IMG/VR virus record: IMGVR_UViG_3300037714_000266
Span: 1-64,000 of that record
DNA length: 64,000 nt
DNA from: a virus
Taxonomy: Duplodnaviria > Caudoviricetes
Direction: 5' to 3' (one strand)
In this document: positions 1 to 64,000 of the stretch, in pieces
How positions within the stretch are numbered: the first letter of the stretch is position 1
Layout of the letters: the number at the start of each line of letters is the position of its first letter
The notes under the pieces: generated by a model
Told to the model about the DNA's origin: nothing
Seen by the model: only the letters and a program-made list of their open reading frames with translations
The model's database searches: none
Position numbers and translations under genes: made by a program

Positions 1-8
1 CCTCCGAT

Positions 9-358
9 CCTCCATCTCCTCCTAAGCGCCGCCGTCCTCCATCTCTACTAAAAACGTGTCTCCGCGGTCCCCATCTCTCCTCCATCTCCCACGATACGAA
101 GCGTCTCCGACCCACTCCATCCTACTCATGATCTCATAGCTAGCGTCCCCTCCACCTCCATCTCACCCTGAACGCCGCCGATGATCTGTTCCCTCCATCT
201 CCTACTGTCTGATCCTCTAACTCGTCACGTACTTCCCCGACCTCCATCTCCCAGTCTGCGGATCCCCTCCATCCAATTGAAAACCCTGGTCCTCCACTCC
301 TACCGTTTTCAGCCTCCTCCTCCATCTCATGCTGCCTCCAACCCACCGCTTCTCCATC
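9..358. repeat. Non-canonical short-repeat array: CCTCCATCTC (GAGATGGAGG on minus) separated by unique 15-39 nt segments; may continue left of the window
   Basis: Exact copies start at 9, 36, 79, 155, 192, 241 and 319; degenerate copies near 68, 113, 266, 291 and 351. The array begins directly after the stop codon of the TnpB-like gene. Confidence 0.8.
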
Positions 359-1864
359 CTAGTTCGCGACCTTTGGACTGAGTTCGCTCAGATCGCGACC
401 GAGGAGGTTCTTGGCCGCTGCGATGTCGAGGTGCTCTCGATACTTGCACTTGGTGCACGACAACTTCCACCTCACCATGTCGCGGTTCTTTTCGTCAGTA
501 TGGCCGCAGGACGGGCATCGCTGTGAGATGTACTTCGGATCGAGTGAGATGACCTCGATGCCCGCCTCTTCGCAGCATGAACGAATCCGCTGCTCCAACT
601 GGTAATACGGCCACTCCTGAATGAGTTGCACCACGCGTTCGTTGGCCAGATCGGTGTCGCGGATCTTGCTGAAGTCTTCGACGAGAAGGGTCTTGACCCC
701 GCGCTGGTCGAGCCACCGAACCAGTCGCCGAGCGATCGTCTGACATTTGGTGGCGCGCCACCTAGCAGCCTTGTCCATCAGCGGCTTGGTGGGACGAAGG
801 ATCCTTTTTCGTCCGCGACCAGAGCGCGCAGAAGCCTTTGAGTCCCACTGGTACTTCTTGCGCCGAGTCTGGATCTGCTTGAGGTAGGCGATGATGTCGT
901 TCGCGTCGTAGATCCACCGCTCACCGTCGTCGACCGCGCACGCGAGAAAGGTACGGATGCCTCGGTTGATGGCAGCGGTCTTCCCCTTCGACTTTTCCTG
1001 GACGAACCTCTTGTACGAGAACTTGAGGTGCCACCGGTTCTTTCGATCCCGTTCGATCATCGCGTCGCCGTGTTTCCACGTCCCGTTGGCAATGTTCTTG
1101 AGCACCGTGCGCTGGTAGGCGTCGCGTGGCTGAACTCGAACTCTCCACCTTTGACCCCGGCCACTCCTGAGCGTGAAGTCGACCATGTAGTCTTTGCTGG
1201 CCTTATCGTCGGCCTTCACGATCCTCACTTCCTTAGCTCGTAGCGGTATGGGGCAGGTGTCGCGGTAGTGTGGCGGCGAGCAGGACTGGCGAACCAGCGC
1301 ATCGTACCGAGTCTGAACCCACTTCTTCCACGCCGACCGACTTGCCACGGCCGCCATCGCGCCGGAGATGTCCGGACTGGCGGTTCGCGCGATCTTGTAG
1401 ACATTCAGCTTGGAGTCAGGCCACTCCTTCTTGGTCTTTGGCTTTCGGCCGTGCTCTCGCACGAACTCGTCGAACATGGCCCCCTCAGCCGCCCACAGCG
1501 CCCGTATGACCGCATTCTTGCCCGAGGCTACGTCGCGCTGTGTTTGGTACAACTCGCCCTGAAGCGCCTTCCACGACTCTCCACTGGCGCTCTCGTTGTT
1601 GCCCCCCAGGGAGCACGCGAAGCGAGAGTCGAGTTTCAGTCGGGCCGTTGCACGTACGATCGGGGTAGATCCAGAAGGCTCCGCATCAGTGGCGCAGTTG
1701 TGTCCCGACGCTTCCTCGCCTTCAGGGTGTGGAGGCACCCTGTTGGAACCCGCTGACGCGAGTTTAGTAGGAGTGGCCGTCGCAACGGCCTTGTTAGCGA
1801 GCACATCAGGGCTTTCTTCCACCGGGCTCAATGATGCGGAACCTACTGGATCTATCACCGTCAT
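359..1864 (-). CDS. tnpB: TnpB/Cas12f-like RNA-guided protein, predicted nuclease-dead (RuvC-I D->N)
   Basis: C-terminal half has the TnpB layout: AINRG (normally G[IV]DLG), LLVEDF, WPYYQLEQRI, DPKYISQRCPSCGH, CTKCKY, LDIAAAKNL. The true start is uncertain because the first ~70 aa are low-complexity. Confidence 0.85.
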   Translation of the reverse strand: MTVIDPVGSASLSPVEESPDVLANKAVATATPTKLASAGSNRVPPHPEGEEASGHNCATDAEPSGSTPIVRATARLKLDSRFACSLGGNNESASGESWKALQGELYQTQRDVASGKNAVIRALWAAEGAMFDEFVREHGRKPKTKKEWPDSKLNVYKIARTASPDISGAMAAVASRSAWKKWVQTRYDALVRQSCSPPHYRDTCPIPLRAKEVRIVKADDKASKDYMVDFTLRSGRGQRWRVRVQPRDAYQRTVLKNIANGTWKHGDAMIERDRKNRWHLKFSYKRFVQEKSKGKTAAINRGIRTFLACAVDDGERWIYDANDIIAYLKQIQTRRKKYQWDSKASARSGRGRKRILRPTKPLMDKAARWRATKCQTIARRLVRWLDQRGVKTLLVEDFSKIRDTDLANERVVQLIQEWPYYQLEQRIRSCCEEAGIEVISLDPKYISQRCPSCGHTDEKNRDMVRWKLSCTKCKYREHLDIAAAKNLLGRDLSELSPKVAN

Positions 1865-1873
1865 AACTAACTC

Positions 1874-1901
1874 ATCGTATAATGTGAAATAGAATAGTCA
1901 A
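1874..1901 (-). promoter_or_regulatory. sigma70-like promoter for the tnpB-like gene
   Basis: TTGACT-N16-TACGAT on minus in an AT-rich gap; same pattern as five other sites. Confidence 0.6.
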
Positions 1902-1903
1902 AC

Positions 1904-2527
1904 TCATTCGCGAGGGACGTGTTTGTCGCAGCGGTAAAACCGGGAGATGCCAGTGCCCCACTCCCACCTCGCCCGATTACTGCACCAGTCACAAGTCGTC
2001 ATGCCAGGCTCATACGCCACCCACCCATCAACCACCGCCTCTCTCGTGTCGGGGTCGGCAGGCGGTAGCTTCTCCAGCCAGAAGGCGAGATCCAAACTCG
2101 CCTGCCGCATCGAGCGTATGCACTCGGAGCACGTGACGGCCTCGGGTTTGGTGGCGAAGTAGTCTTCCTTGGACGACCGGCCGCACCAAACCCGCAATCC
2201 TCCCAACTCATGGGGCGATGCCAGAAAAAAGTGTGTGACGACCTTCCTGATCCTCAGCAGTGCAGTTTTTCTCGCGACAACCGTTTCACCATGAGCGTTT
2301 CGTTGGGAACAGCGGGACACATCAGGGTTCCCGAAGTCTTCGAGCGCCTCGGCGAGTTGCTTATGGAGAGTGTTGGTATGAGGACGGGACCACCTCCCCA
2401 GCCGATCCACAATCGCCGTCGCAGCGCAGTCGGAGCAAATCGAACCCAACACCGTTGAGTTTCCACAGTCGCATTTAGAATCTAAGGGCTTCCTGAATGT
2501 CACGGAAGCTTCCACTCTTTTGGCCAC
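1904..2527 (-). CDS. Hypothetical protein with Cys-rich segments and a C-terminal C..C...W...YRCDxHVP module
   Basis: 207-aa ORF in tight operon packing. Confidence 0.6.
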   Translation of the reverse strand: MAKRVEASVTFRKPLDSKCDCGNSTVLGSICSDCAATAIVDRLGRWSRPHTNTLHKQLAEALEDFGNPDVSRCSQRNAHGETVVARKTALLRIRKVVTHFFLASPHELGGLRVWCGRSSKEDYFATKPEAVTCSECIRSMRQASLDLAFWLEKLPPADPDTREAVVDGWVAYEPGMTTCDWCSNRARWEWGTGISRFYRCDKHVPRE

Positions 2528-3036
2528 GGGCGAGTGTCGTCACCCTGAACGCCGCCGATGTGATCGAAGTGGAGATTCTCCCAAAGCTGGCGAAGGAGAT
2601 CTAACCGCGCACGCTGTCTGATGATGGCGGCATTCCTGCGAGGCGAGGCGGCGCTACGTGAGAAGGTGTCTGTGTCATGGATCGTCTCTTCGACACGCTT
2701 GGCAATCCAGACGCGCACGCTTTCACACGAGGCGTCGAAACCTGACGCGAAGTCGTCCTTGTACTTTTTTGGGAATTGACGAAAGCCCACTGCGGAAAAT
2801 CCCTCAGTGAGAGGCTCTAGGCTTGAGGGTCGAAAGGCGCGGTAACCTGGTTTCGGGTATGGAAAATCGATGTGCCAAAACCCGTACCTGTCTAATCCGA
2901 CGACCTCACCCTCGCGGGCGTGCATCGGGTGACCCTTCAGGTTCACCCTGACTCGCTGACCAACCTGAAAGATGGGTCGAAGCAGCAGGTGACGTGGCTC
3001 GATCACGTCATTCGACTCGGTCATCAGAACGGCCAC
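2500..3036 (-). CDS. Hypothetical protein with an SH3/KOW-like N-terminus
   Basis: FQVGQRVRV...EGEVVG pattern; overlaps its neighbours operon-style. Confidence 0.55.
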   Translation of the reverse strand: MAVLMTESNDVIEPRHLLLRPIFQVGQRVRVNLKGHPMHAREGEVVGLDRYGFWHIDFPYPKPGYRAFRPSSLEPLTEGFSAVGFRQFPKKYKDDFASGFDASCESVRVWIAKRVEETIHDTDTFSRSAASPRRNAAIIRQRARLDLLRQLWENLHFDHIGGVQGDDTRPWPKEWKLP

Positions 3037-3335
3037 GGAGCACGGCCGCGACCGAGGCTCCCGTTCTTGGTGCGGTTCGAGGCGGTTCGACTCGTGACCC
3101 TCCGTGGTGCAGACGTCTGCACAACGTCATCATCTACCGGATCACCGGATCGGAACCGCTCGACGTACTGATCGACTGCCTCCATCAGCAAGCTCTTTTG
3201 GCTGTAGCTGAGAACGCCATCGAAACCTGGTGCCGTGGCCGTCCAGCGCTCGCTGACGGGCCCGTCCGGGCTCAACGTCAGTTGAAAGCCTCGGTACTTG
3301 TAGACGCCCTTGGAAACTCGCTTGGCACCGCTCAT
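3024..3335 (-). CDS. Hypothetical early protein
   Basis: GGAAGGAAGG RBS and promoter directly upstream. Confidence 0.6.
   Translation of the reverse strand: MSGAKRVSKGVYKYRGFQLTLSPDGPVSERWTATAPGFDGVLSYSQKSLLMEAVDQYVERFRSGDPVDDDVVQTSAPRRVTSRTASNRTKNGSLGRGRAPWPF
3107..3122. repeat. 16-bp perfect palindrome GTGCAGACGTCTGCAC, copy 1 of 5
   Basis: Read directly; lies inside a CDS. Confidence 0.95.
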
Positions 3336-3359
3336 GGGTCCACCTTCCTTCCGCTATCT

Positions 3360-3387
3360 ATGTTAGCCACTGGATAGCGTTAGTCAA
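3360..3387 (-). promoter_or_regulatory. sigma70-like promoter
   Basis: TTGACT-N16-TAACAT followed by the leader AGATAGCGGAAGGAAG. Confidence 0.7.
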
Positions 3388-3397
3388 GTAGTGGTTT

Positions 3398-3826
3398 TCA
3401 GCGCCTCGACGGTGCCAGATAACCCTTGGCGATCCCATGCAGCACAAGAAGCCACGTGCCGGAAAGATCGCCAAGGAGATCGTGGATGCGCTCGATCACC
3501 TCTTCTCTTTCGGGTGGCCACGAACTCCAGTAGTCGACCCACTCGACGTCTCCATTGATGATGGCCGTGTCTGTGAGAGCGTCGTCGCTACCTTCCACCT
3601 CGACCGCCATCTTGATGGTCACCGAGAGCTTGCCTGAGTGCTCGACGTGCTTGATTCGCCAGATCCCGTGTTCGTCGAACAGGATACTGAAGCGATCACC
3701 GGTCGAAAGGACAACGCAGCCGTCATGATCATAGGCCCCCCACTCGTTGCTCAAGGACTTATCGGAGGACTCGACTTCGACGAGGTCGTCGCTAGCGCCG
3801 TAGATTTTGAGATCCATCACAGCCAC
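3398..3826 (-). CDS. Hypothetical phage protein
   Basis: 142-aa acidic ORF in operon packing. Confidence 0.6.
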   Translation of the reverse strand: MAVMDLKIYGASDDLVEVESSDKSLSNEWGAYDHDGCVVLSTGDRFSILFDEHGIWRIKHVEHSGKLSVTIKMAVEVEGSDDALTDTAIINGDVEWVDYWSSWPPEREEVIERIHDLLGDLSGTWLLVLHGIAKGYLAPSRR

Positions 3827-4200
3827 CCCAGTGCCAAATAGTTGATCGTCAGGTGCATCAAGTTGTCGGCGATGATGAACAGCCAGGTGCTCATCCAGAT
3901 CGGCACCCCAGCGTCATACCCGGTGTTGTTCGTCTTCTCCCAGACCGGCCATGCACTTCGTGGCGCGATGTAGTTCTTTGCGAACACCACGTACCGAGCG
4001 AGCGCCAATCGATCGATCACAGCGTGCGTTCCCACGATGACCGCAAGGGCGACGTGGGACTGCGTCAGGAGAAGGAACGGCAGTCCGTAGAACATGGCGT
4101 GTACGACGGCAGCAACCCAGGACTTCCGTTTCCGGGTCGCCATCCAGTCGCTCTGAAGAACGTAGTCTCCGGCCAGATGCGCAAGAAGCTGTTCCATCAT
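3817..4200 (-). CDS. DUF3307-like membrane protein
   Basis: LLAHLAGDYVLQSDWMA..K, HAMFY and THAVIDR motifs; hydrophobic helices. Confidence 0.75.
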   Translation of the reverse strand: MMEQLLAHLAGDYVLQSDWMATRKRKSWVAAVVHAMFYGLPFLLLTQSHVALAVIVGTHAVIDRLALARYVVFAKNYIAPRSAWPVWEKTNNTGYDAGVPIWMSTWLFIIADNLMHLTINYLALGWL

Positions 4201-5153
4201 TTCACCAATCGATAGCTGTCCCCTGCCATGTCGGTGACTCGGTTCTCGTTCTTGGCGATTCGTGGAACGTGAGAGTCGCAACAATATCCGCGACACCCGT
4301 ACTGCGCGAACTGGGCCTTGGGGTTATGCCACGTCGCAGGGACTAAAAACTTGAAGCAAGCGGGGTGCTCACAGAAGTAGCCGTCAGGAGCCGGCGTCCA
4401 TCCATCGGCCACTGGTATCGGATCCCGCGTCGCGCACTTGACGTAGATCCCATAACCGCCGCTGTCGACGACACCGACGCATACCCCGTTGTCGAACGCG
4501 AGAGTGACCTCTTGAGCCTCGGCATCATCTTCCGACAAGTCCGACACCGCCGTCTTCGGAACGTGCTCATCGCACCGGTACGGAGGGCGTTGACCGGGCG
4601 TGGGTCTGTACCAGGTCGCAGGCTCTCCGCAGCACTGTCCATCCTCTTGGTGCACGCATAGGGCAGCGGCATCCCCGAGGGACTTGCCGCTGTAGGACTT
4701 CCACGCCTCCACGACGGCGCCTGTGGCCGCGCTGACGGATTGGATGACCGTGTGGTCGGGCCCCATAGCGACGCCGCCAGTCCGGTCCACACCGGGGTCC
4801 ATGCCGATCACTCGTCTTGTCCTGTCGTAAACCGCGTCATTGCCACGTACCTGCCGCTGGAGATCGGCAAGGGAGACGGCCTTGGTGGGTCCGATGCCGG
4901 TGGTCTTGAGGTTGCCTTCGGGGATGCACGAAGACCACCACTCCCTTTCGGCGATGAACCTGGGTTCGCCTTCTTTGAGTTTCTTTGGATTGGCGTACTT
5001 GCGCGGGTACACGGCCTTGTACTTCACGCGTTCTTCGCCCCATCGGTTCGCTTCGCCGCACTGAGGGCAGTGTTTGTAGCCGCCTTCGTACCGACCCGGT
5101 TTGTGATCGGGACACGATTCAGGTTTATGGAGATAGTCACGCATCGCTGTCAT
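4197..5153 (-). CDS. Hypothetical protein with two C..C...W...Y.CDxHVP modules
   Basis: 318-aa ORF containing YRCDEHVP and YCCDSHVP. Confidence 0.6.
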   Translation of the reverse strand: MTAMRDYLHKPESCPDHKPGRYEGGYKHCPQCGEANRWGEERVKYKAVYPRKYANPKKLKEGEPRFIAEREWWSSCIPEGNLKTTGIGPTKAVSLADLQRQVRGNDAVYDRTRRVIGMDPGVDRTGGVAMGPDHTVIQSVSAATGAVVEAWKSYSGKSLGDAAALCVHQEDGQCCGEPATWYRPTPGQRPPYRCDEHVPKTAVSDLSEDDAEAQEVTLAFDNGVCVGVVDSGGYGIYVKCATRDPIPVADGWTPAPDGYFCEHPACFKFLVPATWHNPKAQFAQYGCRGYCCDSHVPRIAKNENRVTDMAGDSYRLVK

Positions 5154-5462
5154 CCTCGGGGAGCTTGATCCACCAGCGATCGTATAACCAAACCTTCGGA
5201 CCCGGCACTGACGGATCCCACCACAACGAATTCTCGGCCCGCTTGAACTTCCCAGCTTCCCAATAGAGCACCAGGTTGTCTTGCGGTGGGTACCAGCGCT
5301 TTCGATACAACTCGGTGAAATGCGTGGCGCATCCCTTGAGGCCGGAAGCGGAATCGCGCCACGTCACCTCTTGCTCACACCACGGAGCATCGCAGCGACA
5401 ACGGCCACGCAGCACGCCGAGAAAGCGATTGACCCAGCGTCGAGGTATGTGCCAACCGAATC

Positions 5463-5999
5463 TCATGACTTCGCCAGGATCGAAACAACGTCGAGGCCCT
5501 TGTACGCGCGGTGACCTTGGTAGCGTTCGCCAAGGTGACGCCGAATCCTTCCCGCCAGCTCCCAGCCGATGTCGGTGAGACTGAAAACGGGATTCAGCCC
5601 CGTTCCTCCCCACACGACGACACCTGGCTTCTCCATGTCGTCGACGCAGTCCCAGTCGTCGTGGCCGGAAAGAAGAGTGCCGTCACTGAGCACCGTTGGG
5701 TACTCGCCTCCTTCACACGAGGGACGTGGAGATCGAAACTGACCACGTGGCGAGCCGGTCTTGGTGCGCATCTTATCCGCGTTCGGCGTTCCGTTGCCAT
5801 CGACGATGCAGCTCTCGATGTAGATCAGAGTCGACAGGTGATCCTTGCCCCACTTCTCCGGGACAACCGGCTTTCCATCCCACACAAGCGTTCCGCTTAC
5901 CTTTGCAGTCTTCTTCGCCATCATCCCATTCCCCGTCGCTGATTCGCGTCTCGCACCCTCGCTACCAGAAGTTCGGTCATCGGCGACGTCTGAGGACAC
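5463..5999 (-). CDS. Hypothetical phage protein (likely start at MMAKK)
   Basis: Coherent globular-looking ORF. Confidence 0.55.
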   Translation of the reverse strand: MSSDVADDRTSGSEGARRESATGNGMMAKKTAKVSGTLVWDGKPVVPEKWGKDHLSTLIYIESCIVDGNGTPNADKMRTKTGSPRGQFRSPRPSCEGGEYPTVLSDGTLLSGHDDWDCVDDMEKPGVVVWGGTGLNPVFSLTDIGWELAGRIRRHLGERYQGHRAYKGLDVVSILAKS

Positions 6000-6700
6000 A
6001 TCCCGCTCTCGTCGTGCTCGCTATCACACCGCGAGCACATATCAGCCTCGCAGTGTTCGCACTGATGTGGCGCATCTGCGGTGTCGTGGCCGCAGTGCTC
6101 GCAACTCCACAACCTGCTCATATCTTGCTCGTGGTCGTGATACAAGGGACGTGGAGATCGCAGGCGTAGAGGCATGCACCCCATAACTGCCATGCGGCCG
6201 GCTCGCTACAGTGGTCGCACCGCTCACTGAAAGCGAACCGATCCCACCCCTCCACCACAGGAGCGCTCGGGTCTGGCTCGGGCGGAGAGAGCGGGGTCTT
6301 TACATCAGTAACATCGTCCTCGGTCATCCCGGTTCCCTCCCTGTCTGAACGGCGAACGATGCGGACACGATCGCTTTCTCGACGTCCCTGGCGTAGTACG
6401 CAGCCACCCACCAATCTGCCATACGGCTCAAGGAGAAGCGGGAGGATCTGCAGGTGCGCTGAGGTCGGGCTCGGGGGGCGTGGCGGGTCTGCCTCGTCTC
6501 CGGGGCAGTCCTCCCCCATCCCCGACAGCGCTGGGATATGCCCGCAGTGACCGTGCTCCATGCACGGGTCGCAGAGGTTCTTACTGCACACGGCGCAGTA
6601 GTCGTGCAGGTCGTCGGACTCCGCGCCGCAACGTTCGCACTTCATCGCTCGCCATCCCAATTGATTGCGTACTTCAAGTGATCTTGGACTCCACTATCCC

Positions 6701-6728
6701 ATCCTACAGCATAGATGTAGATAGTCAA
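6701..6728 (-). promoter_or_regulatory. sigma70-like promoter
   Basis: TTGACT-N16-TAGGAT in an intergenic AT-rich patch. Confidence 0.65.
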
Positions 6729-6917
6729 GTCTCCTTTGTACTACCTACGCGGGCCAGAGATGACGGAGGCCACGTACCGTATCCACCCGGCCCTGGAAGC
6801 TGCGATAACCGATCCGCGTCGAGAACCGCCGTAAAGCCGGTGGTAGCGGTAGACCTCGACCGCATACCTGATGGCGTCACGCCGTGGTGTTCTGGAGGCC
6901 GGGCGCGGCATTAGGGA

Positions 6918-7328
6918 TCAGCCGTACTCTGCGAGCAGGTGGATGCCGGCGGAAAGAGAACCGATGCTCTTCTGATCGATGCTACTCGACCCAGAGTCCA
7001 GTTCATTGAGAAGTGCGACGAGTCTGGCCTCGTTGTCCTTCACTGTTTTGACGATCTCTTCCAGTTGAACGAGTTCCGAACCCCAGTCCATGGCCCAGGC
7101 GATTTCAACGCCGAAAGCGAATCTCGGGACGTCGTGGTGGCCGTAGATGAAGGTCCGACATCCGTAGCGTTCGATGAGACTGAAGTTGCCGTAGTGACAC
7201 TCGTTCGCCTCGTCCGTACCCCAGAAGGAACTGTGCTTGGCCAGCCACTCTGGCACCCCGAACTCGTGGTTATCGCACTCTCCGAAATCGAAGCCGTAGA
7301 TGAGTCTTGCGCCTGCTGATTGTCCCAT
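6918..7328 (-). CDS. Hypothetical protein
   Basis: 136-aa ORF downstream of queE. Confidence 0.55.
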   Translation of the reverse strand: MGQSAGARLIYGFDFGECDNHEFGVPEWLAKHSSFWGTDEANECHYGNFSLIERYGCRTFIYGHHDVPRFAFGVEIAWAMDWGSELVQLEEIVKTVKDNEARLVALLNELDSGSSSIDQKSIGSLSAGIHLLAEYG

Positions 7329-7346
7329 TCACCTTCTCCTGCTTCT

Positions 7347-8012
7347 TCATGGCAAACCCAGGATTTTTTGCGTCTGAATCGACAGCTTCCATCCTGGGTT
7401 TTCTCTTACGTACTTCTGCGCGGCATGCATAGCGGTCTCGTTTCGACCTTTCGACCAGACGAAACTCGATGGAACGCCATGCGTCGTTGCGATCGGTTGG
7501 ATGTACCTCAGCCGTGGCGACGCGAGATGCGCGTACAGCGACGGGTCATAGGCGGGGTAGATAACCTTCAACTCATCGGCATCCGTCAGAACGATGCGCT
7601 CTGGCCTCTGTTTCGGACTCAGAGTCAACCAGAGCGCGCGATGAGGGCGCGGTACGCTTCCGTTCGTCTCGGCCGCCACGGTCACGTGAAAGTTGGCCAG
7701 CACAGCATCCACCAGCTTGGCGTCGAGTTGGAGCAATGGTTCGCCCCCGGTGAAGACGATCAGGGTCTGCTTCCGGTAGACCTTGCGGATCCCGTCCACT
7801 ATGCCGTCCACGGTCATCTGACCACGGGCGATGAAATCGGTGTCGCACCAACGCGGACAATCGGCCTCGTGCCTTTCTGCATCTCTTTCGCGATGGGATT
7901 CGAGTCCCGTCCACATATTGCAGCCGGCGAACCTCACGAACACAGCGGGCGTACCTGCCATGTACCCCTCGCCTTGGATGGTCTCGAAGATGTCCACGAT
8001 CGAATACGTCAT
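7347..8012 (-). CDS. queE: 7-carboxy-7-deazaguanine synthase (radical SAM)
   Basis: IFETIQGEG, PAVFVRFAGCN...CPRWCDTDF, FTGGEPLLQLD, ETNG, LSPK, W.LS.QTQKILG. Confidence 0.93.
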   Translation of the reverse strand: MTYSIVDIFETIQGEGYMAGTPAVFVRFAGCNMWTGLESHRERDAERHEADCPRWCDTDFIARGQMTVDGIVDGIRKVYRKQTLIVFTGGEPLLQLDAKLVDAVLANFHVTVAAETNGSVPRPHRALWLTLSPKQRPERIVLTDADELKVIYPAYDPSLYAHLASPRLRYIQPIATTHGVPSSFVWSKGRNETAMHAAQKYVRENPGWKLSIQTQKILGLP

Positions 8013-8455
8013 GGCTTCATCCCAAATCGTGCAGAGCAATTGGGGGTCTCGAAGACCGTCACCGACACCACCTTCACCCCATGATCCATGAGCAAAGAAA
8101 CGGAGACCTCGAACAACTCACGTGCGATGACCTCGGCTGTTGGCTCTTGCTTGTCGAAGGTGTACGGAGGTCGCTTGCCGCCCGTCATGACTTCATGCAT
8201 GCAGAAATCGTAAAGCGAATAGTCCTCGCTGTTGAGTAGCGCGGTGTGATCCCATTTTTCGTTGACCCAGCCGCCGACTATTTCCTTCACGACGCCGAAG
8301 TCGATTACGCGGTCGGTATCATCCAGCTTCTCAGCGCTCAACTCGATGAGTGCCACGTACCGGTGACCGTGTAGAGTTGCACATTTCGATTCGTGCCTCA
8401 TGACGCGATGCGCGGCGTCCCATTCGACTCGTCTCGTGACCGTCGTCTCCATCAT
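8009..8455 (-). CDS. queD: 6-carboxy-5,6,7,8-tetrahydropterin synthase
   Basis: DAAHRV, KCATLHGHRY, IDFG, WDH, PTAE, ETPN motifs. Confidence 0.93.
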   Translation of the reverse strand: MMETTVTRRVEWDAAHRVMRHESKCATLHGHRYVALIELSAEKLDDTDRVIDFGVVKEIVGGWVNEKWDHTALLNSEDYSLYDFCMHEVMTGGKRPPYTFDKQEPTAEVIARELFEVSVSLLMDHGVKVVSVTVFETPNCSARFGMKP

Positions 8456-9066
8456 TTCTTTGCTTCCAGCAAATGCATCTGCGAAACCGCTCTGGTGAGC
8501 TTGCCAATACTCTTCGAGTAACGCGACACGCTGGTGCCATCGAAAGAGTGGGCCCCGGACTCCTGACAGAGCCTGATGCGCTTCATGGAGTTCACACGGG
8601 CCACGTGATAGTAGATCCCTTTCGCTCGGCACCACTGGCCCCACAGCATCGCGTTGCTGAGTTTCCATTCTGTCGAGCCGCCAAGAAAGACCCCGACGCG
8701 ATCGCTGACCAGATCGTCGAGGTCGGTCGGCAGCATCCCGTCCTGAACACCGATCAACACACGCCTTGCCGTGGTGAGTTTTGGAAGCCAGGCACGACTC
8801 ATCTCCAGCGAGTCGCGCCCCCCTGCCACGATGTCTGGCGCCACGACGAAGTCAGCTCCATCGCCCAGTTTGGCGTAGGCCGAGACGAACGCGTCCACGT
8901 CGAATGGTTCACCGCATTGAAAGGCGGTCCAGGCCCCGTTGTCGAGGGCGTACTGAAACCCCTCGGTCCGAAGAACGCCACGTGCGCTCACCAGGACTCT
9001 CCATCCGTGCTGCCGCATGGCTTCGAGGTTACGTCTTGTCCCCGTCCGTGACGCGTACGCCATCAT
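8452..9066 (-). CDS. dpdA: DpdA/TGT-like DNA 7-deazaguanine transglycosylase (putative)
   Basis: ALDNGAW, PDIV, FLGG, HVARVN and SFDGTS match the TGT-fold phage DpdA pattern; located between queD and queC. Confidence 0.65.
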   Translation of the reverse strand: MMAYASRTGTRRNLEAMRQHGWRVLVSARGVLRTEGFQYALDNGAWTAFQCGEPFDVDAFVSAYAKLGDGADFVVAPDIVAGGRDSLEMSRAWLPKLTTARRVLIGVQDGMLPTDLDDLVSDRVGVFLGGSTEWKLSNAMLWGQWCRAKGIYYHVARVNSMKRIRLCQESGAHSFDGTSVSRYSKSIGKLTRAVSQMHLLEAKK

Positions 9067-9716
9067 GAGAGCAGCGGATCTTGGATCCCTGCATGCGCAA
9101 ACCCCTCGGCGCGCACTTGGCATGCCAAGCAGTCGCCGCATGGCGATGGGATGCCGATTTCACGCACATGCGCTTTGATGAACCGCGGATCGTAGCAACT
9201 CCACGTCAACGGAAGGACGTCGGGCCGGGCCTCGGCGAGACGACGAACGATGTCGGCCTTGTCGACGTTGACCAGAGGCGCTTGAACCCGAACCGTCAAC
9301 CCCGAGGCATTGAGGACGCCGTTCCATGCCTCGATGAAGTCTGGTCGGCAGTCAGGAAACCTTTCGAAATCGGCGGCACACGCGCCGATCTGAACCACGT
9401 CGATCCCCAACCTCTCGGCACACGAGCATGCGAGCGAAAGAAACCCAGCATTCCTCCCTGGCACAACCACACTCGCCCCTTCACCCACGAGCGCTCCGCC
9501 GAAGACGTGTCCGGTGATGCACGCTTCGATGTGCAGAATGTTGAGCGTGAATGCGATCTGTGCAGCGCGTTTCGATTCGACCTCATGACGCTGGCCATAG
9601 AGGACCGACAGGGCGGTCACGCTGTACCCGTTCGCTACAGCGGTGGCAGCGAGACACGCGCTATCCAACCCACCTGAGAGCAGGATCAGTACGCGAGAAG
9701 TAAGTCCTTGAGCCAT
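9063..9716 (-). CDS. queC: 7-cyano-7-deazaguanine synthase
   Basis: LLSGGLDS, YGQRH..E, VPGRN, FPDCRPDF, TWSCY...CGDC.AC..R. Confidence 0.93.
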   Translation of the reverse strand: MAQGLTSRVLILLSGGLDSACLAATAVANGYSVTALSVLYGQRHEVESKRAAQIAFTLNILHIEACITGHVFGGALVGEGASVVVPGRNAGFLSLACSCAERLGIDVVQIGACAADFERFPDCRPDFIEAWNGVLNASGLTVRVQAPLVNVDKADIVRRLAEARPDVLPLTWSCYDPRFIKAHVREIGIPSPCGDCLACQVRAEGFAHAGIQDPLLS

Positions 9717-9723
9717 CCGTCCG

Positions 9724-10185
9724 TCACCTTCTGCCAGTCCACACAGCCTGTGGGGCGCCATCTGAGCACCACTCATGGTTGTTGAGCATGTAGATCACTT
9801 TTTGCGCGTGCCATTTCACCCAAGGTCCACGCCACACACGCATGTACCTCTTTACCTGGTTGAATGACAGCTCCTCACACGAATCTGCTGCCAGATGCGC
9901 AACCTCGTCGTAGGTCAGCCGTATGCCATGGTTTCGAAGAACGGTACGCTCGACCAGCCACGATGCCACTTCGAGTCGCTCGGCGATTGGCGTTGGAATA
10001 GCCATGAGGAGATCGCCCAAATCCACGCTATCGCACGGCCGGTGGATCGGGAACGTCGCCACGTGACACAGTTCGTGGATCACAGATTCTTCGTTCCTGA
10101 TGTCTTTCGGAATGAAGGTGTCGAGCGCAAGGCCCCAGTTCGATGCGACCCATGCGCAGTTTTTCTTGAGTTCGTCGACGCTCAT
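9724..10185 (-). CDS. Hypothetical protein with an HExxH motif
   Basis: VIHELCHVA. Confidence 0.5.
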   Translation of the reverse strand: MSVDELKKNCAWVASNWGLALDTFIPKDIRNEESVIHELCHVATFPIHRPCDSVDLGDLLMAIPTPIAERLEVASWLVERTVLRNHGIRLTYDEVAHLAADSCEELSFNQVKRYMRVWRGPWVKWHAQKVIYMLNNHEWCSDGAPQAVWTGRR

Positions 10186-10388
10186 CGACCCAGTCCTACC
10201 GCAATCCAAAACTCAGACTCTTCATGAGCCCGTCGTTGCTCGATGCGTGCCTTGCCGCGCTTGCGCAACTCGTAAAGCGCGAGTCTCACTGCGTCCTCAT
10301 CGGCGCCCAGGTGATCAGCTAGGATCGGGAACGTTGTCGGTCCCACCTCACTGAGCGCCTTCTTGACCTTTTGGTAGAGGGTCGCCAT
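10182..10388 (-). CDS. Small winged-helix-like DNA-binding protein
   Basis: LADHLG...AVRLALYELRKRGK pattern. Confidence 0.5.
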   Translation of the reverse strand: MATLYQKVKKALSEVGPTTFPILADHLGADEDAVRLALYELRKRGKARIEQRRAHEESEFWIAVGLGR

Positions 10389-10829
10389 CAGTCCTCGTAA
10401 GCAGGACAGAGTTCGCCGTCCTCATTGATCGCCCAACCATGGTCATCATGAGGAGCGGGACAGAGTTCGCCGCGCTCATCGATCGTCCAACCTTGGTCTC
10501 GACATGATTGAACCATGTCGTCGTAGGACTCGGATGCTGTCGAGTGCACCTTGGCCTTACAAAGGCGACAGTACACGACCAGAAAGGTCGGACTGGAATT
10601 GTGGAAGATCGGCATCAGTCGCTTCCGTGGGCGGGGCAGATGTACTCCACGCCCTCGTCGTCGATCGTCCAACCCTGATCCCGATACGACTGGATCAGAT
10701 CGTTGTAGGTCTCTTCGAGATCCTCGAACGCAGCCTGCTGCGAGGTGGTGCATCCGTTAATGTCACAGACCAGGTTGATGAACATCGGCATCGTGGTTTC
10801 CTTTTACGTTGAAGGCGCCTCGTTGCCCT

Positions 10830-11684
10830 TTACCACCTTTGGGCAAGGTTCCTCTCACTCTCTTGGCGCCAGAACTCAACGACCTTGTCGGTCAACAGCT
10901 TCAGGGCATCAACCGAGTTCTTGATCTTCGAACGATGCTTAGTGACCTCCACGAATAGACCAGTAGGGACGTGCGTGACGCGCACGCCAGTCATGTTGGC
11001 ATTGACGCCGTGTGTAATCATGATGCCAACGTCATCTCGAACATCCGATTCGATCGAGCGCGTGATCTCAGATGTCGGCGAGTTGAACAACTCGCTTTTG
11101 CACGTGTCGAAGCCCAGGAAGATCTCTCCGTAGAAACGGCTTTCGCTGTCGAGATCGCGCCGAAGCCCCATCTTCTTGAGACGAGCCTCATCAGCTTCTA
11201 CGGCGCGCTTGCCAGCCATCTTGAGCACCTCGGCCGCGATGCGAGCTGCGCTGGGTAGCGGCGTCCCGTCAAAGAGGATGTCGGACTCGATACGCGCGGC
11301 GCTGAAAATGTCGGATCCGACCTTGGTAAGATCGGCTTCGTCGTCGCTCAACATCGACCGAGCCTCGGCGCCATCGAACCGCCCATGCTCTCGCGTGAAC
11401 TCGCGGACCCACTCATGGAGGCGTTTTAGGAACACGTCACGAAGGGCCTTTGGTGACTCAGCAGGAGTCAGGACGACGGTGAAACATGGTGGGACTGGCT
11501 TTCCTTTCGGCGGGCCCTCCAGACCGATTCCGGTGCCGCGCCATGCCATCTCACCCAACCCCAGCGTGTTGTCGAAGACTGGATGAGCGTCGTCGATCCG
11601 GATCTTCGACCCATTCGACTCCACAATGAAACTCACTTTGCTACCGACCGGCGTGGTCGTGACGGTGACATCGAGTACGTTCAT
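10830..11684 (-). CDS. Protein with a C-terminal peptide-release-factor (RF-1 domain 3)-like region lacking GGQ
   Basis: VN.N.TGVRVTHVPTGLFVEVTKHRSKIKN..DAL.LL resembles the RF1/RF2/ArfB segment VN.TDSAVRITH.PTGI.V..Q..RSQ..N; own RBS and promoter. Confidence 0.65.
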   Translation of the reverse strand: MNVLDVTVTTTPVGSKVSFIVESNGSKIRIDDAHPVFDNTLGLGEMAWRGTGIGLEGPPKGKPVPPCFTVVLTPAESPKALRDVFLKRLHEWVREFTREHGRFDGAEARSMLSDDEADLTKVGSDIFSAARIESDILFDGTPLPSAARIAAEVLKMAGKRAVEADEARLKKMGLRRDLDSESRFYGEIFLGFDTCKSELFNSPTSEITRSIESDVRDDVGIMITHGVNANMTGVRVTHVPTGLFVEVTKHRSKIKNSVDALKLLTDKVVEFWRQESERNLAQRW

Positions 11685-11692
11685 GCTGCCTC

Positions 11693-11720
11693 AGACTACG
11701 CAATGGTTAGCAATAGTCAA
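11693..11720 (-). promoter_or_regulatory. sigma70-like promoter
   Basis: TTGACT-N16-TAGTCT immediately upstream of the RF-like gene. Confidence 0.65.
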
Positions 11721-11723
11721 GCG

Positions 11724-12320
11724 TCATCGAACGCTGGGGACGTGTTCATCGCACCGGTAAAAAAAGGGTTCATAGCCTCTGGCTACCCACACGGCGCGAG
11801 CTTCGCACGTGAATTGGTCACAGGGGATAGCCGCATCGCTGTAGGGTTCCCACCCCTTGTCCACGTCTGGAATTGGCGGAAGACCCGGATATGGCTCGCT
11901 CCACCACCATCCGTCCCACCCCACGTCCGACTTGGGTTCGTCTTTGTGCATGTAGACGAGGCGTCCTGAAAGGTCTTGGGCGCCATCTAAGAAAGCCACG
12001 GGATAGAGGCCGGGGCGACGCGGGATCTCTTTCTGCCAGTACCCGCTCATGAACCGCTGCCACTCGTCGTAGGGTCGCGAGTTGCATTTCGGGCAGTGGT
12101 GGCTGCTGCGATGGATCCCAGTTCTTCGAGCTGTCTTGTAGACGATGCCGGGGATGTCCGCGCCGAAGCACGGTAGACCACACGGCGCATCGTGGGGATG
12201 AAGGCTCCAATTGGACTCGATTGTGTAGGCGCCGATGAACTCCACCTCCTCAAGTTTCTGACCGCACGCCCTACAGGCGTTCACCCTGGTCTTGCCGGAT
12301 GCTACTTGAGGCTCGCTCAT
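11724..12320 (-). CDS. Hypothetical Cys/Trp-rich protein ending in a YRCDEHVP module
   Basis: 198-aa ORF. Confidence 0.6.
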   Translation of the reverse strand: MSEPQVASGKTRVNACRACGQKLEEVEFIGAYTIESNWSLHPHDAPCGLPCFGADIPGIVYKTARRTGIHRSSHHCPKCNSRPYDEWQRFMSGYWQKEIPRRPGLYPVAFLDGAQDLSGRLVYMHKDEPKSDVGWDGWWWSEPYPGLPPIPDVDKGWEPYSDAAIPCDQFTCEARAVWVARGYEPFFYRCDEHVPSVR

Positions 12321-12528
12321 CCTACGATCATCTCGCCGCTAGAGAATTGCAGACATGAATCCGGATCGGGCGCGCACTCTCGAACAACAATGGTGTGCAG
12401 GACGCGCTTGCGGTCGTAACGAGTCATGATGAAGAGCCAAAGCCTGTAGCGCGACACCGAGTCTCCGCCGCCATTACATAGGGTCTCGAAGGTTCCCATG
12501 GACATCGACCCGATGGACCGGGTTTCAC

Positions 12529-13698
12529 TCATGGCGCTACCGCGCCGCGAAGATCTTTGCATGGCGCACACGTGGAACATTCAATGCTTCGCTCCCAAGC
12601 CAACACCTGTTCGCGTGAGTTGTAATCCACCACGAAGTGAGCCCCAGTTCTCACCGCCGCTCTGACGGCTTCGTCGTATCCGCGATGATCGGTCCCAATC
12701 ACGGACCGAGAGAACTGTCCGAGATTTGTGGTTAATTCGATCACCCCGGTCGGCGGTCGTTCGCCATCGTTGTACGTCATGATAGAGAACCAGACGCGGG
12801 AAACAGCGAGTGTTCTGTCAGTCGGTTCGAGCGTCTCGATCTTGAGCGGACCGATGTCATGCGGGGCCATTTCGATGCGTGACTGGCTCGCATCGTTGGC
12901 GTCGAGATGAACGACCGCCACCGCTTCCGTTGTGATGCTCGCCGGACCAGGGTCGGGTTTCGGCAGATCCTTCGACACCAGAAGCCCGACGGTATGGATG
13001 TGCGGCCGAAAGGCGGTCCCCAGTTCCTCCGTCGTGAACAACATCGAGAAGGTCTCGACATCCAGAATCGGCCAGGCTCTGGTCCCCTGAATGAGCAACT
13101 GGCCCTTCTGTGGCGCTTCCTTGGTACGGAAAAAGACAACGTGCCCGCCGTTCGGTACCCGAGGCGCCGGGTCGATCGTATCGACGTGGTCAATCTCGAT
13201 CTCTTGCCTCGCACCGAACATATCCGAAGACCCTCCCTGGATGACCGGCTTCATGGCCGACTCCGCTGGATCGATCTTGGTCTGCTCGGCTATGGTCGGC
13301 CGGTAGTCGCCCACGGGTGCCTCTGAGGTCCGGCGCCGACACCAAAGGCTCACCTTCCAGTTGGCGAGGCTCTCGGGTTCCGAGTGGTCTGGGACGTGGT
13401 GGGCCTGGATGATCCAGATGGCCGGGTCGAAGGGCGGCCTGTTCGGCGATCCGGCATTCAACCCCTCCTCTTTCATCCGGTTCCGGATATATGCCTCGAC
13501 GTGACCCCGTATGTCGTCCGGACTCGCTGACTCCCATACCGAGTTATTGAGAGACTGAGACAGCTCCTTGGCCCCGTTCATCTCGATGGTCGCGCAGAGC
13601 CGACCAAGCGTCTCCCACTCCTGCCGGTTGAGCGCCTCGGTTCGACCGATTTCCGCTAGGTGCGGCATCTTGATGGTCTTGATCACCACAGATCCCAT
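12529..13698 (-). CDS. Hypothetical protein (389 aa)
   Basis: Long ORF in operon orientation; no recognised motif. Confidence 0.6.
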   Translation of the reverse strand: MGSVVIKTIKMPHLAEIGRTEALNRQEWETLGRLCATIEMNGAKELSQSLNNSVWESASPDDIRGHVEAYIRNRMKEEGLNAGSPNRPPFDPAIWIIQAHHVPDHSEPESLANWKVSLWCRRRTSEAPVGDYRPTIAEQTKIDPAESAMKPVIQGGSSDMFGARQEIEIDHVDTIDPAPRVPNGGHVVFFRTKEAPQKGQLLIQGTRAWPILDVETFSMLFTTEELGTAFRPHIHTVGLLVSKDLPKPDPGPASITTEAVAVVHLDANDASQSRIEMAPHDIGPLKIETLEPTDRTLAVSRVWFSIMTYNDGERPPTGVIELTTNLGQFSRSVIGTDHRGYDEAVRAAVRTGAHFVVDYNSREQVLAWERSIECSTCAPCKDLRGAVAP

Positions 13699-13988
13699 GG
13701 GTTCGTTTGCGGATTCGGTGGGTCGTTCTTCAACCCGGCCTTGAGTCTCTTCAGCTTCAATTGGACGTCCCTGATAGCCATGGCCAACTCACTCAACTTC
13801 GCCGAGACCGCCCTGCCAGAGTCGAAAGTGGCCTCGTCGATGCTCCCGTCCGCCATGCCTTCGGGGGGTTGGTTCTGGGCCTTGGCGAGCACCTCGCTGA
13901 CCGCCTGAGCAAGCGAGTCGACCTTGTCGGGTGTGAGCGCTCCGACAAGCTTCTCTAGTTCATCACGCTGGCTCACTCTTTCCCCCAA
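13683..13988 (-). CDS. Hypothetical helical protein
   Basis: Operon packing; coiled-coil-like. Confidence 0.45.
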   Translation of the reverse strand: MGERVSQRDELEKLVGALTPDKVDSLAQAVSEVLAKAQNQPPEGMADGSIDEATFDSGRAVSAKLSELAMAIRDVQLKLKRLKAGLKNDPPNPQTNPWDLW

Positions 13989-14042
13989 CAGGCGTTTGGG
14001 CGCCCGATGCCCGAATGTTTCTTCACTCCGCCAGTGAGTAGA

Positions 14043-14786
14043 CTAACCATTGCGCAGCACGTCCTCGATCGCGGCGATGGCGTCACACTGCGCCTCGGGG
14101 TCGTTGGCGTCCCAGGCTTTGACCATCGCTCGCGCGACGGCCCGCGCCTCATCCCTCTCTGCTGCGCAGTGGTCGAGGGCCTTGGTAAGCGCCTGCACCT
14201 CCCTGATCGACGCATCGAACAGCTTGTGCAGTTTGGTGTTCTCTGCCGTGAGGCGCTCTACATCGCCGAAAAGACCGGCAGCTCCGCCTTCCAAAAAGGT
14301 GAGCGAATCGAGAAACAGATCGCGCTCTCGAATGAACGCCTCGGCCGAATCTGATCCATGGACCGCGTTAGCCGGCATCTCAGATCCGTACATGGAGCGT
14401 AAGGTCTTGTCGTTGGCCGATGACTTTCGGGACTCCATTGGATCTGTGGGTCCCATGAGGTTACGCCATGTTTCGATCGCAGCGACGCCCTCGAAGCATG
14501 CGAAAACAACCGGCCCAGAGCACTGGAAATCGATCAGGTCTTCGTAGAACGACTTGTCCTTGTGCTCTTCGTAGAATTTCTCCCAAAAAACCCTTGGGAC
14601 AGGGCCTTCGCTCATGAACATCCAGATCAAATCCAAAGACCACTGCCCAGCTTTTGCGATGATCTCGCCGACGTTTCCGTCCCTGACGGCGTCGGGTTTG
14701 ATGATGGCGAATGTGCGTTCGAGATCAGAGCACAGGAACGTGCCCTGATGGTCTTGCGCCTCTGTGGCGCCAACGTCGTCAGCCAT
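14043..14786 (-). CDS. ndk: Nucleoside-diphosphate kinase with a C-terminal coiled-coil extension
   Basis: ERTFAIIKPDAV, FYEEHKDKSF, SGPVV, R.LMGPTDP, NAVHGSDS (catalytic His). Confidence 0.92.
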   Translation of the reverse strand: MADDVGATEAQDHQGTFLCSDLERTFAIIKPDAVRDGNVGEIIAKAGQWSLDLIWMFMSEGPVPRVFWEKFYEEHKDKSFYEDLIDFQCSGPVVFACFEGVAAIETWRNLMGPTDPMESRKSSANDKTLRSMYGSEMPANAVHGSDSAEAFIRERDLFLDSLTFLEGGAAGLFGDVERLTAENTKLHKLFDASIREVQALTKALDHCAAERDEARAVARAMVKAWDANDPEAQCDAIAAIEDVLRNG

Positions 14787-15204
14787 TGGACCCAACCCTC
14801 GCTTCCCACCCCTCGCGTGCAAGCACGGTGTCGATGGCATCGGCATACGCGTGAAGCGCCTGTCCAGGGGTCGTCGCGTTGTCGAAGTCGGCCGCGAACT
14901 CGCTAACTGGGTGGGATAGATCGACGAGGCTGTCGCCGATCTGGATCTTGGACGGACCGATGAGTCGTACGGGACCCGAAATCACCCTGACCCGATAGAA
15001 GGGGTTTCCATCGTCGGAATCGTCCTCCTCTCGCGGCTCGATACTGAGCACCAATCGATTGGGCGAGAAGACCCACGTCCTCAACCGATTGTAGATGTGA
15101 CCGGCGACCTGTTCGTGAGTCAGGTCTCCTCTGAGGGCGATTTTGCCGTCCGGATCACGCCTAAAGAGTTCATCGACCAGATCCTTGGCGAAATTACTGA
15201 GCAT
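14779..15204 (-). CDS. Hypothetical protein
   Basis: GGAGA RBS before MLSNFAK. Confidence 0.5.
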   Translation of the reverse strand: MLSNFAKDLVDELFRRDPDGKIALRGDLTHEQVAGHIYNRLRTWVFSPNRLVLSIEPREEDDSDDGNPFYRVRVISGPVRLIGPSKIQIGDSLVDLSHPVSEFAADFDNATTPGQALHAYADAIDTVLAREGWEARVGSNG

Positions 15205-15522
15205 CTCTGTCTCCTTCTCCTGCTGCTTCTTCTTCTTGAATCCACTCGACCTCACACGACTGAACTACATCGGTGACGCCCTTGAATTTGCTGCGGATGA
15301 TGTGCTTCGCACGCCCGATACAGTCATCGCTCACGTAGAAAAGAGGCGTGATGTGATCGCCGTTCGCGTTGATCCCCACAATCTCATGCAGATCCGCCTC
15401 GTACTTCATGGGCCACTCGTAGCCGCACCCCACACACTCGACCCAGAACAGATCCCACGGCTTGCCGTTGGGGTCGACAATGGGCCCTTGCTCAAGCCTG
15501 ACGTGGCCGCCGAAGAACGAAA

Positions 15523-15930
15523 TCACTCGTTTTCTCTTTGTGCAGACGTCTGCACCTTGGGGCGCTTGGGCCAAGGACCACCGCACGACCCACAAACGCC
15601 GGTTTTGGGCACTGGTTCACCAGATCCGACGTACGAATCGAGCCCCAAAGAACTGCAATCGGCACAGGTCATCGAACCGGACCAACCAACGATGCTGTAT
15701 TGCATCGCAGGTCTTTCAGATTCGGGTCTTTCACGGGAATGCTCAGGGCACAGATGGGAATCACCAAACAAATCACGCTCCCAGCCTTTTGGCGTCTCCT
15801 CTACTCCGACGGTGTAAACCGTGCCGAACCGACTCGCGGTCAAGCGGCATTTCGTTATCGCGACGGCGTCGCACTGGACATCATTCGAGTCACGAAACTC
15901 GCACGAAATGACTGCTTCGAATCGGATCAC
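15523..15930 (-). CDS. Hypothetical Cys-rich protein
   Basis: Several CxxC motifs; operon packing. Confidence 0.5.
   Translation of the reverse strand: MIRFEAVISCEFRDSNDVQCDAVAITKCRLTASRFGTVYTVGVEETPKGWERDLFGDSHLCPEHSRERPESERPAMQYSIVGWSGSMTCADCSSLGLDSYVGSGEPVPKTGVCGSCGGPWPKRPKVQTSAQRENE
15540..15555. repeat. 16-bp palindrome GTGCAGACGTCTGCAC, copy 2 of 5
   Basis: Read directly. Confidence 0.95.
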
Positions 15931-16304
15931 GAAATCTGCTCCTCAGGCTGGTTTCTATGCAAACGACATTTCCAGACCACCAACCTCGGGTTGCTGTAGT
16001 CCTGGTGGTGCGCCTCCACTTTTTCGGTTCCGCACACCACGCATGGCTTTTTCTTGAGCTTGCCACGGCTCACCAAGACGTTGGTGTAGGCCCGGCACCT
16101 GGTCCTCCGCCTCTGCTCCTCAGTCATGTCCGCGTAAGATGGTCGGTTGGCCGCCATCCACTCCCGCTGATAGACCCGCCGACACTCTCGGCAGTACGAC
16201 CCGTCGACCTTGGGTCGCTCCTCGCACCGCGGACAAATCCCGTCGTGACGGCGTAGTTTCTTCGGGCCGCCGCCCCACTTCGACCAGAAGTCCTCCGTGT
16301 CCAT
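15927..16304 (-). CDS. Zn-binding/HNH-like phage protein
   Basis: CPRC..C..C N-terminus; PCVVCG...EAHHQDY..P..V.W.C..H. Confidence 0.55.
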   Translation of the reverse strand: MDTEDFWSKWGGGPKKLRRHDGICPRCEERPKVDGSYCRECRRVYQREWMAANRPSYADMTEEQRRRTRCRAYTNVLVSRGKLKKKPCVVCGTEKVEAHHQDYSNPRLVVWKCRLHRNQPEEQIS

Positions 16305-16327
16305 GTTTCCCGGGAAACTCTAACATA

Positions 16328-16717
16328 TCAGTCATCGACCTCGTTGAGCGATCTACAACCAAAGGGGGCATCAACAAGAGGTCGCTTGGCGAGAAAATCG
16401 TCGATGTCGAACACCGGCAGTGCGAGGGTTTGTGCCCAACTCACCTCCAAGTCAGCGCCGATCGATGGACCTGGTCGTCTCACCAGCGCCCCGACGTGCC
16501 TTAGCCACTCCTTGTTCATGGTCAACCACCAGTCTCGCGACTGCGGCGCAACCATGTCCCAGAAGATATTGAGGTGGGGCACGTAGGGCACGTAGCCAGC
16601 ATCTCTGATGCGACCGGCGTCGATAATGGCGTTTCGGACGTGGATTTGCTGCTCCTCGCCTGCACCCATGATCGGACCGGCGAGGAAGATGAGGTTGTTC
16701 TTGAGCGTCTTCATCAT
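16328..16717 (-). CDS. DUF4406 / nucleoside deoxyribosyltransferase-like protein
   Basis: IFLAGP, PYVPH, S.GA.LE..WA..L.LPVF. Confidence 0.65.
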   Translation of the reverse strand: MMKTLKNNLIFLAGPIMGAGEEQQIHVRNAIIDAGRIRDAGYVPYVPHLNIFWDMVAPQSRDWWLTMNKEWLRHVGALVRRPGPSIGADLEVSWAQTLALPVFDIDDFLAKRPLVDAPFGCRSLNEVDD

Positions 16718-16721
16718 CGCC

Positions 16722-17117
16722 TTACTTCTTCCAGTGTCCTGGTTTCAGCTCTTCGGGAAGTACCTCATCGGGGTCCACTGAACCACAGAGACGATCGAAC
16801 AACTCGTCGAAATTGACCTCCCCTTGCGCCAATCGAGATCCACCGAACACGATGTAATGGCTCTCGCCGCTGCGCCGCTTGGGCAGCCAGTAGATGGCCT
16901 TGACGCCGTGTTTTTCAATACTGGACTTCCAGTAGGCCACCCAGAGTTGGAACGTTTTGGGCTCTCTGACGCCAACTTCCGAAGGCAAAAGGAACCTAAA
17001 CTTCAACGGTCCCTCGGCCGAGCGAAGAATAACGCCGATGTTTTTGGCCTCCCCGCGCATGAGATCGCGCTCGTAGCGGGCGATGTACCACTGAACCTCA
17101 CGGGCGTGACCGATCAT
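16722..17117 (-). CDS. DUF3037-like protein
   Basis: YIARYERDLMRGEAKNIGVIL resembles the DUF3037 N-terminus. Confidence 0.45.
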   Translation of the reverse strand: MIGHAREVQWYIARYERDLMRGEAKNIGVILRSAEGPLKFRFLLPSEVGVREPKTFQLWVAYWKSSIEKHGVKAIYWLPKRRSGESHYIVFGGSRLAQGEVNFDELFDRLCGSVDPDEVLPEELKPGHWKK

Positions 17118-17761
17118 GTCAACCGATAGATGAGCTGAGCGAACTTGGCCACGTACTCTTTGACCTTCTCCTCAGACCAGGCGTGAATGAGCGCGTACTC
17201 TGGGTTGAAGGTCTTGGTCACGTCCTCGGCCGCGAATGTGTCCTTGGCCGCCTCCAGCCACAGCGAAACGAGCACACCCTCTGTAGGCTCAACCTGAACG
17301 ACCGCGACTCGCTTCCGGCTCCCGAGGATGAACCGGTACGGCCGATCCAGAACAGTGAACTCGTACCATGGCTTTTTCGAGTAGGCGTCCGACTCTGGCC
17401 AGTATCGGTTTGGGATCTCCTTCATCCGGAACGGTAGCCGGATGCCAGTCTCGAACAAACCGGTTCGAGCGCTGAAGAGAGCGTTACGAAACTCAGCGCG
17501 TTCATTGAGCGAGATATGTCTGACGAGGCATGTTTCGTGAACCCATTCCTCGACGAGCGACCAATGGATTTGGTCGGACAGAGACTCGGCGTTGGTCTCC
17601 CATCCGTAATTACAGATCCGACAGATCATCTCCCGGACGTCGACGATGATGGTCCCGGTTTTGCCCCGTCCGTCTTTGGTTCTGCGCCAACACCAGAGTT
17701 GGTCGAACTGGTCGAATCCGACCATCTGATCGTCAGTGAGGGGTCTTACGATGTCGTTCAT
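17114..17761 (-). CDS. Hypothetical protein
   Basis: Operon-packed ORF. Confidence 0.55.
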   Translation of the reverse strand: MNDIVRPLTDDQMVGFDQFDQLWCWRRTKDGRGKTGTIIVDVREMICRICNYGWETNAESLSDQIHWSLVEEWVHETCLVRHISLNERAEFRNALFSARTGLFETGIRLPFRMKEIPNRYWPESDAYSKKPWYEFTVLDRPYRFILGSRKRVAVVQVEPTEGVLVSLWLEAAKDTFAAEDVTKTFNPEYALIHAWSEEKVKEYVAKFAQLIYRLT

Positions 17762-18411
17762 GCTTTCTCCGCTGTCTCGCTCTTGCTCTGACAGAAAGCG
17801 TCCCACTCCTCTTTCCAGCCATCGCGCTCGGCACAGCACCCCCTCTTTTCTCTGAGAACATCACGAAACACATTGCTGAAACTGCATTCCACACTCGGAT
17901 CGACGCGGATCTCGCCCGGCGTAAACCTGGTCGCCGGCCAGTCCTTGTGGGCCTCGCAGACCTTGTAAGACACGTGCTTGCCGTCGATGGTGCCGTGGAC
18001 GCAGTAGGCAACGTTGGCGCCGCAGCATGGACCGCGCTCGTACATCGCAGAGTCCCAAGGAAGGGTGTTCGTCTTGATGGCTTCCCATTCCTCGTCGGTA
18101 GGAGGGCGAAAGCCGCCGTTAGCAGAAACGTCGTAATCATCCCACGGATCAGTTGAGTGCTCCTGGTGCCGAAAGTTGATTCGGTGGTATCGAAACCAAC
18201 CCTCCCAAATCGACACACCCTCCGGAGCGTCATCGAGTCCGAGATCGCTGATATTCCGCCCCACGGCGTCGATCTCATGTTCCAAATGGCCGCCCACGAA
18301 ATGGATCACAAAACCATTGCCGTCACCGCCGCTCACAATCACGGCACGGTTGACGCGATCGTAATCGTAATCCGGAGCCTGCACTGTGGTTGATGCATTT
18401 ATCGTTGACAT
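17758..18411 (-). CDS. Hypothetical early protein
   Basis: Directly downstream of a consensus promoter. Confidence 0.6.
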   Translation of the reverse strand: MSTINASTTVQAPDYDYDRVNRAVIVSGGDGNGFVIHFVGGHLEHEIDAVGRNISDLGLDDAPEGVSIWEGWFRYHRINFRHQEHSTDPWDDYDVSANGGFRPPTDEEWEAIKTNTLPWDSAMYERGPCCGANVAYCVHGTIDGKHVSYKVCEAHKDWPATRFTPGEIRVDPSVECSFSNVFRDVLREKRGCCAERDGWKEEWDAFCQSKSETAEKA

Positions 18412-18420
18412 TACGCTCGT

Positions 18421-18448
18421 ATATTACCACCTAAGATGCGCTTGTCAA
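18421..18448 (-). promoter_or_regulatory. sigma70-like promoter
   Basis: TTGACA-N16-TAATAT. Confidence 0.75.
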
Positions 18449-18647
18449 TGCCGCCTTGCATGCGTTGCAAACCGCGTACCCAGGCAGCGGTGCCTCGGAC
18501 TCATCAGCAAGGATTTCTGGGTCAAGTTCTCCGCACGCCGCCTCGAAGTCGTCGTCTGGTGCCGAGAGATGCAGGGTCCATGTGAATAGCTGGATGACGT
18601 TGTTCATGACCCGATCATCGTTTAGTCGGACCGAGACGTCCAAAAAG

Positions 18648-19166
18648 CTACTTGATGCGCAGTCCTCGTTTGCCCTCACCGATCCGGATGCCAGGGATCT
18701 CCATGCCGGACTTGAGCGCCTTCTTGAGCGCCTTTTTGTCGGGATCGCGCGGCTTGGCTGGCCCAAGGAACTCCTCGGGCACCACGGCATTTTTCATGAT
18801 CTCGGTGCCGCCTTCTGACTCCTGAACCCAGATGGTGAACAGCGCCGTGGAGATCTTGTCTTTCCTGACCGCGTCCATCGCCTGCTGCGAATACATCTTG
18901 AGCCATGCTGCGATTTTTTCGCGGCTCGCCCGTCGCCTTGCCAGCCGAGTCTCTTCGATCTTGATCACCGTGGCCTCGTACTCGACCTTCTTCACGAGCC
19001 TGACGATGTTTTCGATCTTTTCGTCGAAGGCCATTTCGACGGCGTCGAGTATCTCCTTTAGGTCTTTCGACGGGTCCTTTACCTCGCCAGTCTCTGGATC
19101 GATCGTCTCATCGTCGATGATGGACTGCGCCCTTATCATGGCCTCTGTGAGTTCGTAGAGCTTCAA
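18648..19166 (-). CDS. Siphovirus Gp157-family protein
   Basis: MKLYELT...EKIENI...E..RLA.RR...LK.Y...KI.TALFTI...VP.EF...PDKKALKKALK.G..IPG. Confidence 0.85.
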   Translation of the reverse strand: MKLYELTEAMIRAQSIIDDETIDPETGEVKDPSKDLKEILDAVEMAFDEKIENIVRLVKKVEYEATVIKIEETRLARRRASREKIAAWLKMYSQQAMDAVRKDKISTALFTIWVQESEGGTEIMKNAVVPEEFLGPAKPRDPDKKALKKALKSGMEIPGIRIGEGKRGLRIK

Positions 19167-19176
19167 AGGTTTCCTC

Positions 19177-19386
19177 CTACTTCACCAGCTTCAGCTTTGT
19201 ACCTCGACGGCATTCATTGCACTGCGGCTGTTGTCGAATGATCCCGTCAGCATCCCGGAGACCGAATTTCGAAGCGGGAAGCCACCGCCTGCACTTGGTG
19301 CAGTTGAATTGGCACCGAGTCAAAACCACGTTGACCGGGTATTCGACGCGGAATTCGTCGCCACTCGCTTCATCCTTCTTCGGCAT
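19177..19386 (-). CDS. Small zinc-finger protein
   Basis: CTKCRRWLPASKF...CNEC; AGGAGG RBS relationship with the next gene. Confidence 0.5.
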   Translation of the reverse strand: MPKKDEASGDEFRVEYPVNVVLTRCQFNCTKCRRWLPASKFGLRDADGIIRQQPQCNECRRGTKLKLVK

Positions 19387-20275
19387 CTGACCCTTTGGAT
19401 CGCCGGCTCATTTTGCGATCAATAGGACGTACGAGCGCCTCGTGGACTGACAAGCCCTTCCGTAGTCGTTTGTAGAAGACCGCCTCGCTCATTCCGATGC
19501 GCCGCAGGTGATCGATGGGTCGCCCCCTCACGCCGTCGATCTCCAGTACCACAGCATCGCCCATGCGCGCTCGCGCGCGACAAACACCGGAGCAGTAGAG
19601 TCGACCCGGAAGCGATGGCCCCTCACATATCGCGCACGGGTGTGTTCCTCGCTGCCGCACACGGGTTGTATGAGGCCCTGAGCCCGCCATGGCTTCTCTG
19701 AGCAGGACGAGGTCGACGTCGCGCTCCCCCGGCCTCACGGGCCGATGAGAAGGCTTCTCGCGCCTCCCTGCGTTGCACTTCGAGCAGAACGAAGACCGCT
19801 CCTCGGTGAAGCTTTCGCATCCGATGGTCCTACACGGTCGGTAGGATGAGATCCCTGGGTGCAATGCTTCAGCCGCCGACTTGAGGCTCTTCAGGTGGCT
19901 TGCTGACCGTACCCGAAGCCTCGATGGCAGCGTACTTGGCGTTCTCCTTGTCGATGCGATCGGTGACGAGCTTCGCAAGGTACTTCGGGATCGCCATCAT
20001 CTTTTGGATCCCCTCGTAACTCTTGGACTGCGATACGAAGGGTGCGTAGTTCACGATCAACTCCCGTAGCGTCGCCACGGATTCGCGCCAGATCTGATTT
20101 TCGACCTTGGCGCGTCGAAGCTCATACTCCAACGTTTTCCGGTCGTCTTGGTTGTCCATGTGCGGTTTCTGTCCCGTACGATGACGATGGGCCAATGGGC
20201 TGATTCGTGGCTTTGGACCTGGTGATAACGTACTCATCTGGCCCATCTTAGTGGGTCAGATGGATATGCTCAAGG

Positions 20276-22102
20276 TCAGAGCCACTTCGCTCGGAGTTTT
20301 TCGAGGGCCACGAGGTTGAGGATCCCGCCCTTAGCCCACTGGATGATGACGGTCCCGCCGGTGGTACTCCCAACGAAGACTCCGTAGGCCGTGCCGTTGG
20401 TGACGATCATGCCAGACTCGATATCACCACTCTTGCCGTCGACGCGCTTGAGTCCGTTGGCCTGTGCTGCGGCGGCCGACAACGTTGTGTTCGCCTTCAC
20501 CTCGGTGAGGTGGCTGACGTCTTCGGTGACGCCGCGCTTCTTCGCGAGCAGGGCGATATAGGGAGCGTGGGCAGCTTCAGCTTCACGATCGGACTTGGGG
20601 TCGAGCGTTACTGTGAACTCAAGACCTTCCTTGTCCCACTTGACCTTGTGACCCTTCTTCGTGATGGCTGCGGCAAGTTTCTGATTGTTCTTGCGCAGCT
20701 TCTCTTTGTCGCGATTGTCGCGGTGTCCAGCGTGAAGGACGCGGCCTGCCCATTCACTCCAGAACTGACTGCCGAACATCTTCTCGCCGATTGCGACGAC
20801 CTCGTCTCGCATCCGACCTCTGGCACGGTTGACGATCACACCCTTCGCAGGGATGTAGTCCTTCCCCATCTTCAGATCGAAGTCGACATCTTTCATGAGC
20901 CAGTCGGGGATCTTTGCTTCGCTGATTCCGGCACTCTCCGTGATCCACACCATGCCGTCGCGTCCGACCGCAAACCCTGGCTTGTTCTTCTTGCCCTTCT
21001 CCGTGTGCTCGATCGTTTTGTCGTCGACCTTCTTCCAAACCGCTTTCCCGGCGCTCGGAACGGCAGAAAAGACAGTGCCTGGCTTGAGCGACTTGAACGA
21101 CACCTTCTTCAGGTTCTCTTCGTCGAGACGATCGAAGCCGAAGGACTCGTTCATGACCTCGGCGAAGAACTTCTCGTTCTCGCTCACGAGGTCTGCAACA
21201 GCGATGTCGAATGGGTCGGTCCGGGCTCGACCGACAGCCATCAGTGAGAGGTGAGAGGCGTTCAACTCTCCATTGGGTCCCTTCGCAGGGGTCATGAGCA
21301 CGAACTGCTCACCCTTGCGATTCGTCATCGACAGCCAGTCGTGGTTCGCGCCACGGCTGACCACCGAGGTGACCACGAAGGTCTGCCCACGGATGGAGAG
21401 TTTCTGTCCTGGGGTGGCCCCGTAGAGACCCGCGAAGACGCGCTTCGCTTCACCCACGGCCGCCGACTGCGCCGACGCCTGCGAGTTCGTGGCCATGCCA
21501 GGGGCGTCTCCGGATCCACCAGCGTCACCAACCACCGCCCCTTGGGGTCCAATCGTCTTTGACGGAGTCGAGATCGACTCGAAGTCGCTGAGCCCCTTCT
21601 GCCACGCCTTCGACTCGCCTTGCTGCGGCGTCAGGTCGAGAGTGTTCACGTGAGACCCGGAAGCCAACCGCTTGTCGGTGAATTCGACCCATGCGAGATG
21701 CCCCTTGCCGCGCTGACTGTCTTGCTCGGCCTGGATCATCTCGACCGTACCAACTTTGCCCTTGAGCGGACCCTTGGCCATTGCGTCTGCGTCCGATTTC
21801 GGCGTCACCTTCACAGCGTCGCCCACCGAGATCCCATCGGCGCTGTTGATTCGCTTGCCCTTCGATTCGGTGATCGAGAACATCTCCTCTCCGCCCGCAT
21901 CGACGACCTTGGCGCTTTTCACGTCATCGCGGCTAGCGATGAGATCGGCCAACTTCTTCTTCGACGGAGCGCCCCACTTCCGAAGCCACGAATCCTTCTT
22001 CGTCTTGCCGTCCTTGGTGGTCGTGACGATGAACGCTTTGACATCATACGACCGCGCTTCGTCGAGGCCGCTGTTCAGTAGATCTGCGTAACTCATCGTC
22101 AA
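20276..22102 (-). CDS. Large K/G/A-rich protein, putative head-internal (protease-processed) protein
   Basis: 608 aa of patchwork segments delimited by [ILV]xE-[SA] motifs (ITES twice, ISEA, LTEV, LDEA). Confidence 0.55.
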   Translation of the reverse strand: MTMSYADLLNSGLDEARSYDVKAFIVTTTKDGKTKKDSWLRKWGAPSKKKLADLIASRDDVKSAKVVDAGGEEMFSITESKGKRINSADGISVGDAVKVTPKSDADAMAKGPLKGKVGTVEMIQAEQDSQRGKGHLAWVEFTDKRLASGSHVNTLDLTPQQGESKAWQKGLSDFESISTPSKTIGPQGAVVGDAGGSGDAPGMATNSQASAQSAAVGEAKRVFAGLYGATPGQKLSIRGQTFVVTSVVSRGANHDWLSMTNRKGEQFVLMTPAKGPNGELNASHLSLMAVGRARTDPFDIAVADLVSENEKFFAEVMNESFGFDRLDEENLKKVSFKSLKPGTVFSAVPSAGKAVWKKVDDKTIEHTEKGKKNKPGFAVGRDGMVWITESAGISEAKIPDWLMKDVDFDLKMGKDYIPAKGVIVNRARGRMRDEVVAIGEKMFGSQFWSEWAGRVLHAGHRDNRDKEKLRKNNQKLAAAITKKGHKVKWDKEGLEFTVTLDPKSDREAEAAHAPYIALLAKKRGVTEDVSHLTEVKANTTLSAAAAQANGLKRVDGKSGDIESGMIVTNGTAYGVFVGSTTGGTVIIQWAKGGILNLVALEKLRAKWL

Positions 22103-22108
22103 TGCTCC

Positions 22109-23212
22109 TCAGAATGGGATCGATTTCGCTCGCCGGTTATCCACTGGGCCGGCCCCGGGTTTGTCTTCTGCACCCTGGGCCTCAGGAACATCCCCGTCGG
22201 TACCGGTGACCTTGGCCTTTTTGAGTTTCTTCTTCTTGGACATCAGGTGCAAGTGTCCGATGTCCTCGTCGAAAACGGCGTGTCTGACCATGTCCCGGAA
22301 CCGGATCACGCCCTCGGTTTTCTTGCCGCCCATGAGAGTTTCGAACCGATCGAGTACCTTGTTCGCCTGATCCTGGCTCATGACCATCTGAGCGTTCGTG
22401 GGTCTGAAATACCCCATCGCGAACAACTCAGAAAACGACTCGCCGTCCTTCCGGGCGTACTTGGTGACCTGCCACTCGGGTCGATCGAAGTCGTACTTGG
22501 CGCCGTGTTTACGCTCGTAGCGGTGCGCCAGTTCGTGAATGAGGACGTAGTCAGGTGCGCCGTAGCTTCCGCCGGTCCGCTTCAGGATCTTTGGCGTCGC
22601 TCGGACAAGCATCTGATCCTTGTCACTCTTGTACTTCCCCGCTGCCGTCCCGTGGAACTCTTTCGGTGTCGCCAGGACCACCGTCAGACCGCCGTCGAGT
22701 GCCTTACGACGCCATCCCTTGAGTCCGCCCCATAGCTTCTCGAAATGCGATACCCACTTCTTGAGCTTGGCCTCGTCGAATCCAACCTGATTGACGTAGG
22801 TGTTGCCGCCCGCCTTCATCTCGGCCGGGATTGTCTTCTTGTTCTTGCCGCCGCGTGTGAAGTCAGCGAGGCCGTCGATGTTGTCCTCGACGAACCCCCA
22901 TCGATTCTTCAGCTCCGTTTCCTGACTCTTCCGCCATTCAGGCGTATCGCCCTTCAACGGAGTCGCTGCAACAAACAGGAGACGATGCAGCCAGGCCAGA
23001 TCACCCTTCAGCTTCTTTTGCCCCTGCGGTGTACGACTCGCACCAAAGGTAAAGTTCTTGGTCATCCAGTCGGCCAACTCCTTGGCTTTGTCCGGATCCC
23101 ATTTTTTCATGAGCAAAGAGACGCGTTGACGCAACTCAACCCCCAGATCCTCTGACGCTTCGAGGAATGGGGGTTGAGAGTCGAACAGTGAACTGAGACG
23201 AAGAAGGTTCAC
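22109..23212 (-). CDS. Zincin-like metallopeptidase-domain protein, putative virion-internal
   Basis: LIHELAH plus downstream ESFSELFA third-ligand motif. Confidence 0.6.
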   Translation of the reverse strand: MNLLRLSSLFDSQPPFLEASEDLGVELRQRVSLLMKKWDPDKAKELADWMTKNFTFGASRTPQGQKKLKGDLAWLHRLLFVAATPLKGDTPEWRKSQETELKNRWGFVEDNIDGLADFTRGGKNKKTIPAEMKAGGNTYVNQVGFDEAKLKKWVSHFEKLWGGLKGWRRKALDGGLTVVLATPKEFHGTAAGKYKSDKDQMLVRATPKILKRTGGSYGAPDYVLIHELAHRYERKHGAKYDFDRPEWQVTKYARKDGESFSELFAMGYFRPTNAQMVMSQDQANKVLDRFETLMGGKKTEGVIRFRDMVRHAVFDEDIGHLHLMSKKKKLKKAKVTGTDGDVPEAQGAEDKPGAGPVDNRRAKSIPF

Positions 23213-24282
23213 TGCTCGTTGGGTTTGTCGATCGACTCGTCAGTGATCGACTCGGCCGCCCGAAGAGCGCGAGTGATGCTCATGGCCGCGAGTTTCTGCT
23301 GGTTCTCGATGGACAGTCCGTCGTAGATCTGGACGACGGCCGCTGCGCGATGCACCGGCACCTGGGTGCCCTCGACTCGAACAGCCATACCATCACGCAC
23401 AGCACGCCGCAGGAGTTTGATGTTGACGCTGTCCCGCTCCTGATCCTCGGTGTGGTGGTTCAGTTCGTCGCCTGCGAAGACCGCCTGCACGATGGCTGCG
23501 ACCTCGTTAAGATCGGCCGATGTCCACACCTGAGTCTCATCGGTGCGCGACGACGCCATCGGGGTGGCGCCCTCCTCGGACTCGACCGTGAGATCAGGCC
23601 GCAAATCGCGGAAGCGCGGGTTGGCCGAACCGATGTTCACAAGCTTGATGGTCCCGCCGCCCCCGTTGCCGCTCGTGGGTGGCACGAGCATGGCGTACTG
23701 GTCGCCCTTGCCGCCGCCGCTGGCCCCCGCAAGGGTGACGATGTGCATGCCGTGCTTCGTCGGTTTCGCGGCCTGAGTGACCTTGTAGGCCACGCCGCCG
23801 GCTTTGACGATCTGACCCTTCTTGGCGTTCATGAGCGCATTGGCGCCCTTGACCATGTTGGCCATCTGACCTGACACCGTGTTGTTCGGTGTCGCGGTCG
23901 CTGCGCCAGCTTCCACGACCGGGTCTTCCCAGAGACCATGCCCCTGCTGAGCGAACTTCAGACCCGTCGCTGCTGCCGTCGTGCGAATCGCGCTCTCGAC
24001 CATCTGATGCAGCTTTTTGAGCGACTCCATCGGAGCGCCAGCCAACGCGATCCGTGCATCGGACTCGGTGAGCGCATTGGCCATCGAGGCGGAGACGTCG
24101 TTGACGCCTGAGCGGAGACGAGTGATGAGGTTTTCGTACTCACGGATGAGTTTCAGAGCTGCCTCATCTTCGGGCACCTCATCCACTTGAGGAAACGGTC
24201 CTGACGACTCGACCAGGTCCGCCTTGGGTCTGTCGAGAATGCCTCGAACCTCGTTCAGAATTGCAGTCGTCGTCATGTTCAA
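23209..24282 (-). CDS. Putative head-internal protein
   Basis: 357 aa, Ala/Gly-rich, repeated xxE-S/A motifs. Confidence 0.5.
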   Translation of the reverse strand: MNMTTTAILNEVRGILDRPKADLVESSGPFPQVDEVPEDEAALKLIREYENLITRLRSGVNDVSASMANALTESDARIALAGAPMESLKKLHQMVESAIRTTAAATGLKFAQQGHGLWEDPVVEAGAATATPNNTVSGQMANMVKGANALMNAKKGQIVKAGGVAYKVTQAAKPTKHGMHIVTLAGASGGGKGDQYAMLVPPTSGNGGGGTIKLVNIGSANPRFRDLRPDLTVESEEGATPMASSRTDETQVWTSADLNEVAAIVQAVFAGDELNHHTEDQERDSVNIKLLRRAVRDGMAVRVEGTQVPVHRAAAVVQIYDGLSIENQQKLAAMSITRALRAAESITDESIDKPNEQ

Positions 24283-24286
24283 CTCC

Positions 24287-26485
24287 TCACCATCTCAGCT
24301 TTCGGCACCATCCGAGTAGCTTGTCCGGCTTCTTCATGTCGGCCAGCTTCATCGACATCGTGCGTTCCGTCCAGTCGCGATTGTGCTTGGTCTTCGCACG
24401 GACGATGACGGTGAACATTCCTTGGTCGTTCGTCTTCGTGCTGACGTTGATGTCGACCTCGGGACGGCCAATGCTCACTCGGACCTCGGCCGGTGTCATC
24501 GGCGCGTAGTACGCCAGTCGCACAACCTCTCCCATATAGAGGTTATTGGCGACAGATGGTTGTGTGTTCATCGGCTTCCAGTCGACCGGCGTGTTCTTTT
24601 CGAGCCACGAATCGATCGCCGACTTCGCTCCCTTGAGCGCCATCTTGACCTGCTCGGTTGGGCCGTCACTGGCCTTCGGTGTCGGACCCACCTGACCACC
24701 AGCGGATATCTCGAACAACTCATCGAGCGTGGGTTCGGCCGTTTCCTCGGCCACACCACCGCCAGGAACCCTCACTTCGCTGATGCCGAAGTCACGGACT
24801 CTACCACCGTAGTCGACCATGGCGATGTCCTGTGTTGGCGTCTTTGGGATCGCCAATTCGAACTGATCACGTATTCCGCCGTCACCTGACACGAGGATGA
24901 GTTTGACCATGTCCGGCTGATGCTTGACCTGCTTGACGTTGAACTCGTAGGGACCGATCCGCATCGTGTCGCCAGCCTTCACCTTGCCGATGCGGTCATA
25001 GTGGCCTTCGTACCAACCCTGTGAGGCGCCAGAAACCCCGCCAGTATTCCAGCCACCCTTGCCTGGTTCTTTGCCTTGACCACTCTGTTGAAGATTGGCG
25101 GTCGGCGGCGCCTCGAAGTGACCCAGGGTCTTGCAGCCGTGAGACGAGCCCGCAACGCCGCCGGTGTTGATGCCTTCGTCGAGGATGGACTCGATCACAT
25201 CGGCGACGTTCTCTGTTTTGGACTTGTTGAGACGGCGCGCCACCCTCTCGGCAGCAGACTTCGCAGCCTTGAGACTGTCGGCATTGCCCTTTTGTCCCTT
25301 GTGCTTGCCCTCGACGGTTGACGCACTCCAGTCCCAGTCGCTCTTGGTGCCGTTGACCTGCATCTCGACATTGCCGTCGACGAACTCCCACGACTCGTAA
25401 CCGTCGTTGTGCTTCGAGAGTTGATTCCACCCGCTCTTGGAAGTCGATTCGGTCCATAGACGCTGACCGATGAGCGTGCTCTTGAAACCTTTACGCCAGT
25501 TCGTCGATGGAGCACCGTCTGGCTCATCGCCGTAGCGGCGAACGAGATCCATCCACCCCTTCCAGTCCGTTGGACGTTTCGCCCACTGATTCAAGATCGC
25601 CGTCGTAACCTGCGATCCGGCGCGTTGGCCATCCTTGTAGTCGGAGTTGGTTTCAACGAGTGCGTTTTCGAGTTTGGTTGACTTGGACTCGCTCATCCGC
25701 TGATCGATGTCCTGTTTTTCCGATCGACGTACGGCCCGGTTGTAGTCGGACCTAACACCCTTCTTCAACTTCGGCTTGACGGCTGGGTGCTTGGCGAATC
25801 CGACCTCCGAGGCGTAACCCTCGCCCTTCTTGGCTCCGGCCAGTTCTCGGCCAGCGCGCTTCTCTTCAAGGCCATTGACGCCATCGACAGCTCTTTCGAA
25901 CGCATCATCCAGATCCATGATCTCCTCCGACTTCGGACCCGTTGTGACGCTCGCGCTCTTACCCGCCGGTCCACACGAGGGGTTATCTGGGTTCTTGTAC
26001 ATGCAGTAGCGCTGCCACGAGACACGCGCGTAATACTCCTTCGACTTCCCAGGCTGACTCTCCCTGATCTCGTCGTAGTAGCGAGCGAGCACTTTCTGGG
26101 TGCGCTTGTCTCCGGCCGGGGGGCCATGTGGCCTTTCCTTGGCTTCATCCATCGCGACCAGTACATCGCGCTGCGACTCGCTCATCCCTGCGCTCATCGA
26201 AATGAGTGCGTACTCGATGGCCTTGTCGGCTTCGTCTTGAGCCTTCTGCCAGAGTTTCTCGGCCTTCTTCTGATCACCGGCGGCGGACGCTGCCTTGGCC
26301 TGCTTGGCAACGGCTGCGATCTTTGCGCGCACCGACTTCGGAACAAGGCCCTCGCCCACGGCCTGATCGATGACGCTCATGAACGATCCGAACATATCGT
26401 CGGCCGAAGGAACCTTTTCCAGGAGAGTTCCAAGGGCCACGAAGTGTCCGGCTTCGCCTAACTCCTCTGTCGTCATCCCAAGCAT
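24287..26485 (-). CDS. Large putative head-internal protein
   Basis: 732 aa, mosaic K/G-rich segments separated by xxES/xxEG motifs. Confidence 0.55.
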   Translation of the reverse strand: MLGMTTEELGEAGHFVALGTLLEKVPSADDMFGSFMSVIDQAVGEGLVPKSVRAKIAAVAKQAKAASAAGDQKKAEKLWQKAQDEADKAIEYALISMSAGMSESQRDVLVAMDEAKERPHGPPAGDKRTQKVLARYYDEIRESQPGKSKEYYARVSWQRYCMYKNPDNPSCGPAGKSASVTTGPKSEEIMDLDDAFERAVDGVNGLEEKRAGRELAGAKKGEGYASEVGFAKHPAVKPKLKKGVRSDYNRAVRRSEKQDIDQRMSESKSTKLENALVETNSDYKDGQRAGSQVTTAILNQWAKRPTDWKGWMDLVRRYGDEPDGAPSTNWRKGFKSTLIGQRLWTESTSKSGWNQLSKHNDGYESWEFVDGNVEMQVNGTKSDWDWSASTVEGKHKGQKGNADSLKAAKSAAERVARRLNKSKTENVADVIESILDEGINTGGVAGSSHGCKTLGHFEAPPTANLQQSGQGKEPGKGGWNTGGVSGASQGWYEGHYDRIGKVKAGDTMRIGPYEFNVKQVKHQPDMVKLILVSGDGGIRDQFELAIPKTPTQDIAMVDYGGRVRDFGISEVRVPGGGVAEETAEPTLDELFEISAGGQVGPTPKASDGPTEQVKMALKGAKSAIDSWLEKNTPVDWKPMNTQPSVANNLYMGEVVRLAYYAPMTPAEVRVSIGRPEVDINVSTKTNDQGMFTVIVRAKTKHNRDWTERTMSMKLADMKKPDKLLGWCRKLRW

Positions 26486-26979
26486 CAGATCCCCGTCGTT
26501 GTTGCGTCGACCGCCGCGACGATACCAATCGTCACAGCCACCCCTACCACGAACCCGCCGATGAGCCCGACTTCATCCCCATGAAGTTCCCACCACGTTC
26601 GTTCGGCTCTCTCGTTGGCGCGCTGGATCTCCTCGTCAGCCATCTCCAGGTGTCGAGTGTAGATCTGGCGTTCGCGCTCCCAGGTGCGTTGGTCGATCTC
26701 GTAAAGGCCCCTGACCTCGTCGTACGAGACGCGCAGACGAGCGACGTACGCAGCGCTCTCGTCAGGAAACAGCACGCCAGGGCCTGTCTCCACTTCTTCT
26801 TCACCGCCGGTCACGACACAGCTATCGACGGCAACAGTTTGGACGCCCTCGTCGGGACGCTGCACCTCGTCGGGCATATCGACCGCGATGATCGGGTCTG
26901 GGAGTGTGCGAGGCGATGCCGTGGCAGCCGAACCGCATCCAGCGACCATGATAGTCAACGCTACCCAAGCACCTCGCAT
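26485..26979 (-). CDS. Lipoprotein with coiled coil and C-terminal TM helix (spanin-like)
   Basis: Signal peptide with lipobox MVAG-C; C-terminal hydrophobic helix. Confidence 0.5.
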   Translation of the reverse strand: MRGAWVALTIMVAGCGSAATASPRTLPDPIIAVDMPDEVQRPDEGVQTVAVDSCVVTGGEEEVETGPGVLFPDESAAYVARLRVSYDEVRGLYEIDQRTWERERQIYTRHLEMADEEIQRANERAERTWWELHGDEVGLIGGFVVGVAVTIGIVAAVDATTTGI

Positions 26980-27068
26980 TTTCGACCCCTCCCACCGCAA
27001 GACGCCGCGAACCCCAGGGAAACCCCCCAGGGTCGCGGCGTTACAGATGTCGTCCCGACCCGGAAAGA

Positions 27069-27341
27069 CTAGACCGAGTATTCGTCCATCACGTCGATGG
27101 GGCCGACCGGAGTGTCGCCGGTGCCAGGCGCACTGGCCTCGATGGTGATCAACTCCAGGGCGATGAGGCGGTTCAGTTCCTTGTATGCCGGAGCACCCTT
27201 GTCTTCACCGAACCGGAGATCCGCGTCGGCGACGCCGGTGGCGACGTTGGCCGAATCGGCGACGGCGAATTGCTGGAATGGGTGCGGCAGATCACCGACT
27301 GCGAAATCCGCGCCGGAGGTGTTTGTGAGATCGAGCAACAT
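27069..27341 (-). CDS. Hypothetical protein
   Basis: GAAAGGAAG RBS upstream; 90 aa. Confidence 0.5.
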   Translation of the reverse strand: MLLDLTNTSGADFAVGDLPHPFQQFAVADSANVATGVADADLRFGEDKGAPAYKELNRLIALELITIEASAPGTGDTPVGPIDVMDEYSV

Positions 27342-27452
27342 GGTGGCTTAACTTCCTTTCGTCGGGTCGTCATCGAGGTTTTGAGGCGCCTCGTTGCCTT
27401 TGTCGAAGTGATTGGAAACCTACCACAACAGTTTAGAAGTCCAGAGTTTCCG

Positions 27453-27468
27453 GTGCAGACGTCTGCAC
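27453..27468. repeat. 16-bp palindrome GTGCAGACGTCTGCAC, copy 3 of 5
   Basis: Read directly; intergenic. Confidence 0.95.
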
Positions 27469-27474
27469 CAATCT

Positions 27475-27837
27475 CTAGCTAAGCTTTTTCCCGTAGTTGG
27501 CAACCGCACTCTTGATCGAACTGACGACCGTTGCGTAGGCGATCATCGCAACGGCACCCGCGCCGGCATAGAACATCACACCACCGGCCATTCCCTCGGT
27601 TCGAAGAGCATCAGTCACCGGGATGCCAGGGATGAGCCCGATCAGTCCACCGACCACGACCGCGTGGAAGCGATAGGTGACGTAGTAGACGCCTTTGACC
27701 CCTGGGTAGCCGGTCTTCGGCATGTCCTTCTGATCGCCGAGGATGAGTTTTTTGGCGATCTCACCAGCCAACCCGATGACGAGCACCGAGATCCACAGAG
27801 CTGGGTGAGCGATGTATGCAATGAGTGCGTCGAGCAT
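27475..27837 (-). CDS. Small multi-pass membrane protein (holin-like)
   Basis: TAGGAGG RBS; three hydrophobic helices; basic C-terminus. Confidence 0.55.
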   Translation of the reverse strand: MLDALIAYIAHPALWISVLVIGLAGEIAKKLILGDQKDMPKTGYPGVKGVYYVTYRFHAVVVGGLIGLIPGIPVTDALRTEGMAGGVMFYAGAGAVAMIAYATVVSSIKSAVANYGKKLS

Positions 27838-27847
27838 GACGGGCCTC

Positions 27848-28711
27848 CTAAGCTGCCGATGGCCACCTCTTCGCGATACGCCCAACGGTGGTCGACAGTC
27901 TTGCGTCAGTATCTGAATCGGCCTGTCCCAAGGCAAGTTTCCGTGCAAAGCCGCGTCGAAAGCCGTCAATCCCACCGCCTCCGTCCCACGTTTCGTAATC
28001 GTTGAGCTTCATATCCACGAACCAAACACGAGTCGCCACGGCTCCAAGAACGGCCTCCAAATCGCCCGACAACCGCGCATCTGGGTTGATGACCACAAGG
28101 TCGTCTTCTGGGTCATAGACGGCGTACTGACTCATCTGACCGCGTCCACGACCCATCTCACGAGGATCGAGCATGACCGGTAGCGTTCCGCGTGAAAGCC
28201 CAACGGAAGCCAAGAGTTTCGTGGTTGTTTTCAGGACCCCCATTAGTGGCCTCATCTCCGACTCGGAGTAGCCCCAGACATTGATGACCTCGAAGTCGCC
28301 CACCAATGCCTGAGCCGGGGCATCGCCTATCTTGGCTTGATCAATGAGTTTCTGGACATCTCGTACCACCACGAGAAGGTCGCGCATTTTTCGGGCGGCG
28401 CGCTGATCTACACCACTGCGTTGCAGGTTGTGCATCGCCAATCGGAGACGCTGTCGCAGCTTCGCGACCTCTGGCCGATCACCCACCAGGCCGTCTAGAA
28501 TCGGCCTCACCATGTCGAGTAGCTGTTTTATTTTCACCCGGCCGGTTCCGGTGAGCGATACGGCTACCGAGACCTCGTCCAACTCCTTGATGATTCTCGC
28601 GAAAGTCTTGCGGTCCACGTATTTGATCCTTCCCGTTCCATCAAGTGTCAGATCCCGACACTCCTTCGCGTCACTAGAGTCATGACTATCGAAATAACCG
28701 ACGCCAGTCAC
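27848..28711 (-). CDS. Hypothetical protein (true start uncertain)
   Basis: 287-aa ORF overlapping a divergent gene start. Confidence 0.5.
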   Translation of the reverse strand: MTGVGYFDSHDSSDAKECRDLTLDGTGRIKYVDRKTFARIIKELDEVSVAVSLTGTGRVKIKQLLDMVRPILDGLVGDRPEVAKLRQRLRLAMHNLQRSGVDQRAARKMRDLLVVVRDVQKLIDQAKIGDAPAQALVGDFEVINVWGYSESEMRPLMGVLKTTTKLLASVGLSRGTLPVMLDPREMGRGRGQMSQYAVYDPEDDLVVINPDARLSGDLEAVLGAVATRVWFVDMKLNDYETWDGGGGIDGFRRGFARKLALGQADSDTDARLSTTVGRIAKRWPSAA

Positions 28712-29128
28712 CTAGACCACGGCCTCACGGTGGCTCAGATCGAGTACGCCATTGAGTCAGCCGAACAACACATGGGTCTCACGGAACTCATCATCCACAC
28801 CGTGGAGTTGCCAGAGAGGTACGGAACCGTTCCGTGTGGTCTTCATGGCCCCGTCCTCGGCGACGATCCGGTGCCAGAGACCGAGGTCGTCTACGAAGTC
28901 AGGGGAAGCCGCAATGGCCCCTCACGCCTCGTGGACCGAACCGAACGTCAGGTACGGACCCTGACCATCATCGCCGGACCCCACGAAGGCAAACCATGGG
29001 TCCTCTACACCGCCTTTGGTGGACCTGTGACCCCTCGTGAACCCTTCGATGTCCCCAACTGGGACGGCGCTGCGTTTATGGAGTCCCAGGCTTTCTGGGC
29101 CTCACACGCGCTCACCCGAAAAAGGTGA
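28682..29128 (+). CDS. Hypothetical phage protein
   Basis: First gene of the plus-strand island. Confidence 0.6.
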   Translation: MTIEITDASHLDHGLTVAQIEYAIESAEQHMGLTELIIHTVELPERYGTVPCGLHGPVLGDDPVPETEVVYEVRGSRNGPSRLVDRTERQVRTLTIIAGPHEGKPWVLYTAFGGPVTPREPFDVPNWDGAAFMESQAFWASHALTRKR

Positions 29129-29138
29129 CTATCTGGTC

Positions 29139-29167
29139 TTGACTAGCGCTTCCTATATGCCTAATAT
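29139..29167 (+). promoter_or_regulatory. sigma70-like promoter
   Basis: TTGACT-N17-TAATAT followed by the leader AGATAGTGGAAGGAAG, nearly identical to the leader at ~3345-3360. Confidence 0.75.
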
Positions 29168-29172
29168 AGATA

Positions 29173-30144
29173 GTGGAAGGAAGCCAACCCATGACCCGTA
29201 CCGACATTCACCGCGTCTCCCAGATCAAGCCCGAGGAATACGTCATCGTTTTCTCGTACGCCCTCGCGAGTACGAGCGACGGCTGGCCGGTTCCGAGTTT
29301 CAGGATCAACTGCGCGCTCGACAAACGTCACGAAGTCGACGGCCAGATCGTCAACGGCACCCATCACAAAAACGGAAACTGCTGCGTCATCGGGCTGCGT
29401 CAGTCCGGAAAGAAACTCGCGGAGCATGGCGCACCCGGTACGTGCACCATCTGTGGCACCTGGCACATCTACGGTGACGTGTGGCGTCACGAGTCGACCG
29501 GAGAGCACATCTTCGTCGGTCACCAGTGCGCGGACAAGTACAACCTCATCGCCGACCGTCGCGCGTTCGAGAAGGCGCTCAAGGGCGTTCGAGTCCGATC
29601 CGTTCGCGAGCACGAGAAGGCCATTCGTCACGAGGAGCGCCAGAACTTCATCGACGCGCACGACGGTCTTCGTGATGCACTGGAGACCGATCACCGCATC
29701 GTTCGCGACATCAAGGATCGCTTCCTCAACGGTCGCTACACCACGCTCACCGAGGGTCAACTCAACCTGGTCATGAAACTCTACCGCGAGTCGCTTCGTC
29801 CCCAGGTCGTCGAGCATCACGTTCCAGCTCCCATCGAAGCTGGTCGTCAGGTTGTCGAGGGCACTGTCGTCAGCGTTAAGTGCTACGACGGCAACTACGG
29901 CCTCACGTTCAAGATCACCGTGAAGGTCCACACCGACGAGGGCACCTGGCTCGCATGGGGCACCTGTCCAACTTCCCTCCTCGACGCCGAGGGCAACGTA
30001 GGCGGCAAGAAACTCCGCGGCGCCAAAGTCCGCTTCGCTGCGAAACTCAAGAAGGGTCGCGACGATCACTTCGCGCTCTTTTCTCGACCCACCCAGGCTG
30101 AAGTTGTCGAGTGGGCAAAAAACGACGCGGCCGAAGCAGCGTGA
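29173..30144 (+). CDS. Hypothetical early protein with Cys/His clusters and an OB-fold-like C-terminus (likely start 29191)
   Basis: CTICG...H; C-terminal beta-rich VEGTVVSVK...KITVKV. Confidence 0.65.
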   Translation: MEGSQPMTRTDIHRVSQIKPEEYVIVFSYALASTSDGWPVPSFRINCALDKRHEVDGQIVNGTHHKNGNCCVIGLRQSGKKLAEHGAPGTCTICGTWHIYGDVWRHESTGEHIFVGHQCADKYNLIADRRAFEKALKGVRVRSVREHEKAIRHEERQNFIDAHDGLRDALETDHRIVRDIKDRFLNGRYTTLTEGQLNLVMKLYRESLRPQVVEHHVPAPIEAGRQVVEGTVVSVKCYDGNYGLTFKITVKVHTDEGTWLAWGTCPTSLLDAEGNVGGKKLRGAKVRFAAKLKKGRDDHFALFSRPTQAEVVEWAKNDAAEAA

Positions 30145-30361
30145 CGCTTGACGAACGCGACAAAGAGATTCACTCTGAGAACTCGATGACACCGATCTGC
30201 AAAAAGTCGCGCACCGAGGCGCTCCAAATATTGGGGGAAAAGTCCTTCAATACCTGGGGTACGTGCCTGGTGAGTGGCTATGCAGCCATCGATCTCGCGC
30301 ACCAGGAGCCTACACAGGGCGGACTCATCGACCACTGACCAACCAAGAAGGTCGCAACGAT

Positions 30362-30397
30362 GAAGCCGCCCAGTCGAAAGACTCGGCGGCTTTTTTC
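30362..30397 (+). terminator. Rho-independent terminator
   Basis: GAAGCCGCC...GGCGGCTTTTTT hairpin plus T-tract. Confidence 0.7.
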
Positions 30398-30453
30398 GTT
30401 GTGCTGAAAGACAACCATGCACACGAGGAGAAAACGTAAGAGCACATCCCCAT

Positions 30454-30530
30454 GGGGCTGTAGCTCAGTCTGGTAGAGCATCCGCCTTTTAAGCGGGCGC
30501 GCGTGGGTTCAAATCCCTCCAGCCCCACCA
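30454..30530 (+). tRNA. tRNA-Lys(TTT)
   Basis: Cloverleaf, loop CTTTTAA, CCA. Confidence 0.9.
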
Positions 30531-30533
30531 TTT

Positions 30534-30608
30534 GCCGCAGAAGCTAGACAGGAACAGCACTCGGTTCTTACCCGAGAGATCCCCGGTTCGATTCCGGGTT
30601 GCGGTACC
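30534..30608 (+). tRNA. tRNA-Lys(CTT)
   Basis: Loop TTCTTAC, TTCGATT T-loop. Confidence 0.85.
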
Positions 30609-30613
30609 GACAT

Positions 30614-30687
30614 TCGGGAGTCGTCTAGCGGTAGGACGATCGGCTCTGGACCGATCAACCGGGGTTCGAATCCCTGCTCCCGAACCA
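30614..30687 (+). tRNA. tRNA-Gln(CTG)
   Basis: Loop CTCTGGA, CCA. Confidence 0.9.
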
Positions 30688-30756
30688 AGCACTCGCTCTC
30701 TGACAACTGAAGAAGGAATTTCCAAAAGGAAGGGGTCACCGAAACCCCTTCCACTT

Positions 30757-30832
30757 GGGTCTGAAGCTCAAATGGGAGAGCGGCCGACTGTTAATCGGAT
30801 GGTTGCGGGTTCGATCCCCGCCAGGCCCGCCA
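30757..30832 (+). tRNA. tRNA-Asn(GTT)
   Basis: Loop CTGTTAA, CCA. Confidence 0.9.
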
Positions 30833-30838
30833 AGTCAT

Positions 30839-30913
30839 AGGTCACGGTCTGGGTAACCGGGTTGGTCTCCAAAACCGACCGTCTGCAACGTTCGATTCGT
30901 TGGTGACCTGCCA
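30839..30913 (+). tRNA. tRNA-Trp(CCA)
   Basis: Loop CTCCAAA, GCCA end; atypical D-arm. Confidence 0.8.
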
Positions 30914-30916
30914 AAT

Positions 30917-30993
30917 GGGATGGAAGATGAAGTGGTGGAATCGCTGGCCTGTCACGTCAGAGTAAGCGGGTTCAACTCCCGTCCGTCCCGCCA
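30917..30993 (+). tRNA. tRNA-Asp(GTC)
   Basis: Loop CTGTCAC, GCCA. Confidence 0.9.
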
Positions 30994-30994
30994 C

Positions 30995-31069
30995 GCTGTT
31001 CTTGCGTAAGTGGTCTGCGCGCTCGGCTGAAGCCCGAGAGGACCGGGTTCGATTCCTGGGGACAGCACC
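30995..31069 (+). tRNA. tRNA-Phe(GAA)
   Basis: Loop CTGAAGC. Confidence 0.85.
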
Positions 31070-31143
31070 GGGGTGGAGTCGCGGCGTGCGACGCCTGTTT
31101 TGGGAACAGGAGGCGGCTGGTTCAACTCCAGTCACCCCGACCA
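31069..31143 (+). tRNA. tRNA-Pro(TGG)
   Basis: CGGGGTG acceptor, loop TTTGGGA, ACCA. Confidence 0.85.
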
Positions 31144-31145
31144 AT

Positions 31146-31219
31146 GTCCTCGATGCTCGAATGGAACGAGCGCCGGTTTCCTAAACCGGAGTGTGCAGGT
31201 TCGAATCCTGCCGAGGACG
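31146..31219 (+). tRNA. tRNA-Arg(CCT)
   Basis: Loop TTCCTAA; no encoded CCA. Confidence 0.85.
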
Positions 31220-31232
31220 CTGAAAGATTTTC

Positions 31233-31320
31233 GGAGCGAGGTTTCCATCATGGTAGATGGCTCCCGGCTGTAACCCGGCAGGTGTTCCACACTGGGGTTC
31301 GAATCCCTCCCGCTCCACCA
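31233..31320 (+). tRNA. tRNA-Tyr(GTA)
   Basis: Loop CTGTAAC, long variable arm, ACCA. Confidence 0.85.
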
Positions 31321-31321
31321 T

Positions 31322-31396
31322 TGGACCGGACGGTCTGGTCGACCTGTTTCGCCTGATAAGCGGAGCGGTCAGGTTCAATTCCTGGCGGTCCAACCA
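31322..31396 (+). tRNA. tRNA-Ile(GAT)
   Basis: Loop CTGATAA, ACCA. Confidence 0.85.
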
Positions 31397-31398
31397 AC

Positions 31399-31472
31399 GC
31401 CTCGCAAGCAGAGACGGCGCTGCACTCGCTTGGTATGTGAGTTAGATCGGTTCAAGTCCGATGCGAGGCTCC
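31399..31472 (+). tRNA. tRNA-Thr(GGT)
   Basis: Loop TTGGTAT. Confidence 0.8.
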
Positions 31473-31476
31473 GTAT

Positions 31477-31554
31477 GGTGATCGATGCCGAAGTAGTCGA
31501 GGCGCGCGGTTGTGGACCGCGTTCAAGCGGGTGCGAGTCCCGTCGATCACACCA
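31477..31554 (+). tRNA. tRNA-His(GTG)
   Basis: G-1 present, loop TTGTGGA, ACCA. Confidence 0.9.
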
Positions 31555-31578
31555 GGGTAGCTCAATCGCATGGTAAAT

Positions 31579-31656
31579 GCCCCCGGGTCTAGGAGTGGTT
31601 CTCCTAGCCGTTCTTATAAGGCGGTAAAGCAGGTTCGATTCCTGACGGGCGCACCA
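31579..31656 (+). tRNA. tRNA-Ile(TAT), atypical
   Basis: Loop CTTATAA, GGTTCGATTCC, ACCA; one acceptor mismatch and a weak stem. Confidence 0.55.
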
Positions 31657-31690
31657 AACTGCTGTCGGTTCAAGTCCGACCTGACCCACC

Positions 31691-31762
31691 CGTCCGGTAG
31701 CTCAGTGGTAGAGCGCTCGCTCGACACGCGAGAGGTCGTGGGATCGTGTCCCACCCGGACGA
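31691..31762 (+). tRNA. tRNA-Val(GAC)
   Basis: Loop TCGACAC; atypical T-loop. Confidence 0.8.
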
Positions 31763-31773
31763 CTACACACAAC

Positions 31774-31847
31774 GGGGCCATCGTCTAACGGGAGGACGTC
31801 TCGCTTGCAACGAGAAAATAAGAGTTCGATTCTCTTTGGTTCCACCA
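31774..31847 (+). tRNA. tRNA-Ala(TGC)
   Basis: G3:U70 in acceptor, loop CTTGCAA, ACCA. Confidence 0.9.
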
Positions 31848-31852
31848 CTTTT

Positions 31853-31927
31853 GCGGGTAAGGCCAAATCGGTGAGGCGTCAGGTTTCCACCCTGAAGAAG
31901 TCGGTTCGATCCCGACTGCCCGCTCCA
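31853..31927 (+). tRNA. tRNA-Gly(TCC)
   Basis: Loop TTTCCAC, TCCA. Confidence 0.9.
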
Positions 31928-31930
31928 CTT

Positions 31931-32001
31931 GTCGCGATCTTCTGGGAAGGACACCGGCTGCAACCCGGTGAAGGAGAGTCCGATTCTCTCTCGCGACTCC
32001 A
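31931..32001 (+). tRNA. tRNA-Cys(GCA)
   Basis: Loop CTGCAAC, TCCA. Confidence 0.85.
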
Positions 32002-32007
32002 GAGTTT

Positions 32008-32080
32008 GCTCTCGACGCCGACAGGAACGGCAATCGGATTTCTACTCCGATCTTTTGGGGTTCGAGTCCTCACGAGAGCG
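32008..32080 (+). tRNA. tRNA-Arg(TCT)
   Basis: Loop TTTCTAC. Confidence 0.85.
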
Positions 32081-32084
32081 CTGT

Positions 32085-32160
32085 GACCGTGTAGCTCGAT
32101 TGGACGAGCGCCTGGCTACGAACCAGGAGGATGGGGGTTCGAGTCCCTCCACGGTCGCCA
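32085..32160 (+). tRNA. tRNA-Arg(ACG)
   Basis: Loop CTACGAA, GCCA. Confidence 0.9.
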
Positions 32161-32163
32161 GAT

Positions 32164-32236
32164 GTCTTCGTAGCTCAACAGGAGAGAGCACCGGTCTCCG
32201 AAGCCGGGGATCGTGGTTCGACTCCACGCGAAGACG
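32164..32236 (+). tRNA. tRNA-Arg(CCG)
   Basis: Loop CTCCGAA. Confidence 0.85.
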
Positions 32237-32240
32237 CTGA

Positions 32241-32312
32241 TGCGGGGTGGTGTACTAGAGCACGCCGGCCTCATAAGCCGAAGGACCTGGGCAGTTCAGG
32301 CGACCGCAACCA
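32241..32312 (+). tRNA. tRNA-Met(CAT), degenerate T-arm
   Basis: Loop CTCATAA, ACCA; poor T-loop. Confidence 0.6.
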
Positions 32313-32314
32313 AT

Positions 32315-32386
32315 CCCGGTGTGGGGTCAGAGGAGACCCAGCGGTTTCATAAGCCGCCAGAGTCGGTTCGAGTCCGATCGCCGGGA
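32315..32386 (+). tRNA. tRNA-Met/Ile2(CAT)
   Basis: Loop TTCATAA. Confidence 0.8.
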
Positions 32387-32390
32387 CTGA

Positions 32391-32467
32391 CGGGGTATAG
32401 CGCAGTTTGGAAGCGCGCCGCATTTGGGATCCGGAGGTCGTCGGTTCGAACCCGACTACCCCGACCA
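32391..32467 (+). tRNA. tRNA-Pro(TGG), second copy
   Basis: Loop TTTGGGA, ACCA; one stem mismatch. Confidence 0.85.
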
Positions 32468-32472
32468 CGTGA

Positions 32473-32548
32473 GTGCGGATAGCTCAGATGGAAGAGCGCT
32501 GGTGTTACATACCGGAAGTCGTCGGTTCGAACCCGACTCCGCATACCA
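32473..32548 (+). tRNA. tRNA-Val(TAC)
   Basis: Loop GTTACAT, ACCA. Confidence 0.85.
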
Positions 32549-32549
32549 A

Positions 32550-32637
32550 GCTCAGATGGCGGAATGGCAGACGCGCTGGTTTGAGAGACCAGTGAGGCGT
32601 AGACCTCGTGAGGGTTCGACTCCCTCTCTGAGCACCA
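32550..32637 (+). tRNA. tRNA-Leu(GAG)
   Basis: Long variable arm, loop TTGAGAG, ACCA. Confidence 0.9.
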
Positions 32638-32639
32638 AG

Positions 32640-32722
32640 GCTCGCGTGGCGGAACGCAGACGCAGCTAGCCTAAACCTAGCCGTCCTTCATGGACGTGGG
32701 GGTTCAAATCCCTTCGCGAGCA
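32640..32722 (+). tRNA. tRNA-Leu(TAA)
   Basis: Long variable arm, loop CCTAAAC. Confidence 0.85.
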
Positions 32723-32727
32723 CTCAC

Positions 32728-32812
32728 GGCTGAGTGGCGGAATGGCAGACGCGCCTGGCCTAGGACCAGGTGATCTAAGATCGTGCAGGTTCGACTCCTG
32801 TCTCAGCTACCA
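32728..32812 (+). tRNA. tRNA-Leu(TAG)
   Basis: Long variable arm, loop CCTAGGA, ACCA. Confidence 0.9.
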
Positions 32813-32813
32813 T

Positions 32814-32899
32814 GCAAGCGTGGCGAAACGGAAAACGCAGCAGATTCAAGTCCTGCTGGCCCGCGAGGTCTTGTGAGTTCGAATCTCACCGCTTGCACC
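32814..32899 (+). tRNA. tRNA-Leu(CAA)
   Basis: Long variable arm, loop TTCAAGT. Confidence 0.85.
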
Positions 32900-32931
32900 G
32901 AAAACCAATAACCAAAGAAAGGAGACGACCG

Positions 32932-33465
32932 ATGCGTACGCTCGTATTGGATCGTTCATACCAGCCGCATCGTGTCGTTTCGTGGCAGCGCGCCGTCACG
33001 ATGCTCTTCCAAGGAAAGATCGAGGTGCTCGAAGAGTACGACGAGGACATTCGATCCGTCTCGATCACAATCAAGATGCCGGCCGTCGTCCGGCTTCTTC
33101 ACCACGTCACTGGACGTAAGAGAGCAATCAAGTTCTCGCGGATCAACGTGGCGACTCGTGATGACTTTCGTTGCCAATACTGCGGAGCCAAACACGCACT
33201 CGGCAAACTCACATACGACCACATTGTTCCGCGAGGCCAAGGCGGCCTGACGACGTGGACGAACATCACGATGGCCTGTTACGGCTGCAACGAGAAGAAG
33301 GGCAACCGAACCCCAGAGCAAGCGGGGATGCGGCTCAAGAAGCTTCCTGTGAAGCCAGAGAGCCTTCCAGTGGTCGTCTTCAGGATCGATCCACAAGCAA
33401 CGATCCCAGAACAGTGGGTCAACTTCATCTACTGGCACGGATCGCTGGATGACGAGGGATCGTGA
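32932..33465 (+). CDS. HNH endonuclease (McrA-like) inside the tRNA array
   Basis: AAGGAG RBS; RDDFRCQYCG...LTYDHIVPRGQGG..TWTN...AC..CN..KGNRTP. Confidence 0.9.
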   Translation: MRTLVLDRSYQPHRVVSWQRAVTMLFQGKIEVLEEYDEDIRSVSITIKMPAVVRLLHHVTGRKRAIKFSRINVATRDDFRCQYCGAKHALGKLTYDHIVPRGQGGLTTWTNITMACYGCNEKKGNRTPEQAGMRLKKLPVKPESLPVVVFRIDPQATIPEQWVNFIYWHGSLDDEGS

Positions 33466-33554
33466 AAAGTCTCCGACTCGATTGAGTCCTTGGACCGGCC
33501 GGCATGGCGGCCGGTGAGAAAAACCTCCCGTCCAAAGGAGGACCATCGCACCAA

Positions 33555-33631
33555 CGGGGTGTAGCTCAGCTTGGAAGAGCGCTCGTTTCGGGAACGAGAG
33601 GCCGCTGGTTCGAATCCAGTCACCCCGACCA
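33555..33631 (+). tRNA. tRNA-Pro(CGG)
   Basis: Loop TTCGGGA, ACCA. Confidence 0.9.
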
Positions 33632-33632
33632 C

Positions 33633-33716
33633 GGAGAGAGAACCGATCCGGGATCGGCCTGGTCTTGAACACCAAGGGACGAGATCGTTGGGGTTCGACT
33701 CCTCCTCTCTCCGCCA
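33633..33716 (+). tRNA. tRNA-Ser(TGA)
   Basis: Loop CTTGAAC, long variable arm, GCCA. Confidence 0.85.
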
Positions 33717-33718
33717 AT

Positions 33719-33804
33719 GGAGACTGATCCGAGCTGGGCTCGGCGCCGCTTGGAAAGCGGTTGGGCGCTTCGGTGTTGCGGTTCGATTCCGTCTGTCTCC
33801 GCCA
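33719..33804 (+). tRNA. tRNA-Ser(GGA)
   Basis: Loop TTGGAAA, long variable arm, GCCA. Confidence 0.85.
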
Positions 33805-33876
33805 TGACCGGTCGGCGGAAGGCTCAAAAACGAGCCTAAGTCATCGACATGACTCACTTTAGACTGGTCGTCTCAT

Positions 33877-33964
33877 GGTAACTGAATCGAGCAAGGCTCG
33901 GACCCCGTTGCTAGCGGGTGTGACGTCGTAAGGCGTTGGGGATCAAGACCTCCGGTTACCGCCA
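33877..33964 (+). tRNA. tRNA-Ser(GCT)
   Basis: Loop TTGCTAG, long variable arm, GCCA. Confidence 0.8.
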
Positions 33965-34003
33965 TGCGGATGTAGCTCAGTTGGAAGAGCGCGATCTTGC
34001 CAA

Positions 34004-34574
34004 CGGCTACGGGTTCGAATACGGTGTCGTATGGGACAACCAGCGCGGTGGAACGGGAGACACGTTTACTATACCGCCTCTGATTACCCGCGGGTTCTTT
34101 GGCCAGAACATCCTATGGCGAAGAGCGATGGGATGGTTCGTATTCATCGGGCGGTGGCGGCTGAAGCGGCCGGCCGACCGCTCCGACCAAGCGAGCACGT
34201 ACACCACAAAAATGGCGTTCGGAACGACTGGCGTGCCGACAACCTGGAAATATGCTCTCCCACGGAACACCGCATCAAGCACGCGATGCAGCAGCGCGTT
34301 ACTTTCGGTTGTGCAAGTTGCGGGATAGAGGTCGTGCGCGCACGTTCGCATGTGCGAGGCGAGAAGTCATACTGCTCGCATAAGTGCGCGCACAAGGCTA
34401 CTGAACGTACCAGGTACCCCGACAATGATGAGCTGGCAAAGTGGGTATGGCGAGAGCCGCTCACGGCGATCGCAGTGAAACTCGGCGTGTCCGATAAAGC
34501 GCTAGCCAAGAGGTGTAAGATTCGGAAGATTTCGACCCCGGGTCGGGGGTACTGGTCTAAGCGGCGATAGGTTC
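34004..34574 (+). mobile_element. HNH-carrying insertion/intron-like element at tRNA position 38/39
   Basis: Clean insertion without target duplication; 27 nt before and 4 nt after the HNH ORF. Confidence 0.75.
34031..34570 (+). CDS. HNH homing endonuclease
   Basis: HRAVAAEAAGRPL.PSEHVHHKNG.R.D.R.DNLE...H; CxxC/CxxxC zinc finger; HTH-like tail LGVSDKALAKRC...PGRGYW. Confidence 0.9.
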   Translation: MGQPARWNGRHVYYTASDYPRVLWPEHPMAKSDGMVRIHRAVAAEAAGRPLRPSEHVHHKNGVRNDWRADNLEICSPTEHRIKHAMQQRVTFGCASCGIEVVRARSHVRGEKSYCSHKCAHKATERTRYPDNDELAKWVWREPLTAIAVKLGVSDKALAKRCKIRKISTPGRGYWSKRR

Positions 34575-34614
34575 GGTCGAGGCCATGGGTTCGAGCCCCA
34601 TTATCCGCTCCAAT

Positions 34615-34690
34615 GTCCCCGTCATCTAGTGGCTCAGGATGCTGGCCCCTCAAGCCGGTCACAACGGTTCAAATCCGTTCGGGGACGCCA
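34615..34690 (+). tRNA. tRNA-Glu(CTC)
   Basis: Loop CCCTCAA, GCCA. Confidence 0.9.
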
Positions 34691-34691
34691 A

Positions 34692-34778
34692 GGAAGGTGA
34701 AGACTCAGTGGTGGGTCACCCGTTTCGAAAGCGGGGTTACGCGCAAGCGTAAGGGGTTCGACTCCTCCTCCTTCCACC
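34692..34778 (+). tRNA. tRNA-Ser(CGA)
   Basis: Loop TTCGAAA, long variable arm. Confidence 0.85.
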
Positions 34779-34782
34779 GTCA

Positions 34783-34856
34783 GGCCCTGTCGTCTATTGG
34801 TTAGGATCGGAGTCTTTCAACCTCCGGAACGGGGTTCGATTCCCCGCAGGGTCACC
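34783..34856 (+). tRNA. tRNA-Glu(TTC)
   Basis: Loop CTTTCAA. Confidence 0.85.
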
Positions 34857-34872
34857 TCGGGAAATTCCTTCG

Positions 34873-34949
34873 GCCGGTGAGGTCCCATTGGCAGGGGCGC
34901 CCGTTTTGTACGCGGGAGACTGTGGGTTCGAATCCCTCCGCCGGCTCCA
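34873..34949 (+). tRNA. tRNA-Thr(TGT)
   Basis: Loop TTTGTAC, TCCA. Confidence 0.85.
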
Positions 34950-34952
34950 TTT

Positions 34953-35028
34953 GCCCTTGAAGTCTCAATGGAGAGACGCCCGTTTCGTATTCGGGAGGCG
35001 ATCGGTTCGATCCCGATCAAGGGCTCCA
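34953..35028 (+). tRNA. tRNA-Thr(CGT)
   Basis: Loop TTCGTAT, TCCA. Confidence 0.85.
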
Positions 35029-35029
35029 T

Positions 35030-35102
35030 TGGGACGTCCCGCGGGTCGGGTGGTCGGCCTTTGAAGCCGATGACGGTGAGTTCGAGTCTTCCCGTCCCAG
35101 CC
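35030..35102 (+). tRNA. tRNA-Gln(TTG)
   Basis: Loop CTTTGAA. Confidence 0.8.
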
Positions 35103-35103
35103 G

Positions 35104-35418
35104 TCACAGGTTCGAGTTGAGCCAAGCCGATAGCTGACGCCTGGCTTCGACCGGGTCTTCCTTGGCGACCTCCTCGATGCGGTCCAATTCTTCGCGTCGG
35201 ACGTCGGCCCGTGTCTCGACCCTGGCCTTTTCGATCTCACCCTCCAGCCGAACCTTCTCGACCTCAAGTTCAGCTCGATCTTTGAGCGAAGGGGTTGGCG
35301 ATGGATCGGTCTTGTCGTTGTTCGACACGAAGAGCGCAAGAAGGACTCCGCCAACTGCCGCGGCGATGCCGACAACGGCCCACCAATAGCGCCTGATAAA
35401 CCTCCACACCTTCTGCAT
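35104..35418 (-). CDS. Single-TM coiled-coil protein (i-spanin-like)
   Basis: Basic N-terminus, one TM helix, charged coiled coil. Confidence 0.5.
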   Translation of the reverse strand: MQKVWRFIRRYWWAVVGIAAAVGGVLLALFVSNNDKTDPSPTPSLKDRAELEVEKVRLEGEIEKARVETRADVRREELDRIEEVAKEDPVEARRQLSAWLNSNL

Positions 35419-35519
35419 CAAAGCACCTTCCCGTTCGCTATGTTCTGCAATGGCGACGACTGTCAGGGCGAGTGTGACCGGTACAGCAAACGGAGCGAGG
35501 GCACCTAGCCACGCCAGCA

Positions 35520-35756
35520 TCAACCCTCTGTGAGGAGTTGTGGTCCCTTGCCTGGTTCCACCTGCTCTTGGCGAACGGAACCTTGTCCAACATCGTCGGT
35601 GAGAAGCTGTCGGCCCTTCTGATCGACGACCTCGTTGAATCCGCACGACGAGCAACTCTTGCGAACCTTGCCGTCACCCACTGCCTCGGTCATGAGACTG
35701 GCGCTGTTGCACTTCGGGCATCTCGGGCCCGCGTGCGCGTGATTATTGTTCTCCAT
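35520..35756 (-). CDS. Small zinc-ribbon protein
   Basis: CPKC...CSSC; AGGAGAAG RBS. Confidence 0.55.
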   Translation of the reverse strand: MENNNHAHAGPRCPKCNSASLMTEAVGDGKVRKSCSSCGFNEVVDQKGRQLLTDDVGQGSVRQEQVEPGKGPQLLTEG

Positions 35757-35768
35757 CCGCTTCTCCTT

Positions 35769-37253
35769 CTACTTCACCGACAGCAGCGTCTTGACGAGCG
35801 CATCGGCCGACTTGACGAAGCCACGGTACCCTTCACGGGTAATCACGAATTCGTGCTCAGTGTCAGACCACTCCTCTGGATCGGTCTTCTTCACCATGGC
35901 AGCGACGGATTCGAATCGATCCATGAGTTTCTTGGACTTGGCCAACGATGCCTTTGTGTCCTTGGTGAATCGAGCGATGTCGATCTTCCCGTTTCGTTCG
36001 CGAAAGAGATTGACCCCTGCTCGCCAGGTGCGTGTGTGTCGATCGAAGACCTCTATCGCCTTCATCAGGTTGTCGGCCGCTTCACCGATCTTTGGGTCGT
36101 CACAAAGTGCCGACCAACTCGACACGACGTTGCCCATAGATCCCGCGAACGCGTCGTAGGCTCCCCAGAGGGCGGTGCCGGCATAGTTGACCGCCTTGTA
36201 GTCAGCGGTTCCGACAGGGTCCTTGCGAACCTCCATCGTCTTCGTCTTCCAGCCGGTTTCGACAGAACCCCACCCTTCGGCGAGGATGTCGTCGATGTCT
36301 GGCTCAACCTCCTCCTGTCGAAGAGGTGTGATCTGGTACTGATCGTCGATGCGTTGAATCGTACCAGTGGTGATGAGTTGATTGAGCGTCTGACGATCAA
36401 CACCAACGACCCATGCGCGATTCACACTGAACTGATGACCGCCGAAGCTCTCCTTCAGTTTTGTGGCCGCATCGCGAAGATCAGTGTCCTCGATGTCTCC
36501 GATGGCGTCTTCGTTGATCTGGGGACGGCTGCGGATGGACTCCGGATTTCCACTGCGATCGAGAGCGTTAAGTTTGAAGTCGAACCCGGTCTCCAGAAGA
36601 TCCTGGATGTGGCCGATTCGACGCATCGGATTGATGTGACCGAACCGCGTCTCGTAGACATACCCGTCGGAGGCGACGACGATCGGGGTGAACTCGTCCA
36701 CCGAGATGACGATATTACCGTCGTCCTTGCGCGTGGCGAGTACCCTCGATCGAGGAGCGGTCTGTTTGCGAATGACCTTCACCATCCGGCGGGCCATCGG
36801 CATGAAGTCAGGGTTCTCTTCGTCGGGTTCAGGAACCTCGCTGTCGGGAACCTTTTCCTCTGTGTACGGATGGACGTATCCGGCGTTGCCAGATGTGTTG
36901 TCCCGCATGACCAAGGTGCCATGAGCGGTGTCGCCTTCTGCACCGTGATCCTGGCCCTTGTCGCGCCAACCATGGATACGTGCCTGCCGCATGAGTTCAC
37001 TGGATGCCATCTCACCGATGAGGCAATGCGCCGCTCGACCGCGTTCATCGAAATAGACGATCCCACGCTGCCCCATGGCGTCGTTGAACTTGTGGCGGCA
37101 CGGCGTCTCCGTGAAGACAAAATCCTCCAACGCCGCGCGCGTCTCTGAGTCCAGATCGCCATTCCATGGCCTGGTCATCAACTCGCCGCGATCGACCGCG
37201 CCGTCCATCTTGAGGCCGGTTTGTTCGGACAGCTCCATCATTGACTCGAACAT
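35769..37253 (-). CDS. Hypothetical protein, possibly head-internal
   Basis: 494 aa with xxE-S/D/G motifs (MFES, INED, LKES, LAEG). Confidence 0.6.
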   Translation of the reverse strand: MFESMMELSEQTGLKMDGAVDRGELMTRPWNGDLDSETRAALEDFVFTETPCRHKFNDAMGQRGIVYFDERGRAAHCLIGEMASSELMRQARIHGWRDKGQDHGAEGDTAHGTLVMRDNTSGNAGYVHPYTEEKVPDSEVPEPDEENPDFMPMARRMVKVIRKQTAPRSRVLATRKDDGNIVISVDEFTPIVVASDGYVYETRFGHINPMRRIGHIQDLLETGFDFKLNALDRSGNPESIRSRPQINEDAIGDIEDTDLRDAATKLKESFGGHQFSVNRAWVVGVDRQTLNQLITTGTIQRIDDQYQITPLRQEEVEPDIDDILAEGWGSVETGWKTKTMEVRKDPVGTADYKAVNYAGTALWGAYDAFAGSMGNVVSSWSALCDDPKIGEAADNLMKAIEVFDRHTRTWRAGVNLFRERNGKIDIARFTKDTKASLAKSKKLMDRFESVAAMVKKTDPEEWSDTEHEFVITREGYRGFVKSADALVKTLLSVK

Positions 37254-37710
37254 CAGCGCTTCCTCCGCTTCTTGGTCTTCTTTTTACCCTTACCATGGTC
37301 GAGGTGCTCGAAGGGACTTCCTGAACTAAAGGGTCCGCCGTCGGTCACCTTTGCCGATCCTGGCGCTACGTGAACCTTGTACTTCTGAGCCAGGTCGCGA
37401 AGATCCCCTGATGCTGATGGACTCGTGCCAATGCCATGGATACCCATTGGCATGACAAAGTCGACTCCGAAGCCGCTGGTTTTTCTGGCTCGCTCTGCCA
37501 AAAAATCAACCAAGGGAACGAACTGACGACGCTCGACTCTGAACGGAACCTTCACCGGTCCAATGAACGGCTGCTTACGATCGCTACCACTGCGTTGTCG
37601 ACGACGTCGGCCGTCTTCCATCCGGTCGACCTTGCCCATGACACGCATGCCCTTGTAGCCGACGCCGCCGCCGACCGAGGAGCGCGCATTGGAGTTTCCA
37701 GCGGCACCCA

Positions 37711-37968
37711 TCAGCCGCCCCCGTGCGTCTTAGAAACCAAACGCAAGTAGTCTACCGCCTCTGGTTTTCCATGAGTCTCCAAGTAGAGCTTGATCGCCTT
37801 GTCGAGCACCTGCCCAGGGCTCACGTGGTATCCGATCTCTCTCGACTCTTCGCGAGCCTGGCGCGCGAGCGTCTCCACCATGACTCGCTGAACCATGAGT
37901 ATCACGATGTCGCCAGCACTCTGGATGCTGTCGAACGTCTCGTCGTCGATGGTGTTGTCGAAATCCAC
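37711..37968 (-). CDS. Hypothetical protein
   Basis: Operon-packed 85-aa ORF. Confidence 0.5.
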   Translation of the reverse strand: MDFDNTIDDETFDSIQSAGDIVILMVQRVMVETLARQAREESREIGYHVSPGQVLDKAIKLYLETHGKPEAVDYLRLVSKTHGGG

Positions 37969-38732
37969 TAGCCGACTTTCTTCAGGTAACTAGAGACTTG
38001 CTTGCTCATCAAACCCATGTCCTTGCGGCTATGGAAACGAACACGCCCATTCTCCTGAACGACCTCGGCGAACTCCAGCGCCACTTCGAGCATCCGCGGA
38101 AAACCGCTCGGGAACCACTCCTGATAGGTGACCTCGCACTGTGTCATGATGGTCGTGATGTGATCGTTGCCGGTGTGTCCTAGTTTCGTGTTCGGCATGA
38201 CCAGCAAGATTTTTGGCGGCTCGAAAACACGGATATCCTCCGCTGTTTTGCCGGAGTAGTACGGATACGTGAAGTAGCGGAGCCACGACACAACGGCTCG
38301 AAGATCGAGGTCTCGCGTTCCGATCTTCAAACCAGCGGTGATGCCAGCGTTCTCGGTGGGGTAGGCGTTTGCGTCTCCGAACTGCTGGATCTCACCAGCT
38401 ATGTCCGCAGACCCTGACAACGGCAGGTGTTCTGGTTCTGTGTCTGTGGTGAACACAGCCGTGAATCCAACACGTCGCTCGCCGCCGTGTGTCCATTGGT
38501 ATATGGGGTGCGACCCACCAGGGATGTACCTGGGGTTCCAGGTGATCTCCCGACTGTCGGTGATTGACTCTGGCCAGTATTGAAGTGCGATCTCAACCTG
38601 TGCCTTGTTCTCGGCCCATGGAAAGATCTCTCCGGGCGCCGGGTCCTTTCCTATCAGATAGGCTTTCTCCAGCGCCGGCAGGTGCGGAACGCTGACGAGT
38701 TGTGAAAGTATGTTGGTCGGAAGATCTGGCAC
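37968..38732 (-). CDS. Tail tube initiator / CIS tube-like baseplate protein
   Basis: LQYWPESITDS....W....IPGGSHPIYQW..GGER.V.F; PP..LL.....LG....I...C.VTY..WFP.G.PR...V.L.F.E. Confidence 0.7.
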   Translation of the reverse strand: MPDLPTNILSQLVSVPHLPALEKAYLIGKDPAPGEIFPWAENKAQVEIALQYWPESITDSREITWNPRYIPGGSHPIYQWTHGGERRVGFTAVFTTDTEPEHLPLSGSADIAGEIQQFGDANAYPTENAGITAGLKIGTRDLDLRAVVSWLRYFTYPYYSGKTAEDIRVFEPPKILLVMPNTKLGHTGNDHITTIMTQCEVTYQEWFPSGFPRMLEVALEFAEVVQENGRVRFHSRKDMGLMSKQVSSYLKKVG

Positions 38733-38945
38733 ACCAACAGCTTATCAGCTCGGCTCGATGAGACCCGCCTTGATTGCCAGTGCCTTGAGCAGATCATCCT
38801 TCTGAGCGCCATTGAGCGACTCGAACGTCTCCCCCAAGAACGCGCCCTTGGCCTCTTTGGCCATTCTGACTTGATCGATCTTCTTCTTCTGCGAGCTGTT
38901 TTCCCAACCCGCTCCGCTCTTCAGCTTCTTCGCTGCCTTCGCCAT

Positions 38946-39425
38946 CTACTCCTCCACTCGCGGAAGCACCGGGCCGGTCTTCGGTACGAATTGAGACCCA
39001 GTTTTGCGATTGGGTTGCTTCTCCACGATCTCTCTCGGAACCACCTGTCGAACACTGATCGTGACGTCATCGAGACTGGTGGCACCAGCCGGGATGCTGC
39101 ACGAGAAGAGACGACCCAGTGTCTGGTACTCGGAATCGTTGAGGTCGAATGGTCTGTCTGCACCATCCTGAAGAACCTCGTCCACAACCACGCTTACCTC
39201 GAAAGCGGGGGCTGGTCCCTTCACCAAAGAGGCAAGCAAAACCGTGTCGTAGGTCGCATCCGGTGTGACCACGTACTCCGCGTCATCGGAAAGGGTCAGC
39301 GCTTCGCCGCAGTAGTGGAAGTCGCCGCTGCCAACGGTGATGAGCATTCCGTTGACGGACACGGGAAGGGCAAGGTCGTTACGACCTTCCACTCCATTCT
39401 GCTTGATGATGTTGATCGTAGCCAT
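38946..39425 (-). CDS. Hypothetical virion-associated protein
   Basis: Beta-rich ORF in the tail-fibre region. Confidence 0.5.
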   Translation of the reverse strand: MATINIIKQNGVEGRNDLALPVSVNGMLITVGSGDFHYCGEALTLSDDAEYVVTPDATYDTVLLASLVKGPAPAFEVSVVVDEVLQDGADRPFDLNDSEYQTLGRLFSCSIPAGATSLDDVTISVRQVVPREIVEKQPNRKTGSQFVPKTGPVLPRVEE

Positions 39426-39432
39426 CAGACCC

Positions 39433-41568
39433 TCACTGGCGAAGTTCGCCATGGCAAATGAACGAGAACGTTCTGGCGTTGCTCGATGAAAGAGCAACCG
39501 TACCACCAGTGTCATCGAACACCGTAATCGTGAACCCCGATGCCGCGAGAGAGCTGAATGACAGGAATTCCGACTGCCCTCCAAGCAGCGCGCCGGCCAA
39601 GATCAGATTTGCGTTGTCGAGCGCGTCGACGAAAGATACGTCGATAACATTGCCCGTTCGAATCGCCGTCCAATTGTACCCATCGACGGTACCGAAGGCA
39701 CCGCTGGCGTCGACGGTGATGAACCCTGTTGCCTTGACCACAGTCTGGTCGCGCAGGGCGATAGACGGGAACGCTCCGGCCGTCTCGGCGACGTTTTCAG
39801 CAGTCGCACCTGGGATCGAGATCAGCGCGGTTCCCGCATTGCCCCTGACGTTCAGTTGAGTCGTAGCCGGAGAGAGAAGTACCTCGAAGATCGGGTTGTT
39901 GCTATTGGTATCCCAGGCGCCATCAGCCCATGGAGTGGCGTTGCCAGGGGTGTCCTTGCACCACGCCTTGATTCCCTCCCTATTGAGAACGAGAGCCCAC
40001 GAAGCGTCAGCGGTATCTCTATTCCAAAGGGCGGTCGTTTGGTCGTACCTGGCGTTGATAGTGATCATGAAGCCGCTTGGCTCGACGAACCCCTGGATCT
40101 CATTCGCTTGGTAGAACCGGATCTCTCCTACGTCATCATGCGTCGACAGATCATCGAAGTTGACGGCAGCGATGAGATCCTTCTCACCGGATGCGCCAAA
40201 GCTGTTGTACCGCGTGTCGGCTATCTCTCGATCTGTGATTCTGTCTTGAGTCTTGGCCGCTTCGCGAAATCCACCGAGAACCTGCTTGTAAAAGGTTCCG
40301 GCGTTCGCTGTTCCACGCATCAACTCAGCAAGAAACTGATAGGTTCCGCCGGCAGACGGGACGTCTGCTACGTTCACTTGTTCGTGCGTCTGGTTGACGA
40401 AGTCGTCCATGCTGACCACGAGACCAGTGATCGCCGGAGCGAGTAGCGTACGTGTCCCAGCGAGGTCGCCGCCCATGAGTCCAGCGTCTGCGCGAAGCAA
40501 ATCGCTGCTGAATGTCTGCCGACGCACCCAGACGCGAATATCATCGAAGAACACCGCGTCGCCGCTACCAGGGGTGACGCCGTCTGTATCTGCTTCGATC
40601 CCCACACGCATCCACAAAGCACCCGCTGGCGCCTCGATGATCTCCTCGAATGTCGTGTAGGCGAACGTTCCTGATAGTGAGTTGTCGCCACCCACCGACA
40701 CAAATGACAGTGGTGAAAGCGTCGCGTCGTAGAACCTGATGAGCAGTCCGTACGCGGAAGCCGCGCCGCCCACTGGCATCCCGTCACCGCGCACCGAAAC
40801 GCGAGCCTTCACGAGAGAGCCGGCACTCACTGGAATGACCTTCGACTGAATGGTGTCGTCGTTGACCATCGGCACCGACCCGTCGGACCTGATCTCCAAT
40901 TCGTTGGTTCCGAAAAGAGGCGATGCCGTGCTGATGTGAATGGTGTACCCAGCCGCATTGAATGCGCCGAACCACCCAGGAATACGATCGACGGCAAATC
41001 CACCCACCGGTGATGGAGGAGCAGATTCGAAAATACCGTTGACGATCACCTGCTCCCATTCGCGTAGAGCCGCAGATGGAGAGAGACCCGCTTCGCGACG
41101 CTGAGCAGGTGTAATCGCAGAGCCGGCGATGGGACCAGATCCTGGCACCACCACCCTACCGATCACCACGAGGTACGCAGCCTCAGACACTGGAGACGTG
41201 ATCAGTTCGGTCTCTGAGTAGGTGCGCCATTCGACGATGGTCGCGTTAGAGATCGTGTACTCGACGTACAGACAGACGTAGATCGTGCTGCTAGCAACCG
41301 TTGCCAGGTCGAGAGTGACGTTCCCTTCTTGCCGAAACGTGAGTTGACGACCATCGGCGTCGATGTACGAATAGACCGAGTCGCCGGTGTCTGGATCTGC
41401 GTCGATTCTGACATTCAGTCCCGAAGCAGCCGTCACCAAGGTGCCGCCACGAAGGATTCCAGGCGGCACGATCCCGTTCAGTTTTTTGTTGAGCCCGTCC
41501 GATACATACGGCTCGGTCCACCTCATCTTCACGAGGTCGTTGGATGGTGTTGTGATCGTCGTCGGCAT
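39433..41568 (-). CDS. Tail fibre / receptor-binding protein with a carbohydrate-binding-like module
   Basis: 711 aa; NGIFES...GW... CBM-like segment ending FFDDIRV; fibre-tip-like C-terminus. Confidence 0.65.
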   Translation of the reverse strand: MPTTITTPSNDLVKMRWTEPYVSDGLNKKLNGIVPPGILRGGTLVTAASGLNVRIDADPDTGDSVYSYIDADGRQLTFRQEGNVTLDLATVASSTIYVCLYVEYTISNATIVEWRTYSETELITSPVSEAAYLVVIGRVVVPGSGPIAGSAITPAQRREAGLSPSAALREWEQVIVNGIFESAPPSPVGGFAVDRIPGWFGAFNAAGYTIHISTASPLFGTNELEIRSDGSVPMVNDDTIQSKVIPVSAGSLVKARVSVRGDGMPVGGAASAYGLLIRFYDATLSPLSFVSVGGDNSLSGTFAYTTFEEIIEAPAGALWMRVGIEADTDGVTPGSGDAVFFDDIRVWVRRQTFSSDLLRADAGLMGGDLAGTRTLLAPAITGLVVSMDDFVNQTHEQVNVADVPSAGGTYQFLAELMRGTANAGTFYKQVLGGFREAAKTQDRITDREIADTRYNSFGASGEKDLIAAVNFDDLSTHDDVGEIRFYQANEIQGFVEPSGFMITINARYDQTTALWNRDTADASWALVLNREGIKAWCKDTPGNATPWADGAWDTNSNNPIFEVLLSPATTQLNVRGNAGTALISIPGATAENVAETAGAFPSIALRDQTVVKATGFITVDASGAFGTVDGYNWTAIRTGNVIDVSFVDALDNANLILAGALLGGQSEFLSFSSLAASGFTITVFDDTGGTVALSSSNARTFSFICHGELRQ

Positions 41569-41586
41569 CTGCTTCTTCTACTCCAA

Positions 41587-42303
41587 TTACCAAACCAGTT
41601 GGATGATGTGGTTGAGTTGAACCGATCCTGATTTGGTCTCCAGGTCGAACGTTACGTAAACAAGCATCACCCCGTTTTGATCGAAAAGACCAAGCTCGAA
41701 AAACTCCGGGTTGTTCCCGGGTTGATCGATGTTGGCTTCTGCCGCTGACACGATGGCCGTGATCTCGTCGATGGCTGGTGAGGTGCTCAGAAGAAGAACG
41801 TCGCCCGCTATCAGGGTCTTACGAAACGTGAACAATGGCTCGTCGGCAACTCGGCATTCACGGCCGCTGATGGTCGCTCCTGCATAGTTTGCCGTAAGCG
41901 TGATCTGTAGATTGTTGTCGACGGTCAGAACCTGACCCCAGACATCATGTTCTGATCCTGGATCACCGGCAGATCCGAACTCACTTCCAACACCACCTGT
42001 GAAATCGGGCCCAGGCTTGATCCACTGCCCTGGAACCACGTCGACCGTGAACTGAGTTCCGGTGCCGACAACGACCGCTGTGCCGTCGAAGGCCACTGTG
42101 CCACCGCTATTCAGCGGAGCGCCTTCGGATTCCAGATCGGTGAACGTGGCGTTTGGTGAGATCGGCACCTTGGGGGAACCGGTGAAGCCGCCTTCTCCGA
42201 TCTTGAATCGAACAATTGCTTGCTGAGAGTCAGGGACATCCCGCGCGAAGACCCGGGCGAGGACCCCTCTCCAACTCTCCTGCACTATTGCGTTGACCGA
42301 CAT
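41587..42303 (-). CDS. Baseplate / tail-collar fibre-attachment protein
   Basis: EFFELGLFDQNGVMLVY motif typical of tail-collar proteins. Confidence 0.6.
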   Translation of the reverse strand: MSVNAIVQESWRGVLARVFARDVPDSQQAIVRFKIGEGGFTGSPKVPISPNATFTDLESEGAPLNSGGTVAFDGTAVVVGTGTQFTVDVVPGQWIKPGPDFTGGVGSEFGSAGDPGSEHDVWGQVLTVDNNLQITLTANYAGATISGRECRVADEPLFTFRKTLIAGDVLLLSTSPAIDEITAIVSAAEANIDQPGNNPEFFELGLFDQNGVMLVYVTFDLETKSGSVQLNHIIQLVW

Positions 42304-42313
42304 TCCTACCCTC

Positions 42314-43897
42314 TCATGGCACCGTGAACACCGTCGCCGACGCGATCATGTGGTCGGTGTCGGCCTCGATAACGTCGGCCGGAACGATGTCGTAGTAATA
42401 ACCGACGCTTGCCGCTGCTGTCACTATAGTCGCAGCTTGCGCGGTTGCTGTGATGTTCATAGTCGCCTGGACAGGTCCGAGGATGTGAATGATGTCAGTG
42501 AGTCGCACATGAATCGGCACGACTTGAAGCATTTTTTGGACGAGGCGCGTCAAAACACCAGCCAGCAACGCGTCCGGGTCCGTAAGTACCTCAGTGGGAA
42601 TAACCTCAATCCGAAGGACCGACGCGCGACACCAATCACATCGTGCGACCCGGTGGCAGTCGTAGACCATGTCAACGATACCGCCAAAGACCGGTGCGTC
42701 GCCCGCATACACTTCGACCTCCCAGTCATCGCCACCGACGTTGACCGGGGTCGTCTCCAAGTAGACGGGATCATCGAACTCGCCGTCGGGGAACTCTGCG
42801 TACCAATACCCGACTGAGAGGAGTTGCTCATCGATCGGCTGACCCACGCTGTTGGCCGTGAACCTGACCGACCACCTACCGTCGGAGAGGTCAGCAGTCG
42901 ACACGATCGTCATCCCTAGGACGTCGAGAGAGAGAGCGATGGCATCGTGCACCGTAGTCCCATCGGGAACCGTTCCAGACGCAGGCGGCTCAACCGGCTC
43001 AGATGCCCAGTTGGGTGTCTCGAAACAAAAGAAATCCAGAGGAATGGTGTCAGCCGGGATCTCGTCAAAGAACGGCTGATCCGGATCGAGGTCCGTGTAG
43101 AGTTTCCCACTGCCTATGGGAAGTTCGTAGACGTTTGCAGCCGGGATAGCAGCCGGTGCCGGATTGCTGATTCGCCATAGGCCAAGAGGAGTAGCTCTGT
43201 AGCCGCTGATCTTGCCGAGGATGTCGTACGCCTTGACCGTACCCTTTAGCGGAAGCCACTGACTGACATTCCGGATGGCGCTGCGCTGGTAAGCTGCCGG
43301 CTCGTGCTGATCGATATCGACGCCGTAGTCGTTACCGAGAAGCTGAATGAGAGCTGGCGGTCGAAGCGTGGCGCCGGCAAACCCCACACCCTCAGTCGCC
43401 TCGGTCGCTGGCAAAGCCGTGCCAAAGAGCCGGATCACGGGGCCGCGGTCGTCGAGTTTGTGAACCGAGTTGACTCGAAACGTGGTCCCAGTAGCGTCCT
43501 CGAAGATCCACCCCACCGAGGCCGCCTGAAGAGGTTCTAAGGGGTCGCTCGGGTCCGGGTCGTCCAGAAACACCTCCACGGTCAACCCTCCCTCAGCAAT
43601 AGCTGGAGGACTTCCTGGGGTTATCTGTGCGGACAGCGGTGTGATGGAGACGTTTTCGTCGAATTGTGTCCTGACGAGATCCGGATCCCTGAGCGAATGG
43701 AAATCAACCACCCGCAGAAGCATCTCTTCAAAAAGCGGCTGTACCGATTCGGAGAATTTCTCCAAACGGTTTCCCTGTGCCGGCTGCCGATCTAGAAACC
43801 GATCGATTTCTGGCAGGTCGTTGAAGAGCACCTGCCGAGACCAATCGAATCTACCGAACGGACCAGAGCCGAACGAGCCGCTTCCAAAACCAGGCAA
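42314..43897 (-). CDS. Baseplate wedge protein (P2 gpI / T4 gp7-like)
   Basis: L.LLG.DYG...RS.I.N..QW..LKGT.KAY; follows the baseplate-J gene. Confidence 0.65.
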   Translation of the reverse strand: MPGFGSGSFGSGPFGRFDWSRQVLFNDLPEIDRFLDRQPAQGNRLEKFSESVQPLFEEMLLRVVDFHSLRDPDLVRTQFDENVSITPLSAQITPGSPPAIAEGGLTVEVFLDDPDPSDPLEPLQAASVGWIFEDATGTTFRVNSVHKLDDRGPVIRLFGTALPATEATEGVGFAGATLRPPALIQLLGNDYGVDIDQHEPAAYQRSAIRNVSQWLPLKGTVKAYDILGKISGYRATPLGLWRISNPAPAAIPAANVYELPIGSGKLYTDLDPDQPFFDEIPADTIPLDFFCFETPNWASEPVEPPASGTVPDGTTVHDAIALSLDVLGMTIVSTADLSDGRWSVRFTANSVGQPIDEQLLSVGYWYAEFPDGEFDDPVYLETTPVNVGGDDWEVEVYAGDAPVFGGIVDMVYDCHRVARCDWCRASVLRIEVIPTEVLTDPDALLAGVLTRLVQKMLQVVPIHVRLTDIIHILGPVQATMNITATAQAATIVTAAASVGYYYDIVPADVIEADTDHMIASATVFTVP

Positions 43898-43908
43898 CTA
43901 CCCCTCCT

Positions 43909-43924
43909 GTGCAGACGTCTGCAC
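43909..43924. repeat. 16-bp palindrome GTGCAGACGTCTGCAC, copy 4 of 5
   Basis: Read directly; fills the short gap between two CDSs. Confidence 0.95.
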
Positions 43925-43925
43925 C

Positions 43926-45458
43926 TCAACTCGTGATGTTGTGTGCCATCACGTCGTTTCCGGTGCCGCCATCGACGACTGGATTCGTCGGTCCAATGAG
44001 CAAACACCCGATCGCTTGGTTGTTCACGGTGTTTGCGGTCAACTCCAGGCCATTGGTGATTCCGGCCTCCACATTCACACCCCTGAACGCACAACGGTTC
44101 ACGGTGTCATCGAACAGGACACCAGACTGCCCACCGACGCCTTCGATGGTCATGTCAGATCCAAGGAGTCGTGTGATGGAATCCTGGATGTGAATACCCA
44201 CCCACGAAGCATCTGCCGCAGCATTCCGGATCTGACCCTCTCCAACCTGCGATCTCGACGCTTGAGCGCTCACCTCGACGCCAATGTTGAACTGATCGTG
44301 AAAATTGAACCCACGCAGATGACATCGGTTACGCAACGCTGCCGCGATGTCGAGACCGTAGGCGACCGCGCCGTTGATCACATGCGGCTGCGTGGCCGTT
44401 GTTCCGCCAACCACCCGCCATCCAATGAGGTCAGCAGCCACAGAGTTGTCCCTAAGCGATGGTGCAGAGAAGATTTCGCAGTTGAGTTGTTTCGTAACAA
44501 CCATGTTGTTCGATACCGAAAAAACACCTCGAATGAAGAGGTTGGTAGCCTGTGTACCACCATACGCACCAAGGAACGTGACCCTGACGCGTTCGCATTT
44601 TGCGTAGTTTCCATTGAGCCTGACGACGTAGTCAGCCGTGTTTCCGGGACCGGTAGGTAACGCCACCTCAACGCCCACATCGACGAGTTGGCTGTCTTCG
44701 CTGAGCGTGATCGCGCTCATGTCGTCAGATGACTTCGTACGGATGATGCTCGCGCCTGCCGCAGCTCCGCGCACACGTACGCCAGCAGGAACGATAAACG
44801 GTACGGTTGCTCCGACTCCGAGGTCGTAAACCCCTGGTCGGATGTAAACCTCTGTGTCACTAGTGGCCGCCGCCAGTGCCGCGGCGAGTTGCGCTCCATC
44901 GCCAATGTCGAGGTAATCGGCGTCGCTGGATACGTCACCGGCCCCGGTGTTGCCAACGATAATGGGCGCCGTCCGTGGATTGGCTCCTCCTGCGCCGCCG
45001 ACCCCTTGTGCCGAGCCTATATTGGTGACCGCGTCGGTGTTGTTGAGAAGCAAACCATTGCGGACATAGAGTCTGTCGCCGATTCGTGTAGCGATCGCAA
45101 ACGCGTCATTCGTCGACGGCACCGTGCTCGACGCTACAATCGCGACATTCGTGTTTGAACCCGGTGCCCGAGACAAGGTTACGTAGGCGGTCTCGCCATT
45201 GGCGATATCGATGTTGCCGGCAGGGATCTGCCACAAGAACCCAGTAATGGGTGCCGTGATCATCAACGCCGAGGCCCACGAGAACGTAGGCGCTGTCCAA
45301 TTGATGACTCCGCCTTCGGCAAGGACGGCGTGACGATCTTCTCGCGATGCGTATCCGACAGCGTCTATCGCATTGACGAAGTCACGAAACGCGTCGAACC
45401 ACGGATCGTCTTCGGCCGACGGATACGGCAGAACCAAACGTGGTGACTGTTCAGCCAT
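43926..45458 (-). CDS. Tail spike with right-handed beta-helix (pectate-lyase-like) region
   Basis: D...L.AAL......VYIRPG.Y lead-in followed by N/G/I/V-rich coil repeats. Confidence 0.65.
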   Translation of the reverse strand: MAEQSPRLVLPYPSAEDDPWFDAFRDFVNAIDAVGYASREDRHAVLAEGGVINWTAPTFSWASALMITAPITGFLWQIPAGNIDIANGETAYVTLSRAPGSNTNVAIVASSTVPSTNDAFAIATRIGDRLYVRNGLLLNNTDAVTNIGSAQGVGGAGGANPRTAPIIVGNTGAGDVSSDADYLDIGDGAQLAAALAAATSDTEVYIRPGVYDLGVGATVPFIVPAGVRVRGAAAGASIIRTKSSDDMSAITLSEDSQLVDVGVEVALPTGPGNTADYVVRLNGNYAKCERVRVTFLGAYGGTQATNLFIRGVFSVSNNMVVTKQLNCEIFSAPSLRDNSVAADLIGWRVVGGTTATQPHVINGAVAYGLDIAAALRNRCHLRGFNFHDQFNIGVEVSAQASRSQVGEGQIRNAAADASWVGIHIQDSITRLLGSDMTIEGVGGQSGVLFDDTVNRCAFRGVNVEAGITNGLELTANTVNNQAIGCLLIGPTNPVVDGGTGNDVMAHNITS

Positions 45459-46107
45459 CTCGCCCCTCGTCAGCCTTCCAAGCGTCCCCGATGTCGTATG
45501 CCTCTTCCTCGTGCACCGAACCCCGGTAGGCGTTCTCTCCTCGGAGTCTGGCGGTCAATCCGTTGTAGATACCCATCCACAGGTAGCCTACCCACCAGTT
45601 GAACAAGAAGATGGCAACGCCCCACCCAACATGCCCCAGTACGACAACTGTACCGCCGTTGTACAACCCAACAGCAAACGATCGCAGCATCGTGGCCTCG
45701 AACTGTTCGACATGAACGTGCTCGTGCTCCTGGGTTCTTCCCCATCCATTGAGATTGGCCGCTCCGGGTCCATAGAAGCCGCCGTGTCCCAGGGTGGTCC
45801 CTCCCCATGTGAGATACTTTCCGAGGCGGTTCGTTGCCGACGCCGGCCGAAGAAGCGGCTCCTCTTTCGTTAGGAACGCGAACCAGCTCCCGCTGTCGTA
45901 GTGGGCGTACCAACTCCGTGTCGGCCATGAATCAGGCTTCAAGTCACACCACAGACTCTTACCGTCTCCGCTTTCCGGGTTCGGGTTTTGCTCCCACCTC
46001 AGATTCTCACCCCAGAGAAGACGGATGAGTAACACGAGTGGCCAGCACACCGTCAGGTTCCAAATGGCTGCGGTCACGTACAACACGATATGTCGTTTGG
46101 TCTTCAT
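45451..46107 (-). CDS. Membrane protein with an HE.xH-type motif
   Basis: N-terminal TM helix; QEHEHVHVEQ; ENAYR.S.HEEEAY. Confidence 0.5.
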   Translation of the reverse strand: MKTKRHIVLYVTAAIWNLTVCWPLVLLIRLLWGENLRWEQNPNPESGDGKSLWCDLKPDSWPTRSWYAHYDSGSWFAFLTKEEPLLRPASATNRLGKYLTWGGTTLGHGGFYGPGAANLNGWGRTQEHEHVHVEQFEATMLRSFAVGLYNGGTVVVLGHVGWGVAIFLFNWWVGYLWMGIYNGLTARLRGENAYRGSVHEEEAYDIGDAWKADEGRDG

Positions 46108-48245
46108 GCCGAGATGGCTCCCGTCGTAGCAGAAACCGTCTGCGCGGTGAACGTAACGGTTCCTTTCGTGATGACCTGCTGGTCGGTGACGATGAGGTTT
46201 CCGTCTGCGTTGATGAACAGAGCATCTCCGATGATCCTGATGACCCCGAAGTCGACGCCCTCGATGCCGCCTCGTCCGGTGTCTCTGTCTGGCACAAGGA
46301 TCGTGTACAGATCGGACAGTCGAAGCGACCTGCCGAAAGCGCGGACCTTCAGCAACGTGTCAACGGCTGTACGTGCGTTGGAAAGCACGGTGGCCTGAAC
46401 GTAAGTATCGAGGATACCGAGAACGATGGTGATGTCAGCAGACACGAGGAAGTTACCGCCGCTCATGACCTCGACGACCTGGGTTACTTCCTTTCGAGAT
46501 TCTAGGTACCGCTCTAGCGATCGCTGAAGAGCAATCGACGGCTCCTGAAGGAATCCATCAACGTCGCGCGTCAGAATCGGCACCTGAACCAAATTGGCCT
46601 GACAGTCTGCTGCGAGGAACCCATCCACGTGGGCATAGATGTCATCCAACTCATCAGACACAGCCGTGTCGAACTGAGCTGCGATGAGCGTGTCGATGTC
46701 GTCAAGATCGGTTAGCGCAGCAGTCAGGTTTGTGCTGACAGTAGCAAGTCCAGGAGTAACGACGTTCGTAATCCCTTCGTTGGCATCGAACACCTGCTGC
46801 TCGATCGAACCGCATCTCGCGATGATCGTGTCTAGGCGGGAGTACATGCCAGCCAACTCGCTCTTGATCGAATTGAGTCTTGCGTTTTTTGCCGCATCTC
46901 CGCTTACACCAAGACCCTCGTCCGCAAGCACATCAGAATCGGTCACATCAGAGCGAATGGACTCAGCTTCGGATCGGATGTCGATCGCATCTCCGGTGGG
47001 CAGTGCGGTCAATGGATCGGTGACGATCTGATCAAGGGCCGGCTTAATCGTGTTCGAGACTTCGTCCTCGATGTCACTTCTCTCTGACTCTGCGCTATTG
47101 AGAGATGCCCTTGCGGTTGCGGTTTCGGCCTGCACGTTGGCACTGATCGGCTCGATGATGTCTCGAATGTTCTGGAGAAGGATCTGAAGGGTGAGGTCTT
47201 CGGAGGCACCGCGAGCTACGAACGCTTGCGCAACGGCAACGGCCCCGGCCAAAGGATCAGCATAAGCCCTCGACAACCCTTCGTAGTCCTCGCGAGTCAC
47301 GGCAACATTACGGGCCTTGAAGAACGCCGGAGCATTGGCACGGATGCTATCCAGGGACTCTCGGTTCGACCCACCAGAGGATGGCGATGGGTTGGTGATG
47401 GTGATCTCGATGTTCGTGAAAGCAACCACCAACGGATCAACAACGTCGGTGATTGTATTCGACTTTACGAGCCCGGCCTGACCAGAAGTCGCCACGTATT
47501 CGATGCGGATGGATGCTCCGTCTGCCGGGATGTTGCCTGCTACACCATCGCCGAAACGAAGCAACGGCGGCTCCGCGTTCTCCTCTAGTTCGAACTGATC
47601 TGTCTGGTCGAAGGTGATGATCTCGCTTTCTGTCCACGGAGATCCATCAACAGTGACGATTGCACTGTCGCCGGCAACGAACTTCCCTTCGCCTGGGTTG
47701 AGTCGAAACACCTGGTTGCGAGTTCCGTTGGAAGAGAAGTTCTCGACAGTGGTAACACCCTCGCGCACCGATACGGTTCTAGGTGGGCTCAGAGGGCCTT
47801 CGCCAACCGGGAAGATGATCTCTTCTGCGGCTTCGAAGATGAGATCACTTGGTCCCTGGAACTGAAACCCAACCTCTATCGGCACATCGAACGCCTGGAT
47901 CTCGTTGAGTAGAACTTCGAGATCGGTCGACGCGCCGACAGCCGCAGCGGGTTTGTAGCCGATGTTTCTTGATAGCCGGTTGAGTGATCGCCGAAGTCGT
48001 GCTGTCGCGATGTAACTCTCGGTTGCCTGTCGGTCGATGTAGAAACTCAGCGTCTCTGCGGCCCAGCACACGATGTCGATGAGCATCTGACCCGTCCCGG
48101 AGGAGACGAAGTCGTTGAACTCGGTGACGTATAGGATCTGAAGACGCGCAACCAGGTCATCGACGAATGTGAAGAAGTCTTTTCCGGCAAACCTTGCTCG
48201 ATTGATGAGAGCCTGCGGAGACTCCAATTGAATTGGATCAGCCAT
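46104..48245 (-). CDS. Baseplate J / T4 gp6-like wedge protein
   Basis: KDF, DF..SG.GQMLIDI.....ETLSFYID; LRFGDG..G.IP; GG...ES...IR.NAP.FF......VT.EDY. Confidence 0.88.
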   Translation of the reverse strand: MADPIQLESPQALINRARFAGKDFFTFVDDLVARLQILYVTEFNDFVSSGTGQMLIDIVCWAAETLSFYIDRQATESYIATARLRRSLNRLSRNIGYKPAAAVGASTDLEVLLNEIQAFDVPIEVGFQFQGPSDLIFEAAEEIIFPVGEGPLSPPRTVSVREGVTTVENFSSNGTRNQVFRLNPGEGKFVAGDSAIVTVDGSPWTESEIITFDQTDQFELEENAEPPLLRFGDGVAGNIPADGASIRIEYVATSGQAGLVKSNTITDVVDPLVVAFTNIEITITNPSPSSGGSNRESLDSIRANAPAFFKARNVAVTREDYEGLSRAYADPLAGAVAVAQAFVARGASEDLTLQILLQNIRDIIEPISANVQAETATARASLNSAESERSDIEDEVSNTIKPALDQIVTDPLTALPTGDAIDIRSEAESIRSDVTDSDVLADEGLGVSGDAAKNARLNSIKSELAGMYSRLDTIIARCGSIEQQVFDANEGITNVVTPGLATVSTNLTAALTDLDDIDTLIAAQFDTAVSDELDDIYAHVDGFLAADCQANLVQVPILTRDVDGFLQEPSIALQRSLERYLESRKEVTQVVEVMSGGNFLVSADITIVLGILDTYVQATVLSNARTAVDTLLKVRAFGRSLRLSDLYTILVPDRDTGRGGIEGVDFGVIRIIGDALFINADGNLIVTDQQVITKGTVTFTAQTVSATTGAISA

Positions 48246-48625
48246 CAGAGCGTCCTCGGGATGACCACCGAGATCTTCTTGATGTCGGCAAGTACGCGAT
48301 AGGTGATATCCACGACAAGTTCTTCCTGCTCCAAAGCCGGTATGAACCGCCTGTTGACGTTGACCGCCAAAACCTGGGATCTCGGCTCACCATCCCCAAG
48401 AGCCGCTCGTACCTCATCGTCGATTCTCGCCGCCAACACAGGACCCACGGATTCGAAGACAAAGTCGTAGATATTGGACCCGGTAGAGGGTCGCATTACC
48501 CGAGAACCGCGCCTGGTCAGCATGGTCCGCATGATGTTGTGGGCGATGACGTCGTCGTCTTCGGCCCTTGCTGGCAGAGAAAACGCGGACTTACCGAACG
48601 GAAAAGCGATGCCTAGGATGGTCAT
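48245..48625 (-). CDS. Baseplate wedge protein gp25/GPW
   Basis: GI.FPF; I...ML.TR.G.RVMRP..GS.IY..VFE; EPR. Confidence 0.88.
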   Translation of the reverse strand: MTILGIAFPFGKSAFSLPARAEDDDVIAHNIMRTMLTRRGSRVMRPSTGSNIYDFVFESVGPVLAARIDDEVRAALGDGEPRSQVLAVNVNRRFIPALEQEELVVDITYRVLADIKKISVVIPRTL

Positions 48626-48695
48626 GTAGCGCCACGTATTGCCTATTGAAGAGGCGGGCCCATCCTAACCCATCGAGGCCGCCACGTTGAGTCTC

Positions 48696-49271
48696 CTACT
48701 GAAGCACGCAAGTATTCGTAATTGGAAGCGGTCCTCCCATTGGAACCGTGGTCGTGTCCAACCCCGTAATGAGCACGAAGACAGCCGATCTGGTTGCCAC
48801 ATCCATGGCCGCGGCAAACTCGGCGGCCTTCTGCTGAGCCGTCACCCCTGGGTCGTACCTGAGAGCCGCCGGCAGGATGCTTGAAAACATGACACCAGGC
48901 GTCACCAGGGTCACCACAGAGGTCGCCTCGGTGGCGAAGATCGTGGTCCCTCCCACATTGGGGCACGGCGGAACCGGTGGTGGGATCACTCCTACGTCGA
49001 AAGCGGTTCCGGTCCAATACGCCACGAAAGCTGCCTCCATCTGCTGTGCCCAAATGGTAGCCGTGCGCGAAGCAAAGAAGTTGAGAGGCGCCGAGAACTT
49101 CGACGGCATCAGATTGTTCGGCGACTCTCCGCTGACATCTTCAGCGTCGGACGCGTACGCATGATAGGCGTTAGTCCAGAACCGCTCGGCCTGACTTCCG
49201 TTGTAGATCAACCCCGGCCTGGTAAAGAACCGCACCAAACTCGCCTGAAGCTTCGAGCGTTGGAGCGTCAT
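48696..49271 (-). CDS. Hypothetical virion protein
   Basis: Between the spike and gp25 genes. Confidence 0.55.
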   Translation of the reverse strand: MTLQRSKLQASLVRFFTRPGLIYNGSQAERFWTNAYHAYASDAEDVSGESPNNLMPSKFSAPLNFFASRTATIWAQQMEAAFVAYWTGTAFDVGVIPPPVPPCPNVGGTTIFATEATSVVTLVTPGVMFSSILPAALRYDPGVTAQQKAAEFAAAMDVATRSAVFVLITGLDTTTVPMGGPLPITNTCVLQ

Positions 49272-50014
49272 TTCGCAACCTTCACCGTCCTCGACAACGC
49301 TTGTTGAAGTCGTATTTTGATGGCTTGGAACTGAAGGGCGTTGATTGGCGTCGAACTTGGTCCTGTTGAGGTGCCAACCGTCATTGTGATGATCGCGTCT
49401 AGCATCTCTTCCAGAAGTCCCTTGAGTGTGTCTCCGAGAACACCTGGTTCGTTGCTTCCAGCTCCGACCACCACGGTTTTGCCCTCGGTGTTCGTGTGGA
49501 AAATATGACCGTCCTTGTCGATGACGGTTTCTGCGCCATTGCTGTGCCTGAGTTGTACCTGTGCCGAGTCAGATCGATCATCGAACACGAGTCGATGCCC
49601 GCCGGGTGTCAGGATCCACTGAAGCCCGACGTCGGCAAGATCATCCGGCATGTCACCTTCGGCGAACCATCCGCCGATCCATAGCGGTACGTCGATGCGA
49701 CCGAACTCAAACTGGACGTAGCAGAACGTGTTCTCAGGCGGCGTAAACCGGATGCCGTGGTCCTTGCCTGCCAATGGAAATATGGGGAAGGCAACACGTG
49801 GCGGCGTCTCGTCCGTATCTCCTACCGCTGGGCATCGGATCTTGATGCGCCCCATGTTCTTGTCGTCGGTGTTGCTGATTACCTGCGCTCTGTACACCCC
49901 GTAATAGAGGTTGAGAAACTCAAGTCCATGGATGAGCAACCGATCTATGAACCGGTTGTACCCATGAGAGCTGGCATACGGAGATCCAACCGGAGCGCGT
50001 CGAGAACGAATCAT
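49268..50014 (-). CDS. Baseplate assembly protein V / gp5 (VgrG-like) OB-fold spike
   Basis: YYGVYRAQV..N.D....GRIK..CP.V; P......YV.FE.G....P.WIGG; TPGGH.L.FDD. Confidence 0.88.
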   Translation of the reverse strand: MIRSRRAPVGSPYASSHGYNRFIDRLLIHGLEFLNLYYGVYRAQVISNTDDKNMGRIKIRCPAVGDTDETPPRVAFPIFPLAGKDHGIRFTPPENTFCYVQFEFGRIDVPLWIGGWFAEGDMPDDLADVGLQWILTPGGHRLVFDDRSDSAQVQLRHSNGAETVIDKDGHIFHTNTEGKTVVVGAGSNEPGVLGDTLKGLLEEMLDAIITMTVGTSTGPSSTPINALQFQAIKIRLQQALSRTVKVAK

Positions 50015-51414
50015 GCGTCCTCTGATGGCAACGCATCGACGTCGGAACCGCCGCCGATCGCGTCATCGGTGGTTGCCTCTGGCGGATCCTGTTGATTGAT
50101 TTGCGGAGGTCGAACCTGAAAGAAACTGGCAATGAGATCTGACTGCGTCGCGTTGTTCATACAGGTCATGGTCATAGACCACTCACCAGCCATCGCTCGA
50201 TGCGTCATGCCGTGGACCTCGAAGGTGCCATCGAGTCGACCGGTACCGCGAATAGCAATCAGTTCACCGGGAATCTGTTCAGGAACACCGATGGCTGTGA
50301 TGGTTGCATTCATAGCACCACGAACAGCGCCTTCGTCCCTGTGCGCTTGAACGACCTGCAACGTGGTGCGACTCGGATCGCGTGCCGACACAGGAAGGTA
50401 CTCACCGGCGTCCAACTGCGACCGAGCGTCGGCGAATATCTGAGACAAATGATCGCCAATGACAGATGATCCGGTAGCTGTTGCGATCGCGAGACCGAGA
50501 CCAGGCACAATGCTCGTCTCCTGATTGACTACGTGTCGCTCGATCTCTTTGTTCGTGGGATTGATGTCTCCAGTGCGAACAGACTCCGCAGATCTCGGCA
50601 TCCAAATACCGAGCGCATCCGACTCGTAATCGAGAATCGGAAAAACGTTGATCATGTCGATCTGACGCCGCATCACATAGGTGCGCACCGGTCTTTCTTG
50701 ATTCTTCTCTCCTCTGCTCAAGACAAAGAGTCTGCTGCGTCCAAGTTCGTGTGGATCTGGACCCATGTAGCAGTCGACGTTGGATTGACGGCAAAGTTGA
50801 TTGATGAACCCCCAATCAGAAAAACCGCCCTGGCTAACGCTCTCACGCTGACGATCCAACTCTTCGGAGCCATCTGGGTACTGGACTGACCATCTATGCC
50901 GATCTGCAATGTCAGCGATCACGTCACGGTATGAAGTGTTTTCGTAGACCTTGTTCGATGAGCTACGCAGGCTCGCAAACGCTCCACCCTCCCCGTTGAG
51001 TGTGGCAAGAAGCCCATCGTCAGGGGCAATACGAATGGCTGGTTTGATAGCCATGGCACTGAACCACGGAGTGAACCGACCTGACTTTGGGTAACCGAGT
51101 TGCGCCTCGATGACGTTGCCGATCTTGAACAACGAACTGTCCAGCATACGAAGACCGAGGTCATACGGCGCCGCTATGGTGACGGTTAGCTTCCCGTTGA
51201 GCCCAAGATTCAGATCGATTTCGAGACTCTCGACGACTGGAAGATCGATGCCGGTGAGTTCTCCAGCACTCGCCATGGCCGCCCCGCCAAGTCCGCTGCC
51301 GGGAGAACCCGTCGCTCCCTCAGTCGCAGACGTCCACAACAGATACGAAGGACCGTCGGTGTCGCGCACGCGCACGAGCATCTGAAAGCCAGTCGGATCG
51401 AGAGCCTGTGTCAT
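50011..51414 (-). CDS. Baseplate hub (gp27 / late-control D-like)
   Basis: Q...SDW.F...L; G.P...PG..I.I.G.G..DG.F.V....H. Confidence 0.8.
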   Translation of the reverse strand: MTQALDPTGFQMLVRVRDTDGPSYLLWTSATEGATGSPGSGLGGAAMASAGELTGIDLPVVESLEIDLNLGLNGKLTVTIAAPYDLGLRMLDSSLFKIGNVIEAQLGYPKSGRFTPWFSAMAIKPAIRIAPDDGLLATLNGEGGAFASLRSSSNKVYENTSYRDVIADIADRHRWSVQYPDGSEELDRQRESVSQGGFSDWGFINQLCRQSNVDCYMGPDPHELGRSRLFVLSRGEKNQERPVRTYVMRRQIDMINVFPILDYESDALGIWMPRSAESVRTGDINPTNKEIERHVVNQETSIVPGLGLAIATATGSSVIGDHLSQIFADARSQLDAGEYLPVSARDPSRTTLQVVQAHRDEGAVRGAMNATITAIGVPEQIPGELIAIRGTGRLDGTFEVHGMTHRAMAGEWSMTMTCMNNATQSDLIASFFQVRPPQINQQDPPEATTDDAIGGGSDVDALPSEDA

Positions 51415-51744
51415 TCACCGGCCCTCCAACCCTCGCGACGGCCGACGAAGGATCTGCGAAAACACACGCCTGGCCGACGGGACCGTGATCACCTGCCCCT
51501 CGTAAAGGCCGTTGGGGATCAAATCAATCCCGTTCGCAAGGGTGATAATCCACCACAGATCGGAGGAACCATAAAAGTCGTTGGCGAGTCGGTCAGCGCG
51601 GTCATTTCGATCGACGATGTACCGCCGGTCGTCCGGAGCTGGATCGATCTTCGGATACTCAGGCATCTCCCAATACTCGATGTTATCCAGCGTGCTCAGG
51701 CGCGCGAACTTCATCCGCGAGGTATCTCGGATCCGTACCGTCAT
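51415..51744 (-). CDS. LysM/tail-X-like baseplate protein
   Basis: Y.V...DR.D.LA..FYG...LWWII..ANG.......G..I.VP. Confidence 0.85.
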   Translation of the reverse strand: MTVRIRDTSRMKFARLSTLDNIEYWEMPEYPKIDPAPDDRRYIVDRNDRADRLANDFYGSSDLWWIITLANGIDLIPNGLYEGQVITVPSARRVFSQILRRPSRGLEGR

Positions 51745-54700
51745 CGCGTCTCATGATCCGGGCCGGGCCCGGCGACACGAGGCGAAGCGCCGCGTGGTGT
51801 GGGATTTCTGTCGCCGCCCATGACACTTCGAAGCTGACGCATTGCTTCGGATCCAAATGCTTTGATCATCATGTCGCGCTCGGCCTCGCGTTCCGTTTGC
51901 TGAGCCTCGCGCTGGGCCTGACGGCGTTCTCTGTCACGCTGGGCCGGAGGTGTCTCCCCGGTCGTTGCGGCCCTTCCATCAACGCGTGGCCTGCCATCAG
52001 AGGTCACGGTCGGCCGCTCGTCCGCTGCCTCGCCACCACCAGGACCCACACCGATGCCGGCTAGGGTTCGCTCTATCTCACTGCTCGTAAATCCACGCCC
52101 AGCACTAACCGCCTGTTCGATGTCAGACACGGCAGCACTGAACTGCTCTTCGCCGATTCGTCCCTCTTGCGCAGCCTGTGCGATCCCTTCCAAAAGTGGA
52201 CGCGCAGATTGGTAGGCTTCTTGGACTCGTTCCTGGCGAGCACGACCTGCCAACCTTCCGCTTTCGACGTCGGAGACAAACTGCCGAAGCCTGCTGGTTG
52301 CGCGGTCGAAGAACGCTTCTGTCGAAACAGCGAACTCCCTGATGCCACTCACTGTGGATTCAAGCGACACCGCCTGGTTGTGCTGATATGCACTGGCCTG
52401 GCTTTCCATGGTGTTGTACGCGTTGGCTGTAGCAGTGGCCTGCTGAGCGATCTCGCGCGTCATCCTAGCTGTTTCGATCCGATACGCCTCGCCTCTTGCG
52501 CGAGACTTACGCTCCATCTCGTCAAGTTGTTCGTCGAGTTCTGTGATCGGCTCCTGGATCCGAGTCCTCATCTCGTTGAGGTTTCGATCGATGGGACCCA
52601 GATCGACACCAATGCGCGAGAGAACACCTCGTAGCGGCTGGAGGTTTTGGATGAAGTCGAGGATGAGCAAAGGTAGGTTTCTGAAACCCCTCTCGATGCG
52701 CATCATCCCGCCTTCCATGCCTTCGAACAGGTTGGTGAAATGAAAGTCCGCGAACGCGATGGCCATTCCAACGCTGTTGCGAATGGTTGTTCCAATCAAC
52801 TCCCACCCAGCCGACAAAGTGTTACGCCAACCGATCCACCGAATGACCAACATTCCGATGGCAGTTTCAATGGTGTTGAAAGCTGTCACGGCAGTGGTCG
52901 CGATGTGCCCGAATGTTCGCACCGCCACCGTAAGAGCGGTGCTCATCGTGTTCACCCACGTATGGGCCAAACGAACTATCACGGGCCTGATCACGTTGGA
53001 CCACATCCACTTGGCGGCGACACCGATCTTCTGCCAGACCCACTTAGCCGCTGGCCATATGTGCTTCACGAAGACCTCGACGACCTCTTTTTTCAGATCC
53101 TTGAGCATCGGCGAAACGGTTTCTTCCCAGAACGCGAGCGCCATGCTGGCAAGATCCTGCCAAAGAAGGATCGCCTCATCGATGATGGGGTTGATCTCGG
53201 TGTCCCAGTAGTCAACGAAGTCGTTGAAGGTCGGCTGAACAACGTCTTCCCAGAAGCCTCCGATGAGATCAGCTCCGAAGATGTTCGTGAAGAGAGTTCG
53301 GACGCGACCTGGTAGGCCCATGAGAGCCAAGTTGAATACCGAGAAGAATCCCTCGAACAGCACGTCACCCCAATCGCCGTCCTCGATGGCGCGTTGGAGA
53401 TTGCCGAGGTTTGTTGAATCCCAGAGAAAACCAAAGATGCTGTTGAAAATGCCGCCGCCGGTCTCTCCAAACATACCCTCGGTGATCCCGCTCATCATCG
53501 TGCCGAGGTTGGTGAAGATGGACCGAATCGCTCCGGCAACAGAACGCAAGATCTCGCGACCGCGTCCGCCCTCGCCAAAGGATGCGAAGATGGTCACGAG
53601 CCCGTCCTTGATGCTCTCACCAACGGCTTGCCAATCGACCGAGTCGACCCAGTCCCCGACCTTGCCGGCGAGGTCTTCGAGGTAGACGCCTGCGTTCTCG
53701 ATCAACGGAAGCAAATCATCCCAGTAGTAAATGGCTGCTGCGATACCGCCGACGAGCAACGTCCACGGGTTGAGAAGGAATCCAATGGCGCCGCCGAGAC
53801 CCGGCATCATGGCGGCCATCTGAGTCATCGCGAGGATGAGTGGACCAGCCTCAGTGGCGCCTTCGAACAAACCGGCGCCAAACATACCGATGAGTGGCAA
53901 ATTCTTCTCGATGGCTTCCGGAAGTTGAATCCCAAGACTCGGCAAAAGCCGCGTCTTTATCGACTCCACCAAACCAATGATGCCGTGCCTCCTGAAGTCG
54001 AGGAACGCCTGGGTGAGTCCACCAACTGGTCCATCTTCGGCCCGCAGTCCTTCGATGGTGTTTTCGAGCGTTTGGAACGCCCTTCGCTGCCTACCAAGCA
54101 CCTCGCTATTACTCAGCGTCGTCATCCGGTTGAGATGAGTCTCAAAGCTGTCCCGCATCCGCTCCATGTTCTCACCGAACGTGCGCCCGCTGGCCGCCGC
54201 CGATCGTCCCATCCGGTTGAAGGCCCCGGTGATGTTCTCAACGGGCGCCTGAGCGCGCTGTAGAGCCGCTGCGGCGTCGTCTCCGCCGGTGACGAGGAAC
54301 CGGAAGGACGTCGGCAACTCCTCCAAGGACGCCATCAAACGCATCGCGCGAGGATCGGACGCGTCGAGTTGACTCATGAGTTGCTGCATGTTGGCAGCGA
54401 ACGTGATCGGATCGCTCATCACACTCTGAAGGGCGCCGTCGATGTCGCCGCTGGCAATACCAATCTCTTGAGCGAGGTGAGGGAAATCGCTGGCAACGCC
54501 CGAGACAAGATCGCGGATCTGCCGTCTCTGTCCGCCGAGTGCTGTAAAAGTAGCGATCGCGTCCTGCATGGCTGCGTTGGCGTCGCCACCGAGTCTGTCG
54601 ACGCTCGCTTTGGCGAGTCTAGCGATGGATTCCGTAACCTCGTCGATGCCGGGTGCAGCTCCAGGTGGGAATGCACTGATGATCCCATCGGCCGCTTCGG

Positions 54701-55361
54701 TGATATTCGGCAAGGCTCGCGCGAATTCGCTCCCCGCACCGATACCCTCGCCAAGAGCAGTCAAGGTGTCGAGGACTCGTTGTGCGCCGTCCGTCCCGAG
54801 GTCGTACCCGTGCGCCAACGAAGTGAGTGTAGAGCCAAGCTGTTCGGCCGAAAGAATGCCAGCTTGCATCGAACCGGCGACACCTCGCACTGTCAGTCCG
54901 TAGTCTGATAACTCGTCGCCCGATTGAACGATGCGGCGGATCCCTTGGACCATCTCGCCCGCATCGACGCCAAGGTCGTATGCCACGCCTCCGATGGCGC
55001 CGCGATACCGGTTCATCTGCGCCGTCATGTCGCCCATGCCAGCCGTTGCAGCACGAAACGACGCCGCGTACTGAGCACCAAAGGACTCAGCAGCCGTGTC
55101 CTGTGCCGAGGGTCCTAGCGCCCCTGCGCGCTCGGCAATACCTTCAAGCGCTCCGCGGATGTTCGTGAGTTGATGGAGGTTCAGAGCGCCAATAGCATTG
55201 CCGAACCGCTGAAGCATGTTCGATGACTTGCCGACTTGCTTGACGTTCTCCTTCAGATCGTCCATCCCGCCGGCCAGACGTTCGGTCATGACCACGGCGC
55301 CATCGTCCTTGGCTCCGAACAGGAACCCGAACGAGAACAGCCGTTTGATGCTTCCAGCCAC
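51741..55361 (-). CDS. Tape measure protein
   Basis: 1206 aa, helical Ala/Gly-rich, periodic Trp/Phe; position between chaperone and LysM genes. Confidence 0.9.
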   Translation of the reverse strand: MAGSIKRLFSFGFLFGAKDDGAVVMTERLAGGMDDLKENVKQVGKSSNMLQRFGNAIGALNLHQLTNIRGALEGIAERAGALGPSAQDTAAESFGAQYAASFRAATAGMGDMTAQMNRYRGAIGGVAYDLGVDAGEMVQGIRRIVQSGDELSDYGLTVRGVAGSMQAGILSAEQLGSTLTSLAHGYDLGTDGAQRVLDTLTALGEGIGAGSEFARALPNITEAADGIISAFPPGAAPGIDEVTESIARLAKASVDRLGGDANAAMQDAIATFTALGGQRRQIRDLVSGVASDFPHLAQEIGIASGDIDGALQSVMSDPITFAANMQQLMSQLDASDPRAMRLMASLEELPTSFRFLVTGGDDAAAALQRAQAPVENITGAFNRMGRSAAASGRTFGENMERMRDSFETHLNRMTTLSNSEVLGRQRRAFQTLENTIEGLRAEDGPVGGLTQAFLDFRRHGIIGLVESIKTRLLPSLGIQLPEAIEKNLPLIGMFGAGLFEGATEAGPLILAMTQMAAMMPGLGGAIGFLLNPWTLLVGGIAAAIYYWDDLLPLIENAGVYLEDLAGKVGDWVDSVDWQAVGESIKDGLVTIFASFGEGGRGREILRSVAGAIRSIFTNLGTMMSGITEGMFGETGGGIFNSIFGFLWDSTNLGNLQRAIEDGDWGDVLFEGFFSVFNLALMGLPGRVRTLFTNIFGADLIGGFWEDVVQPTFNDFVDYWDTEINPIIDEAILLWQDLASMALAFWEETVSPMLKDLKKEVVEVFVKHIWPAAKWVWQKIGVAAKWMWSNVIRPVIVRLAHTWVNTMSTALTVAVRTFGHIATTAVTAFNTIETAIGMLVIRWIGWRNTLSAGWELIGTTIRNSVGMAIAFADFHFTNLFEGMEGGMMRIERGFRNLPLLILDFIQNLQPLRGVLSRIGVDLGPIDRNLNEMRTRIQEPITELDEQLDEMERKSRARGEAYRIETARMTREIAQQATATANAYNTMESQASAYQHNQAVSLESTVSGIREFAVSTEAFFDRATSRLRQFVSDVESGRLAGRARQERVQEAYQSARPLLEGIAQAAQEGRIGEEQFSAAVSDIEQAVSAGRGFTSSEIERTLAGIGVGPGGGEAADERPTVTSDGRPRVDGRAATTGETPPAQRDRERRQAQREAQQTEREAERDMMIKAFGSEAMRQLRSVMGGDRNPTPRGASPRVAGPGPDHETR

Positions 55362-55376
55362 GGATCTTTTCTACCG

Positions 55377-55567
55377 TCATCGACCCCTGTGAGTCTTGTT
55401 TTTGTTGTGCAAGATTCGCAATTGGTCGAGGTGGGCCTTTTCCTCGCACATGCGCCTGCGCCGACCCGACGGCATCGCCATGATGCTTTCGTAGGGTTGG
55501 TGCAGAGCCTCCATCAGGTAGAAGATTTCCGCTTCGAGCGCCTGGAGGATGCCGAAGGGAAAAAAAA
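55377..55567 (-). CDS. Tail chaperone C-terminal (GT-like) segment reached by -1 frameshift
   Basis: LEAEIFYL...H.....I.AMP..RRR pattern; no clear own start; frame overlaps the U8 run. Confidence 0.65.
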
Positions 55568-56557
55568 GGTCTTCTGTCCCACGTCGAGAACGCCGTTGAA
55601 TTCGGTCTTGCAGTGCTTGCACTCGAACTCCAGGTCGATGTCGATCCCGGGTTCGTGTTCCAGGAACGCCTCGCGGAAGTCCTCACGGTCGCCGCTGGAC
55701 AGCGACTTCACTGCCTGAACAACGGCCTTTGCTCGCGACGACAGCTTCAGCTTCGTCTTCTTCTCGTTGAAGAAGTCGGCCATCCCCAACCGGACGTCAT
55801 GATCTCCCCACTGGGCAAGACGAACGACGATCATGTAAGTCAGGATCTCGTGGTCGATCTCGGTGATGTTGCTCAGAGCTGTGAGCAACTCGTCCTGTGG
55901 GCCGAGCATGACGCGCCACGTCACTTGGATGTTGGAGTCGCGCAGCAGTAGATCGTGAATCCGCGCCGTGGGATCGGGAGACTCGAAGGTCTCCAGTTCT
56001 CCAAGGTTCACGGTGTACTGCTGCTCTTTGCCGCACGTCCGATGACGCGGACAGCAAACGATCATGTCGTAGTGGTCCTTCGTCCTGCGCCAATGCGTGG
56101 TCCGACGAATGCTGATCAGTAGATGAGTGCGACTGCCTGACGGCAGGTTTCGCACCACCTCACGAAGCTTGGATGGTTCGGTGATCGACTTGCCTTCCTC
56201 TGTCGAGATGGACAGCAAGCAATTCGCCATCAGCATCTCCATGCGCTCGATCAGAGATGTTGCGTCGTTGCCTAGGAGATCCTCTTCGTGACCTCCAATC
56301 GATCTGACGTGAACCCGATTGTACAACTCGGTCTTTTCACCGTCGGTTGCGACGTATCCACCGACAATCTGAAACACACCCTCTTCGGGCGCTGCGTCGG
56401 TCGCGCTTTCGTAATCGCCACCGCCTTCAACGCCATCCAACTCCAAGATCCCCGCTTGACCCTGGCCTTCCTTGGCGTCGTCGATAGCCGCCTTCAGTCG
56501 CATCTTCTGAAGCTGCGGTGAGGGAGTGCCCTCTGACCTGACGTTCTCGTTCTCCAT
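55514..56557 (-). CDS. Tail assembly chaperone (baseplate-hub-assembly-like)
   Basis: DR..LLI.IR; CxxxxxC and CKHC; L..GDR...R.......PG.D; ends FFFP directly upstream of the tape measure gene. Confidence 0.75.
   Translation of the reverse strand: MENENVRSEGTPSPQLQKMRLKAAIDDAKEGQGQAGILELDGVEGGGDYESATDAAPEEGVFQIVGGYVATDGEKTELYNRVHVRSIGGHEEDLLGNDATSLIERMEMLMANCLLSISTEEGKSITEPSKLREVVRNLPSGSRTHLLISIRRTTHWRRTKDHYDMIVCCPRHRTCGKEQQYTVNLGELETFESPDPTARIHDLLLRDSNIQVTWRVMLGPQDELLTALSNITEIDHEILTYMIVVRLAQWGDHDVRLGMADFFNEKKTKLKLSSRAKAVVQAVKSLSSGDREDFREAFLEHEPGIDIDLEFECKHCKTEFNGVLDVGQKTFFFPSASSRRSKRKSST
55560..55567 (-). promoter_or_regulatory. Programmed -1 frameshift slippery site (U8)
   Basis: Minus strand ACC TTT TTT TTC CCT versus GAC CTT TTT TTT CCC. 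Confidence 0.7.
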
Positions 56558-56601
56558 CTACTCCTCCTAAAACCTTCTGCTGCTACTAGCGGACGGGCAT
56601 C

Positions 56602-57249
56602 CTACCCGTTGAGTGTCGTCAGAGCCATTACCCTGGACCACTCTTGCTGCTTCTTCTTCTTCCGCTTCACCGGGGCGACACGACGCAATGGAGTTCCTAT
56701 CGGAACCGGCGCCGTAGCGATGTTACCCGTACCCATGACCCCGCCCGTGCCCGCGTGGGTTGCGCCCTGCTTCACGGGACCAAGCACCGCACCAGAGGTC
56801 GTCATTTCAGTTTTGGCGGTCTCCATGCATACCTTGCAGTCGATGTTCACGCCGGGTTCTGAGCCGCACTTCTTGCATCCACCGTTACCGCCGACATTGA
56901 TGAGCGCCATCATCTTTGCGTAGCGACCACCAACCTGTGCAGACGTCTGCACCGCTTCGGTAGCATCCTTGCCGATGGCATCGTCGTCAGATCCGGAACC
57001 GCCGTGCGTTTGGGTTTTTGGCTCCTGCGGCGTATTGGCGTCGGTCTTTTTCCCCTTTGTGGCCTTTTTCTTCTTCTGGCGACGGTATCCAACGATCCCT
57101 TCTTCGCCGCCATCGCCGTCCATGCTGCCGCTCATCTGAAGAAAGAAGGCACTCAGGGGCAGGAATATCTTCCCTGGTCCCATCTTAGAGGTCTTGCCCT
57201 CGGCCCCCACGGGCCCGCCAACGGTCTTGGTTCCACCTGGATACGGCAC
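56602..57249 (-). CDS. Hypothetical low-complexity K/G-rich protein
   Basis: 215-aa ORF with a CxxC pair. Confidence 0.45.
   Translation of the reverse strand: MPYPGGTKTVGGPVGAEGKTSKMGPGKIFLPLSAFFLQMSGSMDGDGGEEGIVGYRRQKKKKATKGKKTDANTPQEPKTQTHGGSGSDDDAIGKDATEAVQTSAQVGGRYAKMMALINVGGNGGCKKCGSEPGVNIDCKVCMETAKTEMTTSGAVLGPVKQGATHAGTGGVMGTGNIATAPVPIGTPLRRVAPVKRKKKKQQEWSRVMALTTLNG
56937..56952. repeat. 16-bp palindrome GTGCAGACGTCTGCAC, copy 5 of 5
   Basis: Read directly; inside a CDS. Confidence 0.95.
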
Positions 57250-57282
57250 GACACAGAGCCTACCTCAGAAGGTGATGGTCGG

Positions 57283-57666
57283 TCACGCTGCGGGTGGGAA
57301 GTCAGTCAACCCGTCGATGACGTGTAGTTGAGCAAAGCGCACAACAGGCTTTCGCACAGGAGGGTCTCCTGGATAGACCACCCATGCGTCATATCGGTAC
57401 TCACCGGTCTTCAGGGATTCCGTCTCGTTACTAGTGAGGGTGATAATCGCTTTACCATTGGCTCCGTCCGTGATCTGAATGCCGTCATCTACGCTGGTTT
57501 TGGCGATCAACACATCCTCGTTTGGACCGCGACGAACGGTCATGTAGATCGTGGCTCCACCGATATTCGCAGCTCGTCCGGTCTTCTGCTTGACCTCGAT
57601 CTGGATGTCCTTGGTCTCTCCTCGAACAACCTCGATCTTGTTGAGTCTAGTGGGTGGATGCGGCAT
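57283..57666 (-). CDS. BppU-N-like Ig-fold virion protein
   Basis: VRGET..I.I.V...N..GATI.M.V...DG.NGKA.I.L...ET..L..G.Y.YD.WV. Confidence 0.65.
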   Translation of the reverse strand: MPHPPTRLNKIEVVRGETKDIQIEVKQKTGRAANIGGATIYMTVRRGPNEDVLIAKTSVDDGIQITDGANGKAIITLTSNETESLKTGEYRYDAWVVYPGDPPVRKPVVRFAQLHVIDGLTDFPPAA

Positions 57667-57675
57667 CTGAACTCC

Positions 57676-58137
57676 TCAATGGGATGTCCCGTCAGTATCT
57701 CCTATCACATCATCGCCCAAGTCGACGGTGGCCGTCTCATCTTCCGCATCCACTACCCCTGTGTCGCTATCGGAGACAGCCGCTGTCGTCATGTCGCTCA
57801 CATCGGCCCCTCCAACAACGTCGTCCTGTGATCTCGTGATCGCGCTTAGGTCCATGGATGTGACCACGGCGTCCCAGTCCCAAGCTGCACCGTTGATCTG
57901 GATGATGTAGTGCCCAGTATCGGTGATGGTCGCTTCGAAGCTGAGTTTCGGGAAATCTCGGATCATGGCCGAGAAGTCCTGGGCCGTGAGCACCGCCCAC
58001 TCACTGTCATCAACCGTCGTATGCGCTAGGTCAGGAAACAGCGGAACGACATCTGAGAAGATGATGTAGCCACGCGTCGCGATACCGAACTTGCCGTCGA
58101 GAAGTCCGCGAGTAGCGATATGCAACGGATGTAGCAC
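57676..58137 (-). CDS. Hypothetical acidic virion protein
   Basis: Operon packing in the structural region. Confidence 0.5.
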   Translation of the reverse strand: MLHPLHIATRGLLDGKFGIATRGYIIFSDVVPLFPDLAHTTVDDSEWAVLTAQDFSAMIRDFPKLSFEATITDTGHYIIQINGAAWDWDAVVTSMDLSAITRSQDDVVGGADVSDMTTAAVSDSDTGVVDAEDETATVDLGDDVIGDTDGTSH

Positions 58138-58920
58138 TTAGTCTCCGCGCTGAACGATGACGTTCTCACCCACTTCGGCATGATTCAGAACGATATTGCC
58201 AACCTCTTGCTTTGTCTTCGAGACGCTCAGTGGTGATTCTGGATCGAGTCCGAGGAGTTGCCAAATCTCAGCAATCTTCGTCAGCGTTTCTGGATCAATC
58301 ACGCCTCCGCTGCCGGTACTCGCGGTGACGCCAAGTTGACCTAGGACGACAACCTGATCTCCGCTGCTAGGCGCAAACGGAAGCACTGGATCGAGCGTGA
58401 AGGCTCCGTCGGTGGTCGAGTATCCAGAGATCCTCCTCGCCACAGTTCCACTCGCGCTCCTGACGACGAGGACAAGTCCTGTGTAAAAGTCGTTGGCCTG
58501 TGTTGCGTTGGTCAACACCAAAGAAGTTGTGCTTCCTGGCGCTGCGGTTAGCACCGCTGCGATCAGTGAATTCTGAAGAACAAGGATCTCACCAGCAACT
58601 GTGTCGATGTCTTCTTGGGTCACAAACGCCGTGGTGAGCGCCGTGAGTTGGATCAGCGGCTCTTCGTTTTCGATCTCAACGACCGCGATGTACTTCCCCA
58701 CCCCATGAGTCGTGAGAAACGCCGATGGGAAATCGAAGTAGTAGACTCCCGGTTTGATCGAACTTTCGCTCACGGCGAGAAGCGTCGATGCGTCGTCATC
58801 AGGGTTTATCAGTGTGACGGTAAATGCACCTGCAAGTAGTCCAGACTGAAGTAGGTCGTTGACGACTACGCTAAACCAAGATCGAGAGGTCTCGCTGGTT
58901 CGTGAGAAGTGGATCGTCAT
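58138..58920 (-). CDS. Hypothetical virion structural protein
   Basis: Shares the T...DDFY.G..L.V......RR.S.Y...G.F......F.P..GD.V.VL module with the upstream gene. Confidence 0.6.
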   Translation of the reverse strand: MTIHFSRTSETSRSWFSVVVNDLLQSGLLAGAFTVTLINPDDDASTLLAVSESSIKPGVYYFDFPSAFLTTHGVGKYIAVVEIENEEPLIQLTALTTAFVTQEDIDTVAGEILVLQNSLIAAVLTAAPGSTTSLVLTNATQANDFYTGLVLVVRSASGTVARRISGYSTTDGAFTLDPVLPFAPSSGDQVVVLGQLGVTASTGSGGVIDPETLTKIAEIWQLLGLDPESPLSVSKTKQEVGNIVLNHAEVGENVIVQRGD

Positions 58921-60309
58921 TTACTTCACCGCGACGTTTGCGACTACCGTGTTGCTCAACACGATCACCTTAGCGCCCAGGGTCGGTGTGAATCCCAGCG
59001 AAATAGAGAACCTGAAACTTCCGTCAGTGAGGTCGTACCGACTCACTCTTCGTGGCACGAAGAGTCCTCGAACCGTGTCCTCCACAAGAACGTTGGCGCC
59101 AACCCAGTAGTCATCTGGTTCTGTGCGCGGCGTGGAGACTCGGAATGGAGTTGACCCGTTGTTGACCTCGGTCTCCAGCAAGATGGCCGAGTTCTTCAGG
59201 GATGGAAGATCCACGGCTTCGGCAACAACTTCAGCGTTGACCAACCCTGAAGAATCCACCGTTGCTCCGGCCGAGTTGTCGGTGAGTTGACCCACACCGC
59301 GAACGATCAGAGACCCGTTGGTCACGGTATTTTCCAAGACAATGCGGGCGGAGCTGACGTTCAACGAGAAGTCCTCTGCGCCCGTTTTGTTCCGTAGCGT
59401 GAGGCCGCCGAAGTAATCGGTGACCAGTAACTCACTTCCCGAGCCTGCACAGTCGATGACGGGAGTAGTAAATCCTCCGAAGCCATCCTTGCAATTGGCA
59501 GCGTGTAACGATCCTAAGCCACTCAATTCAATCAGGCCGTTTAAAAGCGAGTCGGTGATGTGGCCATGGACGTTGGATAGATCCCCGACGTAGCAATCTC
59601 GGATGTGCGCCTGTCCGCTAAGCGTGCCTTCCAACATCAGGTTTTGGAAGCCGCATTCTTCGGTGTCTGCCGAGACATCCACGGTCAAAGTGATGTTGTG
59701 GTTGACGCCGAGAAAAACATAATCCGAAACGTCGATGCCGGTGAGTGTCAGATCGGACAGTAGGTAAAATGTCGACAGTCCGCGACTGACAGCAATAGCC
59801 AGGGCGTCGGCCATGTTGTTGACTGGGTACGGCTTCGTTCCAACTGGGTACGAGGTTCCAGTGTTGCTCGATCCCACATCGACTGAAACGACATCGCCGA
59901 AACTCGAATGCTGCACCTCTGGAGCATCGAGGAACACGGCATCAGTCAGGTTCGACACCCGCTGTTCCACCAGCACGGTGAAGGTCCCATTGGTAGGAAC
60001 GATCACGCTCTCACCCGCGGGATCGGAGAACATATTCCCCACGAGTGTCAGACGGTGGTCGTATTCAGCCGGACGGAACTTCCAAGGGAACAGCATGAAG
60101 AACGTAGAGCCCAGGTTGGCACTGCCAGAGATTGGATCACCTCCGACGACTCTGAAAGCTTGGGGGTAACCCATACGCGACACATCGGCGAGAAGGTAGT
60201 CCTTCCACTCCGAATAAATCTCAAGCCAACTGATCTCGACATTGGGAAGCCCCGTGTCGATCTCGATGATCCTGAGATTGATCGGATCGAATGTGACGAC
60301 GTCAGGCAT
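58921..60309 (-). CDS. Virion structural protein with a beta-helix-like region
   Basis: 462 aa; GT..YPVNN.ADA..IA motif, beta-rich. Confidence 0.6.
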   Translation of the reverse strand: MPDVVTFDPINLRIIEIDTGLPNVEISWLEIYSEWKDYLLADVSRMGYPQAFRVVGGDPISGSANLGSTFFMLFPWKFRPAEYDHRLTLVGNMFSDPAGESVIVPTNGTFTVLVEQRVSNLTDAVFLDAPEVQHSSFGDVVSVDVGSSNTGTSYPVGTKPYPVNNMADALAIAVSRGLSTFYLLSDLTLTGIDVSDYVFLGVNHNITLTVDVSADTEECGFQNLMLEGTLSGQAHIRDCYVGDLSNVHGHITDSLLNGLIELSGLGSLHAANCKDGFGGFTTPVIDCAGSGSELLVTDYFGGLTLRNKTGAEDFSLNVSSARIVLENTVTNGSLIVRGVGQLTDNSAGATVDSSGLVNAEVVAEAVDLPSLKNSAILLETEVNNGSTPFRVSTPRTEPDDYWVGANVLVEDTVRGLFVPRRVSRYDLTDGSFRFSISLGFTPTLGAKVIVLSNTVVANVAVK

Positions 60310-60711
60310 TTACATCCGGATCGGATTGGCTCGCTTGCACTCGCCACAGAAGAGCCAGTGGCTATGCCCATCGTAGGCAATCTTCTGGCGTGGCGTCTGA
60401 CAGGAGGGACACGTCTCATACTTCCCCGTGTCTGTCATCGTGGGAGGGATCTTCTGAATGATGGCACGCTCCTTCTCCCAGACAGCACTGCACACATGCT
60501 CGATCTCGTGCTCTTGGATCTTCACGGCCGACACGCTGAGATCGTTGAGAATGCTCTCAGCTTCCCGTTTTGCTTTTTCCGGATCCTCGGTCTTGAAATG
60601 GGTAGTCCAGGCGTTCCCCACACGGATCTCCACCACATAGGCTGAGGAATATCGGCGCCACAGACGCTTCTTGTTGACGAATGGATCAGCGCTGGGTCGT
60701 GGTTCGGTCAT
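60310..60711 (-). CDS. Hypothetical zinc-ribbon protein
   Basis: CPSC...CGEC. Confidence 0.5.
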   Translation of the reverse strand: MTEPRPSADPFVNKKRLWRRYSSAYVVEIRVGNAWTTHFKTEDPEKAKREAESILNDLSVSAVKIQEHEIEHVCSAVWEKERAIIQKIPPTMTDTGKYETCPSCQTPRQKIAYDGHSHWLFCGECKRANPIRM

Positions 60712-62381
60712 GGGTTGTTGAAGTTGAGGTCGACAACTTGGTTGAGTGGGAAGTCCTGAGACCCAGCAAACGACACGTTGTTCCTTCGGACCGGAACGTA
60801 TCCCGGACGGATCGCGACGACATCATAGCCAGTGGACGCCTGAAGAGCCGCAGCAAAGGACGTGCCCCCAGCACTCTCGGTCCCATCAGCTTCGGTGCTG
60901 GTGCCCGTGAGATAGACACGTACCTCGGTCCCTGCGGTGATCCCGGTGAAGGTGATGGTGATCGCGGCCTGAACAATCGTAGTGGCGCTCGCGCCGTTGC
61001 GGACGCTAGGGACGTCTCCACCATCAGTCACATTGATCGTGCGGGCCGCCTCGGCATTGTTGTACACCGCGGCGTCGTTTGATCCAGAACTGGGAGTGCC
61101 ATTCGATCCGGGCGTACCGCTGTAGCTACTGAAGAGGTTACCCATCGAGGTTTGGGTCGATGGACCTCCTGTGAGGATCGTGACGCCATGACCATCGGAG
61201 AAGAGGAAGTCGCAAAACTTCACATCTGAGATGTCGTCGGTCTGAACGAAGCCGACGCCGTCTCCACTCGTGGCCTGCAAAATGCGGTTGCGGATGAAGA
61301 TCCCGTTGGACACCAAGGCAATGAGTGAGTCGTTGAGCTGACAACTGATCACTTCGGCTACCGCGGAGTTCGCCGTGAGCCTCTTCATCCCGTTGATATT
61401 CACACCGAAGAGACCAGAAATGTCGTTGTTACCGATTCCGACGAGATCGATGTCGAAGAGCGGACCGCCGGAGAGGATCGCGCCACCCTGCGATCCTGTG
61501 GCGTCATCTCCCGTACCTGCCTTCACCCCCAGTGCGAATTCTGTAGTTCCACCGGCATTGCCGTAGACCTGGAGTCTGTAGAAAGCTCGACCGTCCCCGA
61601 TGTCATCGGCGACGAGTTGATCCTCGAAACCCACCGCTTCATTCACGTCTTCGAATAGATGCGTCGTCGTGTTGTCGGCTCCGAAACGAATACCTGTGTT
61701 GAGAGCGATCGTACCGTTGGCCAAACGCTTGATCGTGCCCCATGCCTTCGTGGGATCGGCAACGTCCCCGGCATCGACGATGTCCTGCCACGTCCAAGGG
61801 ACAACCCCGGTATTAGTCGCCTCCACAGTGATGCCGGGTTGGCTGTCTGGCTGCCTCCAAACGGCCTGTAGCCAAGTGTTGTCCACCATCCGCGGCATCG
61901 TACCGCCAGTGATCGTGGATACACCCACGTAGCGGATTGCCGTCGTCGCAGGTGGTGTGCCGCCGGTGCTATCAGAGATGGCCTTGGCCGCTTCAATGTC
62001 GACGACCAACATGACCCAACCGCCACTGACGGCAGCCGGATAGATATCACTTCCGCCTACGAAAACTTCGAACCAGTTTGTAACCGTTTCACCGGCAAAG
62101 CGTACGGCCAACCCACCATTGGCAAAGGTATCTAGCAGACCGGCTACACCACAGTTGACCCATAGATAGAAGACATTGTTACTCCAGTCCTGGGCGGAGC
62201 CATGATCGTAGAGAAGCCCAGCACGAGTCGACGTAGTGTAGTATCCATAAGAACGAATCCCACGGATGAAGATCTCGGCGTCTGGTGTTCCACCAGCGGC
62301 GCCAGCTAGATCATCAGGCTGGGGTACCGTGTCGCCGGTTTGGAACCCGGACAACAATGTCCGTGCATCGAGGATGGCCAC
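60708..62381 (-). CDS. Large virion structural protein
   Basis: 557 aa, G/T/A/S-rich beta protein, ends in an Ig-like domain. Confidence 0.65.
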   Translation of the reverse strand: MAILDARTLLSGFQTGDTVPQPDDLAGAAGGTPDAEIFIRGIRSYGYYTTSTRAGLLYDHGSAQDWSNNVFYLWVNCGVAGLLDTFANGGLAVRFAGETVTNWFEVFVGGSDIYPAAVSGGWVMLVVDIEAAKAISDSTGGTPPATTAIRYVGVSTITGGTMPRMVDNTWLQAVWRQPDSQPGITVEATNTGVVPWTWQDIVDAGDVADPTKAWGTIKRLANGTIALNTGIRFGADNTTTHLFEDVNEAVGFEDQLVADDIGDGRAFYRLQVYGNAGGTTEFALGVKAGTGDDATGSQGGAILSGGPLFDIDLVGIGNNDISGLFGVNINGMKRLTANSAVAEVISCQLNDSLIALVSNGIFIRNRILQATSGDGVGFVQTDDISDVKFCDFLFSDGHGVTILTGGPSTQTSMGNLFSSYSGTPGSNGTPSSGSNDAAVYNNAEAARTINVTDGGDVPSVRNGASATTIVQAAITITFTGITAGTEVRVYLTGTSTEADGTESAGGTSFAAALQASTGYDVVAIRPGYVPVRRNNVSFAGSQDFPLNQVVDLNFNNP

Positions 62382-62382
62382 A

Positions 62383-62799
62383 CTAGACCGCCTTCATCCG
62401 ACGGTCCCAGGCCGCGATGGCATAAGCAGCGAACGAGTACAACTCATCTTGGGTGTCGACTGGGATGTACACCAGGAAATCTGGAACGCGACCGCCAAAC
62501 TCCTCCGGATTCATGTGGGTCGAGTCGGAGCCGAAGTAGTACGTGGCGGAGACTGGATGTTCGAAGTCCACCAACGAGATCACTCCTCGGACGTAGCGGC
62601 CTTCCTGTGGCGCGAAGACGACGAGAGGATCCTCGGGGAGGTCGGACGCGGAACCGATCGCGATCGCCTCGGACAGGACGAATCCGGTTCCCCGCCCGCC
62701 CCGGCAGTACAGCGCATCAGGAGCGAACGAAGAAAGGATGTACTCCCACTGGCGTGCGCGGGAGTCCACTTCCGTGTGCTGGTACGCTACCGCCAGCAT
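62383..62799 (-). CDS. SPOUT (SpoU/TrmH)-like small protein
   Basis: FEHP...Y.FGSD......VYIP.....LY...A.AI..WDR resembles the SPOUT knot; TAATG coupling to the upstream gene. Confidence 0.5.
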   Translation of the reverse strand: MLAVAYQHTEVDSRARQWEYILSSFAPDALYCRGGRGTGFVLSEAIAIGSASDLPEDPLVVFAPQEGRYVRGVISLVDFEHPVSATYYFGSDSTHMNPEEFGGRVPDFLVYIPVDTQDELYSFAAYAIAAWDRRMKAV

Positions 62800-64000
62800 T
62801 ACGGATTGAAGAAATTCCGCTCGATCTGTGCCGTAACCGGGATCACGAGGGCTGTCGAGGAAATGGTTTGAACCGTGCTCTGGGCGTGCTGTGCCACGCC
62901 CTGGCCAATGGCGCGGGCCACGACGTCGGCATCCGTGCCAGGCGTACGACCGCCTTGGGAGTTGTTCGAGTAGTCGAAACTGAACGCGAAGTCCGTCCCC
63001 GAGACCAAGCCTTGGACAGGCGAGGCCACCGAATCCTCCACGATGATGAAATCTGGCGTATCGATCGCGTGCTCGTCGATGTCGGCCGCGGCTGAGGAGG
63101 TCGTGTCGATCGTGGCACCGTCGTATCTGGTTACGTCCCATTGGCTGGTGCTAGTCAGTGCGGTGACCTGGTAGATGCCATTCATCGCTTCGTCGGCGCC
63201 CACCAAGCCGCTGATCCGAACGTAGGCACCTGCACCGGCATCAAGAGTGGCTGGGAGATTGGCACCGGCCGAATCGAAGGTTCCGTTGGCCCCGGTGTCC
63301 GCAGTGATGACCAGATCCGCGACCGAGGTCCGGATCGTGTGGTCGAAGAGTAGTGCGAACTCGGCCAAGCCGTCGGCCTCCAACGTGGAGTTGAAGTCGA
63401 TCGTAACGGGAACGCTGACGGGGTGCTGCCGCACCAGTCCCAGATTGTCGTAGTAGACCGTGTTATTTCGTGACGACGCGTTCAGATCCGTGATGAAGAC
63501 GCCCGAGCCACCACCATCGGGATTGCGTGGGAATGTATTACCACCGTCCACAGATCCGACCTGAAGCGTCGGACCGACGAACCGCATGAGGCCGTCCATG
63601 GTCACACCGATCGCGACGTCGCCATCTGCGTCGATGTCGGTGGTCTTCCGGAACTGGCGTTGACCCCACTCATAGACTTCGGCGTTGGTTCCGCCGTTGC
63701 CGTCGATGATGATGCCGAAATCATACGGACCACCGACAAGATCACCGGCACCACCCTGCGACTGAGGGGTAGCGAAGTACGTGATCGACATTCCTGTGTA
63801 GGGCGTATCGGCATCGATCGATGCATCCGATGCCGTGATGTCCAGGTCCTCCGCGTTCGCCAAGCCGAACGTGAAGAGACGGTTCGACAAACTGGTTTCA
63901 CCGGCGGCGGCCAGGTTGGCCTGGGAGAACGTTCTCGGACTGCTCAGGCCGGCTGTGCTGCGGACTCTGAGCCGCAGGGTAACCTCGTTGCGGTTGTCGA
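62799..64000 (-). CDS. Virion structural protein (5' end beyond the window)
   Basis: Frame stays open to the window edge; acidic beta-rich protein. Confidence 0.65.
   Translation of the reverse strand, partial: DNRNEVTLRLRVRSTAGLSSPRTFSQANLAAAGETSLSNRLFTFGLANAEDLDITASDASIDADTPYTGMSITYFATPQSQGGAGDLVGGPYDFGIIIDGNGGTNAEVYEWGQRQFRKTTDIDADGDVAIGVTMDGLMRFVGPTLQVGSVDGGNTFPRNPDGGGSGVFITDLNASSRNNTVYYDNLGLVRQHPVSVPVTIDFNSTLEADGLAEFALLFDHTIRTSVADLVITADTGANGTFDSAGANLPATLDAGAGAYVRISGLVGADEAMNGIYQVTALTSTSQWDVTRYDGATIDTTSSAAADIDEHAIDTPDFIIVEDSVASPVQGLVSGTDFAFSFDYSNNSQGGRTPGTDADVVARAIGQGVAQHAQSTVQTISSTALVIPVTAQIERNFFNP

Follow-up and report, generated by a model that had tools for sequence, protein, structure and literature searches.

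Guides of Cas12f effectors have a dual-RNA design in which repeat and anti-repeat make two contacts. Truncated repeat-spacer units have been described for Cas12k, where the att-targeting unit combines about 13 bp of the repeat 3' end, the part that pairs with the tracrRNA, with a 17-bp spacer, is as long as a processed crRNA, is located at the distal array end or past it, and works with a non-cutting effector (Hsieh & Peters, bioRxiv 10.1101/2021.02.06.429022). The dCas12f-σE and CRISPR-associated dCas12f cluster comprises RNA-guided DNA binders with an inactivated RuvC, some of them encoded beside arrays (Hoffmann et al., Nature 2026, PMC13472631), and the Cas12-U proteins of V-U24 are described as having a noncanonical RuvC-I site and an HTH protein as partner (Altae-Tran et al., PNAS 2023, PMC10691335). 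Regulatory mini-arrays and cr-like RNAs are repeat-like elements whose spacers partly match their own locus or neighboring genes and which regulate instead of cleaving (Shmakov et al., bioRxiv 10.1101/2023.03.03.530964).

Here we describe a locus at one end of a phage contig from sediment metagenomes. The window analyzed, 64,000 bp long, corresponds to bases 1-64,000 of a 78,175-bp contig, with window base 1 at the contig end. Matches to baseplate wedge, tape measure and tail fibre proteins identify the contig as that of a tailed phage; Cas1-Cas2 are absent. By our analysis, the phage probably encodes a tandem series of ready-sized guide RNAs, to be used by a DNA-binding protein that is missing one cutting residue.

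A short-repeat array adjoining a Cas12f-like gene

The left end of the window contains three adjoining or overlapping features:

1 to 334, minus strand: at least 14 truncated repeat-spacer units with remnants of 10-14 nt, sense GUAG-GAGAUGGAGG, running past the contig end
335 to 370 (read 370 to 335), minus strand: full-length 36-nt repeat R0, spanning the stop codon of the Cas12f-like gene at 359-361
359 to 1864, minus strand: Cas12f-like protein of 501 aa, the longest ORF, with Pfam domains OrfB_IS605 (PF01385) and Cas12f1-like_TNB (PF07282)

The seven exact copies of a 10-mer reported in the first-pass annotation were confirmed. The 10-mer, CCTCCATCTC, occurs on the plus strand with starts at 9, 36, 79, 155, 192, 241 and 319 (within 9-328), whereas shuffled sequence contains 0.22 copies on average and 2 at most, and it is missing from the remainder of the 78,175-bp contig when both strands are scanned. 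Degenerate copies are also present, although their number, first put at about five, is six when one or two mismatches are allowed (span 68-344). The short repeats are therefore real, but their geometry, first given as a bare 10-mer with a period of 25-49 nt, had to be redrawn: the conserved unit is GTAG plus the 10-mer (10-14 nt), the sequences between remnants are 6-35 nt and end-to-end distances range from 5 to 49 nt. Most short units bear unique sequence of 13-35 nt; several gaps between remnants are only 5-10 nt, which is too short for guides, and at least 17 GGAGG-type ends fall within 372 nt, several of them back to back.

The plus strand of the array region is strongly C-rich (GC skew about −0.57), so that the strand of the Cas12f-like gene is purine-rich over the array; read on that (minus) strand, the 10-mer is GAGATGGAGG. 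In the first-pass annotation, the region had no convincing protein and the repeat no hairpin. The motif is translated in three ways in the small minus-strand ORFs that cross the array (EMEE, GDGG and RWRW), corresponding to all three frames, which rules out a coding repeat, and the sense RNA of the array folds no better than shuffles (z +0.75). Neither Tandem Repeats Finder nor an Rfam search at E≤1 gave a match to the array region.

The short repeats had been thought to begin right at the stop codon, but this position is straddled by the full 36-nt repeat R0. The 5' end of R0 is of the GTCGCGAAC type and its 3' end is GGTTGGAGG. R0 is homologous to the 36-nt repeats of L001 and L012, two of the 39 related loci that we fetched for comparison (designated here by L numbers), and clearly so for L001; after R0, the window array consists of short units only, indicating that the 10-mer is the 3' end of a CRISPR repeat. 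The regular direct repeats of about 23-55 nt and spacers of similar length that define classic CRISPR spacing were not found in the window, where a single repeat has the full 36 nt. The array does lie on the same strand as the effector gene, adjoins it and is homologous to the arrays of orthologous loci.

Extending the contig leftwards, a check proposed at the outset, was informative: an 84-nt unitig present in two sediment metagenome runs adds one further unit to the left of base 3, so the array is longer than the window shows. The array itself probably broke the contig assembly. Inside the array, a higher-order duplication of about 150-165 nt is visible, in which the remnants stay identical and the flanks have diverged, suggesting that the array grows via segmental duplication while the remnants remain unchanged.

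The Cas12f-like protein and its family

The neighboring gene had been taken for a dead TnpB. By sequence, the protein is closest to Cas12f and not to a transposon TnpB, its closest solved relatives being AsCas12f structures (E 1e-35 over residues 97-488; the PDB 8J3R, 8J12, 7WJU and 8DZJ group); a weak match to PDB 9N9C was also seen (E 1e-4). The conserved protein core begins at about position 1660. The protein has the Cas12f/TnpB-like fold with a zinc-ribbon TNB domain but not an intact Asp-Glu-Asp triad: in the alignment to AsCas12f, the catalytic first RuvC Asp corresponds to Asn300 (codon 965-967), and Glu396 and Asp480 are retained, giving an Asn300-Glu396-Asp480 site.

A search of 5.8 billion proteins recovered 59 metagenomic relatives with 33-62% identity and one 99%-identical member (P0001), and many of the relatives' contigs are 40-140 kb long. 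The first RuvC position is Asn in 53 and His in 6 of all 59 relatives, and Asp in none. Judging from this one substitution, the Cas12f-like protein has presumably lost cutting, although an Asn-Glu-Asp site could keep some activity. No relative or related system was found in a scan of 185,579 bacterial and archaeal species genomes. In IMG/VR, a single-protein query returned nothing and an alignment query returned two loci, and among 50,697 phage records a DNA search gave no relative and a protein search gave only distant IS605-type matches.

Comparison with contigs of three other sediment samples revealed seven differences, all of them in the gene at 677-1157 (481 nt), and none in the array or in the other parts of 17-1500. 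This cluster of differences, which we considered to carry little information, could be a recombined patch.

Arrays at related loci

A search for arrays beside homologous genes, which the first-pass annotation had suggested, gave a clear answer. Wherever downstream DNA was present (about 20 loci), a repeat cluster begins 10-35 nt past the true stop on the same strand, with repeat 3' ends homologous to the 10-mer. In L012, L014, L016-L020, L021, L026, L033, L034, L038 and L039, these clusters are ordinary CRISPR arrays with a period of 70-76 nt, in which repeats of 32-36 nt alternate with unique spacers of about 36 nt; the array of L012 has more than 25 repeats. The 3' end of the related repeats is TGGAGG, TGGAAG(G) or TGCAGG, and the 5' end is often GTCGCAAC or GTCGCGG.

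Several of these arrays combine long and short units. In L014 (3029-3356), L021 (5466-5870), L013 and L001, the distal part consists of shorter units, 28-43 nt in length, in which only the final 12-16 nt of the repeat are left. L010/L015 have short units exclusively, in two arrays, one of which is on the opposite strand and co-oriented with its own flanking genes, and L012 has an additional short-unit array upstream. The short-unit form recurs in at least five diverged loci, where it stands beside intact genes and intact helper RNAs.

An overlap of repeat and gene end may also exist in other members of the family. The tails of L012, L014, L021, L026, L033, L034 and L039 contain a nucleotide-invariant GCTCGCAAAC in an otherwise variable basic C-terminus, and this sequence resembles the repeat 5' end. 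Its codons (GCT, AAA) are expected to be uncommon at this G+C content. It seems that a degenerate first repeat overlaps the gene end across the Cas12f-like family, much as the omega-RNA overlaps tnpB.

Two further kinds of repeated element were observed at these loci. L012 has three near-identical promoter-like elements with an embedded inverted repeat (1966-2000, 2689-2725 and 2962-2998), each with a TTGACA-type −35 and a TACAAT/TACGAAT-type −10; they precede an HTH gene, a small ORF and the Cas12f-like gene, which suggests a shared operator for the three. Other dense short-repeat clusters, composed of 8-mers in 11-23 copies, occur at L017:1498-2014 and 10353-10593, L034:4921-5605 and L029:3169-3806. 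The two clusters of L017 flank the locus in opposite orientation, and the 8-mer clusters of all three loci are unrelated in sequence to the CRISPR repeats.

A conserved helper RNA with two predicted contacts to the repeat

On the sense strand 5' of the protein core, about 20 loci have a common arrangement of an invariant box, GCTCGCYAA, a hairpin, 10-13 nt of single strand and a second hairpin, resembling a tracrRNA and referred to here as the helper RNA. The corresponding features of the window are:

1747 to 1802, minus strand: helper-RNA core, with the same layout in 19 of 19 loci and different stems
1802 to 1794, minus strand: invariant box GCTCGCTAA, part of the helper-RNA core
1790 to 1775, minus strand: hairpin 1 with a UGCG loop, part of the helper-RNA core
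1776 to 1767, minus strand: anti-repeat CCACUCCUAC, pairing with the locus's own repeat
1764 to 1747, minus strand: hairpin 2, part of the helper-RNA core
1723 to 1742, minus strand: module a hairpin with a 7-bp stem and the loop CCUCCA (1735 to 1730), complementary to the repeat's terminal UGGAGG

When hairpins were counted across loci by script, hairpin 1 had at least 5 bp in 19/19 loci, compared with 11% of shuffles, with about 17 different stem sequences and with loops of the UUCG, GNRA or UNCG type on the sense strand. RNAalifold on a MAFFT alignment of the helper RNA recovered only part of hairpin 2, because stem lengths differ.

The anti-repeat is matched to the repeat of its own locus. 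Perfect complementary runs between the two are 6-12 nt long (mean 9.0), whereas against the repeats of unrelated loci the mean run is 4.4, with a run of at least 8 in just 1 of 124 pairs; duplex energies are −22.1 kcal/mol for own pairs and −17.9 for cross pairs. In the window, the anti-repeat pairs 10/10 with the unit ending at 291; with the main unit it forms 10 bp around a single bulged A. By energy, the window's match does not exceed shuffles, and only its homologous position makes it convincing. An energy scan for an anti-repeat, run over the gene and its 3' region, pointed to no consistent site; the anti-repeat was found 5' of the protein core.

A second contact involves module a, which across loci is followed by TGAAGGCGAG and whose six-base loop covaries with the last six bases of the repeat. 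The loop CCUCCA accompanies the repeat end UGGAGG in the window, L001, L009 and L013, AUUCCA or ACUUCC accompanies UGGAAG in L012 and L016, and CCUGCA accompanies UGCAGG in L033, L030 and L031; CCUCCA is also the loop in L003, L007 and L022, the repeats of which were left out of the covariation. Related loci share both loop and hexamer states, so that these pairs represent few independent changes, about two to four. Complementarity between repeat and anti-repeat, as expected of a tracrRNA, was thus found computationally in the window, where the anti-repeat (1776 to 1767) forms 10 bp with GUAGGAG(A)UGG and the loop (1735 to 1730) forms 6 bp with UGGAGG. From these pairings it follows that the 10-14 nt retained by the short units are exactly the two segments predicted to contact the helper RNA.

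The helper RNA overlaps the annotated reading frame. The first 65 or so codons of the 501-aa ORF (1661-1866, minus strand) fall on the conserved helper RNA; what look like protein motifs there, P-x-G-E and E-x-S-P-x-x-L-A, are translated conserved RNA boxes, and there is no in-frame start codon between module a and the core at 1660. The region 1661-1866 may therefore serve as an RNA gene and be translated as well. In L001, gene calling places the start past the helper RNA. The order of the modules differs between loci, module a of the window (1714-1742; compared with L001:3808-3990) following hairpin 2 and that of most loci standing ahead of the box, hairpin 1 and anti-repeat.

Probable strand and transcription of the array

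One further feature bears on how the locus could be expressed:

1874 to 1901 (read 1901 to 1874), minus strand: promoter-like TTGACT-16-TACGAT, preceding the helper RNA, gene and array

With this promoter-like site upstream and no terminator-like site on the minus strand between gene and array, the helper RNA, gene and array could share one transcript. We infer that the RNA strand is the strand of the gene. Antisense transcription of the array was considered since the self-match described below abuts the repeat on the plus strand, and was judged less likely on four counts: the tetraloops are of the sense type, a few G-U pairs (L009, L015) would become A-C in the antisense RNA, the sense 3' end of the repeat is the part retained, and the second array of L010 is co-oriented with its neighbors.

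Spacers and a match within the phage genome

The only match found for a spacer lies within the same contig:

163 to 183, minus strand: part of a spacer plus 2 nt of the next repeat, identical to 2540-2560 (21/21, blastn-short E 6e-6)
2540 to 2560, minus strand: genomic copy of the 21-mer, 13-33 nt upstream of the GTG start (2527) of ORF 1904..2527

On the sense strand, the self-match comprises the last 19 nt of a 27-nt spacer and 2 nt of the following remnant, and allowing a 2-nt CA deletion extends the likeness by five bases. The match is thus repeat-distal and does not run from the first base of the spacer, as it does in units of the Cas12k type; the 8-10 nt beside the spacer's own remnant, the position of a type V seed, mismatch the site at 2540-2560, which makes the phage's own copy unlikely as a working target. 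A diverged paralogue of this spacer is present at 19-35 as part of the 150-165 nt duplication. Two readings of the self-match remain. The spacer may be directed at a rival phage's version of the gene, with the seed differences sparing the phage's own copy, or it may be a functionless copy taken from the phage's own genome.

Searches for external targets gave no matches. An exact scan of IMG/VR with four window spacers found nothing, and 412 spacers from related arrays, compared with all fetched loci, had no convincing target. The genomic copy of the 21-mer also lies within the 3' end of the orphan ORF 2500..3036, the protein of which has no homologue on record. ORF 1904-2527 (minus strand), the start of which is directly preceded by the self-match, lies directly upstream of the system and encodes a 207-aa cysteine-rich protein without a family match.

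A proposed explanation and its rivals

We propose that the locus is a minimised CRISPR array of a phage-borne, dual-RNA type V system with an Asn-Glu-Asp Cas12f-like effector, a reading to which we give reasonable, though far from full, credence. On the minus strand of window 1-370, one full 36-nt repeat would lie over the stop codon and later units would keep only its last 10-14 nt. The helper RNA, gene and array would be co-transcribed from the promoter-like site at 1901 to 1874; each unit, consisting of a remnant and the spacer 3' of it, would pair with the helper RNA and load the protein as a ready-sized guide, and the guide-loaded protein would bind matching DNA, blocking it instead of cutting it. 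Units appear to form by segmental duplication and not by Cas1-Cas2. The first-pass annotation had suggested a minimal guide array for the dead nuclease. The guide-array part of that suggestion is supported by the canonical CRISPR arrays that homologues have in the corresponding position and strand, by arrays of mixed long and short units and by complementarity to the helper RNA; the claim of a wholly new architecture is not, as truncated repeat-spacer units have been described for Cas12k (bioRxiv 10.1101/2021.02.06.429022). Counting against the guide-array reading are the irregular spacing, the gaps of 5-10 nt and the fact that the only target found is a self-match whose geometry is not that of a working type V guide. 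A stronger form of the proposal is that tandem processed-size units, each with a 10-14 nt two-contact repeat and a short spacer, are a selected architecture made by duplication and capture, which provides a fixed set of silencing guides for the Asn-Glu-Asp binder alongside or instead of ordinary arrays; this we put forward tentatively, as a possibility that we would not yet back.

Two of the rival explanations accept descent from a CRISPR array. If the short units were deletion and duplication debris without working guides, the irregular spacing, the gaps of 5-10 nt, the degenerate copies and the segmental duplication would be expected, as would the finding of no external targets and of one self-match with a mismatched seed. 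However, seven remnants have stayed identical over 10 nt though their flanks diverged, the bases retained are exactly the two segments that pair with the helper RNA, the short-unit form is found in at least five diverged loci with intact genes and helper RNAs, and a 25-49 nt period cannot come from 72-nt units by point mutation, so we consider debris unlikely. Alternatively, the remnants, most of them without a usable guide, might act as decoys that titrate the helper RNA and effector, either for autoregulation or to sequester a related host effector. All of the GGAGG-type ends counted above, 17 or more in 372 nt with several adjoining one another, are able to pair with the loop and anti-repeat, and phage repeat-like RNAs acting on Cas proteins have been discussed (bioRxiv 10.1101/2023.03.03.530964); such a role is nevertheless improbable given that most units carry unique sequences of 13-35 nt, that long arrays of the ordinary kind occupy this place in relatives and that no related system was found in the 185,579 species genomes scanned.

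The remaining two explanations dispense with guides altogether. Short direct repeats clustered at a contig end could be DNA iterons, that is, sites bound by a protein in replication, packaging or partition close to a genome end, but this is very improbable because the end is an assembly break and not a demonstrated genome end, and because the related arrays lie inside contigs; in about 20 loci, repeats homologous to CRISPR repeats keep a fixed strand and position relative to the effector gene. The other explanation, offered in the first-pass annotation as an alternative to the guide array, is that the purine-rich RNA is a CsrA/RsmA sponge or Shine-Dalgarno decoy, in keeping with the many GGAGG and AUGGA motifs on the sense strand. 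Relatives, however, have a GGAAG- or GCAGG-type hexamer in place of GGAGG, and the helper loop changes to match, which indicates that the conserved property is pairing and not likeness to a ribosome-binding site. The GGA-in-hairpin-loop structure of such sponges was not seen in the array RNA (z +0.75), nor was there an Rfam match to a CsrB/RsmZ-type family, and we regard the sponge as scarcely tenable.

If the units of the guide array work, the natural lower limit of a type V repeat would be about 10-14 nt, the length of its two helper-RNA contacts, and a phage could pack many guides into half the usual space without a repeat processing signal. If the proposal is true, miniature Cas12f-type binders could be supplied with compact multiplex guide arrays modeled on this one. 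The mixed long and short arrays and the position of the helper RNA over the gene start bear on how array and tracrRNA came to be separated out of one TnpB guide RNA. Arrays of this kind escape standard CRISPR finders, and the guide repertoire carried by phages is therefore probably undercounted.

Comparison with described systems

Several features recall TnpB omega-RNA and TldR, including ancestry, a guide 3' of the scaffold, guide DNA over the gene 3' end and the existence of dead derivatives that repress. TnpB and TldR, however, use a single scaffold-guide RNA without an array, whereas here the scaffold is split off and lies 5' of the gene; in place of the single omega-RNA-like guide of a TldR, with its target in a neighboring host promoter, we found an array and a separate scaffold RNA in a phage locus. 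The self-match brings to mind the cr-like RNAs, but these pair via a PAM-proximal seed and the self-match in the window is at the opposite end of the spacer.

Among Cas12 groups, the Cas12f-like family may be V-U24, going by the description of that group: the RuvC-I of the family is noncanonical, and an upstream HTH gene was seen in one of the loci tested, L012. The dCas12f proteins of the σE-associated and CRISPR-associated cluster (PMC13472631) differ in being C-terminally truncated without RuvC-III, whereas here only RuvC-I is altered and there is no sigma factor. With type V-F AsCas12f, the system has in common a small effector, a downstream array and no need for adaptation genes nearby; it differs in having Asn or His for the first RuvC Asp in every family member, a helper RNA placed at and across the 5' end of the gene and, in the window, truncated repeats.

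The nearest parallel to the units themselves is found in Cas12k of type V-K CAST, where, as here, a tracrRNA-pairing remnant of the repeat 3' end is joined to a short spacer distal to a normal array. Cas12k elements have one such unit each, with a 17-bp spacer that perfectly matches a tRNA attachment site, whereas the window has at least 14 tandem units with spacers of 6-35 nt, no long units after the first and no matched target; the window locus also belongs to a lytic-type tailed phage and its effector to a different clade. As far as sequence comparison can tell, the array is a multi-copy variant of the truncated unit type already described.

Follow-up and report, generated by a model that had tools for sequence, protein, structure and literature searches.

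A phage-borne Cas12f-derived protein without the RuvC-I aspartate, next to a CRISPR-like array: a probable RNA-guided DNA binder

Introduction

What use could a phage make of a Cas12f-like protein whose first RuvC catalytic residue is an asparagine? The question is raised by a gene near one end of a Caudoviricetes contig (IMG/VR record IMGVR_UViG_3300037714_000266), of which the first 64,000 nt, here called the window, were analysed, with several searches extended to the whole 78-kb record. A preliminary description had read the gene as a stand-alone TnpB/TldR-like gene encoding a domesticated RNA-guided regulator. The RNA-guided, non-cleaving part of that proposal is still the best reading; the lone-TnpB part is not, as the family is CRISPR-associated and an eroded array lies at positions 1-358 of the window. 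The features are collected in Table 1.

Table 1. Features of the locus (positions in the window)
Feature	Position	Strand	Remarks
Eroded short-unit CRISPR-like array	1..358	(-)	Follows directly on the stop codon; truncated at the contig end
Array segment identical to 2540-2560	163..183		21/21 nt; chance expectation ~1e-5
Cas12f-like ORF	359..1864	(-)	501 aa; conserved fold from near residue 66 (IVRATARLKLD, codon at 1660)
Codon GAC, Asp480 (RuvC-III)	425..427	(-)	LDIAAAKN aligned with AsCas12f ADYNAARN
CxxC...CxxC zinc finger, TNB domain (Cys450, 453, 470, 473)	446..517	(-)	Pfam domain match and homologue alignment
Codon GAA, Glu396 (RuvC-II)	677..679	(-)	LVEDF aligned with AsCas12f QMEDL
Codon AAC, Asn300 (RuvC-I catalytic position)	965..967	(-)	Alignment to AsCas12f
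tracrRNA-like leader (hairpins, anti-repeat, block A)	1661..1870	(-)	Overlaps putative N-terminal extension, aa 1-68
Block A (GCCTCCACACCCTGAAGGCGAGG...), anti-repeat 1	1710..1736	(-)	Contains CCTCCA, able to pair with TGGAGG at the 3' end of the repeat
Anti-repeat 2 (CCACTCCTAC)	1767..1776	(-)	Can base-pair with array unit GTAGGAGTGG (294-303)
Promoter-like site TTGACT-N16-TACGAT	1874..1901	(-)	9 nt upstream of the ORF's first ATG
Genomic copy of the 21-mer	2540..2560		3' end of ORF 2500-3036(-)

Identity of the protein and its genomic setting

By sequence, profile and fold, the protein is descended from Cas12f, in agreement with its earlier placement as a phage-borne member of the Cas12f/TnpB family. 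The Pfam matches of the ORF were Cas12f1-like_TNB (2.5e-15) and OrfB_IS605 (3.6e-10), and the NCBIfam profile guided_TnpB gave 110 bits (cut-off 100). When the protein was searched against the PDB with phmmer, AsCas12f (8j12/7wju) was the best solved relative (E 1e-35, query residues 97-488), and AsCas12f was also matched by the family profile over the full length (2.7e-61). The AF2 model of the 501-aa protein had a pLDDT of 85.8, and its top Foldseek matches were all AsCas12f (E 5.7e-30, TM 0.60/0.69). Megablast of window positions 1-4000 against GenBank phages returned no match, and a pattern scan of bacterial and archaeal species genomes found no relatives, a weak negative since a single peptide pattern was used. 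A near-identical copy is present in a second sample.

The gene occurs once in the record, and no Y1 transposase (PF01797) was detected in the 78 kb, in line with the earlier statement that no tnpA is visible; since only 358 nt separate the gene from the contig end, the downstream side does not allow a judgement on the absence of a transposon. The promoter-like site belongs to a recurrent phage type, which had likewise been recognized beforehand: TTGACT-N15-17-TAnnnT is found six times in the window against 0.37 expected, a count reached in none of 100 shuffles. None of the eight neighbouring ORFs contains a sigma factor domain.

CRISPR arrays downstream of the gene

In relatives located on phage contigs of 40-180 kb, the gene is followed by same-strand CRISPR arrays with 36-nt repeats and unique 34-42-nt spacers. 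Such canonical arrays occur in most relatives and lie directly downstream, on the same strand, in L002, L005, L006, L023, L025-29, L031, L033, L035, L039 and L041-43, and the arrays of relatives hold many unique spacers and differ at the strain level. The closest relatives (L013, L007 and L022) carry 13-17-nt repeats with 15-21-nt spacers instead. Cas1 (PF01867) was absent from G000, G001 and G002 in a domain search, and the gene tables of the examined loci contain no Cas Pfam labels.

The array of the window consists of about 13 units ending in (G/A)TGGAGG, seven of them exact copies of GAGATGGAGG, at irregular intervals of 16-49 nt and without full 36-nt repeats. GAGATGGAGG matches the conserved 3' end (TGGAGG) of the relatives' repeats, and the motif occurs nowhere else in the 78-kb record. 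An Rfam scan of window positions 1-3000 gave no match.

We also considered that the array might be transcribed in antisense, which would turn a 21-nt self-match of the array (described below) into a perfect repeat-then-guide unit. This was rejected as the main reading because the anti-repeats sit on the gene-sense leader, because the perfect repeats are gene-proximal, starting at or overlapping the stop codon, and because the repeats begin GTCGCAAC-like in the gene sense. The phrase 'spacer-derived 5' segment' of the Cas12r preprint corresponds to the standard repeat-then-spacer order.

The RuvC active site and its conservation

In the residue-by-residue alignment, the query motif AINRGI is opposite GIDLGV of AsCas12f (IALGV in the 7wju chain), which makes Asn300 the RuvC-I residue. 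The replacement of aspartate by asparagine is therefore borne out, although its codon had been put at about 968-970, which is the adjacent Ile codon, 3 nt away. The retained RuvC-II glutamate, RuvC-III aspartate and zinc finger were correctly identified in the preliminary description and correspond to Glu396, Asp480 and four cysteines.

The substitution is not a lone mutation. Among 59 homologues retrieved with a word index (33-62% identity), the RuvC-I residue is N in 53 and H in 6, the RuvC-II residue E in 40 and D in 16, and the RuvC-III residue D in 56. Across the family, N, H, T, R, Q or C occupies the RuvC-I column but never D, and two database searches yielded 147 clade sequences, none with Asp at this site. 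In a tree of 182 sequences, 146 non-Asp sequences formed one clade, apart from 34 DED Cas12f sequences and one DRD sequence, with moderate support (0.65) for its monophyly under midpoint rooting; the HED sequence P0175 was the only non-Asp member of the clade set placed elsewhere. The commonest triads in the tree were NED (81), NDD (19) and HED (13), next to rarer ones. The clade represents an old, widespread and independent loss of the RuvC-I aspartate within the Cas12f lineage and comprises more than 100 clusters at 50% identity.

The N-E-D protein has probably lost DNA cleavage, judging from these residues. It is unlikely that the clade is still a nuclease serving ordinary phage-carried interference through one-metal or altered catalysis by the Asn/His-Glu-Asp site (nicking, cleavage of ssDNA or RNA, or pre-crRNA processing). 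The strong constraint on RuvC-II (E/D in 56/59) and RuvC-III (D in 56/59) does leave room for a catalytic or metal-dependent role of Glu396 and Asp480, such as RNA processing or nicking; the many unique spacers and strain-level differences of the relatives' arrays resemble those of interference systems, and the TnpB/Cas12 census argues that many groups with altered sites may retain activity (PMC10691335). In RNase H-fold nucleases, however, the RuvC-I aspartate coordinates both metals, and we found no conserved acidic residue specific to the clade that could replace it. Moreover, Cas12m with H or N at RuvC-I does not cut dsDNA, its remaining Asp residues serving in non-target-strand binding (PMC10442227). 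We thus prefer the non-cleaving reading.

A structured leader with candidate anti-repeats overlapping the effector frame

The conserved protein core is preceded by a 210-nt structured leader. In an alignment of eight loci (A2), it contains eight helices in which 91% of the cells are paired, compared with 36-45% when the partners are slid, and 21 of its 38 pairs show compensatory changes, a number that none of 500 shuffles reached. The hairpins are kept by compensatory change also in the window sequence, whose leader is rearranged relative to those of the relatives. In almost every locus the same stretch has a frame that is open over 210 nt or more, with weak amino-acid motifs, and AF2 predicts residues 1-58 to be disordered. 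The putative N-terminal extension may be non-coding, a reading against which the open frame and the motifs weigh to some degree; candidate start codons include the ATG at 1864 and a GTG at 1738.

Pairing between repeat and leader also covaries. CCTCCA occurs once in the leaders of seven loci, and L042 has CCTGCA in its place together with a repeat ending in GCAGG instead of GGAGG. At anti-repeat 2, relatives have CCACCTCTACCG or CAACCTCTACCG opposite the repeat CGGTAGAGGT(T)GG, again a compensatory change. For 10 of the 15 loci, the best repeat:leader duplex sits 55-71 nt before the conserved IVRAT codon, even though the repeats themselves differ in sequence. In a leader-by-repeat cross-matrix, read by column only because repeat length and GC content are confounders, the cognate leader was clearly the best partner for five of nine repeat families. 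No anti-repeats were detected in L005 and L006.

Autoregulation of the mRNA is an equally compatible reading of the pairing, and the motif contains GGAGG. The repeats might then be a purine-rich RNA element and not guides: Shine-Dalgarno-like sites, a protein sponge, or antisense elements that pair with the 5' region of the gene and tune its translation, with some other single guide serving the protein. In L005 an ATG and short ORFs come directly after two repeats. We regard this as very improbable: in many relatives the motif forms the 3' end of genuine 36-nt CRISPR repeats separated by unique 34-42-nt spacers, and most spacers lack a start codon.

The window array is irregular, and good pairing with anti-repeat 2 is limited to one unit, so part of the array may not function. 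Carried further, this would make the locus a decaying remnant in the window phage, with an intact protein, an array eroded beyond use and nothing guided. The missing full-length repeats, the 16-49-nt spacing, the single well-pairing unit and the rearranged leader would suit such a remnant, which we nevertheless consider quite improbable, since the full-length ORF retains every conserved residue and has a promoter of the phage's own recurrent type, the leader hairpins have been kept by compensatory change, and a second sample contains a near-identical copy. Short-unit arrays also recur in L013, L007 and L022, which indicates a maintained state.

Target searches

No protospacer was found in GenBank phages for any spacer. 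The relatives' own records contained no spacer targets, only 16-mers at E of about 0.2, and none emerged from an all-versus-all comparison of the fetched loci or from a search of IMG/VR with exact 24-mers from spacers. For the window, 16-nt guides taken 3' of each motif gave no matches in the 78-kb record beyond those of shuffled controls. The 21-nt self-match between the array and positions 2540-2560 is real; the genomic copy precedes the GTG start (2527) of the ORF at 1904-2527(-) by 13 nt.

Proposed mode of action

Taken together, the gene is probably the effector of a miniature phage-borne, Cas12f-derived type V CRISPR-like system in which the guide-bound target is held and not cut. The presence of Asn or His at the key residue and of adjacent CRISPR-like arrays makes binding rather than cutting most likely, so that the protein would be a non-cleaving RNA-guided DNA binder, Cas12m-like in action and Cas12f by descent. 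In this model, the phage promoter would drive a single transcript comprising the structured leader, the effector ORF and the repeat-spacer array. The leader with its two anti-repeats may act as a tracrRNA-like scaffold with which array units pair, and the protein would load the resulting leader/array guide and then bind complementary DNA. Since the RuvC-I Asp is Asn/His throughout the clade, a two-metal site should be unable to form, and therefore the complex should hold its target. A held target could block transcription or replication, as with Cas12m.

In the window lineage, the array seems to have shrunk to short, duplicated units that do not turn over, and for this array a fixed-guide repressor fits better than adaptive immunity. 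A more tentative possibility, less likely than not, is a phage-specific dead-Cas12f clade organized as a single leader-effector-array transcription unit, with the guide scaffold in the effector frame, in which the CRISPR system of the window lineage would be turning into a hard-wired repressor. The scaffold, with two co-varying anti-repeats, would lie inside the 5' end of the effector ORF, mirroring the omega-RNA over the 3' end of tnpB, and the array of this lineage would be collapsing to 10-17-nt repeat stubs with short fixed guides. If this is true, the locus offers a snapshot of a CRISPR system becoming the phage's hard-wired RNA-guided repressor. Because canonical arrays and eroded stubs form a series in these loci, the route by which CRISPR immunity becomes a fixed regulator can be tested directly. 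The loci could also address the use that phages make of a non-cutting CRISPR effector: silencing of rivals, of the host or of themselves. The clade also offers compact natural candidate binders of 430-500 aa.

Comparison with known systems

AsCas12f, the type V-F effector of Acidibacillus sulfuroxidans, shares with the window protein a similar size, the TNB zinc finger and an adjacent CRISPR array, and, as in Cas12f, the guide of the window clade may depend on a tracrRNA-like partner that carries anti-repeats. The clade differs from Cas12f in having Asn or His instead of the RuvC-I Asp throughout, in residing on phage contigs without cas1, and in an anti-repeat scaffold in, or overlapping, the 5' end of the effector ORF; the window protein further has a putative extension of about 65 aa at its N-terminus, for which disorder is predicted, and its array is eroded to repeat remnants of 10-17 nt. 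TnpB has an intact RuvC D-E-D, in contrast to the N-E-D protein of the window and a clade without any RuvC-I Asp. Whereas TnpB belongs to mobile elements with tnpA, multiple copies and a 3' omega-RNA, the window gene is single-copy with no Y1 transposase, and repeat arrays, rather than a single right end, lie downstream of it and of its relatives.

Cas12m (type V-M) appears to be the best functional analogy. It is CRISPR-associated and has natural non-canonical RuvC triads (HDD, NDD, NED), compared with NED, NDD and HED in the window clade, and it is established to bind DNA tightly and to silence without cutting (PMC10442227, PMC11013384). Binding of dsDNA with no cutting holds for its HDD and NDD variants and even for those with a DED triad (PMC10442227, PMC11013384). 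Nevertheless, Cas12m is another lineage: only UnCas12m4a was matched by the family profile (3.2e-5, over the TNB domain), and Cas12m2 and GoCas12m came at Foldseek ranks 27-37 against the window model (TM 0.31-0.41). Cas12m proteins are also about 600 aa long, have a REC2 insertion and need no tracrRNA.

TldRs generally show the same losses as dCas12f-sigmaE (RuvC-III with the C-terminus) and are not known to have CRISPR arrays; they use a single omega-like guide and are linked to fliC/opp genes. The window protein, unlike both, keeps RuvC-II, RuvC-III and the zinc finger. TldR and dCas12f-sigmaE are nuclease-deficient TnpB/Cas12f derivatives for RNA-guided transcription control, and some TldRs are phage-encoded (PMC13472631, PMC13418256). 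The dCas12f-sigmaE proteins have lost RuvC-III and the C-terminus, lack CRISPR arrays, use a single omega-like guide and are linked to rpoE (PMC13472631, PMC10691335), whereas the window gene has an array and no sigma factor domain in its eight neighbouring ORFs.

Large branches of Cas12f and V-U24/43/44 whose catalytic sites are altered, many of them from metagenomes alone, are listed in the TnpB/Cas12 census (Altae-Tran et al. 2023, PMC10691335); we made no match between the window clade and a named group of that census, and found no account of the function or the RNAs of a phage-borne group of this kind. Among natural nuclease-deficient RNA-guided proteins, Cas12k, Cas12m, TldR and dCas12f-sigmaE have all brought new uses of DNA targeting to light, one in each case. 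To these, the clade adds a home in large phages, retained CRISPR arrays and an apparently unusual guide scaffold over the 5' end of the effector gene.

The effector protein and its phage setting

The product of the Cas12f-like gene matches the Pfam families Cas12f1-like_TNB and OrfB_IS605, the NCBIfam model guided_TnpB (110 bits against a cut-off of 100) and PHROG transposase families. Its best solved-structure matches were AsCas12f entries (E 1e-35, aa 97–488), and alignment of AsCas12f IDLGV, QMEDL and ADYNAARN with AINRG, LVEDF and LDIAAAKN of the query places Asn300 (AAC, 965–967) at RuvC-I, Glu396 at RuvC-II and Asp480 at RuvC-III, with the CxxC...CxxC finger intact. The replacement of the RuvC-I Asp and the retention of the other motifs, as read earlier from the sequence alone, are thereby borne out, although the codon had been placed 3 nt off, at ~968–970. 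With 59 homologues as input, AlphaFold2 gave a model (pLDDT 85.8, pTM 0.77; residues 1–58 predicted to be disordered) that retrieved AsCas12f first in Foldseek (E 5.7e-30, TM 0.60/0.69) and other Cas12f next, with Cas12m2 at rank 27 (TM about 0.35). Profile search and Foldseek place the protein, by descent, in the Cas12f branch.

The 78,175-bp IMG/VR record, whose first 64 kb make up the window, is classed as linear, with a CheckV completeness estimate of 41%. A cluster of 34 tRNA genes covering most amino acids, together with baseplate and tail-fibre genes, identifies it as a piece of a large tailed-phage genome. No Y1 transposase was detected in the 78-kb record, which ends 358 nt past the gene and so limits statements on the DNA 3′ of it, and the gene is single-copy there, in agreement with the preliminary description, which saw no tnpA. 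The proposal that the gene has its own promoter of the phage's type is likewise supported, as TTGACT-N15–17-TAnnnT occurs six times in the window against 0.37 expected, five of the six sites starting with TTGACTA. Apart from DUF3307, no informative Pfam domains were found in the eight ORFs upstream of the gene.

Positions of the features discussed, in window coordinates
Feature	Position	Strand	Remark
Eroded array	1–358	−	
Cas12f-like ORF	359..1864	−	501 aa
Putative leader	1661–1870	−	Before the conserved IVRAT codon
Leader block A	1710..1736	−	
Promoter-like TTGACT-N16-TACGAT	1901–1874	−	Upstream of the Cas12f-like ORF
Promoter-family sites	1874–1901, 3360–3387, 6701–6728, 11693–11720	−	
Promoter-family sites	29139–29167, 43470–43497	+	
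Genomic copy of 21-mer	2540–2560		In 3′ end of ORF 2500–3036(−)
DUF3307 ORF	3820–4296	−	Pfam 6.7e-10; sole neighbouring ORF with a Pfam match
tRNA cluster	30454–35102	+	

Clade-wide loss of the RuvC-I aspartate

A word-index search returned 59 homologues (33–62% identity), many on contigs of 40–143 kb. In their alignment, the RuvC-I residue is N in 53 and H in 6; the RuvC-II column has E in 40 and D in 16, the RuvC-III column D in 56, and the four Cys are near-invariant. An exhaustive HMMER search gave 118 cluster representatives at E <= 1e-30. When all hits were aligned, every strong one was without the RuvC-I Asp (N, H, T, R, Q or C instead), and the next tier (about 400–450 aa, E about 1e-30 to 1e-37) was mostly canonical Cas12f with GxDxG...QxEDL...NADYNAAR. 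A midpoint-rooted FastTree of 182 sequences unites 146 non-Asp proteins in a single clade (support 0.65) that excludes 34 DED proteins; the RuvC-I/-II/-III triads are NED in 81, NDD in 19 and HED in 13, with rarer types besides. The non-Asp clade has no conserved acidic residue of its own that could take the place of the Asp. Judged from these alignments, the Asp-to-Asn change is not a lone mutation, and the clade-wide loss without such a substitute argues against both alternatives raised earlier, namely another acidic residue at the site or an isolated change in a decaying gene. The gene is predicted to encode a type V effector with a natural nuclease deficiency.

A near-identical copy of window 209–2282 from a different sample (L047:1–2074, JGI sample 3300037722) carries GAA→GAT at the RuvC-II codon (E396D, an N-D-D triad), with two further substitutions within 20 nt.

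CRISPR arrays in relatives and in the window

The effector gene is CRISPR-associated. A 182-kb IMG/VR contig (L006) carries, 29 nt after the gene and on the same strand, 13 perfect 36-nt repeats with unique spacers of 34–42 nt, followed by degenerate repeats; in L005, which is 105 kb long and bears direct terminal repeats, the array comprises at least 15 units; and in L002 (114 kb; protein 62% identical), four 36-nt repeats, of which the first overlaps the stop codon, precede degenerate copies. Among 25 further metagenome loci, most of those with downstream DNA carry such arrays 100–160 nt past the stop, their repeats having a GTCGCAAC- or GTCGGAAC-like start and a GGAAGG, TTGGAGG or GCAGG end. 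Four near-identical phage contigs from different samples (L026–L029) have most spacers in common and differ in one or two, which suggests gain or loss of spacers without a phage-encoded Cas1; Cas1 was absent from the three virus records searched (G000, G001 and G002). At L005:6145–6221 and 6419–6490, an ATG and a short open frame directly follow two array repeats, whose GGAG lies at Shine–Dalgarno distance from the ATG.

Short units characterize the arrays of the window protein's closest relatives: L013 has a 17-nt repeat, GCGGTAGRGGNTGGAGG, with spacers of 17–18 nt, and L007 and L022 have similar stubs. On the gene strand of the window, from 358 to 1, about 13 units end in (G/A)TGGAGG at a spacing of 16–49 nt. 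Seven of them are exact GAGATGGAGG, a 10-mer occurring nowhere else in the 78 kb, and the first, GAAGCGGTGGGTTGGAGG, which follows the stop codon directly, looks like the 3′ half of the repeat in L002. These unit ends and this likeness mark the region as an eroded array of the family type, running off the contig; the L003 and L004 assemblies break at the same place.

A putative tracrRNA-like leader

In L007 and L013, the gene-sense strand carries exact 12-nt complements of the repeat core inside the 5′ portion of the ORF. When repeat:leader duplexes were scanned from −450 to +150 around the conserved IVRAT codon (the Cas12f core start), the best one fell 55–71 nt upstream of it in 10 of 15 loci, despite completely different repeats. 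The duplex comprises 13 bp plus 7 bp in L026 and CTACCATCACTC in L039, and in the window, at −117, CCACTCCTAC faces unit GTAGGAGTGG, which is a compensatory variant of CCACCTCTAC facing GTAGAGGTGG. Read by column, a leader-repeat matrix gave the cognate leader as clearly the best partner for five of nine repeat families.

The 210 nt that precede IVRAT, aligned for eight loci, gave eight helices, with 91% of cells paired against 36–45% with slid partners, and double changes in 21 of 38 pairs against 2–8 when slid, a value reached by none of 500 shuffles. The conserved block GCCTCCAC.CCYGAAGGCGAGG includes CCTCCA, which is complementary to the TGGAGG at the end of the repeat. CCTCCA occurs once per leader in seven loci and is replaced by CCTGCA in L042, where the repeat ends in GCAGG. 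In the window, CCTCCA can pair with all units, and a second anti-repeat pairs well only with the unit ending at 291. We interpret these 210 nt as a putative tracrRNA-like leader; in nearly all loci the reading frame through it stays open and shows weak amino-acid motifs, which points to a dual-use or long leader. The window leader is rearranged relative to L002:9788–9997, with the block GCCTCCAC..GAAGGCGAGG on the 3′ side of the anti-repeat hairpins, whereas in relatives it is on their 5′ side.

A self-match and the search for targets

Window 163–183 is identical over 21 nt to a second site (chance expectation about 1e-5) located 13 nt before the GTG with which ORF 1904–2527(−) starts. In the gene-sense reading, the matching stretch makes up the distal two-thirds of a spacer but leaves out the 8 nt next to the repeat, so it is not a canonical type V guide:target pair. 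An antisense reading of the array would make the self-match perfect, yet it conflicts with the anti-repeat evidence; the arrays of relatives and the leader anti-repeats favour the gene-sense reading. A further pairing, of 15 bp, joins the same array unit to block A of the leader. No protospacers were found in the phage's own record, in GenBank phages, between the fetched loci of relatives or, as exact 24-mers, in IMG/VR.

Comparison with known systems

The preliminary description had proposed a domesticated RNA-guided regulator. That proposal is supported in part: a phage-borne effector predicted to be nuclease-deficient is retained from it, but the gene is CRISPR-associated, with arrays downstream in relatives. 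The gene is of interest for its presence on a phage, for how old and large the clade is, for the anti-repeats embedded in the leader and for the erosion of the array in the window.

The clade keeps RuvC-III, the zinc finger and arrays, in which it presumably contrasts with TldR. The same features distinguish it from dCas12f-sigmaE (PMC13472631). A census of TnpB and Cas12 described large altered-site branches in Cas12f and several V-U groups (PMC10691335), and the non-Asp clade may be among them, with no named group matched to it. A myxophage has been reported to carry Cas12m, and Thermus phages Cas12r; the catalytic Asp is kept in both proteins. In active-site pattern and likely mode of action, the protein finds its parallel in Cas12m, whose variants, be the triad HDD, NDD or even DED, bind but do not cut, their remaining Asp residues helping to hold the non-target strand (PMC10442227, PMC11013384), which offers a reason for the conservation of Glu396 and Asp480.

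Follow-up and report, generated by a model that had tools for sequence, protein, structure and literature searches.

Bacillus subtilis carries about ten parS sites, one of which lies inside spo0J. The 16-bp palindrome GTGCAGACGTCTGCAC, dispersed over the phage DNA analysed here (a window of 64,000 nucleotides, part of a 78,175-bp record, G000), resembles parS in its length, its ACGT centre and its several near-identical copies, some of them in genes, including the parB gene of prophages; moreover, a complete 183-kb relative (C445), like most of the ~40-kb prophages that share the word, has a gene of the ParB family. It differs from parS in that the phage copies occur at even intervals along the entire genome, whereas parS sites are clustered near the origin, in that no ParA was found in the relatives and prophages scanned, and in that the ParB-like gene of the giant phages does not co-occur with the words.

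The KorB operators (OB) of the IncP plasmids RK2 and RP4 comprise 12 copies of a 13-bp palindrome over 60 kb, and KorB is a CTP clamp of the ParB family that represses at a distance. In both systems an exact palindrome is repeated many times along an entire mobile genome and has a global role, ParA being unneeded at most sites, but the sequences are different, and KorB sites are found within or close to promoters, in contrast to the phage word, which is often in coding sequence and evenly spaced. The linear plasmid-prophage N15, in which four inverted repeats bound by SopB are dispersed between the genes of the phage, likewise shows partition-type palindromic sites among unrelated genes of a phage genome; it is, however, a plasmid prophage with SopA and SopB, in contrast to the small phages considered here, which are integrated and in which no ParA was found, and to the giant phage with its 18 sites.

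The stoperators of mycobacteriophage L5 and the start-associated sequences of cluster K phages lack symmetry, follow the direction of transcription and lie between genes. They share with the phage word the many exact short copies genome-wide, often in short stop-to-start gaps, whereas the phage word is a perfect palindrome and four of its six copies in the G000 record are in ORFs. Highly iterated palindromes such as HIP1 of cyanobacteria, selected at the DNA level as the phage word appears to be, are short words (6-8 bp) found once per 0.2-1 kb, in contrast to a 16-bp word found once per ~10 kb with regular spacing and conserved positions.

Copies of the word in the window and their gene context

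A scan of the window returned exact copies of GTGCAGACGTCTGCAC at 3107, 15540, 27453, 43909 and 56937, with unrelated flanks, in agreement with the preliminary description, and no further match at up to two mismatches. The chance expectation for the window was 0.06 copies, and none of 100 dinucleotide shuffles reached five. A sixth exact copy was located outside the window, at 72791 of the record, in which GTGCAGACGTCTGCAC was the most repeated of all 12- to 16-mers; the whole-record count proposed earlier thus gave six exact copies and none with one to three mismatches. The gaps between the G000 copies ranged from 11.9 to 16.5 kb (CV 0.13), far more even than in 100,000 random placements (P = 7e-4; for the minimum gap, P = 2e-4), so that the suspected regularity held against random placement. 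Even spacing was also observed in C445 and in two further relatives, G016 and G018, with P values from 6e-5 to 6e-3 across these and G000.

The coding context of the copies was assigned with our own ORF/GC3 gene calls; the copies are given without a strand. Copy 1 (3107..3122) is inside the minus-strand ORF 3024-3335, where it is read as VQTSA, and copy 2 (15540..15555) is close to the 3' end of the minus-strand ORF 15523-15930 (PWP..VQTSA). Copy 3 (27453..27468) is in an intergenic stretch of about 500 bp, with ORFs 27069-27341 and 27848-28711 on either side, and is followed by a conserved, promoter-like stretch, GAAACTCTGG...GTTGTGGTAG. Copy 4 (43909..43924) occupies the junction of two ORFs: on one side, at a distance of 1 nt, is the stop codon of ORF 43926-45458, and on the other is the AGGAGG ribosome site that belongs to ORF 42314-43897. 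Copy 5 (56937..56952) is inside the minus-strand ORF 56602-57249, with VQTSA in a non-conserved linker. These calls match the three in-gene copies read as VQTSA and the two intergenic ones of the preliminary description. Over the G000 record, four of the six copies were in coding sequence and two were intergenic, one of the latter adjoining the conserved promoter-like stretch, while about half of the C445 copies were inside genes. The VQTSA frame was used by 11 of 12 in-gene copies, which were placed in poorly conserved linkers at shifted, non-identical residues. A sequencing or assembly artefact was discarded, as the ORFs continue through the copies, isolate genomes carry them and independent assemblies are syntenic.

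Dispersed operators of a global phage regulator that silences or times transcription units, comparable to the L5 stoperators or the C1 operators of P1, would account for the several copies that lie precisely in the gap from a stop codon to the following ribosome site, or in extended intergenic regions by a conserved promoter-like element, and for the prophage copies discussed below, about half of which fall outside homology-supported ORFs. The in-gene location of four of the six G000 copies and about half of those in C445, however, together with an even spacing that operators would not be expected to show, make this reading decidedly improbable; moreover, the word is symmetric and therefore carries no direction.

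An intrinsic terminator was not supported, since no T run follows any copy and the flanks are unrelated. Conservation of the word stopped at 16 bp over 244 distinct contexts, so that no extended unit of the MITE or REP type was found in them, and the copies occupy matching places in genomes that have diverged. We consider it very unlikely that the word acts as an RNA hairpin (a 6-bp stem with an ACGU loop, controlling processing, stability or translation) or as a recombination or mobile micro-element. The unrelated flanks would suit such elements, and the placement of the word immediately ahead of a ribosome site, seen at several junctions, would fit a control acting on RNA, but no U-tract follows the copies, the variants disrupt the stem with no compensating change, and the loop, itself symmetric, shows no less conservation than the stem; as for mobility, the copies are old and syntenic and lack flanking duplications, and an insertion of 16 nt would not keep the reading frame.

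Positions and words in the giant relatives

The 183-kb genome of C445 carries 18 copies of the word. The 78-kb record matches only its 58-121 kb segment, and in this shared part all six C445 sites were at matching places, the sixth just past the end of the G000 record. Copy 2 has its counterpart at 61350, in the same C-terminal context; copy 3 at 73437, with one mismatch; copy 4 at 84312, in an identical junction; and copy 5 at 97183, in a homologous gene. The proteins of the shared part are only 35-78% identical between G000 and C445, and the flanks of the sites have diverged.

Other symmetric words were detected in the relatives, namely GGCAGTCGACTGCC (24 copies), GGGCAATTGATTGCCC (11 copies), GCGAAAGTGACTTTCGC (seven copies) and CTGGCCCCGGGGCCAG (five copies). 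The dispersed words are 14-17 bp long and occur once per 8-14 kb. Word sites were at homologous places in eight cases in G016, against three expected, and in five cases in G018, against 1.5 expected, a significant excess. The arms GCAG...CTGC are common to word 1 and word 2, and intermediate variants, GCAGTCGTCTGC, were present in C445. The conservation in related phages on which the preliminary description had made its proposal depend was therefore seen in the matching positions of C445 and in the different words at homologous places, but it did not extend to the complete relatives G014 and G015, in which no dispersed word was found.

Synteny despite this divergence, the placement of in-gene copies in poorly conserved linkers, the other palindromes found at corresponding places and the occurrence of the identical word in unrelated prophages all argue for selection on the DNA rather than on the protein, as originally suggested. 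Likewise, a genome-wide mark, and not a gene-specific operator, is supported by the even spacing, the synteny and the other palindromes at homologous places in the relatives.

The explanation that we favour, with a probability of about 0.4, is that GTGCAGACGTCTGCAC is the site of a dimeric, sequence-specific DNA-binding protein that acts on the whole phage chromosome, loading and spreading genome-wide. The putative reader, presumably a two-fold symmetric dimer, would be highly sequence-specific and would work on the entire chromosome instead of on single genes. About one site per 8-14 kb would be kept at fixed places, accommodated in junctions between genes or, in the harmless VQTSA frame, in protein linkers that tolerate it. 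From these sites the reader might conceivably load, anchor or spread until the entire ~190-kb genome is covered and organised, following the logic of ParB- or KorB-type proteins, which load at specific sites and then spread over several kb. The word and the specificity of its reader would change in step, so that every sublineage would end up with a distinct word at unchanged positions.

More tentatively, the ~190-kb phages may represent a new organising or self-marking system, distinct from ParABS and KorB, in which the chromosome is marked with about 20 even, position-conserved palindromes that are rewritten in concert with their reader between sublineages, one allele being common to unrelated temperate phages. 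The sites bear on the way in which giant phages arrange and protect ~200 kb of intracellular DNA or schedule its use, as regular, exact docking sites with fixed positions and a changing word point to a dedicated genome-wide reader. They would also constitute a natural experiment in the concerted evolution of site and reader, which is directly testable since the word is present in culturable lysogens of Duganella, Janthinobacterium, Undibacterium and Nitrosospira.

The same word in ~40-kb prophages

GTGCAGACGTCTGCAC was found in at least 119 IMG/VR stretches, compared with four for a control palindrome of equal composition. One family of ~40-kb prophages from Betaproteobacteria, unrelated to the giant phages, accounted for 184 of 239 word-carrying loci. 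In five host genomes (3-7 Mb) all the copies but one were within a single stretch of 14-36 kb per genome; a host-wide repeat or uptake sequence was accordingly rejected, the host chromosomes carrying the word only in one prophage stretch. When 96 gene clusters of the prophages were compared by BLAST and HMM with every ORF of G000 and C445, no shared protein scored better than E ~6e-4.

The prophage family that reuses the word encodes a canonical ParB, with the GERRxRA and ENLQRxD motifs, an HTH_ParB domain and a score above the TIGR00180 cut-off. The parB gene itself holds the word in about 22 of 36 loci, where it encodes S/G-ADVC-T with a fixed codon choice, and in genomes whose other sites read GTGCACACGTGTGCAC this in-gene copy changes synonymously, from GTC to GTG. 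ParB_N was present in 12 of the 15 near-complete prophage carriers, the other three carrying the word without it, and among terminase relatives the two-by-two table of word and ParB was 11/3 versus 7/6, by eye not significant; the link with ParB in the 40-kb family is thus loose.

The copies could also recruit a DNA-binding protein of the host, the word serving as a 'password' for the host of each sublineage, and a word common to the giant phage and the 40-kb prophages would then reflect shared hosts. A precedent within the family is provided by G016, which carries five dispersed canonical parS sites (three exact copies of TGTTTCACGTGAAACA and two with one mismatch) and in whose complete genome no HTH_ParB protein was found; the differences in word between sublineages, and the lack of a phage reader among the candidates described below, are also compatible with capture of a host protein. 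Nevertheless, this explanation is improbable: the chromosomes of prophage carriers are devoid of sites outside the prophage, one copy excepted, and a siteless host protein would be odd, while C445 was binned with a Phycisphaerae MAG and not with Betaproteobacteria, in which the prophages reside.

Candidate readers in the giant lineage

Among the candidates examined in the giant lineage, none was identified as the reader of the word. The search for a ParB-type HTH gene, recommended in the preliminary description, gave no canonical ParB_N or phrog_4715 match in the 78-kb record but did recover one ParB-like gene in C445, P0001 (163699-164604), which encodes a 301-aa protein with the motifs GRRR and LNEHRED and matches phrog_1033 at 6e-20. 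The profile of this family matched the prophage ParB at 1e-20 to 1e-7, making it the sole family common to both lineages, and the nearest C445 site was 3.4 kb upstream of the gene, in the same operon.

On this basis, the copies might be parS-like loading sites of a phage CTP clamp of the ParB/KorB family, which would be the long ParB in the prophages and, in the giant phages, either the 301-aa ParB-like protein or one that escaped detection. Besides the family in common and the neighbouring site, the 16-bp palindrome with an ACGT centre, as in canonical parS, and the word inside the prophage gene for a ParB with canonical motifs would fit such a clamp. However, G014 and G015 have the ParB-like gene but no word, and G016, whose word occurs 24 times, lacks the gene; the 16-mer was absent from seven contexts of ParB-like homologues (111 kb), and a 72%-identical copy with the same helix-turn-helix was found in a 14.7-kb contig without the word. 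P0001 was therefore rejected as the reader, having failed both the presence/absence comparison across relatives and that of contexts; a metagenome scan for its relatives returned short contigs only. Furthermore, the helix-turn-helix motifs of the giant-lineage and prophage proteins differ strongly, so that an identical 16-bp specificity is unlikely, and the three near-complete prophages without ParB_N also speak against a clamp of this type, which we regard as doubtful. The original analogy with ParB and Noc is supported in part, by the prophages in which the word occurs together with a canonical ParB, whereas the only ParB-like gene of the giant lineage does not follow the word.

No AAA_31 (PF13614) match for ParA was obtained in five giant relatives other than C445 or in 15 near-complete word-carrying prophages. 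Classical segregation, one of the roles initially put forward, is therefore unlikely, and a ParB clamp would silence or organise the DNA in the manner of KorB or Noc instead of segregating it.

The relevant open literature searched contained neither the 16-mer nor its 12-mer core, and nothing specific was found there on dispersed phage parS. Readings as a MetJ met box (AGACGTCT core) or as sigma-54, ECF or CRP-like sites were set aside in view of the random flanks and of variants that fall in the core. A dead TnpB-like gene at 359-1864 was dismissed as an RNA-guided reader, having no homologue in C445. The DUF3268 zinc-finger protein (C445 31670-32122), which G016 and one 54-kb phage also encode, was rejected as it was absent from 30 ordinary carriers. 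The minus-strand gene at 27848..28711, next to copy 3, was the sole gene whose presence or absence across the relatives tracked the dispersed word; with a weakly zincin-like fold (TM about 0.27) and no DNA-binding feature, it is a poor candidate for the reader. Finally, a GHKL ATPase (C445 21257-22777) and a 103-aa gene adjoining the C445 site at 30318 were found in C445 and G016 only.

The palindrome in the record and in a complete relative

A pattern search for the perfect 16-bp palindrome GTGCAGACGTCTGCAC returned exactly five copies in the window, at 3107, 15540, 27453, 43909 and 56937, and no additional match at two or fewer mismatches; the chance expectation from dinucleotide shuffles was 0.06. 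The full record (G000; 78,175 bp, CheckV completeness 41%), whose first 64 kb make up the window, represents a tailed phage, with genes for tape measure and baseplate wedge proteins as well as for 34 tRNAs. It contains a sixth exact copy at 72791 and no variant at one to three mismatches, and the palindrome is its top-count repeat among 12- to 16-mers. Gaps between copies range from 11.9 to 16.5 kb, a regularity that was highly significant against 100,000 random placements (CV 0.13, P = 7e-4; minimum gap, P = 2e-4). The flanks do not resemble one another and, according to our own ORF/GC3 gene calls, three window copies lie inside minus-strand ORFs, each read as VQTSA, one lies in an intergenic stretch of ~500 bp, and one is wedged into the junction that separates a stop codon from the following gene's AGGAGG, as the preliminary description had stated (five identical copies with unrelated flanks, three coding and two intergenic).

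The relative C445 (contig JAJDDX010000500.1, 183,466 bp) has a 141-bp terminal overlap, indicating a closed genome of ~183.3 kb; its binning in a Phycisphaerae MAG may reflect either the host or a binning error. C445 and the record are collinear (G000 3.4-78 kb corresponding to C445 58-121 kb), with proteins 35-78% identical, and C445 carries 12 exact sites, five with one mismatch and one with two, separated by 4.2-21 kb (CV 0.43, P = 1e-4). Within the shared region, each of the six C445 sites maps to a G000 position: 61350 to 15540, 73437 to 27453, 84312 to 43909 (at an identical stop-to-ribosome-site junction), 97183 to 56937, 115342 to 72791, and 121527 to a place just past the record end. 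The VQTSA frame is used in 11 of the 12 in-gene copies, the other two frames encoding CRRLH or ADVC, and in the two clearest G000/C445 gene pairs these residues are shifted within low-complexity, unaligned linkers. A single frame in tolerant linkers is the outcome expected of selection on the DNA, the word being placed where the protein can accommodate it; this, together with synteny of the sites at such protein divergence, bears out the earlier claim that selection acts on DNA rather than on protein.

Three further features of the window were recorded. An array of the 34 tRNA genes (30454-35102, plus strand) lies within the longest inter-palindrome gap, and a minus-strand ORF at 359-1864, which has no homologue in C445, matches transposase PHROGs (TnpB-like). 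Just downstream of the third copy (27400-27452, minus strand), an intergenic GAAACTCTGG...GTTGTGGTAG, kept in G000 and C445, may be an extended -10 promoter.

Different words at conserved positions in giant-phage relatives

Using the baseplate wedge protein as query, a scan recovered 16 more relatives. The 16-mer was absent at two or fewer mismatches from all 13 relative records searched, three of them complete genomes of 186-198 kb, and most of the larger records have their own dispersed inverted repeat: GGCAGTCGACTGCC in G016 (complete, 191.6 kb; 24 sites, CV 0.47, P = 6e-5), GGGCAATTGATTGCCC in G018 (148 kb; 11 sites, spacing P = 0.006), GCGAAAGTGACTTTCGC in G019 (100 kb; seven sites) and CTGGCCCCGGGGCCAG in G013 (82 kb; five sites). 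The complete genomes G014 and G015 have no such word (0 sites). The arms GCAG...CTGC are common to the G016 word and the 16-mer, and C445 bears intermediate variants, GCAGTCGTCTGC, between the two.

For 15 C445 sites with a homologous neighbour gene in G016, a G016 site was located within 1.5 kb of the homologue in 11 cases and within 200 bp in six. Windows set at homologous places contained eight G016 sites (three expected) and five G018 sites (1.5 expected); for G014 and G015 these windows yielded no shared word. Site positions are conserved across the differing words of the giant lineage.

The copies are all-or-none in their exactness and two-fold symmetric throughout, the centre included; compensatory variants are lacking, in-gene copies use one harmless frame, spacing is even, and positions are kept across differing words. 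These features point to a symmetric DNA site that a protein recognises with high specificity and that serves the genome as a whole, its specificity drifting with the reader; a dispersed operator set, an RNA hairpin or a mobile element fits the data less well. Even spacing and conserved positions also uphold the earlier proposal of a genome-wide mark rather than a gene-specific operator. The putative reader would load at each site and cover several kb to both sides, a mode compatible with the even 8-14 kb spacing, in the manner of the ParB and KorB clamps, which load at a site and then cover several kb.

Dispersed palindromic protein sites are a known kind, and we file the giant-lineage words as a variant of it. 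The nearest known systems are dispersed parS, the KorB OB sites of IncP plasmids, the four scattered centromere sites of prophage N15 and the L5 stoperators; to our knowledge, none of them joins regular spacing over ~190 kb, lineage-specific words at conserved positions and reuse of the word by unrelated phages, and there is a real chance that the giant-lineage marking is a new system. The 16-mer and its 12-mer core had no match in the open full-text literature that was searched.

Alongside its palindrome, G018 (loci L406-L413) bears another dispersed word, around GAAAAGAAACTTTGC, whose 18 positions are fairly evenly spaced.

The same word in a 40-kb prophage family

The exact 16-mer was detected in at least 119 IMG/VR stretches, versus four for an equally composed control palindrome, CACGTCTGCAGACGTG. 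Matches in bacterial genomes were mostly from Betaproteobacteria (Undibacterium, Duganella, Janthinobacterium, Massilia, Herbaspirillum, Nitrosospira and others), and in five host genomes of 3-7 Mb all copies, bar one, were confined to one stretch of 14-36 kb per genome. Most word-bearing loci (184/239) formed one gene-sharing component, a family of temperate phages of ~40 kb that encode a lambda-like terminase, portal, head-protease fusion, primase and a 600-750-aa ParB. Conservation stops at the 16 bp across 244 distinct contexts, and about half of the copies in these prophage loci fall outside homology-supported ORFs.

The ParB of this family is canonical (GERRxRA, ENLQRxD, HTH_ParB; score above the TIGR00180 cut-off), with an additional zinc-ribbon-like motif, SADVCTDPxCF. 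At ~22 of 36 loci S/G-ADVC-T of ParB is encoded by the 16-mer itself, with identical codons despite ~30% protein identity. Loci chosen by ParB homology alone carried mostly near variants, GTGCA-N-ACGT-N-TGCAC, and seven of them (L271, L272, L275, L276, L278, L293 and L312) a second perfect palindrome, GTGCACACGTGTGCAC; in these genomes the copy within parB reads GTGCAGACGTGTGCAC, the synonymous GTC to GTG being the sole position to follow the change. ParB_N was present in 12 of 15 near-complete carriers of the word, and among 27 terminase relatives the ParB counts were 11/3 with the word versus 7/6 without it; the word-ParB link in this family is loose, though suggestive.

Candidate readers

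No Pfam ParB_N match was obtained for the giant lineage in the 78-kb record. Profile comparison revealed a 301-aa ParB-like protein in C445 (163699-164604; hhalign probability 43%; phrog_1033, E = 6e-20; GRRR and LNEHRED motifs, weak HTH_ParB), and the profile of its family matches the 40-kb-prophage ParB at 1e-20 to 1e-7; BLAST/HMM comparison of prophage gene clusters with G000 and C445 ORFs found no family shared besides this ParB homology. As a reader the protein was rejected: homologues occur in G014 and G015, both without a word, the word-bearing G016 has none, and seven homologue contexts (72-39% identity, 111 kb in total) lack the 16-mer at three or fewer mismatches. Among these word-free contexts, a 14.7-kb contig encodes a homologue in which the helix-turn-helix is nearly identical. 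No ParA (AAA_31) was found in five giant relatives and 15 near-complete word-bearing prophages. The ParB/Noc analogy drawn initially is partly supported: the 40-kb family has a canonical ParB, but the giant-lineage protein fails on presence/absence and context, a failure that fits a 2026 report that phage ParB-fold proteins can serve roles other than centromere binding (PMC13229309).

A host protein reading the word is a live alternative. In the complete 191.6-kb genome of G016 the universal chromosomal parS, TGTTTCACGTGAAACA, occurs five times at scattered places, three exact and two with one mismatch (50277, 83875, 126798, 140581 and 165445; loci L396-L405), and there is no HTH_ParB protein, the sole ParB-type gene being a ParB_N-MT-A70 methylase fusion, which suggests capture of the host ParB; against a host reader, the prophage hosts have no word copies outside the prophage.

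Other candidates for the reader were set aside. The sole gene whose phyletic pattern tracks the words, at 27848-28711 of the window, encodes a protein with no family match, whose model (pLDDT 80) weakly resembles zincin peptidases. A DUF3268 zinc-finger protein, a GHKL ATPase and a 103-aa gene, common within the giant relatives to C445 and G016 only, led nowhere.

Directly upstream of the C445 ParB-like gene, and coupled to it, is a SNF2-family helicase with an inserted LAGLIDADG homing-endonuclease domain (164605-167673; L347:9605-12673, minus strand), and the same feature pair was observed in contexts L266 and L356. The 14.7-kb contig of a relative (L265) carries two different perfect palindromes of 18-20 bp, CGCGGAGTGTACACTCCGCG (3282-3301), which falls in the divergent promoter region of the ParB-like operon, and GCGGCACTCGAGTGCCGC (9952-9969).

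Follow-up and report, generated by a model that had tools for sequence, protein, structure and literature searches.

The only tRNA-Gly(GCC) gene in the phage sequence studied here is interrupted, precisely after position 38, by a cassette with a gene for an HNH homing endonuclease, and this cassette has no room for, and bears no sign of, a splicing RNA. The most probable reading of this arrangement, at about 0.72, is an intron-less homing-endonuclease insertion by which the tRNA was inactivated, the remnant of the anticodon loop possibly being reused as a promoter of the nuclease gene.

The split tRNA-Gly(GCC) gene and its array

The analysed window covers the opening 64 kb of an IMG/VR viral contig that is 78 kb long and, by CheckV, 41% complete. 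The window has a GC content of ~58% and contains baseplate and tape-measure genes of the myovirus type. The tRNA array occupies positions 30454–35102 on the + strand and contains 34 genes at ARAGORN default settings, or 37 once the lower-stringency Tyr, Ile(UAU) and Ser(CGA) genes are counted in. A search of deposited phages for close DNA relatives gave only an 80-nt tRNA match, and an exact-peptide search of IMG/VR with the HNH protein and the neighbouring 494-aa protein gave no match. The features of the split gene are as follows.

33966–34003, + strand: 5' half of tRNA-Gly(GCC), tRNA positions 1–38, with the acceptor 5' strand, a canonical D-arm, the anticodon-stem 5' strand and the whole anticodon loop
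33997–34002, + strand: TTGCCA of the anticodon loop, candidate -35 box of an HNH promoter
34004–34574, + strand: insert of 571 nt between tRNA positions 38 and 39
34004–34030, + strand: cassette leader, 27 nt
34011–34018, + strand: T-loop-like GGGTTCGA inside the leader
34020–34025, + strand: -10-like hexamer TACGGT inside the leader
34031–34570, + strand: HNH homing-endonuclease gene, 540 nt, 179 aa, with an HNH_3 nuclease domain, a four-cysteine zinc ribbon and a C-terminal helix-turn-helix
34561–34574, + strand: last 10 nt of the ORF and the 4-nt spacer GTTC, tentatively a vestige of a tRNA-Gly 5' end that once lay 3' of the HNH gene
34575–34612, + strand: 3' half of tRNA-Gly(GCC), positions 39–76, with the anticodon-stem 3' strand, variable loop, T-arm, acceptor 3' strand, U73 and encoded CCA

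With introns allowed, ARAGORN calls a tRNA-Gly(gcc) over 33966–34612. Its drawing has a 550-nt intron and a long extra arm; the simpler reading, with 571 nt removed, gives a standard cloverleaf. The two halves then pair with each other at 7/7 acceptor positions (one of them G-U) and at 5/5 positions of the anticodon stem, and the minimum-energy fold of the rejoined halves is essentially the cloverleaf. The rejoined sequence of 76 nt is colinear, with no base gained or lost, with the intact tRNA-Gly(GCC) of an unrelated contig (L012, 42% GC), which came from a search with the T-arm and acceptor of the 3' half and served as the intact reference. The two sequences match at 65 of 76 positions, and those differences in the acceptor and anticodon stems that were inspected keep pairing. 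The original prediction, which placed two intact halves around a 571-bp insert at 38/39, is confirmed in its coordinates and by this colinearity. The same holds for its description of the ORF (34031–34570) as filling the insert except for 27 nt upstream and 4 nt downstream, and for the junctions, A/C and C/G. A splice one base earlier, at 37/38, can be drawn equally well and gives C38.

The gene had also been described as the only one in the array with a GCC anticodon, and ARAGORN finds no second one on the entire 78-kb contig, which is 41% complete. At this completeness, the rest of the genome could contain a further tRNA-Gly(GCC) or genes for RNA repair. In 18 long phage ORFs, GGC and GGU together make up 62% of the glycine codons, so some cost is to be expected from loss of the tRNA.

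The split does not result from misassembly, because the same split and the same HNH gene are found in an independent contig of 1086 bp from JGI 3300042196 (L002), whose upstream tRNAs have diverged by ~10%. The 3' half is identical in the two contigs. Two changes separate the split tRNA of the window from that of L002, and both are in the 5' half. One lies in the D-loop; the other, C11 to G in L002, is the only stem change, breaks pair 11-24 and shifts the cloverleaf from -23.4 to -20.0 kcal/mol. The earlier observation that both halves are free of visible decay is thus correct for the window and does not extend to this sister copy, in which a D-stem pair is broken. The neighbouring tRNAs differ between the two contigs at 10–15% of positions and show seven double compensatory changes, three in Ser(UGA) and four in a Ser(GCU)-like gene; some Ser-tRNA positions flagged as broken were left uncounted, since the minimum-energy folds there are not true cloverleaves. 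Within the insert, GGGTTCGA is changed to GGGCTCGA in L002, and the HNH genes show five differences, four of them nonsynonymous. The changes between the window and L002 are compatible with neutral drift and are too few to prove it.

The HNH gene and the tests for splicing

The ORF matches Pfam HNH_3 (PF13392) and, over its full length, phrog_15471, annotated as 'HNH endonuclease'. A search of 1.8 billion representative proteins returned 766 relatives at E<=1e-10, most of which align over residues ~5–179, and for this reason both ends of the ORF are taken to be genuine. In a 14-member alignment, the window protein shares its start and end with the family and keeps all invariant columns (His58, His59, Asn71, His80, His84 and four Cys). 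Its C-terminal helix-turn-helix resembles LrpA. The gene thus encodes an intact nuclease of a homing-endonuclease family. Conservation of the full-length protein leaves no spare insert sequence for a ribozyme; the non-coding part of the insert amounts to only 31 nt.

In an Rfam search of positions 33500–35000 with permissive filters, only the neighbouring tRNAs and noise were returned at E<=10, and no group I intron, group II intron or small self-cleaving ribozyme matched within the insert at this threshold. The fold of the insert is unremarkable, with a z-score of -1.28 and 14 of 100 shuffles at least as stable. Bacterial tRNA genes can harbour group I introns in the anticodon loop, some of them with homing endonucleases, such as the cyanobacterial tRNA-fMet intron and I-SspI. 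Such tRNA introns have a ribozyme core of at least ~200 nt, a U that ends the 5' exon and a terminal G. The window shares with the tRNA-fMet intron a nuclease gene in the anticodon loop and base-exact exon boundaries. Unlike that intron, it has no ribozyme core (for P3–P9, no Intron_gpI match at E<=10), no 5'-exon U and no terminal G. The 5' exon ends in A, at 34003 or, in the alternative register, at 34002, the insert ends in C or T, and no pair of cut sites with the U and the G rebuilds the 7-nt anticodon loop. A group II intron is characterised by GUGYG...AY boundaries, domain V and a reverse transcriptase; the boundaries found are CGGCU...GUUC, and the ORF contains HNH_3 only.

A self-splicing ribozyme, group I-like or new, might be hidden within the coding sequence itself, as in some phage group I introns whose ORFs extend into core elements. 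Here, this is highly improbable. For every splice choice that gives a 7-nt loop, the 5' exon ends in A rather than U and the insert does not end in G. The Rfam result and the fold statistics point the same way, and the protein is conserved over its full length and is free-standing, outside any exon context, in most relatives.

Bulge-helix-bulge (BHB) geometry, with two 3-nt bulges around a 4-bp helix, was scored for every pair of cut sites near the junctions. Only two pairs rebuild the 7-nt loop, and their central helix has 1/4 pairs in the 38/39 register and 2/4 in the 37/38 register. Geometries with 4/4 central-helix pairs do exist; their products are not tRNAs. Pairing between the two ends of the insert is absent: in both the minimum-energy and the centroid folds, the first bases have internal partners and the last 9–13 have none, and the insert is not tRNA-shaped. 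The end sequences are not complementary by eye, and no acceptor-stem-like pairing of the insert ends was seen. The view that the insert fits neither group I nor group II introns nor a canonical BHB is therefore upheld by the boundaries, by Rfam at E<=10 and by the 1/4 or 2/4 pairing. The covariance search with intron models likewise revealed, at that threshold, no group I core overlapping the ORF.

Splicing could also proceed with proteins only. In such a ribozyme-free intron, the tRNA body would fold, endonucleases would cut both ends, and a ligase, either host RtcB or a phage enzyme, would join the halves into a working tRNA. We consider this quite unlikely, and the original suggestion of an unusual splicing or RtcB-type route gains no support from the missing BHB, the empty Rfam search, the unremarkable fold and the decaying relatives described below. 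The flawless halves and the base-exact insertion of the window are, all the same, also the look of a spliced element. The gene is the sole GCC decoder in an otherwise complete array, and the codons GGC and GGU are the main glycine codons. There is a possible parallel in Lak megaphages, whose 'enigmatic' tRNA introns are of unexplained mechanism and vary between related genomes (PMC6784885). As there, a mechanism-less insert interrupts a phage tRNA gene, and splicing is likewise unproven. The Lak inserts were reported without a nuclease gene, one of them possibly encoding a tRNA, whereas the window insert contains the HNH gene (PMC6784885).

The enzymes that such a route might use were searched for with the profiles PF01974, PF01139, PF09414 and PF09511. 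No RtcB, Rnl2, Rnl1 or EndA was found on the 78-kb contig, which is 41% complete, and the Rnl1 control (PF09511) registered nowhere; the suggested look for RtcB or another RNA ligase elsewhere in the genome gave none in this sequence. The 3' ends of the two split inserts, that of the window and that of L094 (below), have nothing in common, and this absence of a conserved 3' element speaks against such a route. Additionally, the halves would have to be ligated. Colicin D kills tRNA-Arg by a break at 38/39, and since this is the same break, unligated halves would not decode. The more specific proposal, in which the HNH gene is cargo of the ribozyme-free intron, RNases cut at 38/39 and an RtcB-type or phage ligase seals the loop so that tRNA-Gly(GCC) works, is improbable.

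Related cassettes in other phage tRNA arrays

The contigs encoding the closest HNH homologs (40–50% identity) were fetched, and ARAGORN was run on each. All homolog loci lie in phage tRNA arrays except L093, a 1.5-kb contig on which no tRNA was called. In the typical arrangement, a free-standing homolog gene directly adjoins the 5' end of an intact tRNA, and in several loci the HNH stop codon falls at tRNA positions 8–10. The intact tRNAs that adjoin the free-standing genes are the following.

Gly-GCC: L008, L010, L011
Gly-TCC: L003, L007
Asp: L009
Asn: L096

Among 80 more distant HNH_3 loci, nine are near tRNAs and none is embedded in one. The HNH clade is, judged from these loci, resident in phage tRNA arrays and associated with tRNA-Gly genes. 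Its members occupy differing tRNA neighbourhoods. The state of the flanking tRNA-Gly(GCC) differs from cassette to cassette.

Window: both halves intact
L002: split, pair 11-24 of the D-stem broken
L094: split, with a decayed tRNA
L010: 5' half without a 3' partner, with an intact tRNA-Gly(GCC) after the HNH gene
L011: only ~10 nt around the anticodon loop, with an intact tRNA-Gly(GCC) after the HNH gene
L008: no tRNA piece, GGGTTCGA as part of the leader only, with an intact tRNA-Gly(GCC) after the HNH gene

Four cassettes (window, L094, L010 and L011), 45–50% identical in protein, share TTGCCA, then exactly 8 nt, then GGGTTCGA and, 5–6 nt upstream of the ATG, a TAnnnT hexamer. The 8-nt spacers are wholly different from locus to locus. 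When the pattern TTGCCA-N8-GGGTTCGA was sought in IMG/VR as a whole, at least 116 matches were returned, none of them followed by this HNH family, and they were attributed to chance.

L094 contains a second tRNA-Gly(GCC) split at the same position, with an HNH protein 46% identical to that of the window. Its 3' part starts at the last base of the stop codon, its acceptor strand pairs at 7/7 positions with the 5' half, and ARAGORN calls the rejoined pieces as tRNA-Gly(gcc). The D-arm of this tRNA is poor, with 3 nt of the D-stem 5' strand missing relative to the similar 5' half of L010, and the anticodon stem contains an A.C mismatch. The HNH protein of L094 ends early, without the last part of the family C-terminus. 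In L010, the 5' half has no 3' partner in the locus; the sole matching acceptor strand belongs to a complete tRNA-Gly(CCC). In L011, tRNA-Gly genes lie on both sides of the HNH gene.

The occupation of the same site in the distant lineage of L094 would suit a ribozyme-free intron. The structure-breaking changes in L002 and L094 speak against it, as do the related cassettes that keep an orphan half or none beside a separate intact tRNA-Gly(GCC). The tRNA pieces around the cassettes read, on comparison of six loci with a poorly resolved tree, as a decay series. The HNH proteins of the cassettes are mutually 43–50% identical. Their tree is star-like; the window groups weakly with L008 (88/87), and the decay states cannot be put in order from it.

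The array of L008 is syntenic with that of the window and opens with the same tRNA order; both arrays have a second HNH gene at the same place, after tRNA-Leu(CAA), and these two are 45% identical. The block of HNH gene and Gly-GCC gene in L008 lies between tRNA-Pro(TGG) and tRNA-Arg(CCT); in the window, only 2 nt separate these two tRNA genes. The block is placed elsewhere in a syntenic array and is, for this reason, considered mobile. An apparent resident 3' half downstream of the intact tRNA of L008 was rejected, as it belongs to a complete tRNA-His(GTG) missed by ARAGORN. Searches of IMG/VR for an unsplit anticodon arm found none. The T-arm of the upstream tRNA-Ser(GCU)-like gene, used to look for an empty-site allele, gave no match in IMG/VR and one chance match in a bacterial coding region (L213). 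Neither the arm search nor the T-arm search thus recovered an empty allele of the window's own site.

Origin of the cassette and its place among known systems

The shared upstream layout may have a promoter function. The arrangement TTGCCA-N17-TAnnnT-N5/6-ATG is the only promoter-like match in ~850 nt in each of L010, L011 and L094, with scores of 10/12, 9/12 and 9/12, respectively. The window version scores 8/12, which is under the threshold of the tool, and a sigma-70 scan of the window returned no site at threshold. From this pattern, we infer that the anticodon-loop remnant TTGCCA may act as the -35 box of a leaderless HNH mRNA. A -35 role and a leaderless mRNA would explain why the 27-nt leader has no Shine-Dalgarno sequence and why TTGCCA survives in L011.

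The distance from TTGCCA to GGGTTCGA is 13 nt in the intact gene and 8 nt in the cassette. GGGTTCGA could represent either a copy of the recognition site that no longer functions or the vestige of a tRNA T-loop. The leader as a whole was also compared with tRNAs as a candidate remnant; none of those compared matches at 19/27 or better, and this idea was dropped. At the other end of the insert, the last 12 nt of the ORF differ at two positions between L010 and the window, and 10 of them equal positions 1–10 of the intact tRNA-Gly(GCC) of L010. Positions 34561–34574 may be the stump of a tRNA-Gly that formerly followed the HNH gene, and the L010-like ORF end could be explained equally by conserved Lys-Arg codons alone.

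Some of these traces would also be left by an origin from two gene copies, in which a free-standing HNH gene lay between tandem tRNA-Gly(GCC) genes, the upstream copy lost its 3' part and the downstream copy its 5' part. The tRNA would then be dead as well. The T-loop-like motif would be a decayed T-arm, at the spacing expected after a 5-nt deletion (8 instead of 13 nt), and the 7 nt before GGGTTCGA match the variable loop and T-stem of the same tRNA at 4/7 positions in both the window and L094. The tRNA-like ORF end and the L011 gene with tRNA-Gly on either side would have a ready place in such a scheme. Nevertheless, it is unlikely: it needs two truncations that end exactly complementary (1–38 and 39–76), and this in two lineages. 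The lack of a tRNA match for the leader counts against it too, and the sequence after the motif cannot form a T-stem.

Homing endonuclease genes in phage tRNA regions are known from several systems. The tRNA region of phage T5 has the HNH nucleases F-TflI/II/IV. Among the coding genes within tRNA arrays of mycobacteriophages and mycobacterial plasmids, those for HNH nucleases are the most frequent, and they have been connected with the turnover of tRNA repertoires (PMC5966550). The window resembles these mycobacteriophage and T5 arrays in having an HNH-type nuclease within a tRNA array. The array HNH genes are described between tRNA genes, whereas that of the window is inside an anticodon loop. 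In phage T4, SegB is a free-standing homing endonuclease in the tRNA cluster that recognises a motif of the T-psi-C stem-loop of tRNA genes (PMC2330249). SegB of T4 and T6 is a GIY-YIG enzyme and spreads together with neighbouring tRNA genes (PMC2330249; PMC13096335). The window likewise has a homing endonuclease gene among phage tRNA genes, and targeting of tRNA genes is the feature of SegB. In contrast to SegB, which is GIY-YIG and encoded between tRNA genes, its nuclease is HNH and is encoded inside a tRNA gene, splitting the anticodon loop. Among the literature titles and abstracts searched, none describes an intron-less nuclease gene in a phage tRNA anticodon loop.

The preferred reading, an intron-less homing cassette, would proceed as follows. 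The enzyme would cut tRNA-Gly(GCC) genes in or near the anticodon loop and, by analogy with T4 SegB, probably recognises features of the tRNA-Gly gene. The cassette would enter at the break; its source would be either a split allele, through homing, or a free-standing copy, through illegitimate repair. The tRNA gene would thereby be inactivated, and a host tRNA would read the GGC and GGU codons. In the window, the halves would still be clean because little time has elapsed. Decay of the halves would follow, as in the sister variant and in older cassettes, or a separate intact tRNA-Gly(GCC) beside the nuclease gene would take over. TTGCCA would probably persist as the -35 box that starts the leaderless HNH mRNA, and GGGTTCGA may be what remains of a tRNA-derived site recognised by the enzyme, at a spacing that no longer fits. 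In L010 and L011, the remnant and the HNH gene are followed by an intact tRNA with the same anticodon. The cassette of the window carries no replacement tRNA, at most a vestige of 10–14 nt, and the phage is consequently left without a Gly-GCC gene in the contig sequence.

The proposal of a very recent homing insertion is thus supported as far as homing is concerned. 'Very recent' is not shown, as two variants share the element and L094 has the same position with an HNH protein of 46% identity. The HNH proteins of the two lineages that share this site are only ~45% identical, and a harmless insert would make it easier to see how one position of a useful gene stayed occupied for so long.

The common view is that a homing endonuclease gene persists in an essential or useful gene only within a self-splicing intron or intein, and otherwise between genes. 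In the present case, a member of a nuclease clade whose usual place is next to tRNA-Gly genes is found inside such a gene, without splicing RNA, and its relatives show decay, an orphan half or a remnant. The shared upstream layout suggests that the anticodon loop of the broken gene has been put to new use as a promoter element. In phage tRNA inventories made with standard finders, genes of this kind are missed or miscounted. If the junction were found to be ligated in RNA, a new splicing route would be revealed, and a true ribozyme-free intron would mean protein-only tRNA splicing in a bacterial system, independent of the BHB/EndA machinery. In general, two questions can be followed in the natural series formed by the window and its relatives: by which steps a nuclease gene of this kind enters its own target, and what state an invaded RNA gene is in before there is any intron.

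A second broken tRNA gene and a second HNH gene in the array

The tRNA array of the window contains further features of interest besides the tRNA-Gly(GCC) gene that is split by the HNH endonuclease gene. Those considered here are as follows:

31579-31656, + strand: tRNA-Ile(UAU), lying inside the broken-tRNA region 31555-31690
32932-33465, + strand: second HNH gene, free-standing (Pfam HNH/HNH_5, phrog_16726)
33806-33874, + strand: stretch of ~69 nt that separates tRNA-Ser(GGA) from the Ser(GCU)-like gene in the window and is missing from L002
33876-33964, + strand: tRNA-Ser(GCU)-like gene with a cloverleaf-like fold

The tRNA-Ile(UAU) gene is flanked on one side by a short 5' tRNA fragment and on the other by an orphan T-arm with the 3' strand of an acceptor stem. 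The region is another broken tRNA gene of the same array, and its insert is itself a tRNA. It resembles the tRNA-within-tRNA case that has been published for Lak phages (PMC6784885). The second HNH gene is unrelated to the HNH of the split tRNA, is preceded by a good Shine-Dalgarno sequence, and lies between tRNA-Leu(CAA) and tRNA-Pro(CGG). At the equivalent position of the related, syntenic array L008, there is a gene that is 45% identical to it.

The Ser(GCU)-like gene upstream of the split tRNA-Gly

In the Ser(GCU)-like gene the extra arm is long and the T-loop (ATCAAGA) is odd. The gene was not called by ARAGORN, even at low stringency, and no Rfam match was obtained. Comparison of the window with the sister contig L002 revealed four base pairs in which both sides had changed, and because of these two-sided changes, the alignment supports a real structured RNA at this position. 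The ~69-nt stretch appears as an alignment gap in L002.

tRNA genes and tRNA pieces around related HNH genes

Genes of the HNH family to which the nuclease of the split tRNA-Gly belongs are also found close to tRNA sequences at other loci. In L095, the ATG of the family HNH overlaps the CCA of tRNA-Asp, and its stop codon is immediately followed by an orphan T-arm and acceptor 3' strand (2176-2215), for which no 5' partner was found in the locus. In L008, the anticodon loop of the tRNA-Gly(GCC) located 3' of the HNH is unusual in carrying C33, and a complete tRNA-His(GUG) that was uncalled by ARAGORN (~2136-2211) lies between this tRNA-Gly(GCC) and tRNA-Arg(CCU). In L006 (1-1507), a Ro60/TROVE-family gene adjoins a large phage tRNA array; this array also contains an HNH of the family, on the opposite strand.

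In three lineages (L003, L008 and L010), the stop codon of the HNH gene falls at positions 8-10 of the downstream tRNA. Processing of this tRNA by RNase P would therefore remove the stop codon from the HNH mRNA. Judging from this gene arrangement, such removal could limit the expression of the nuclease.
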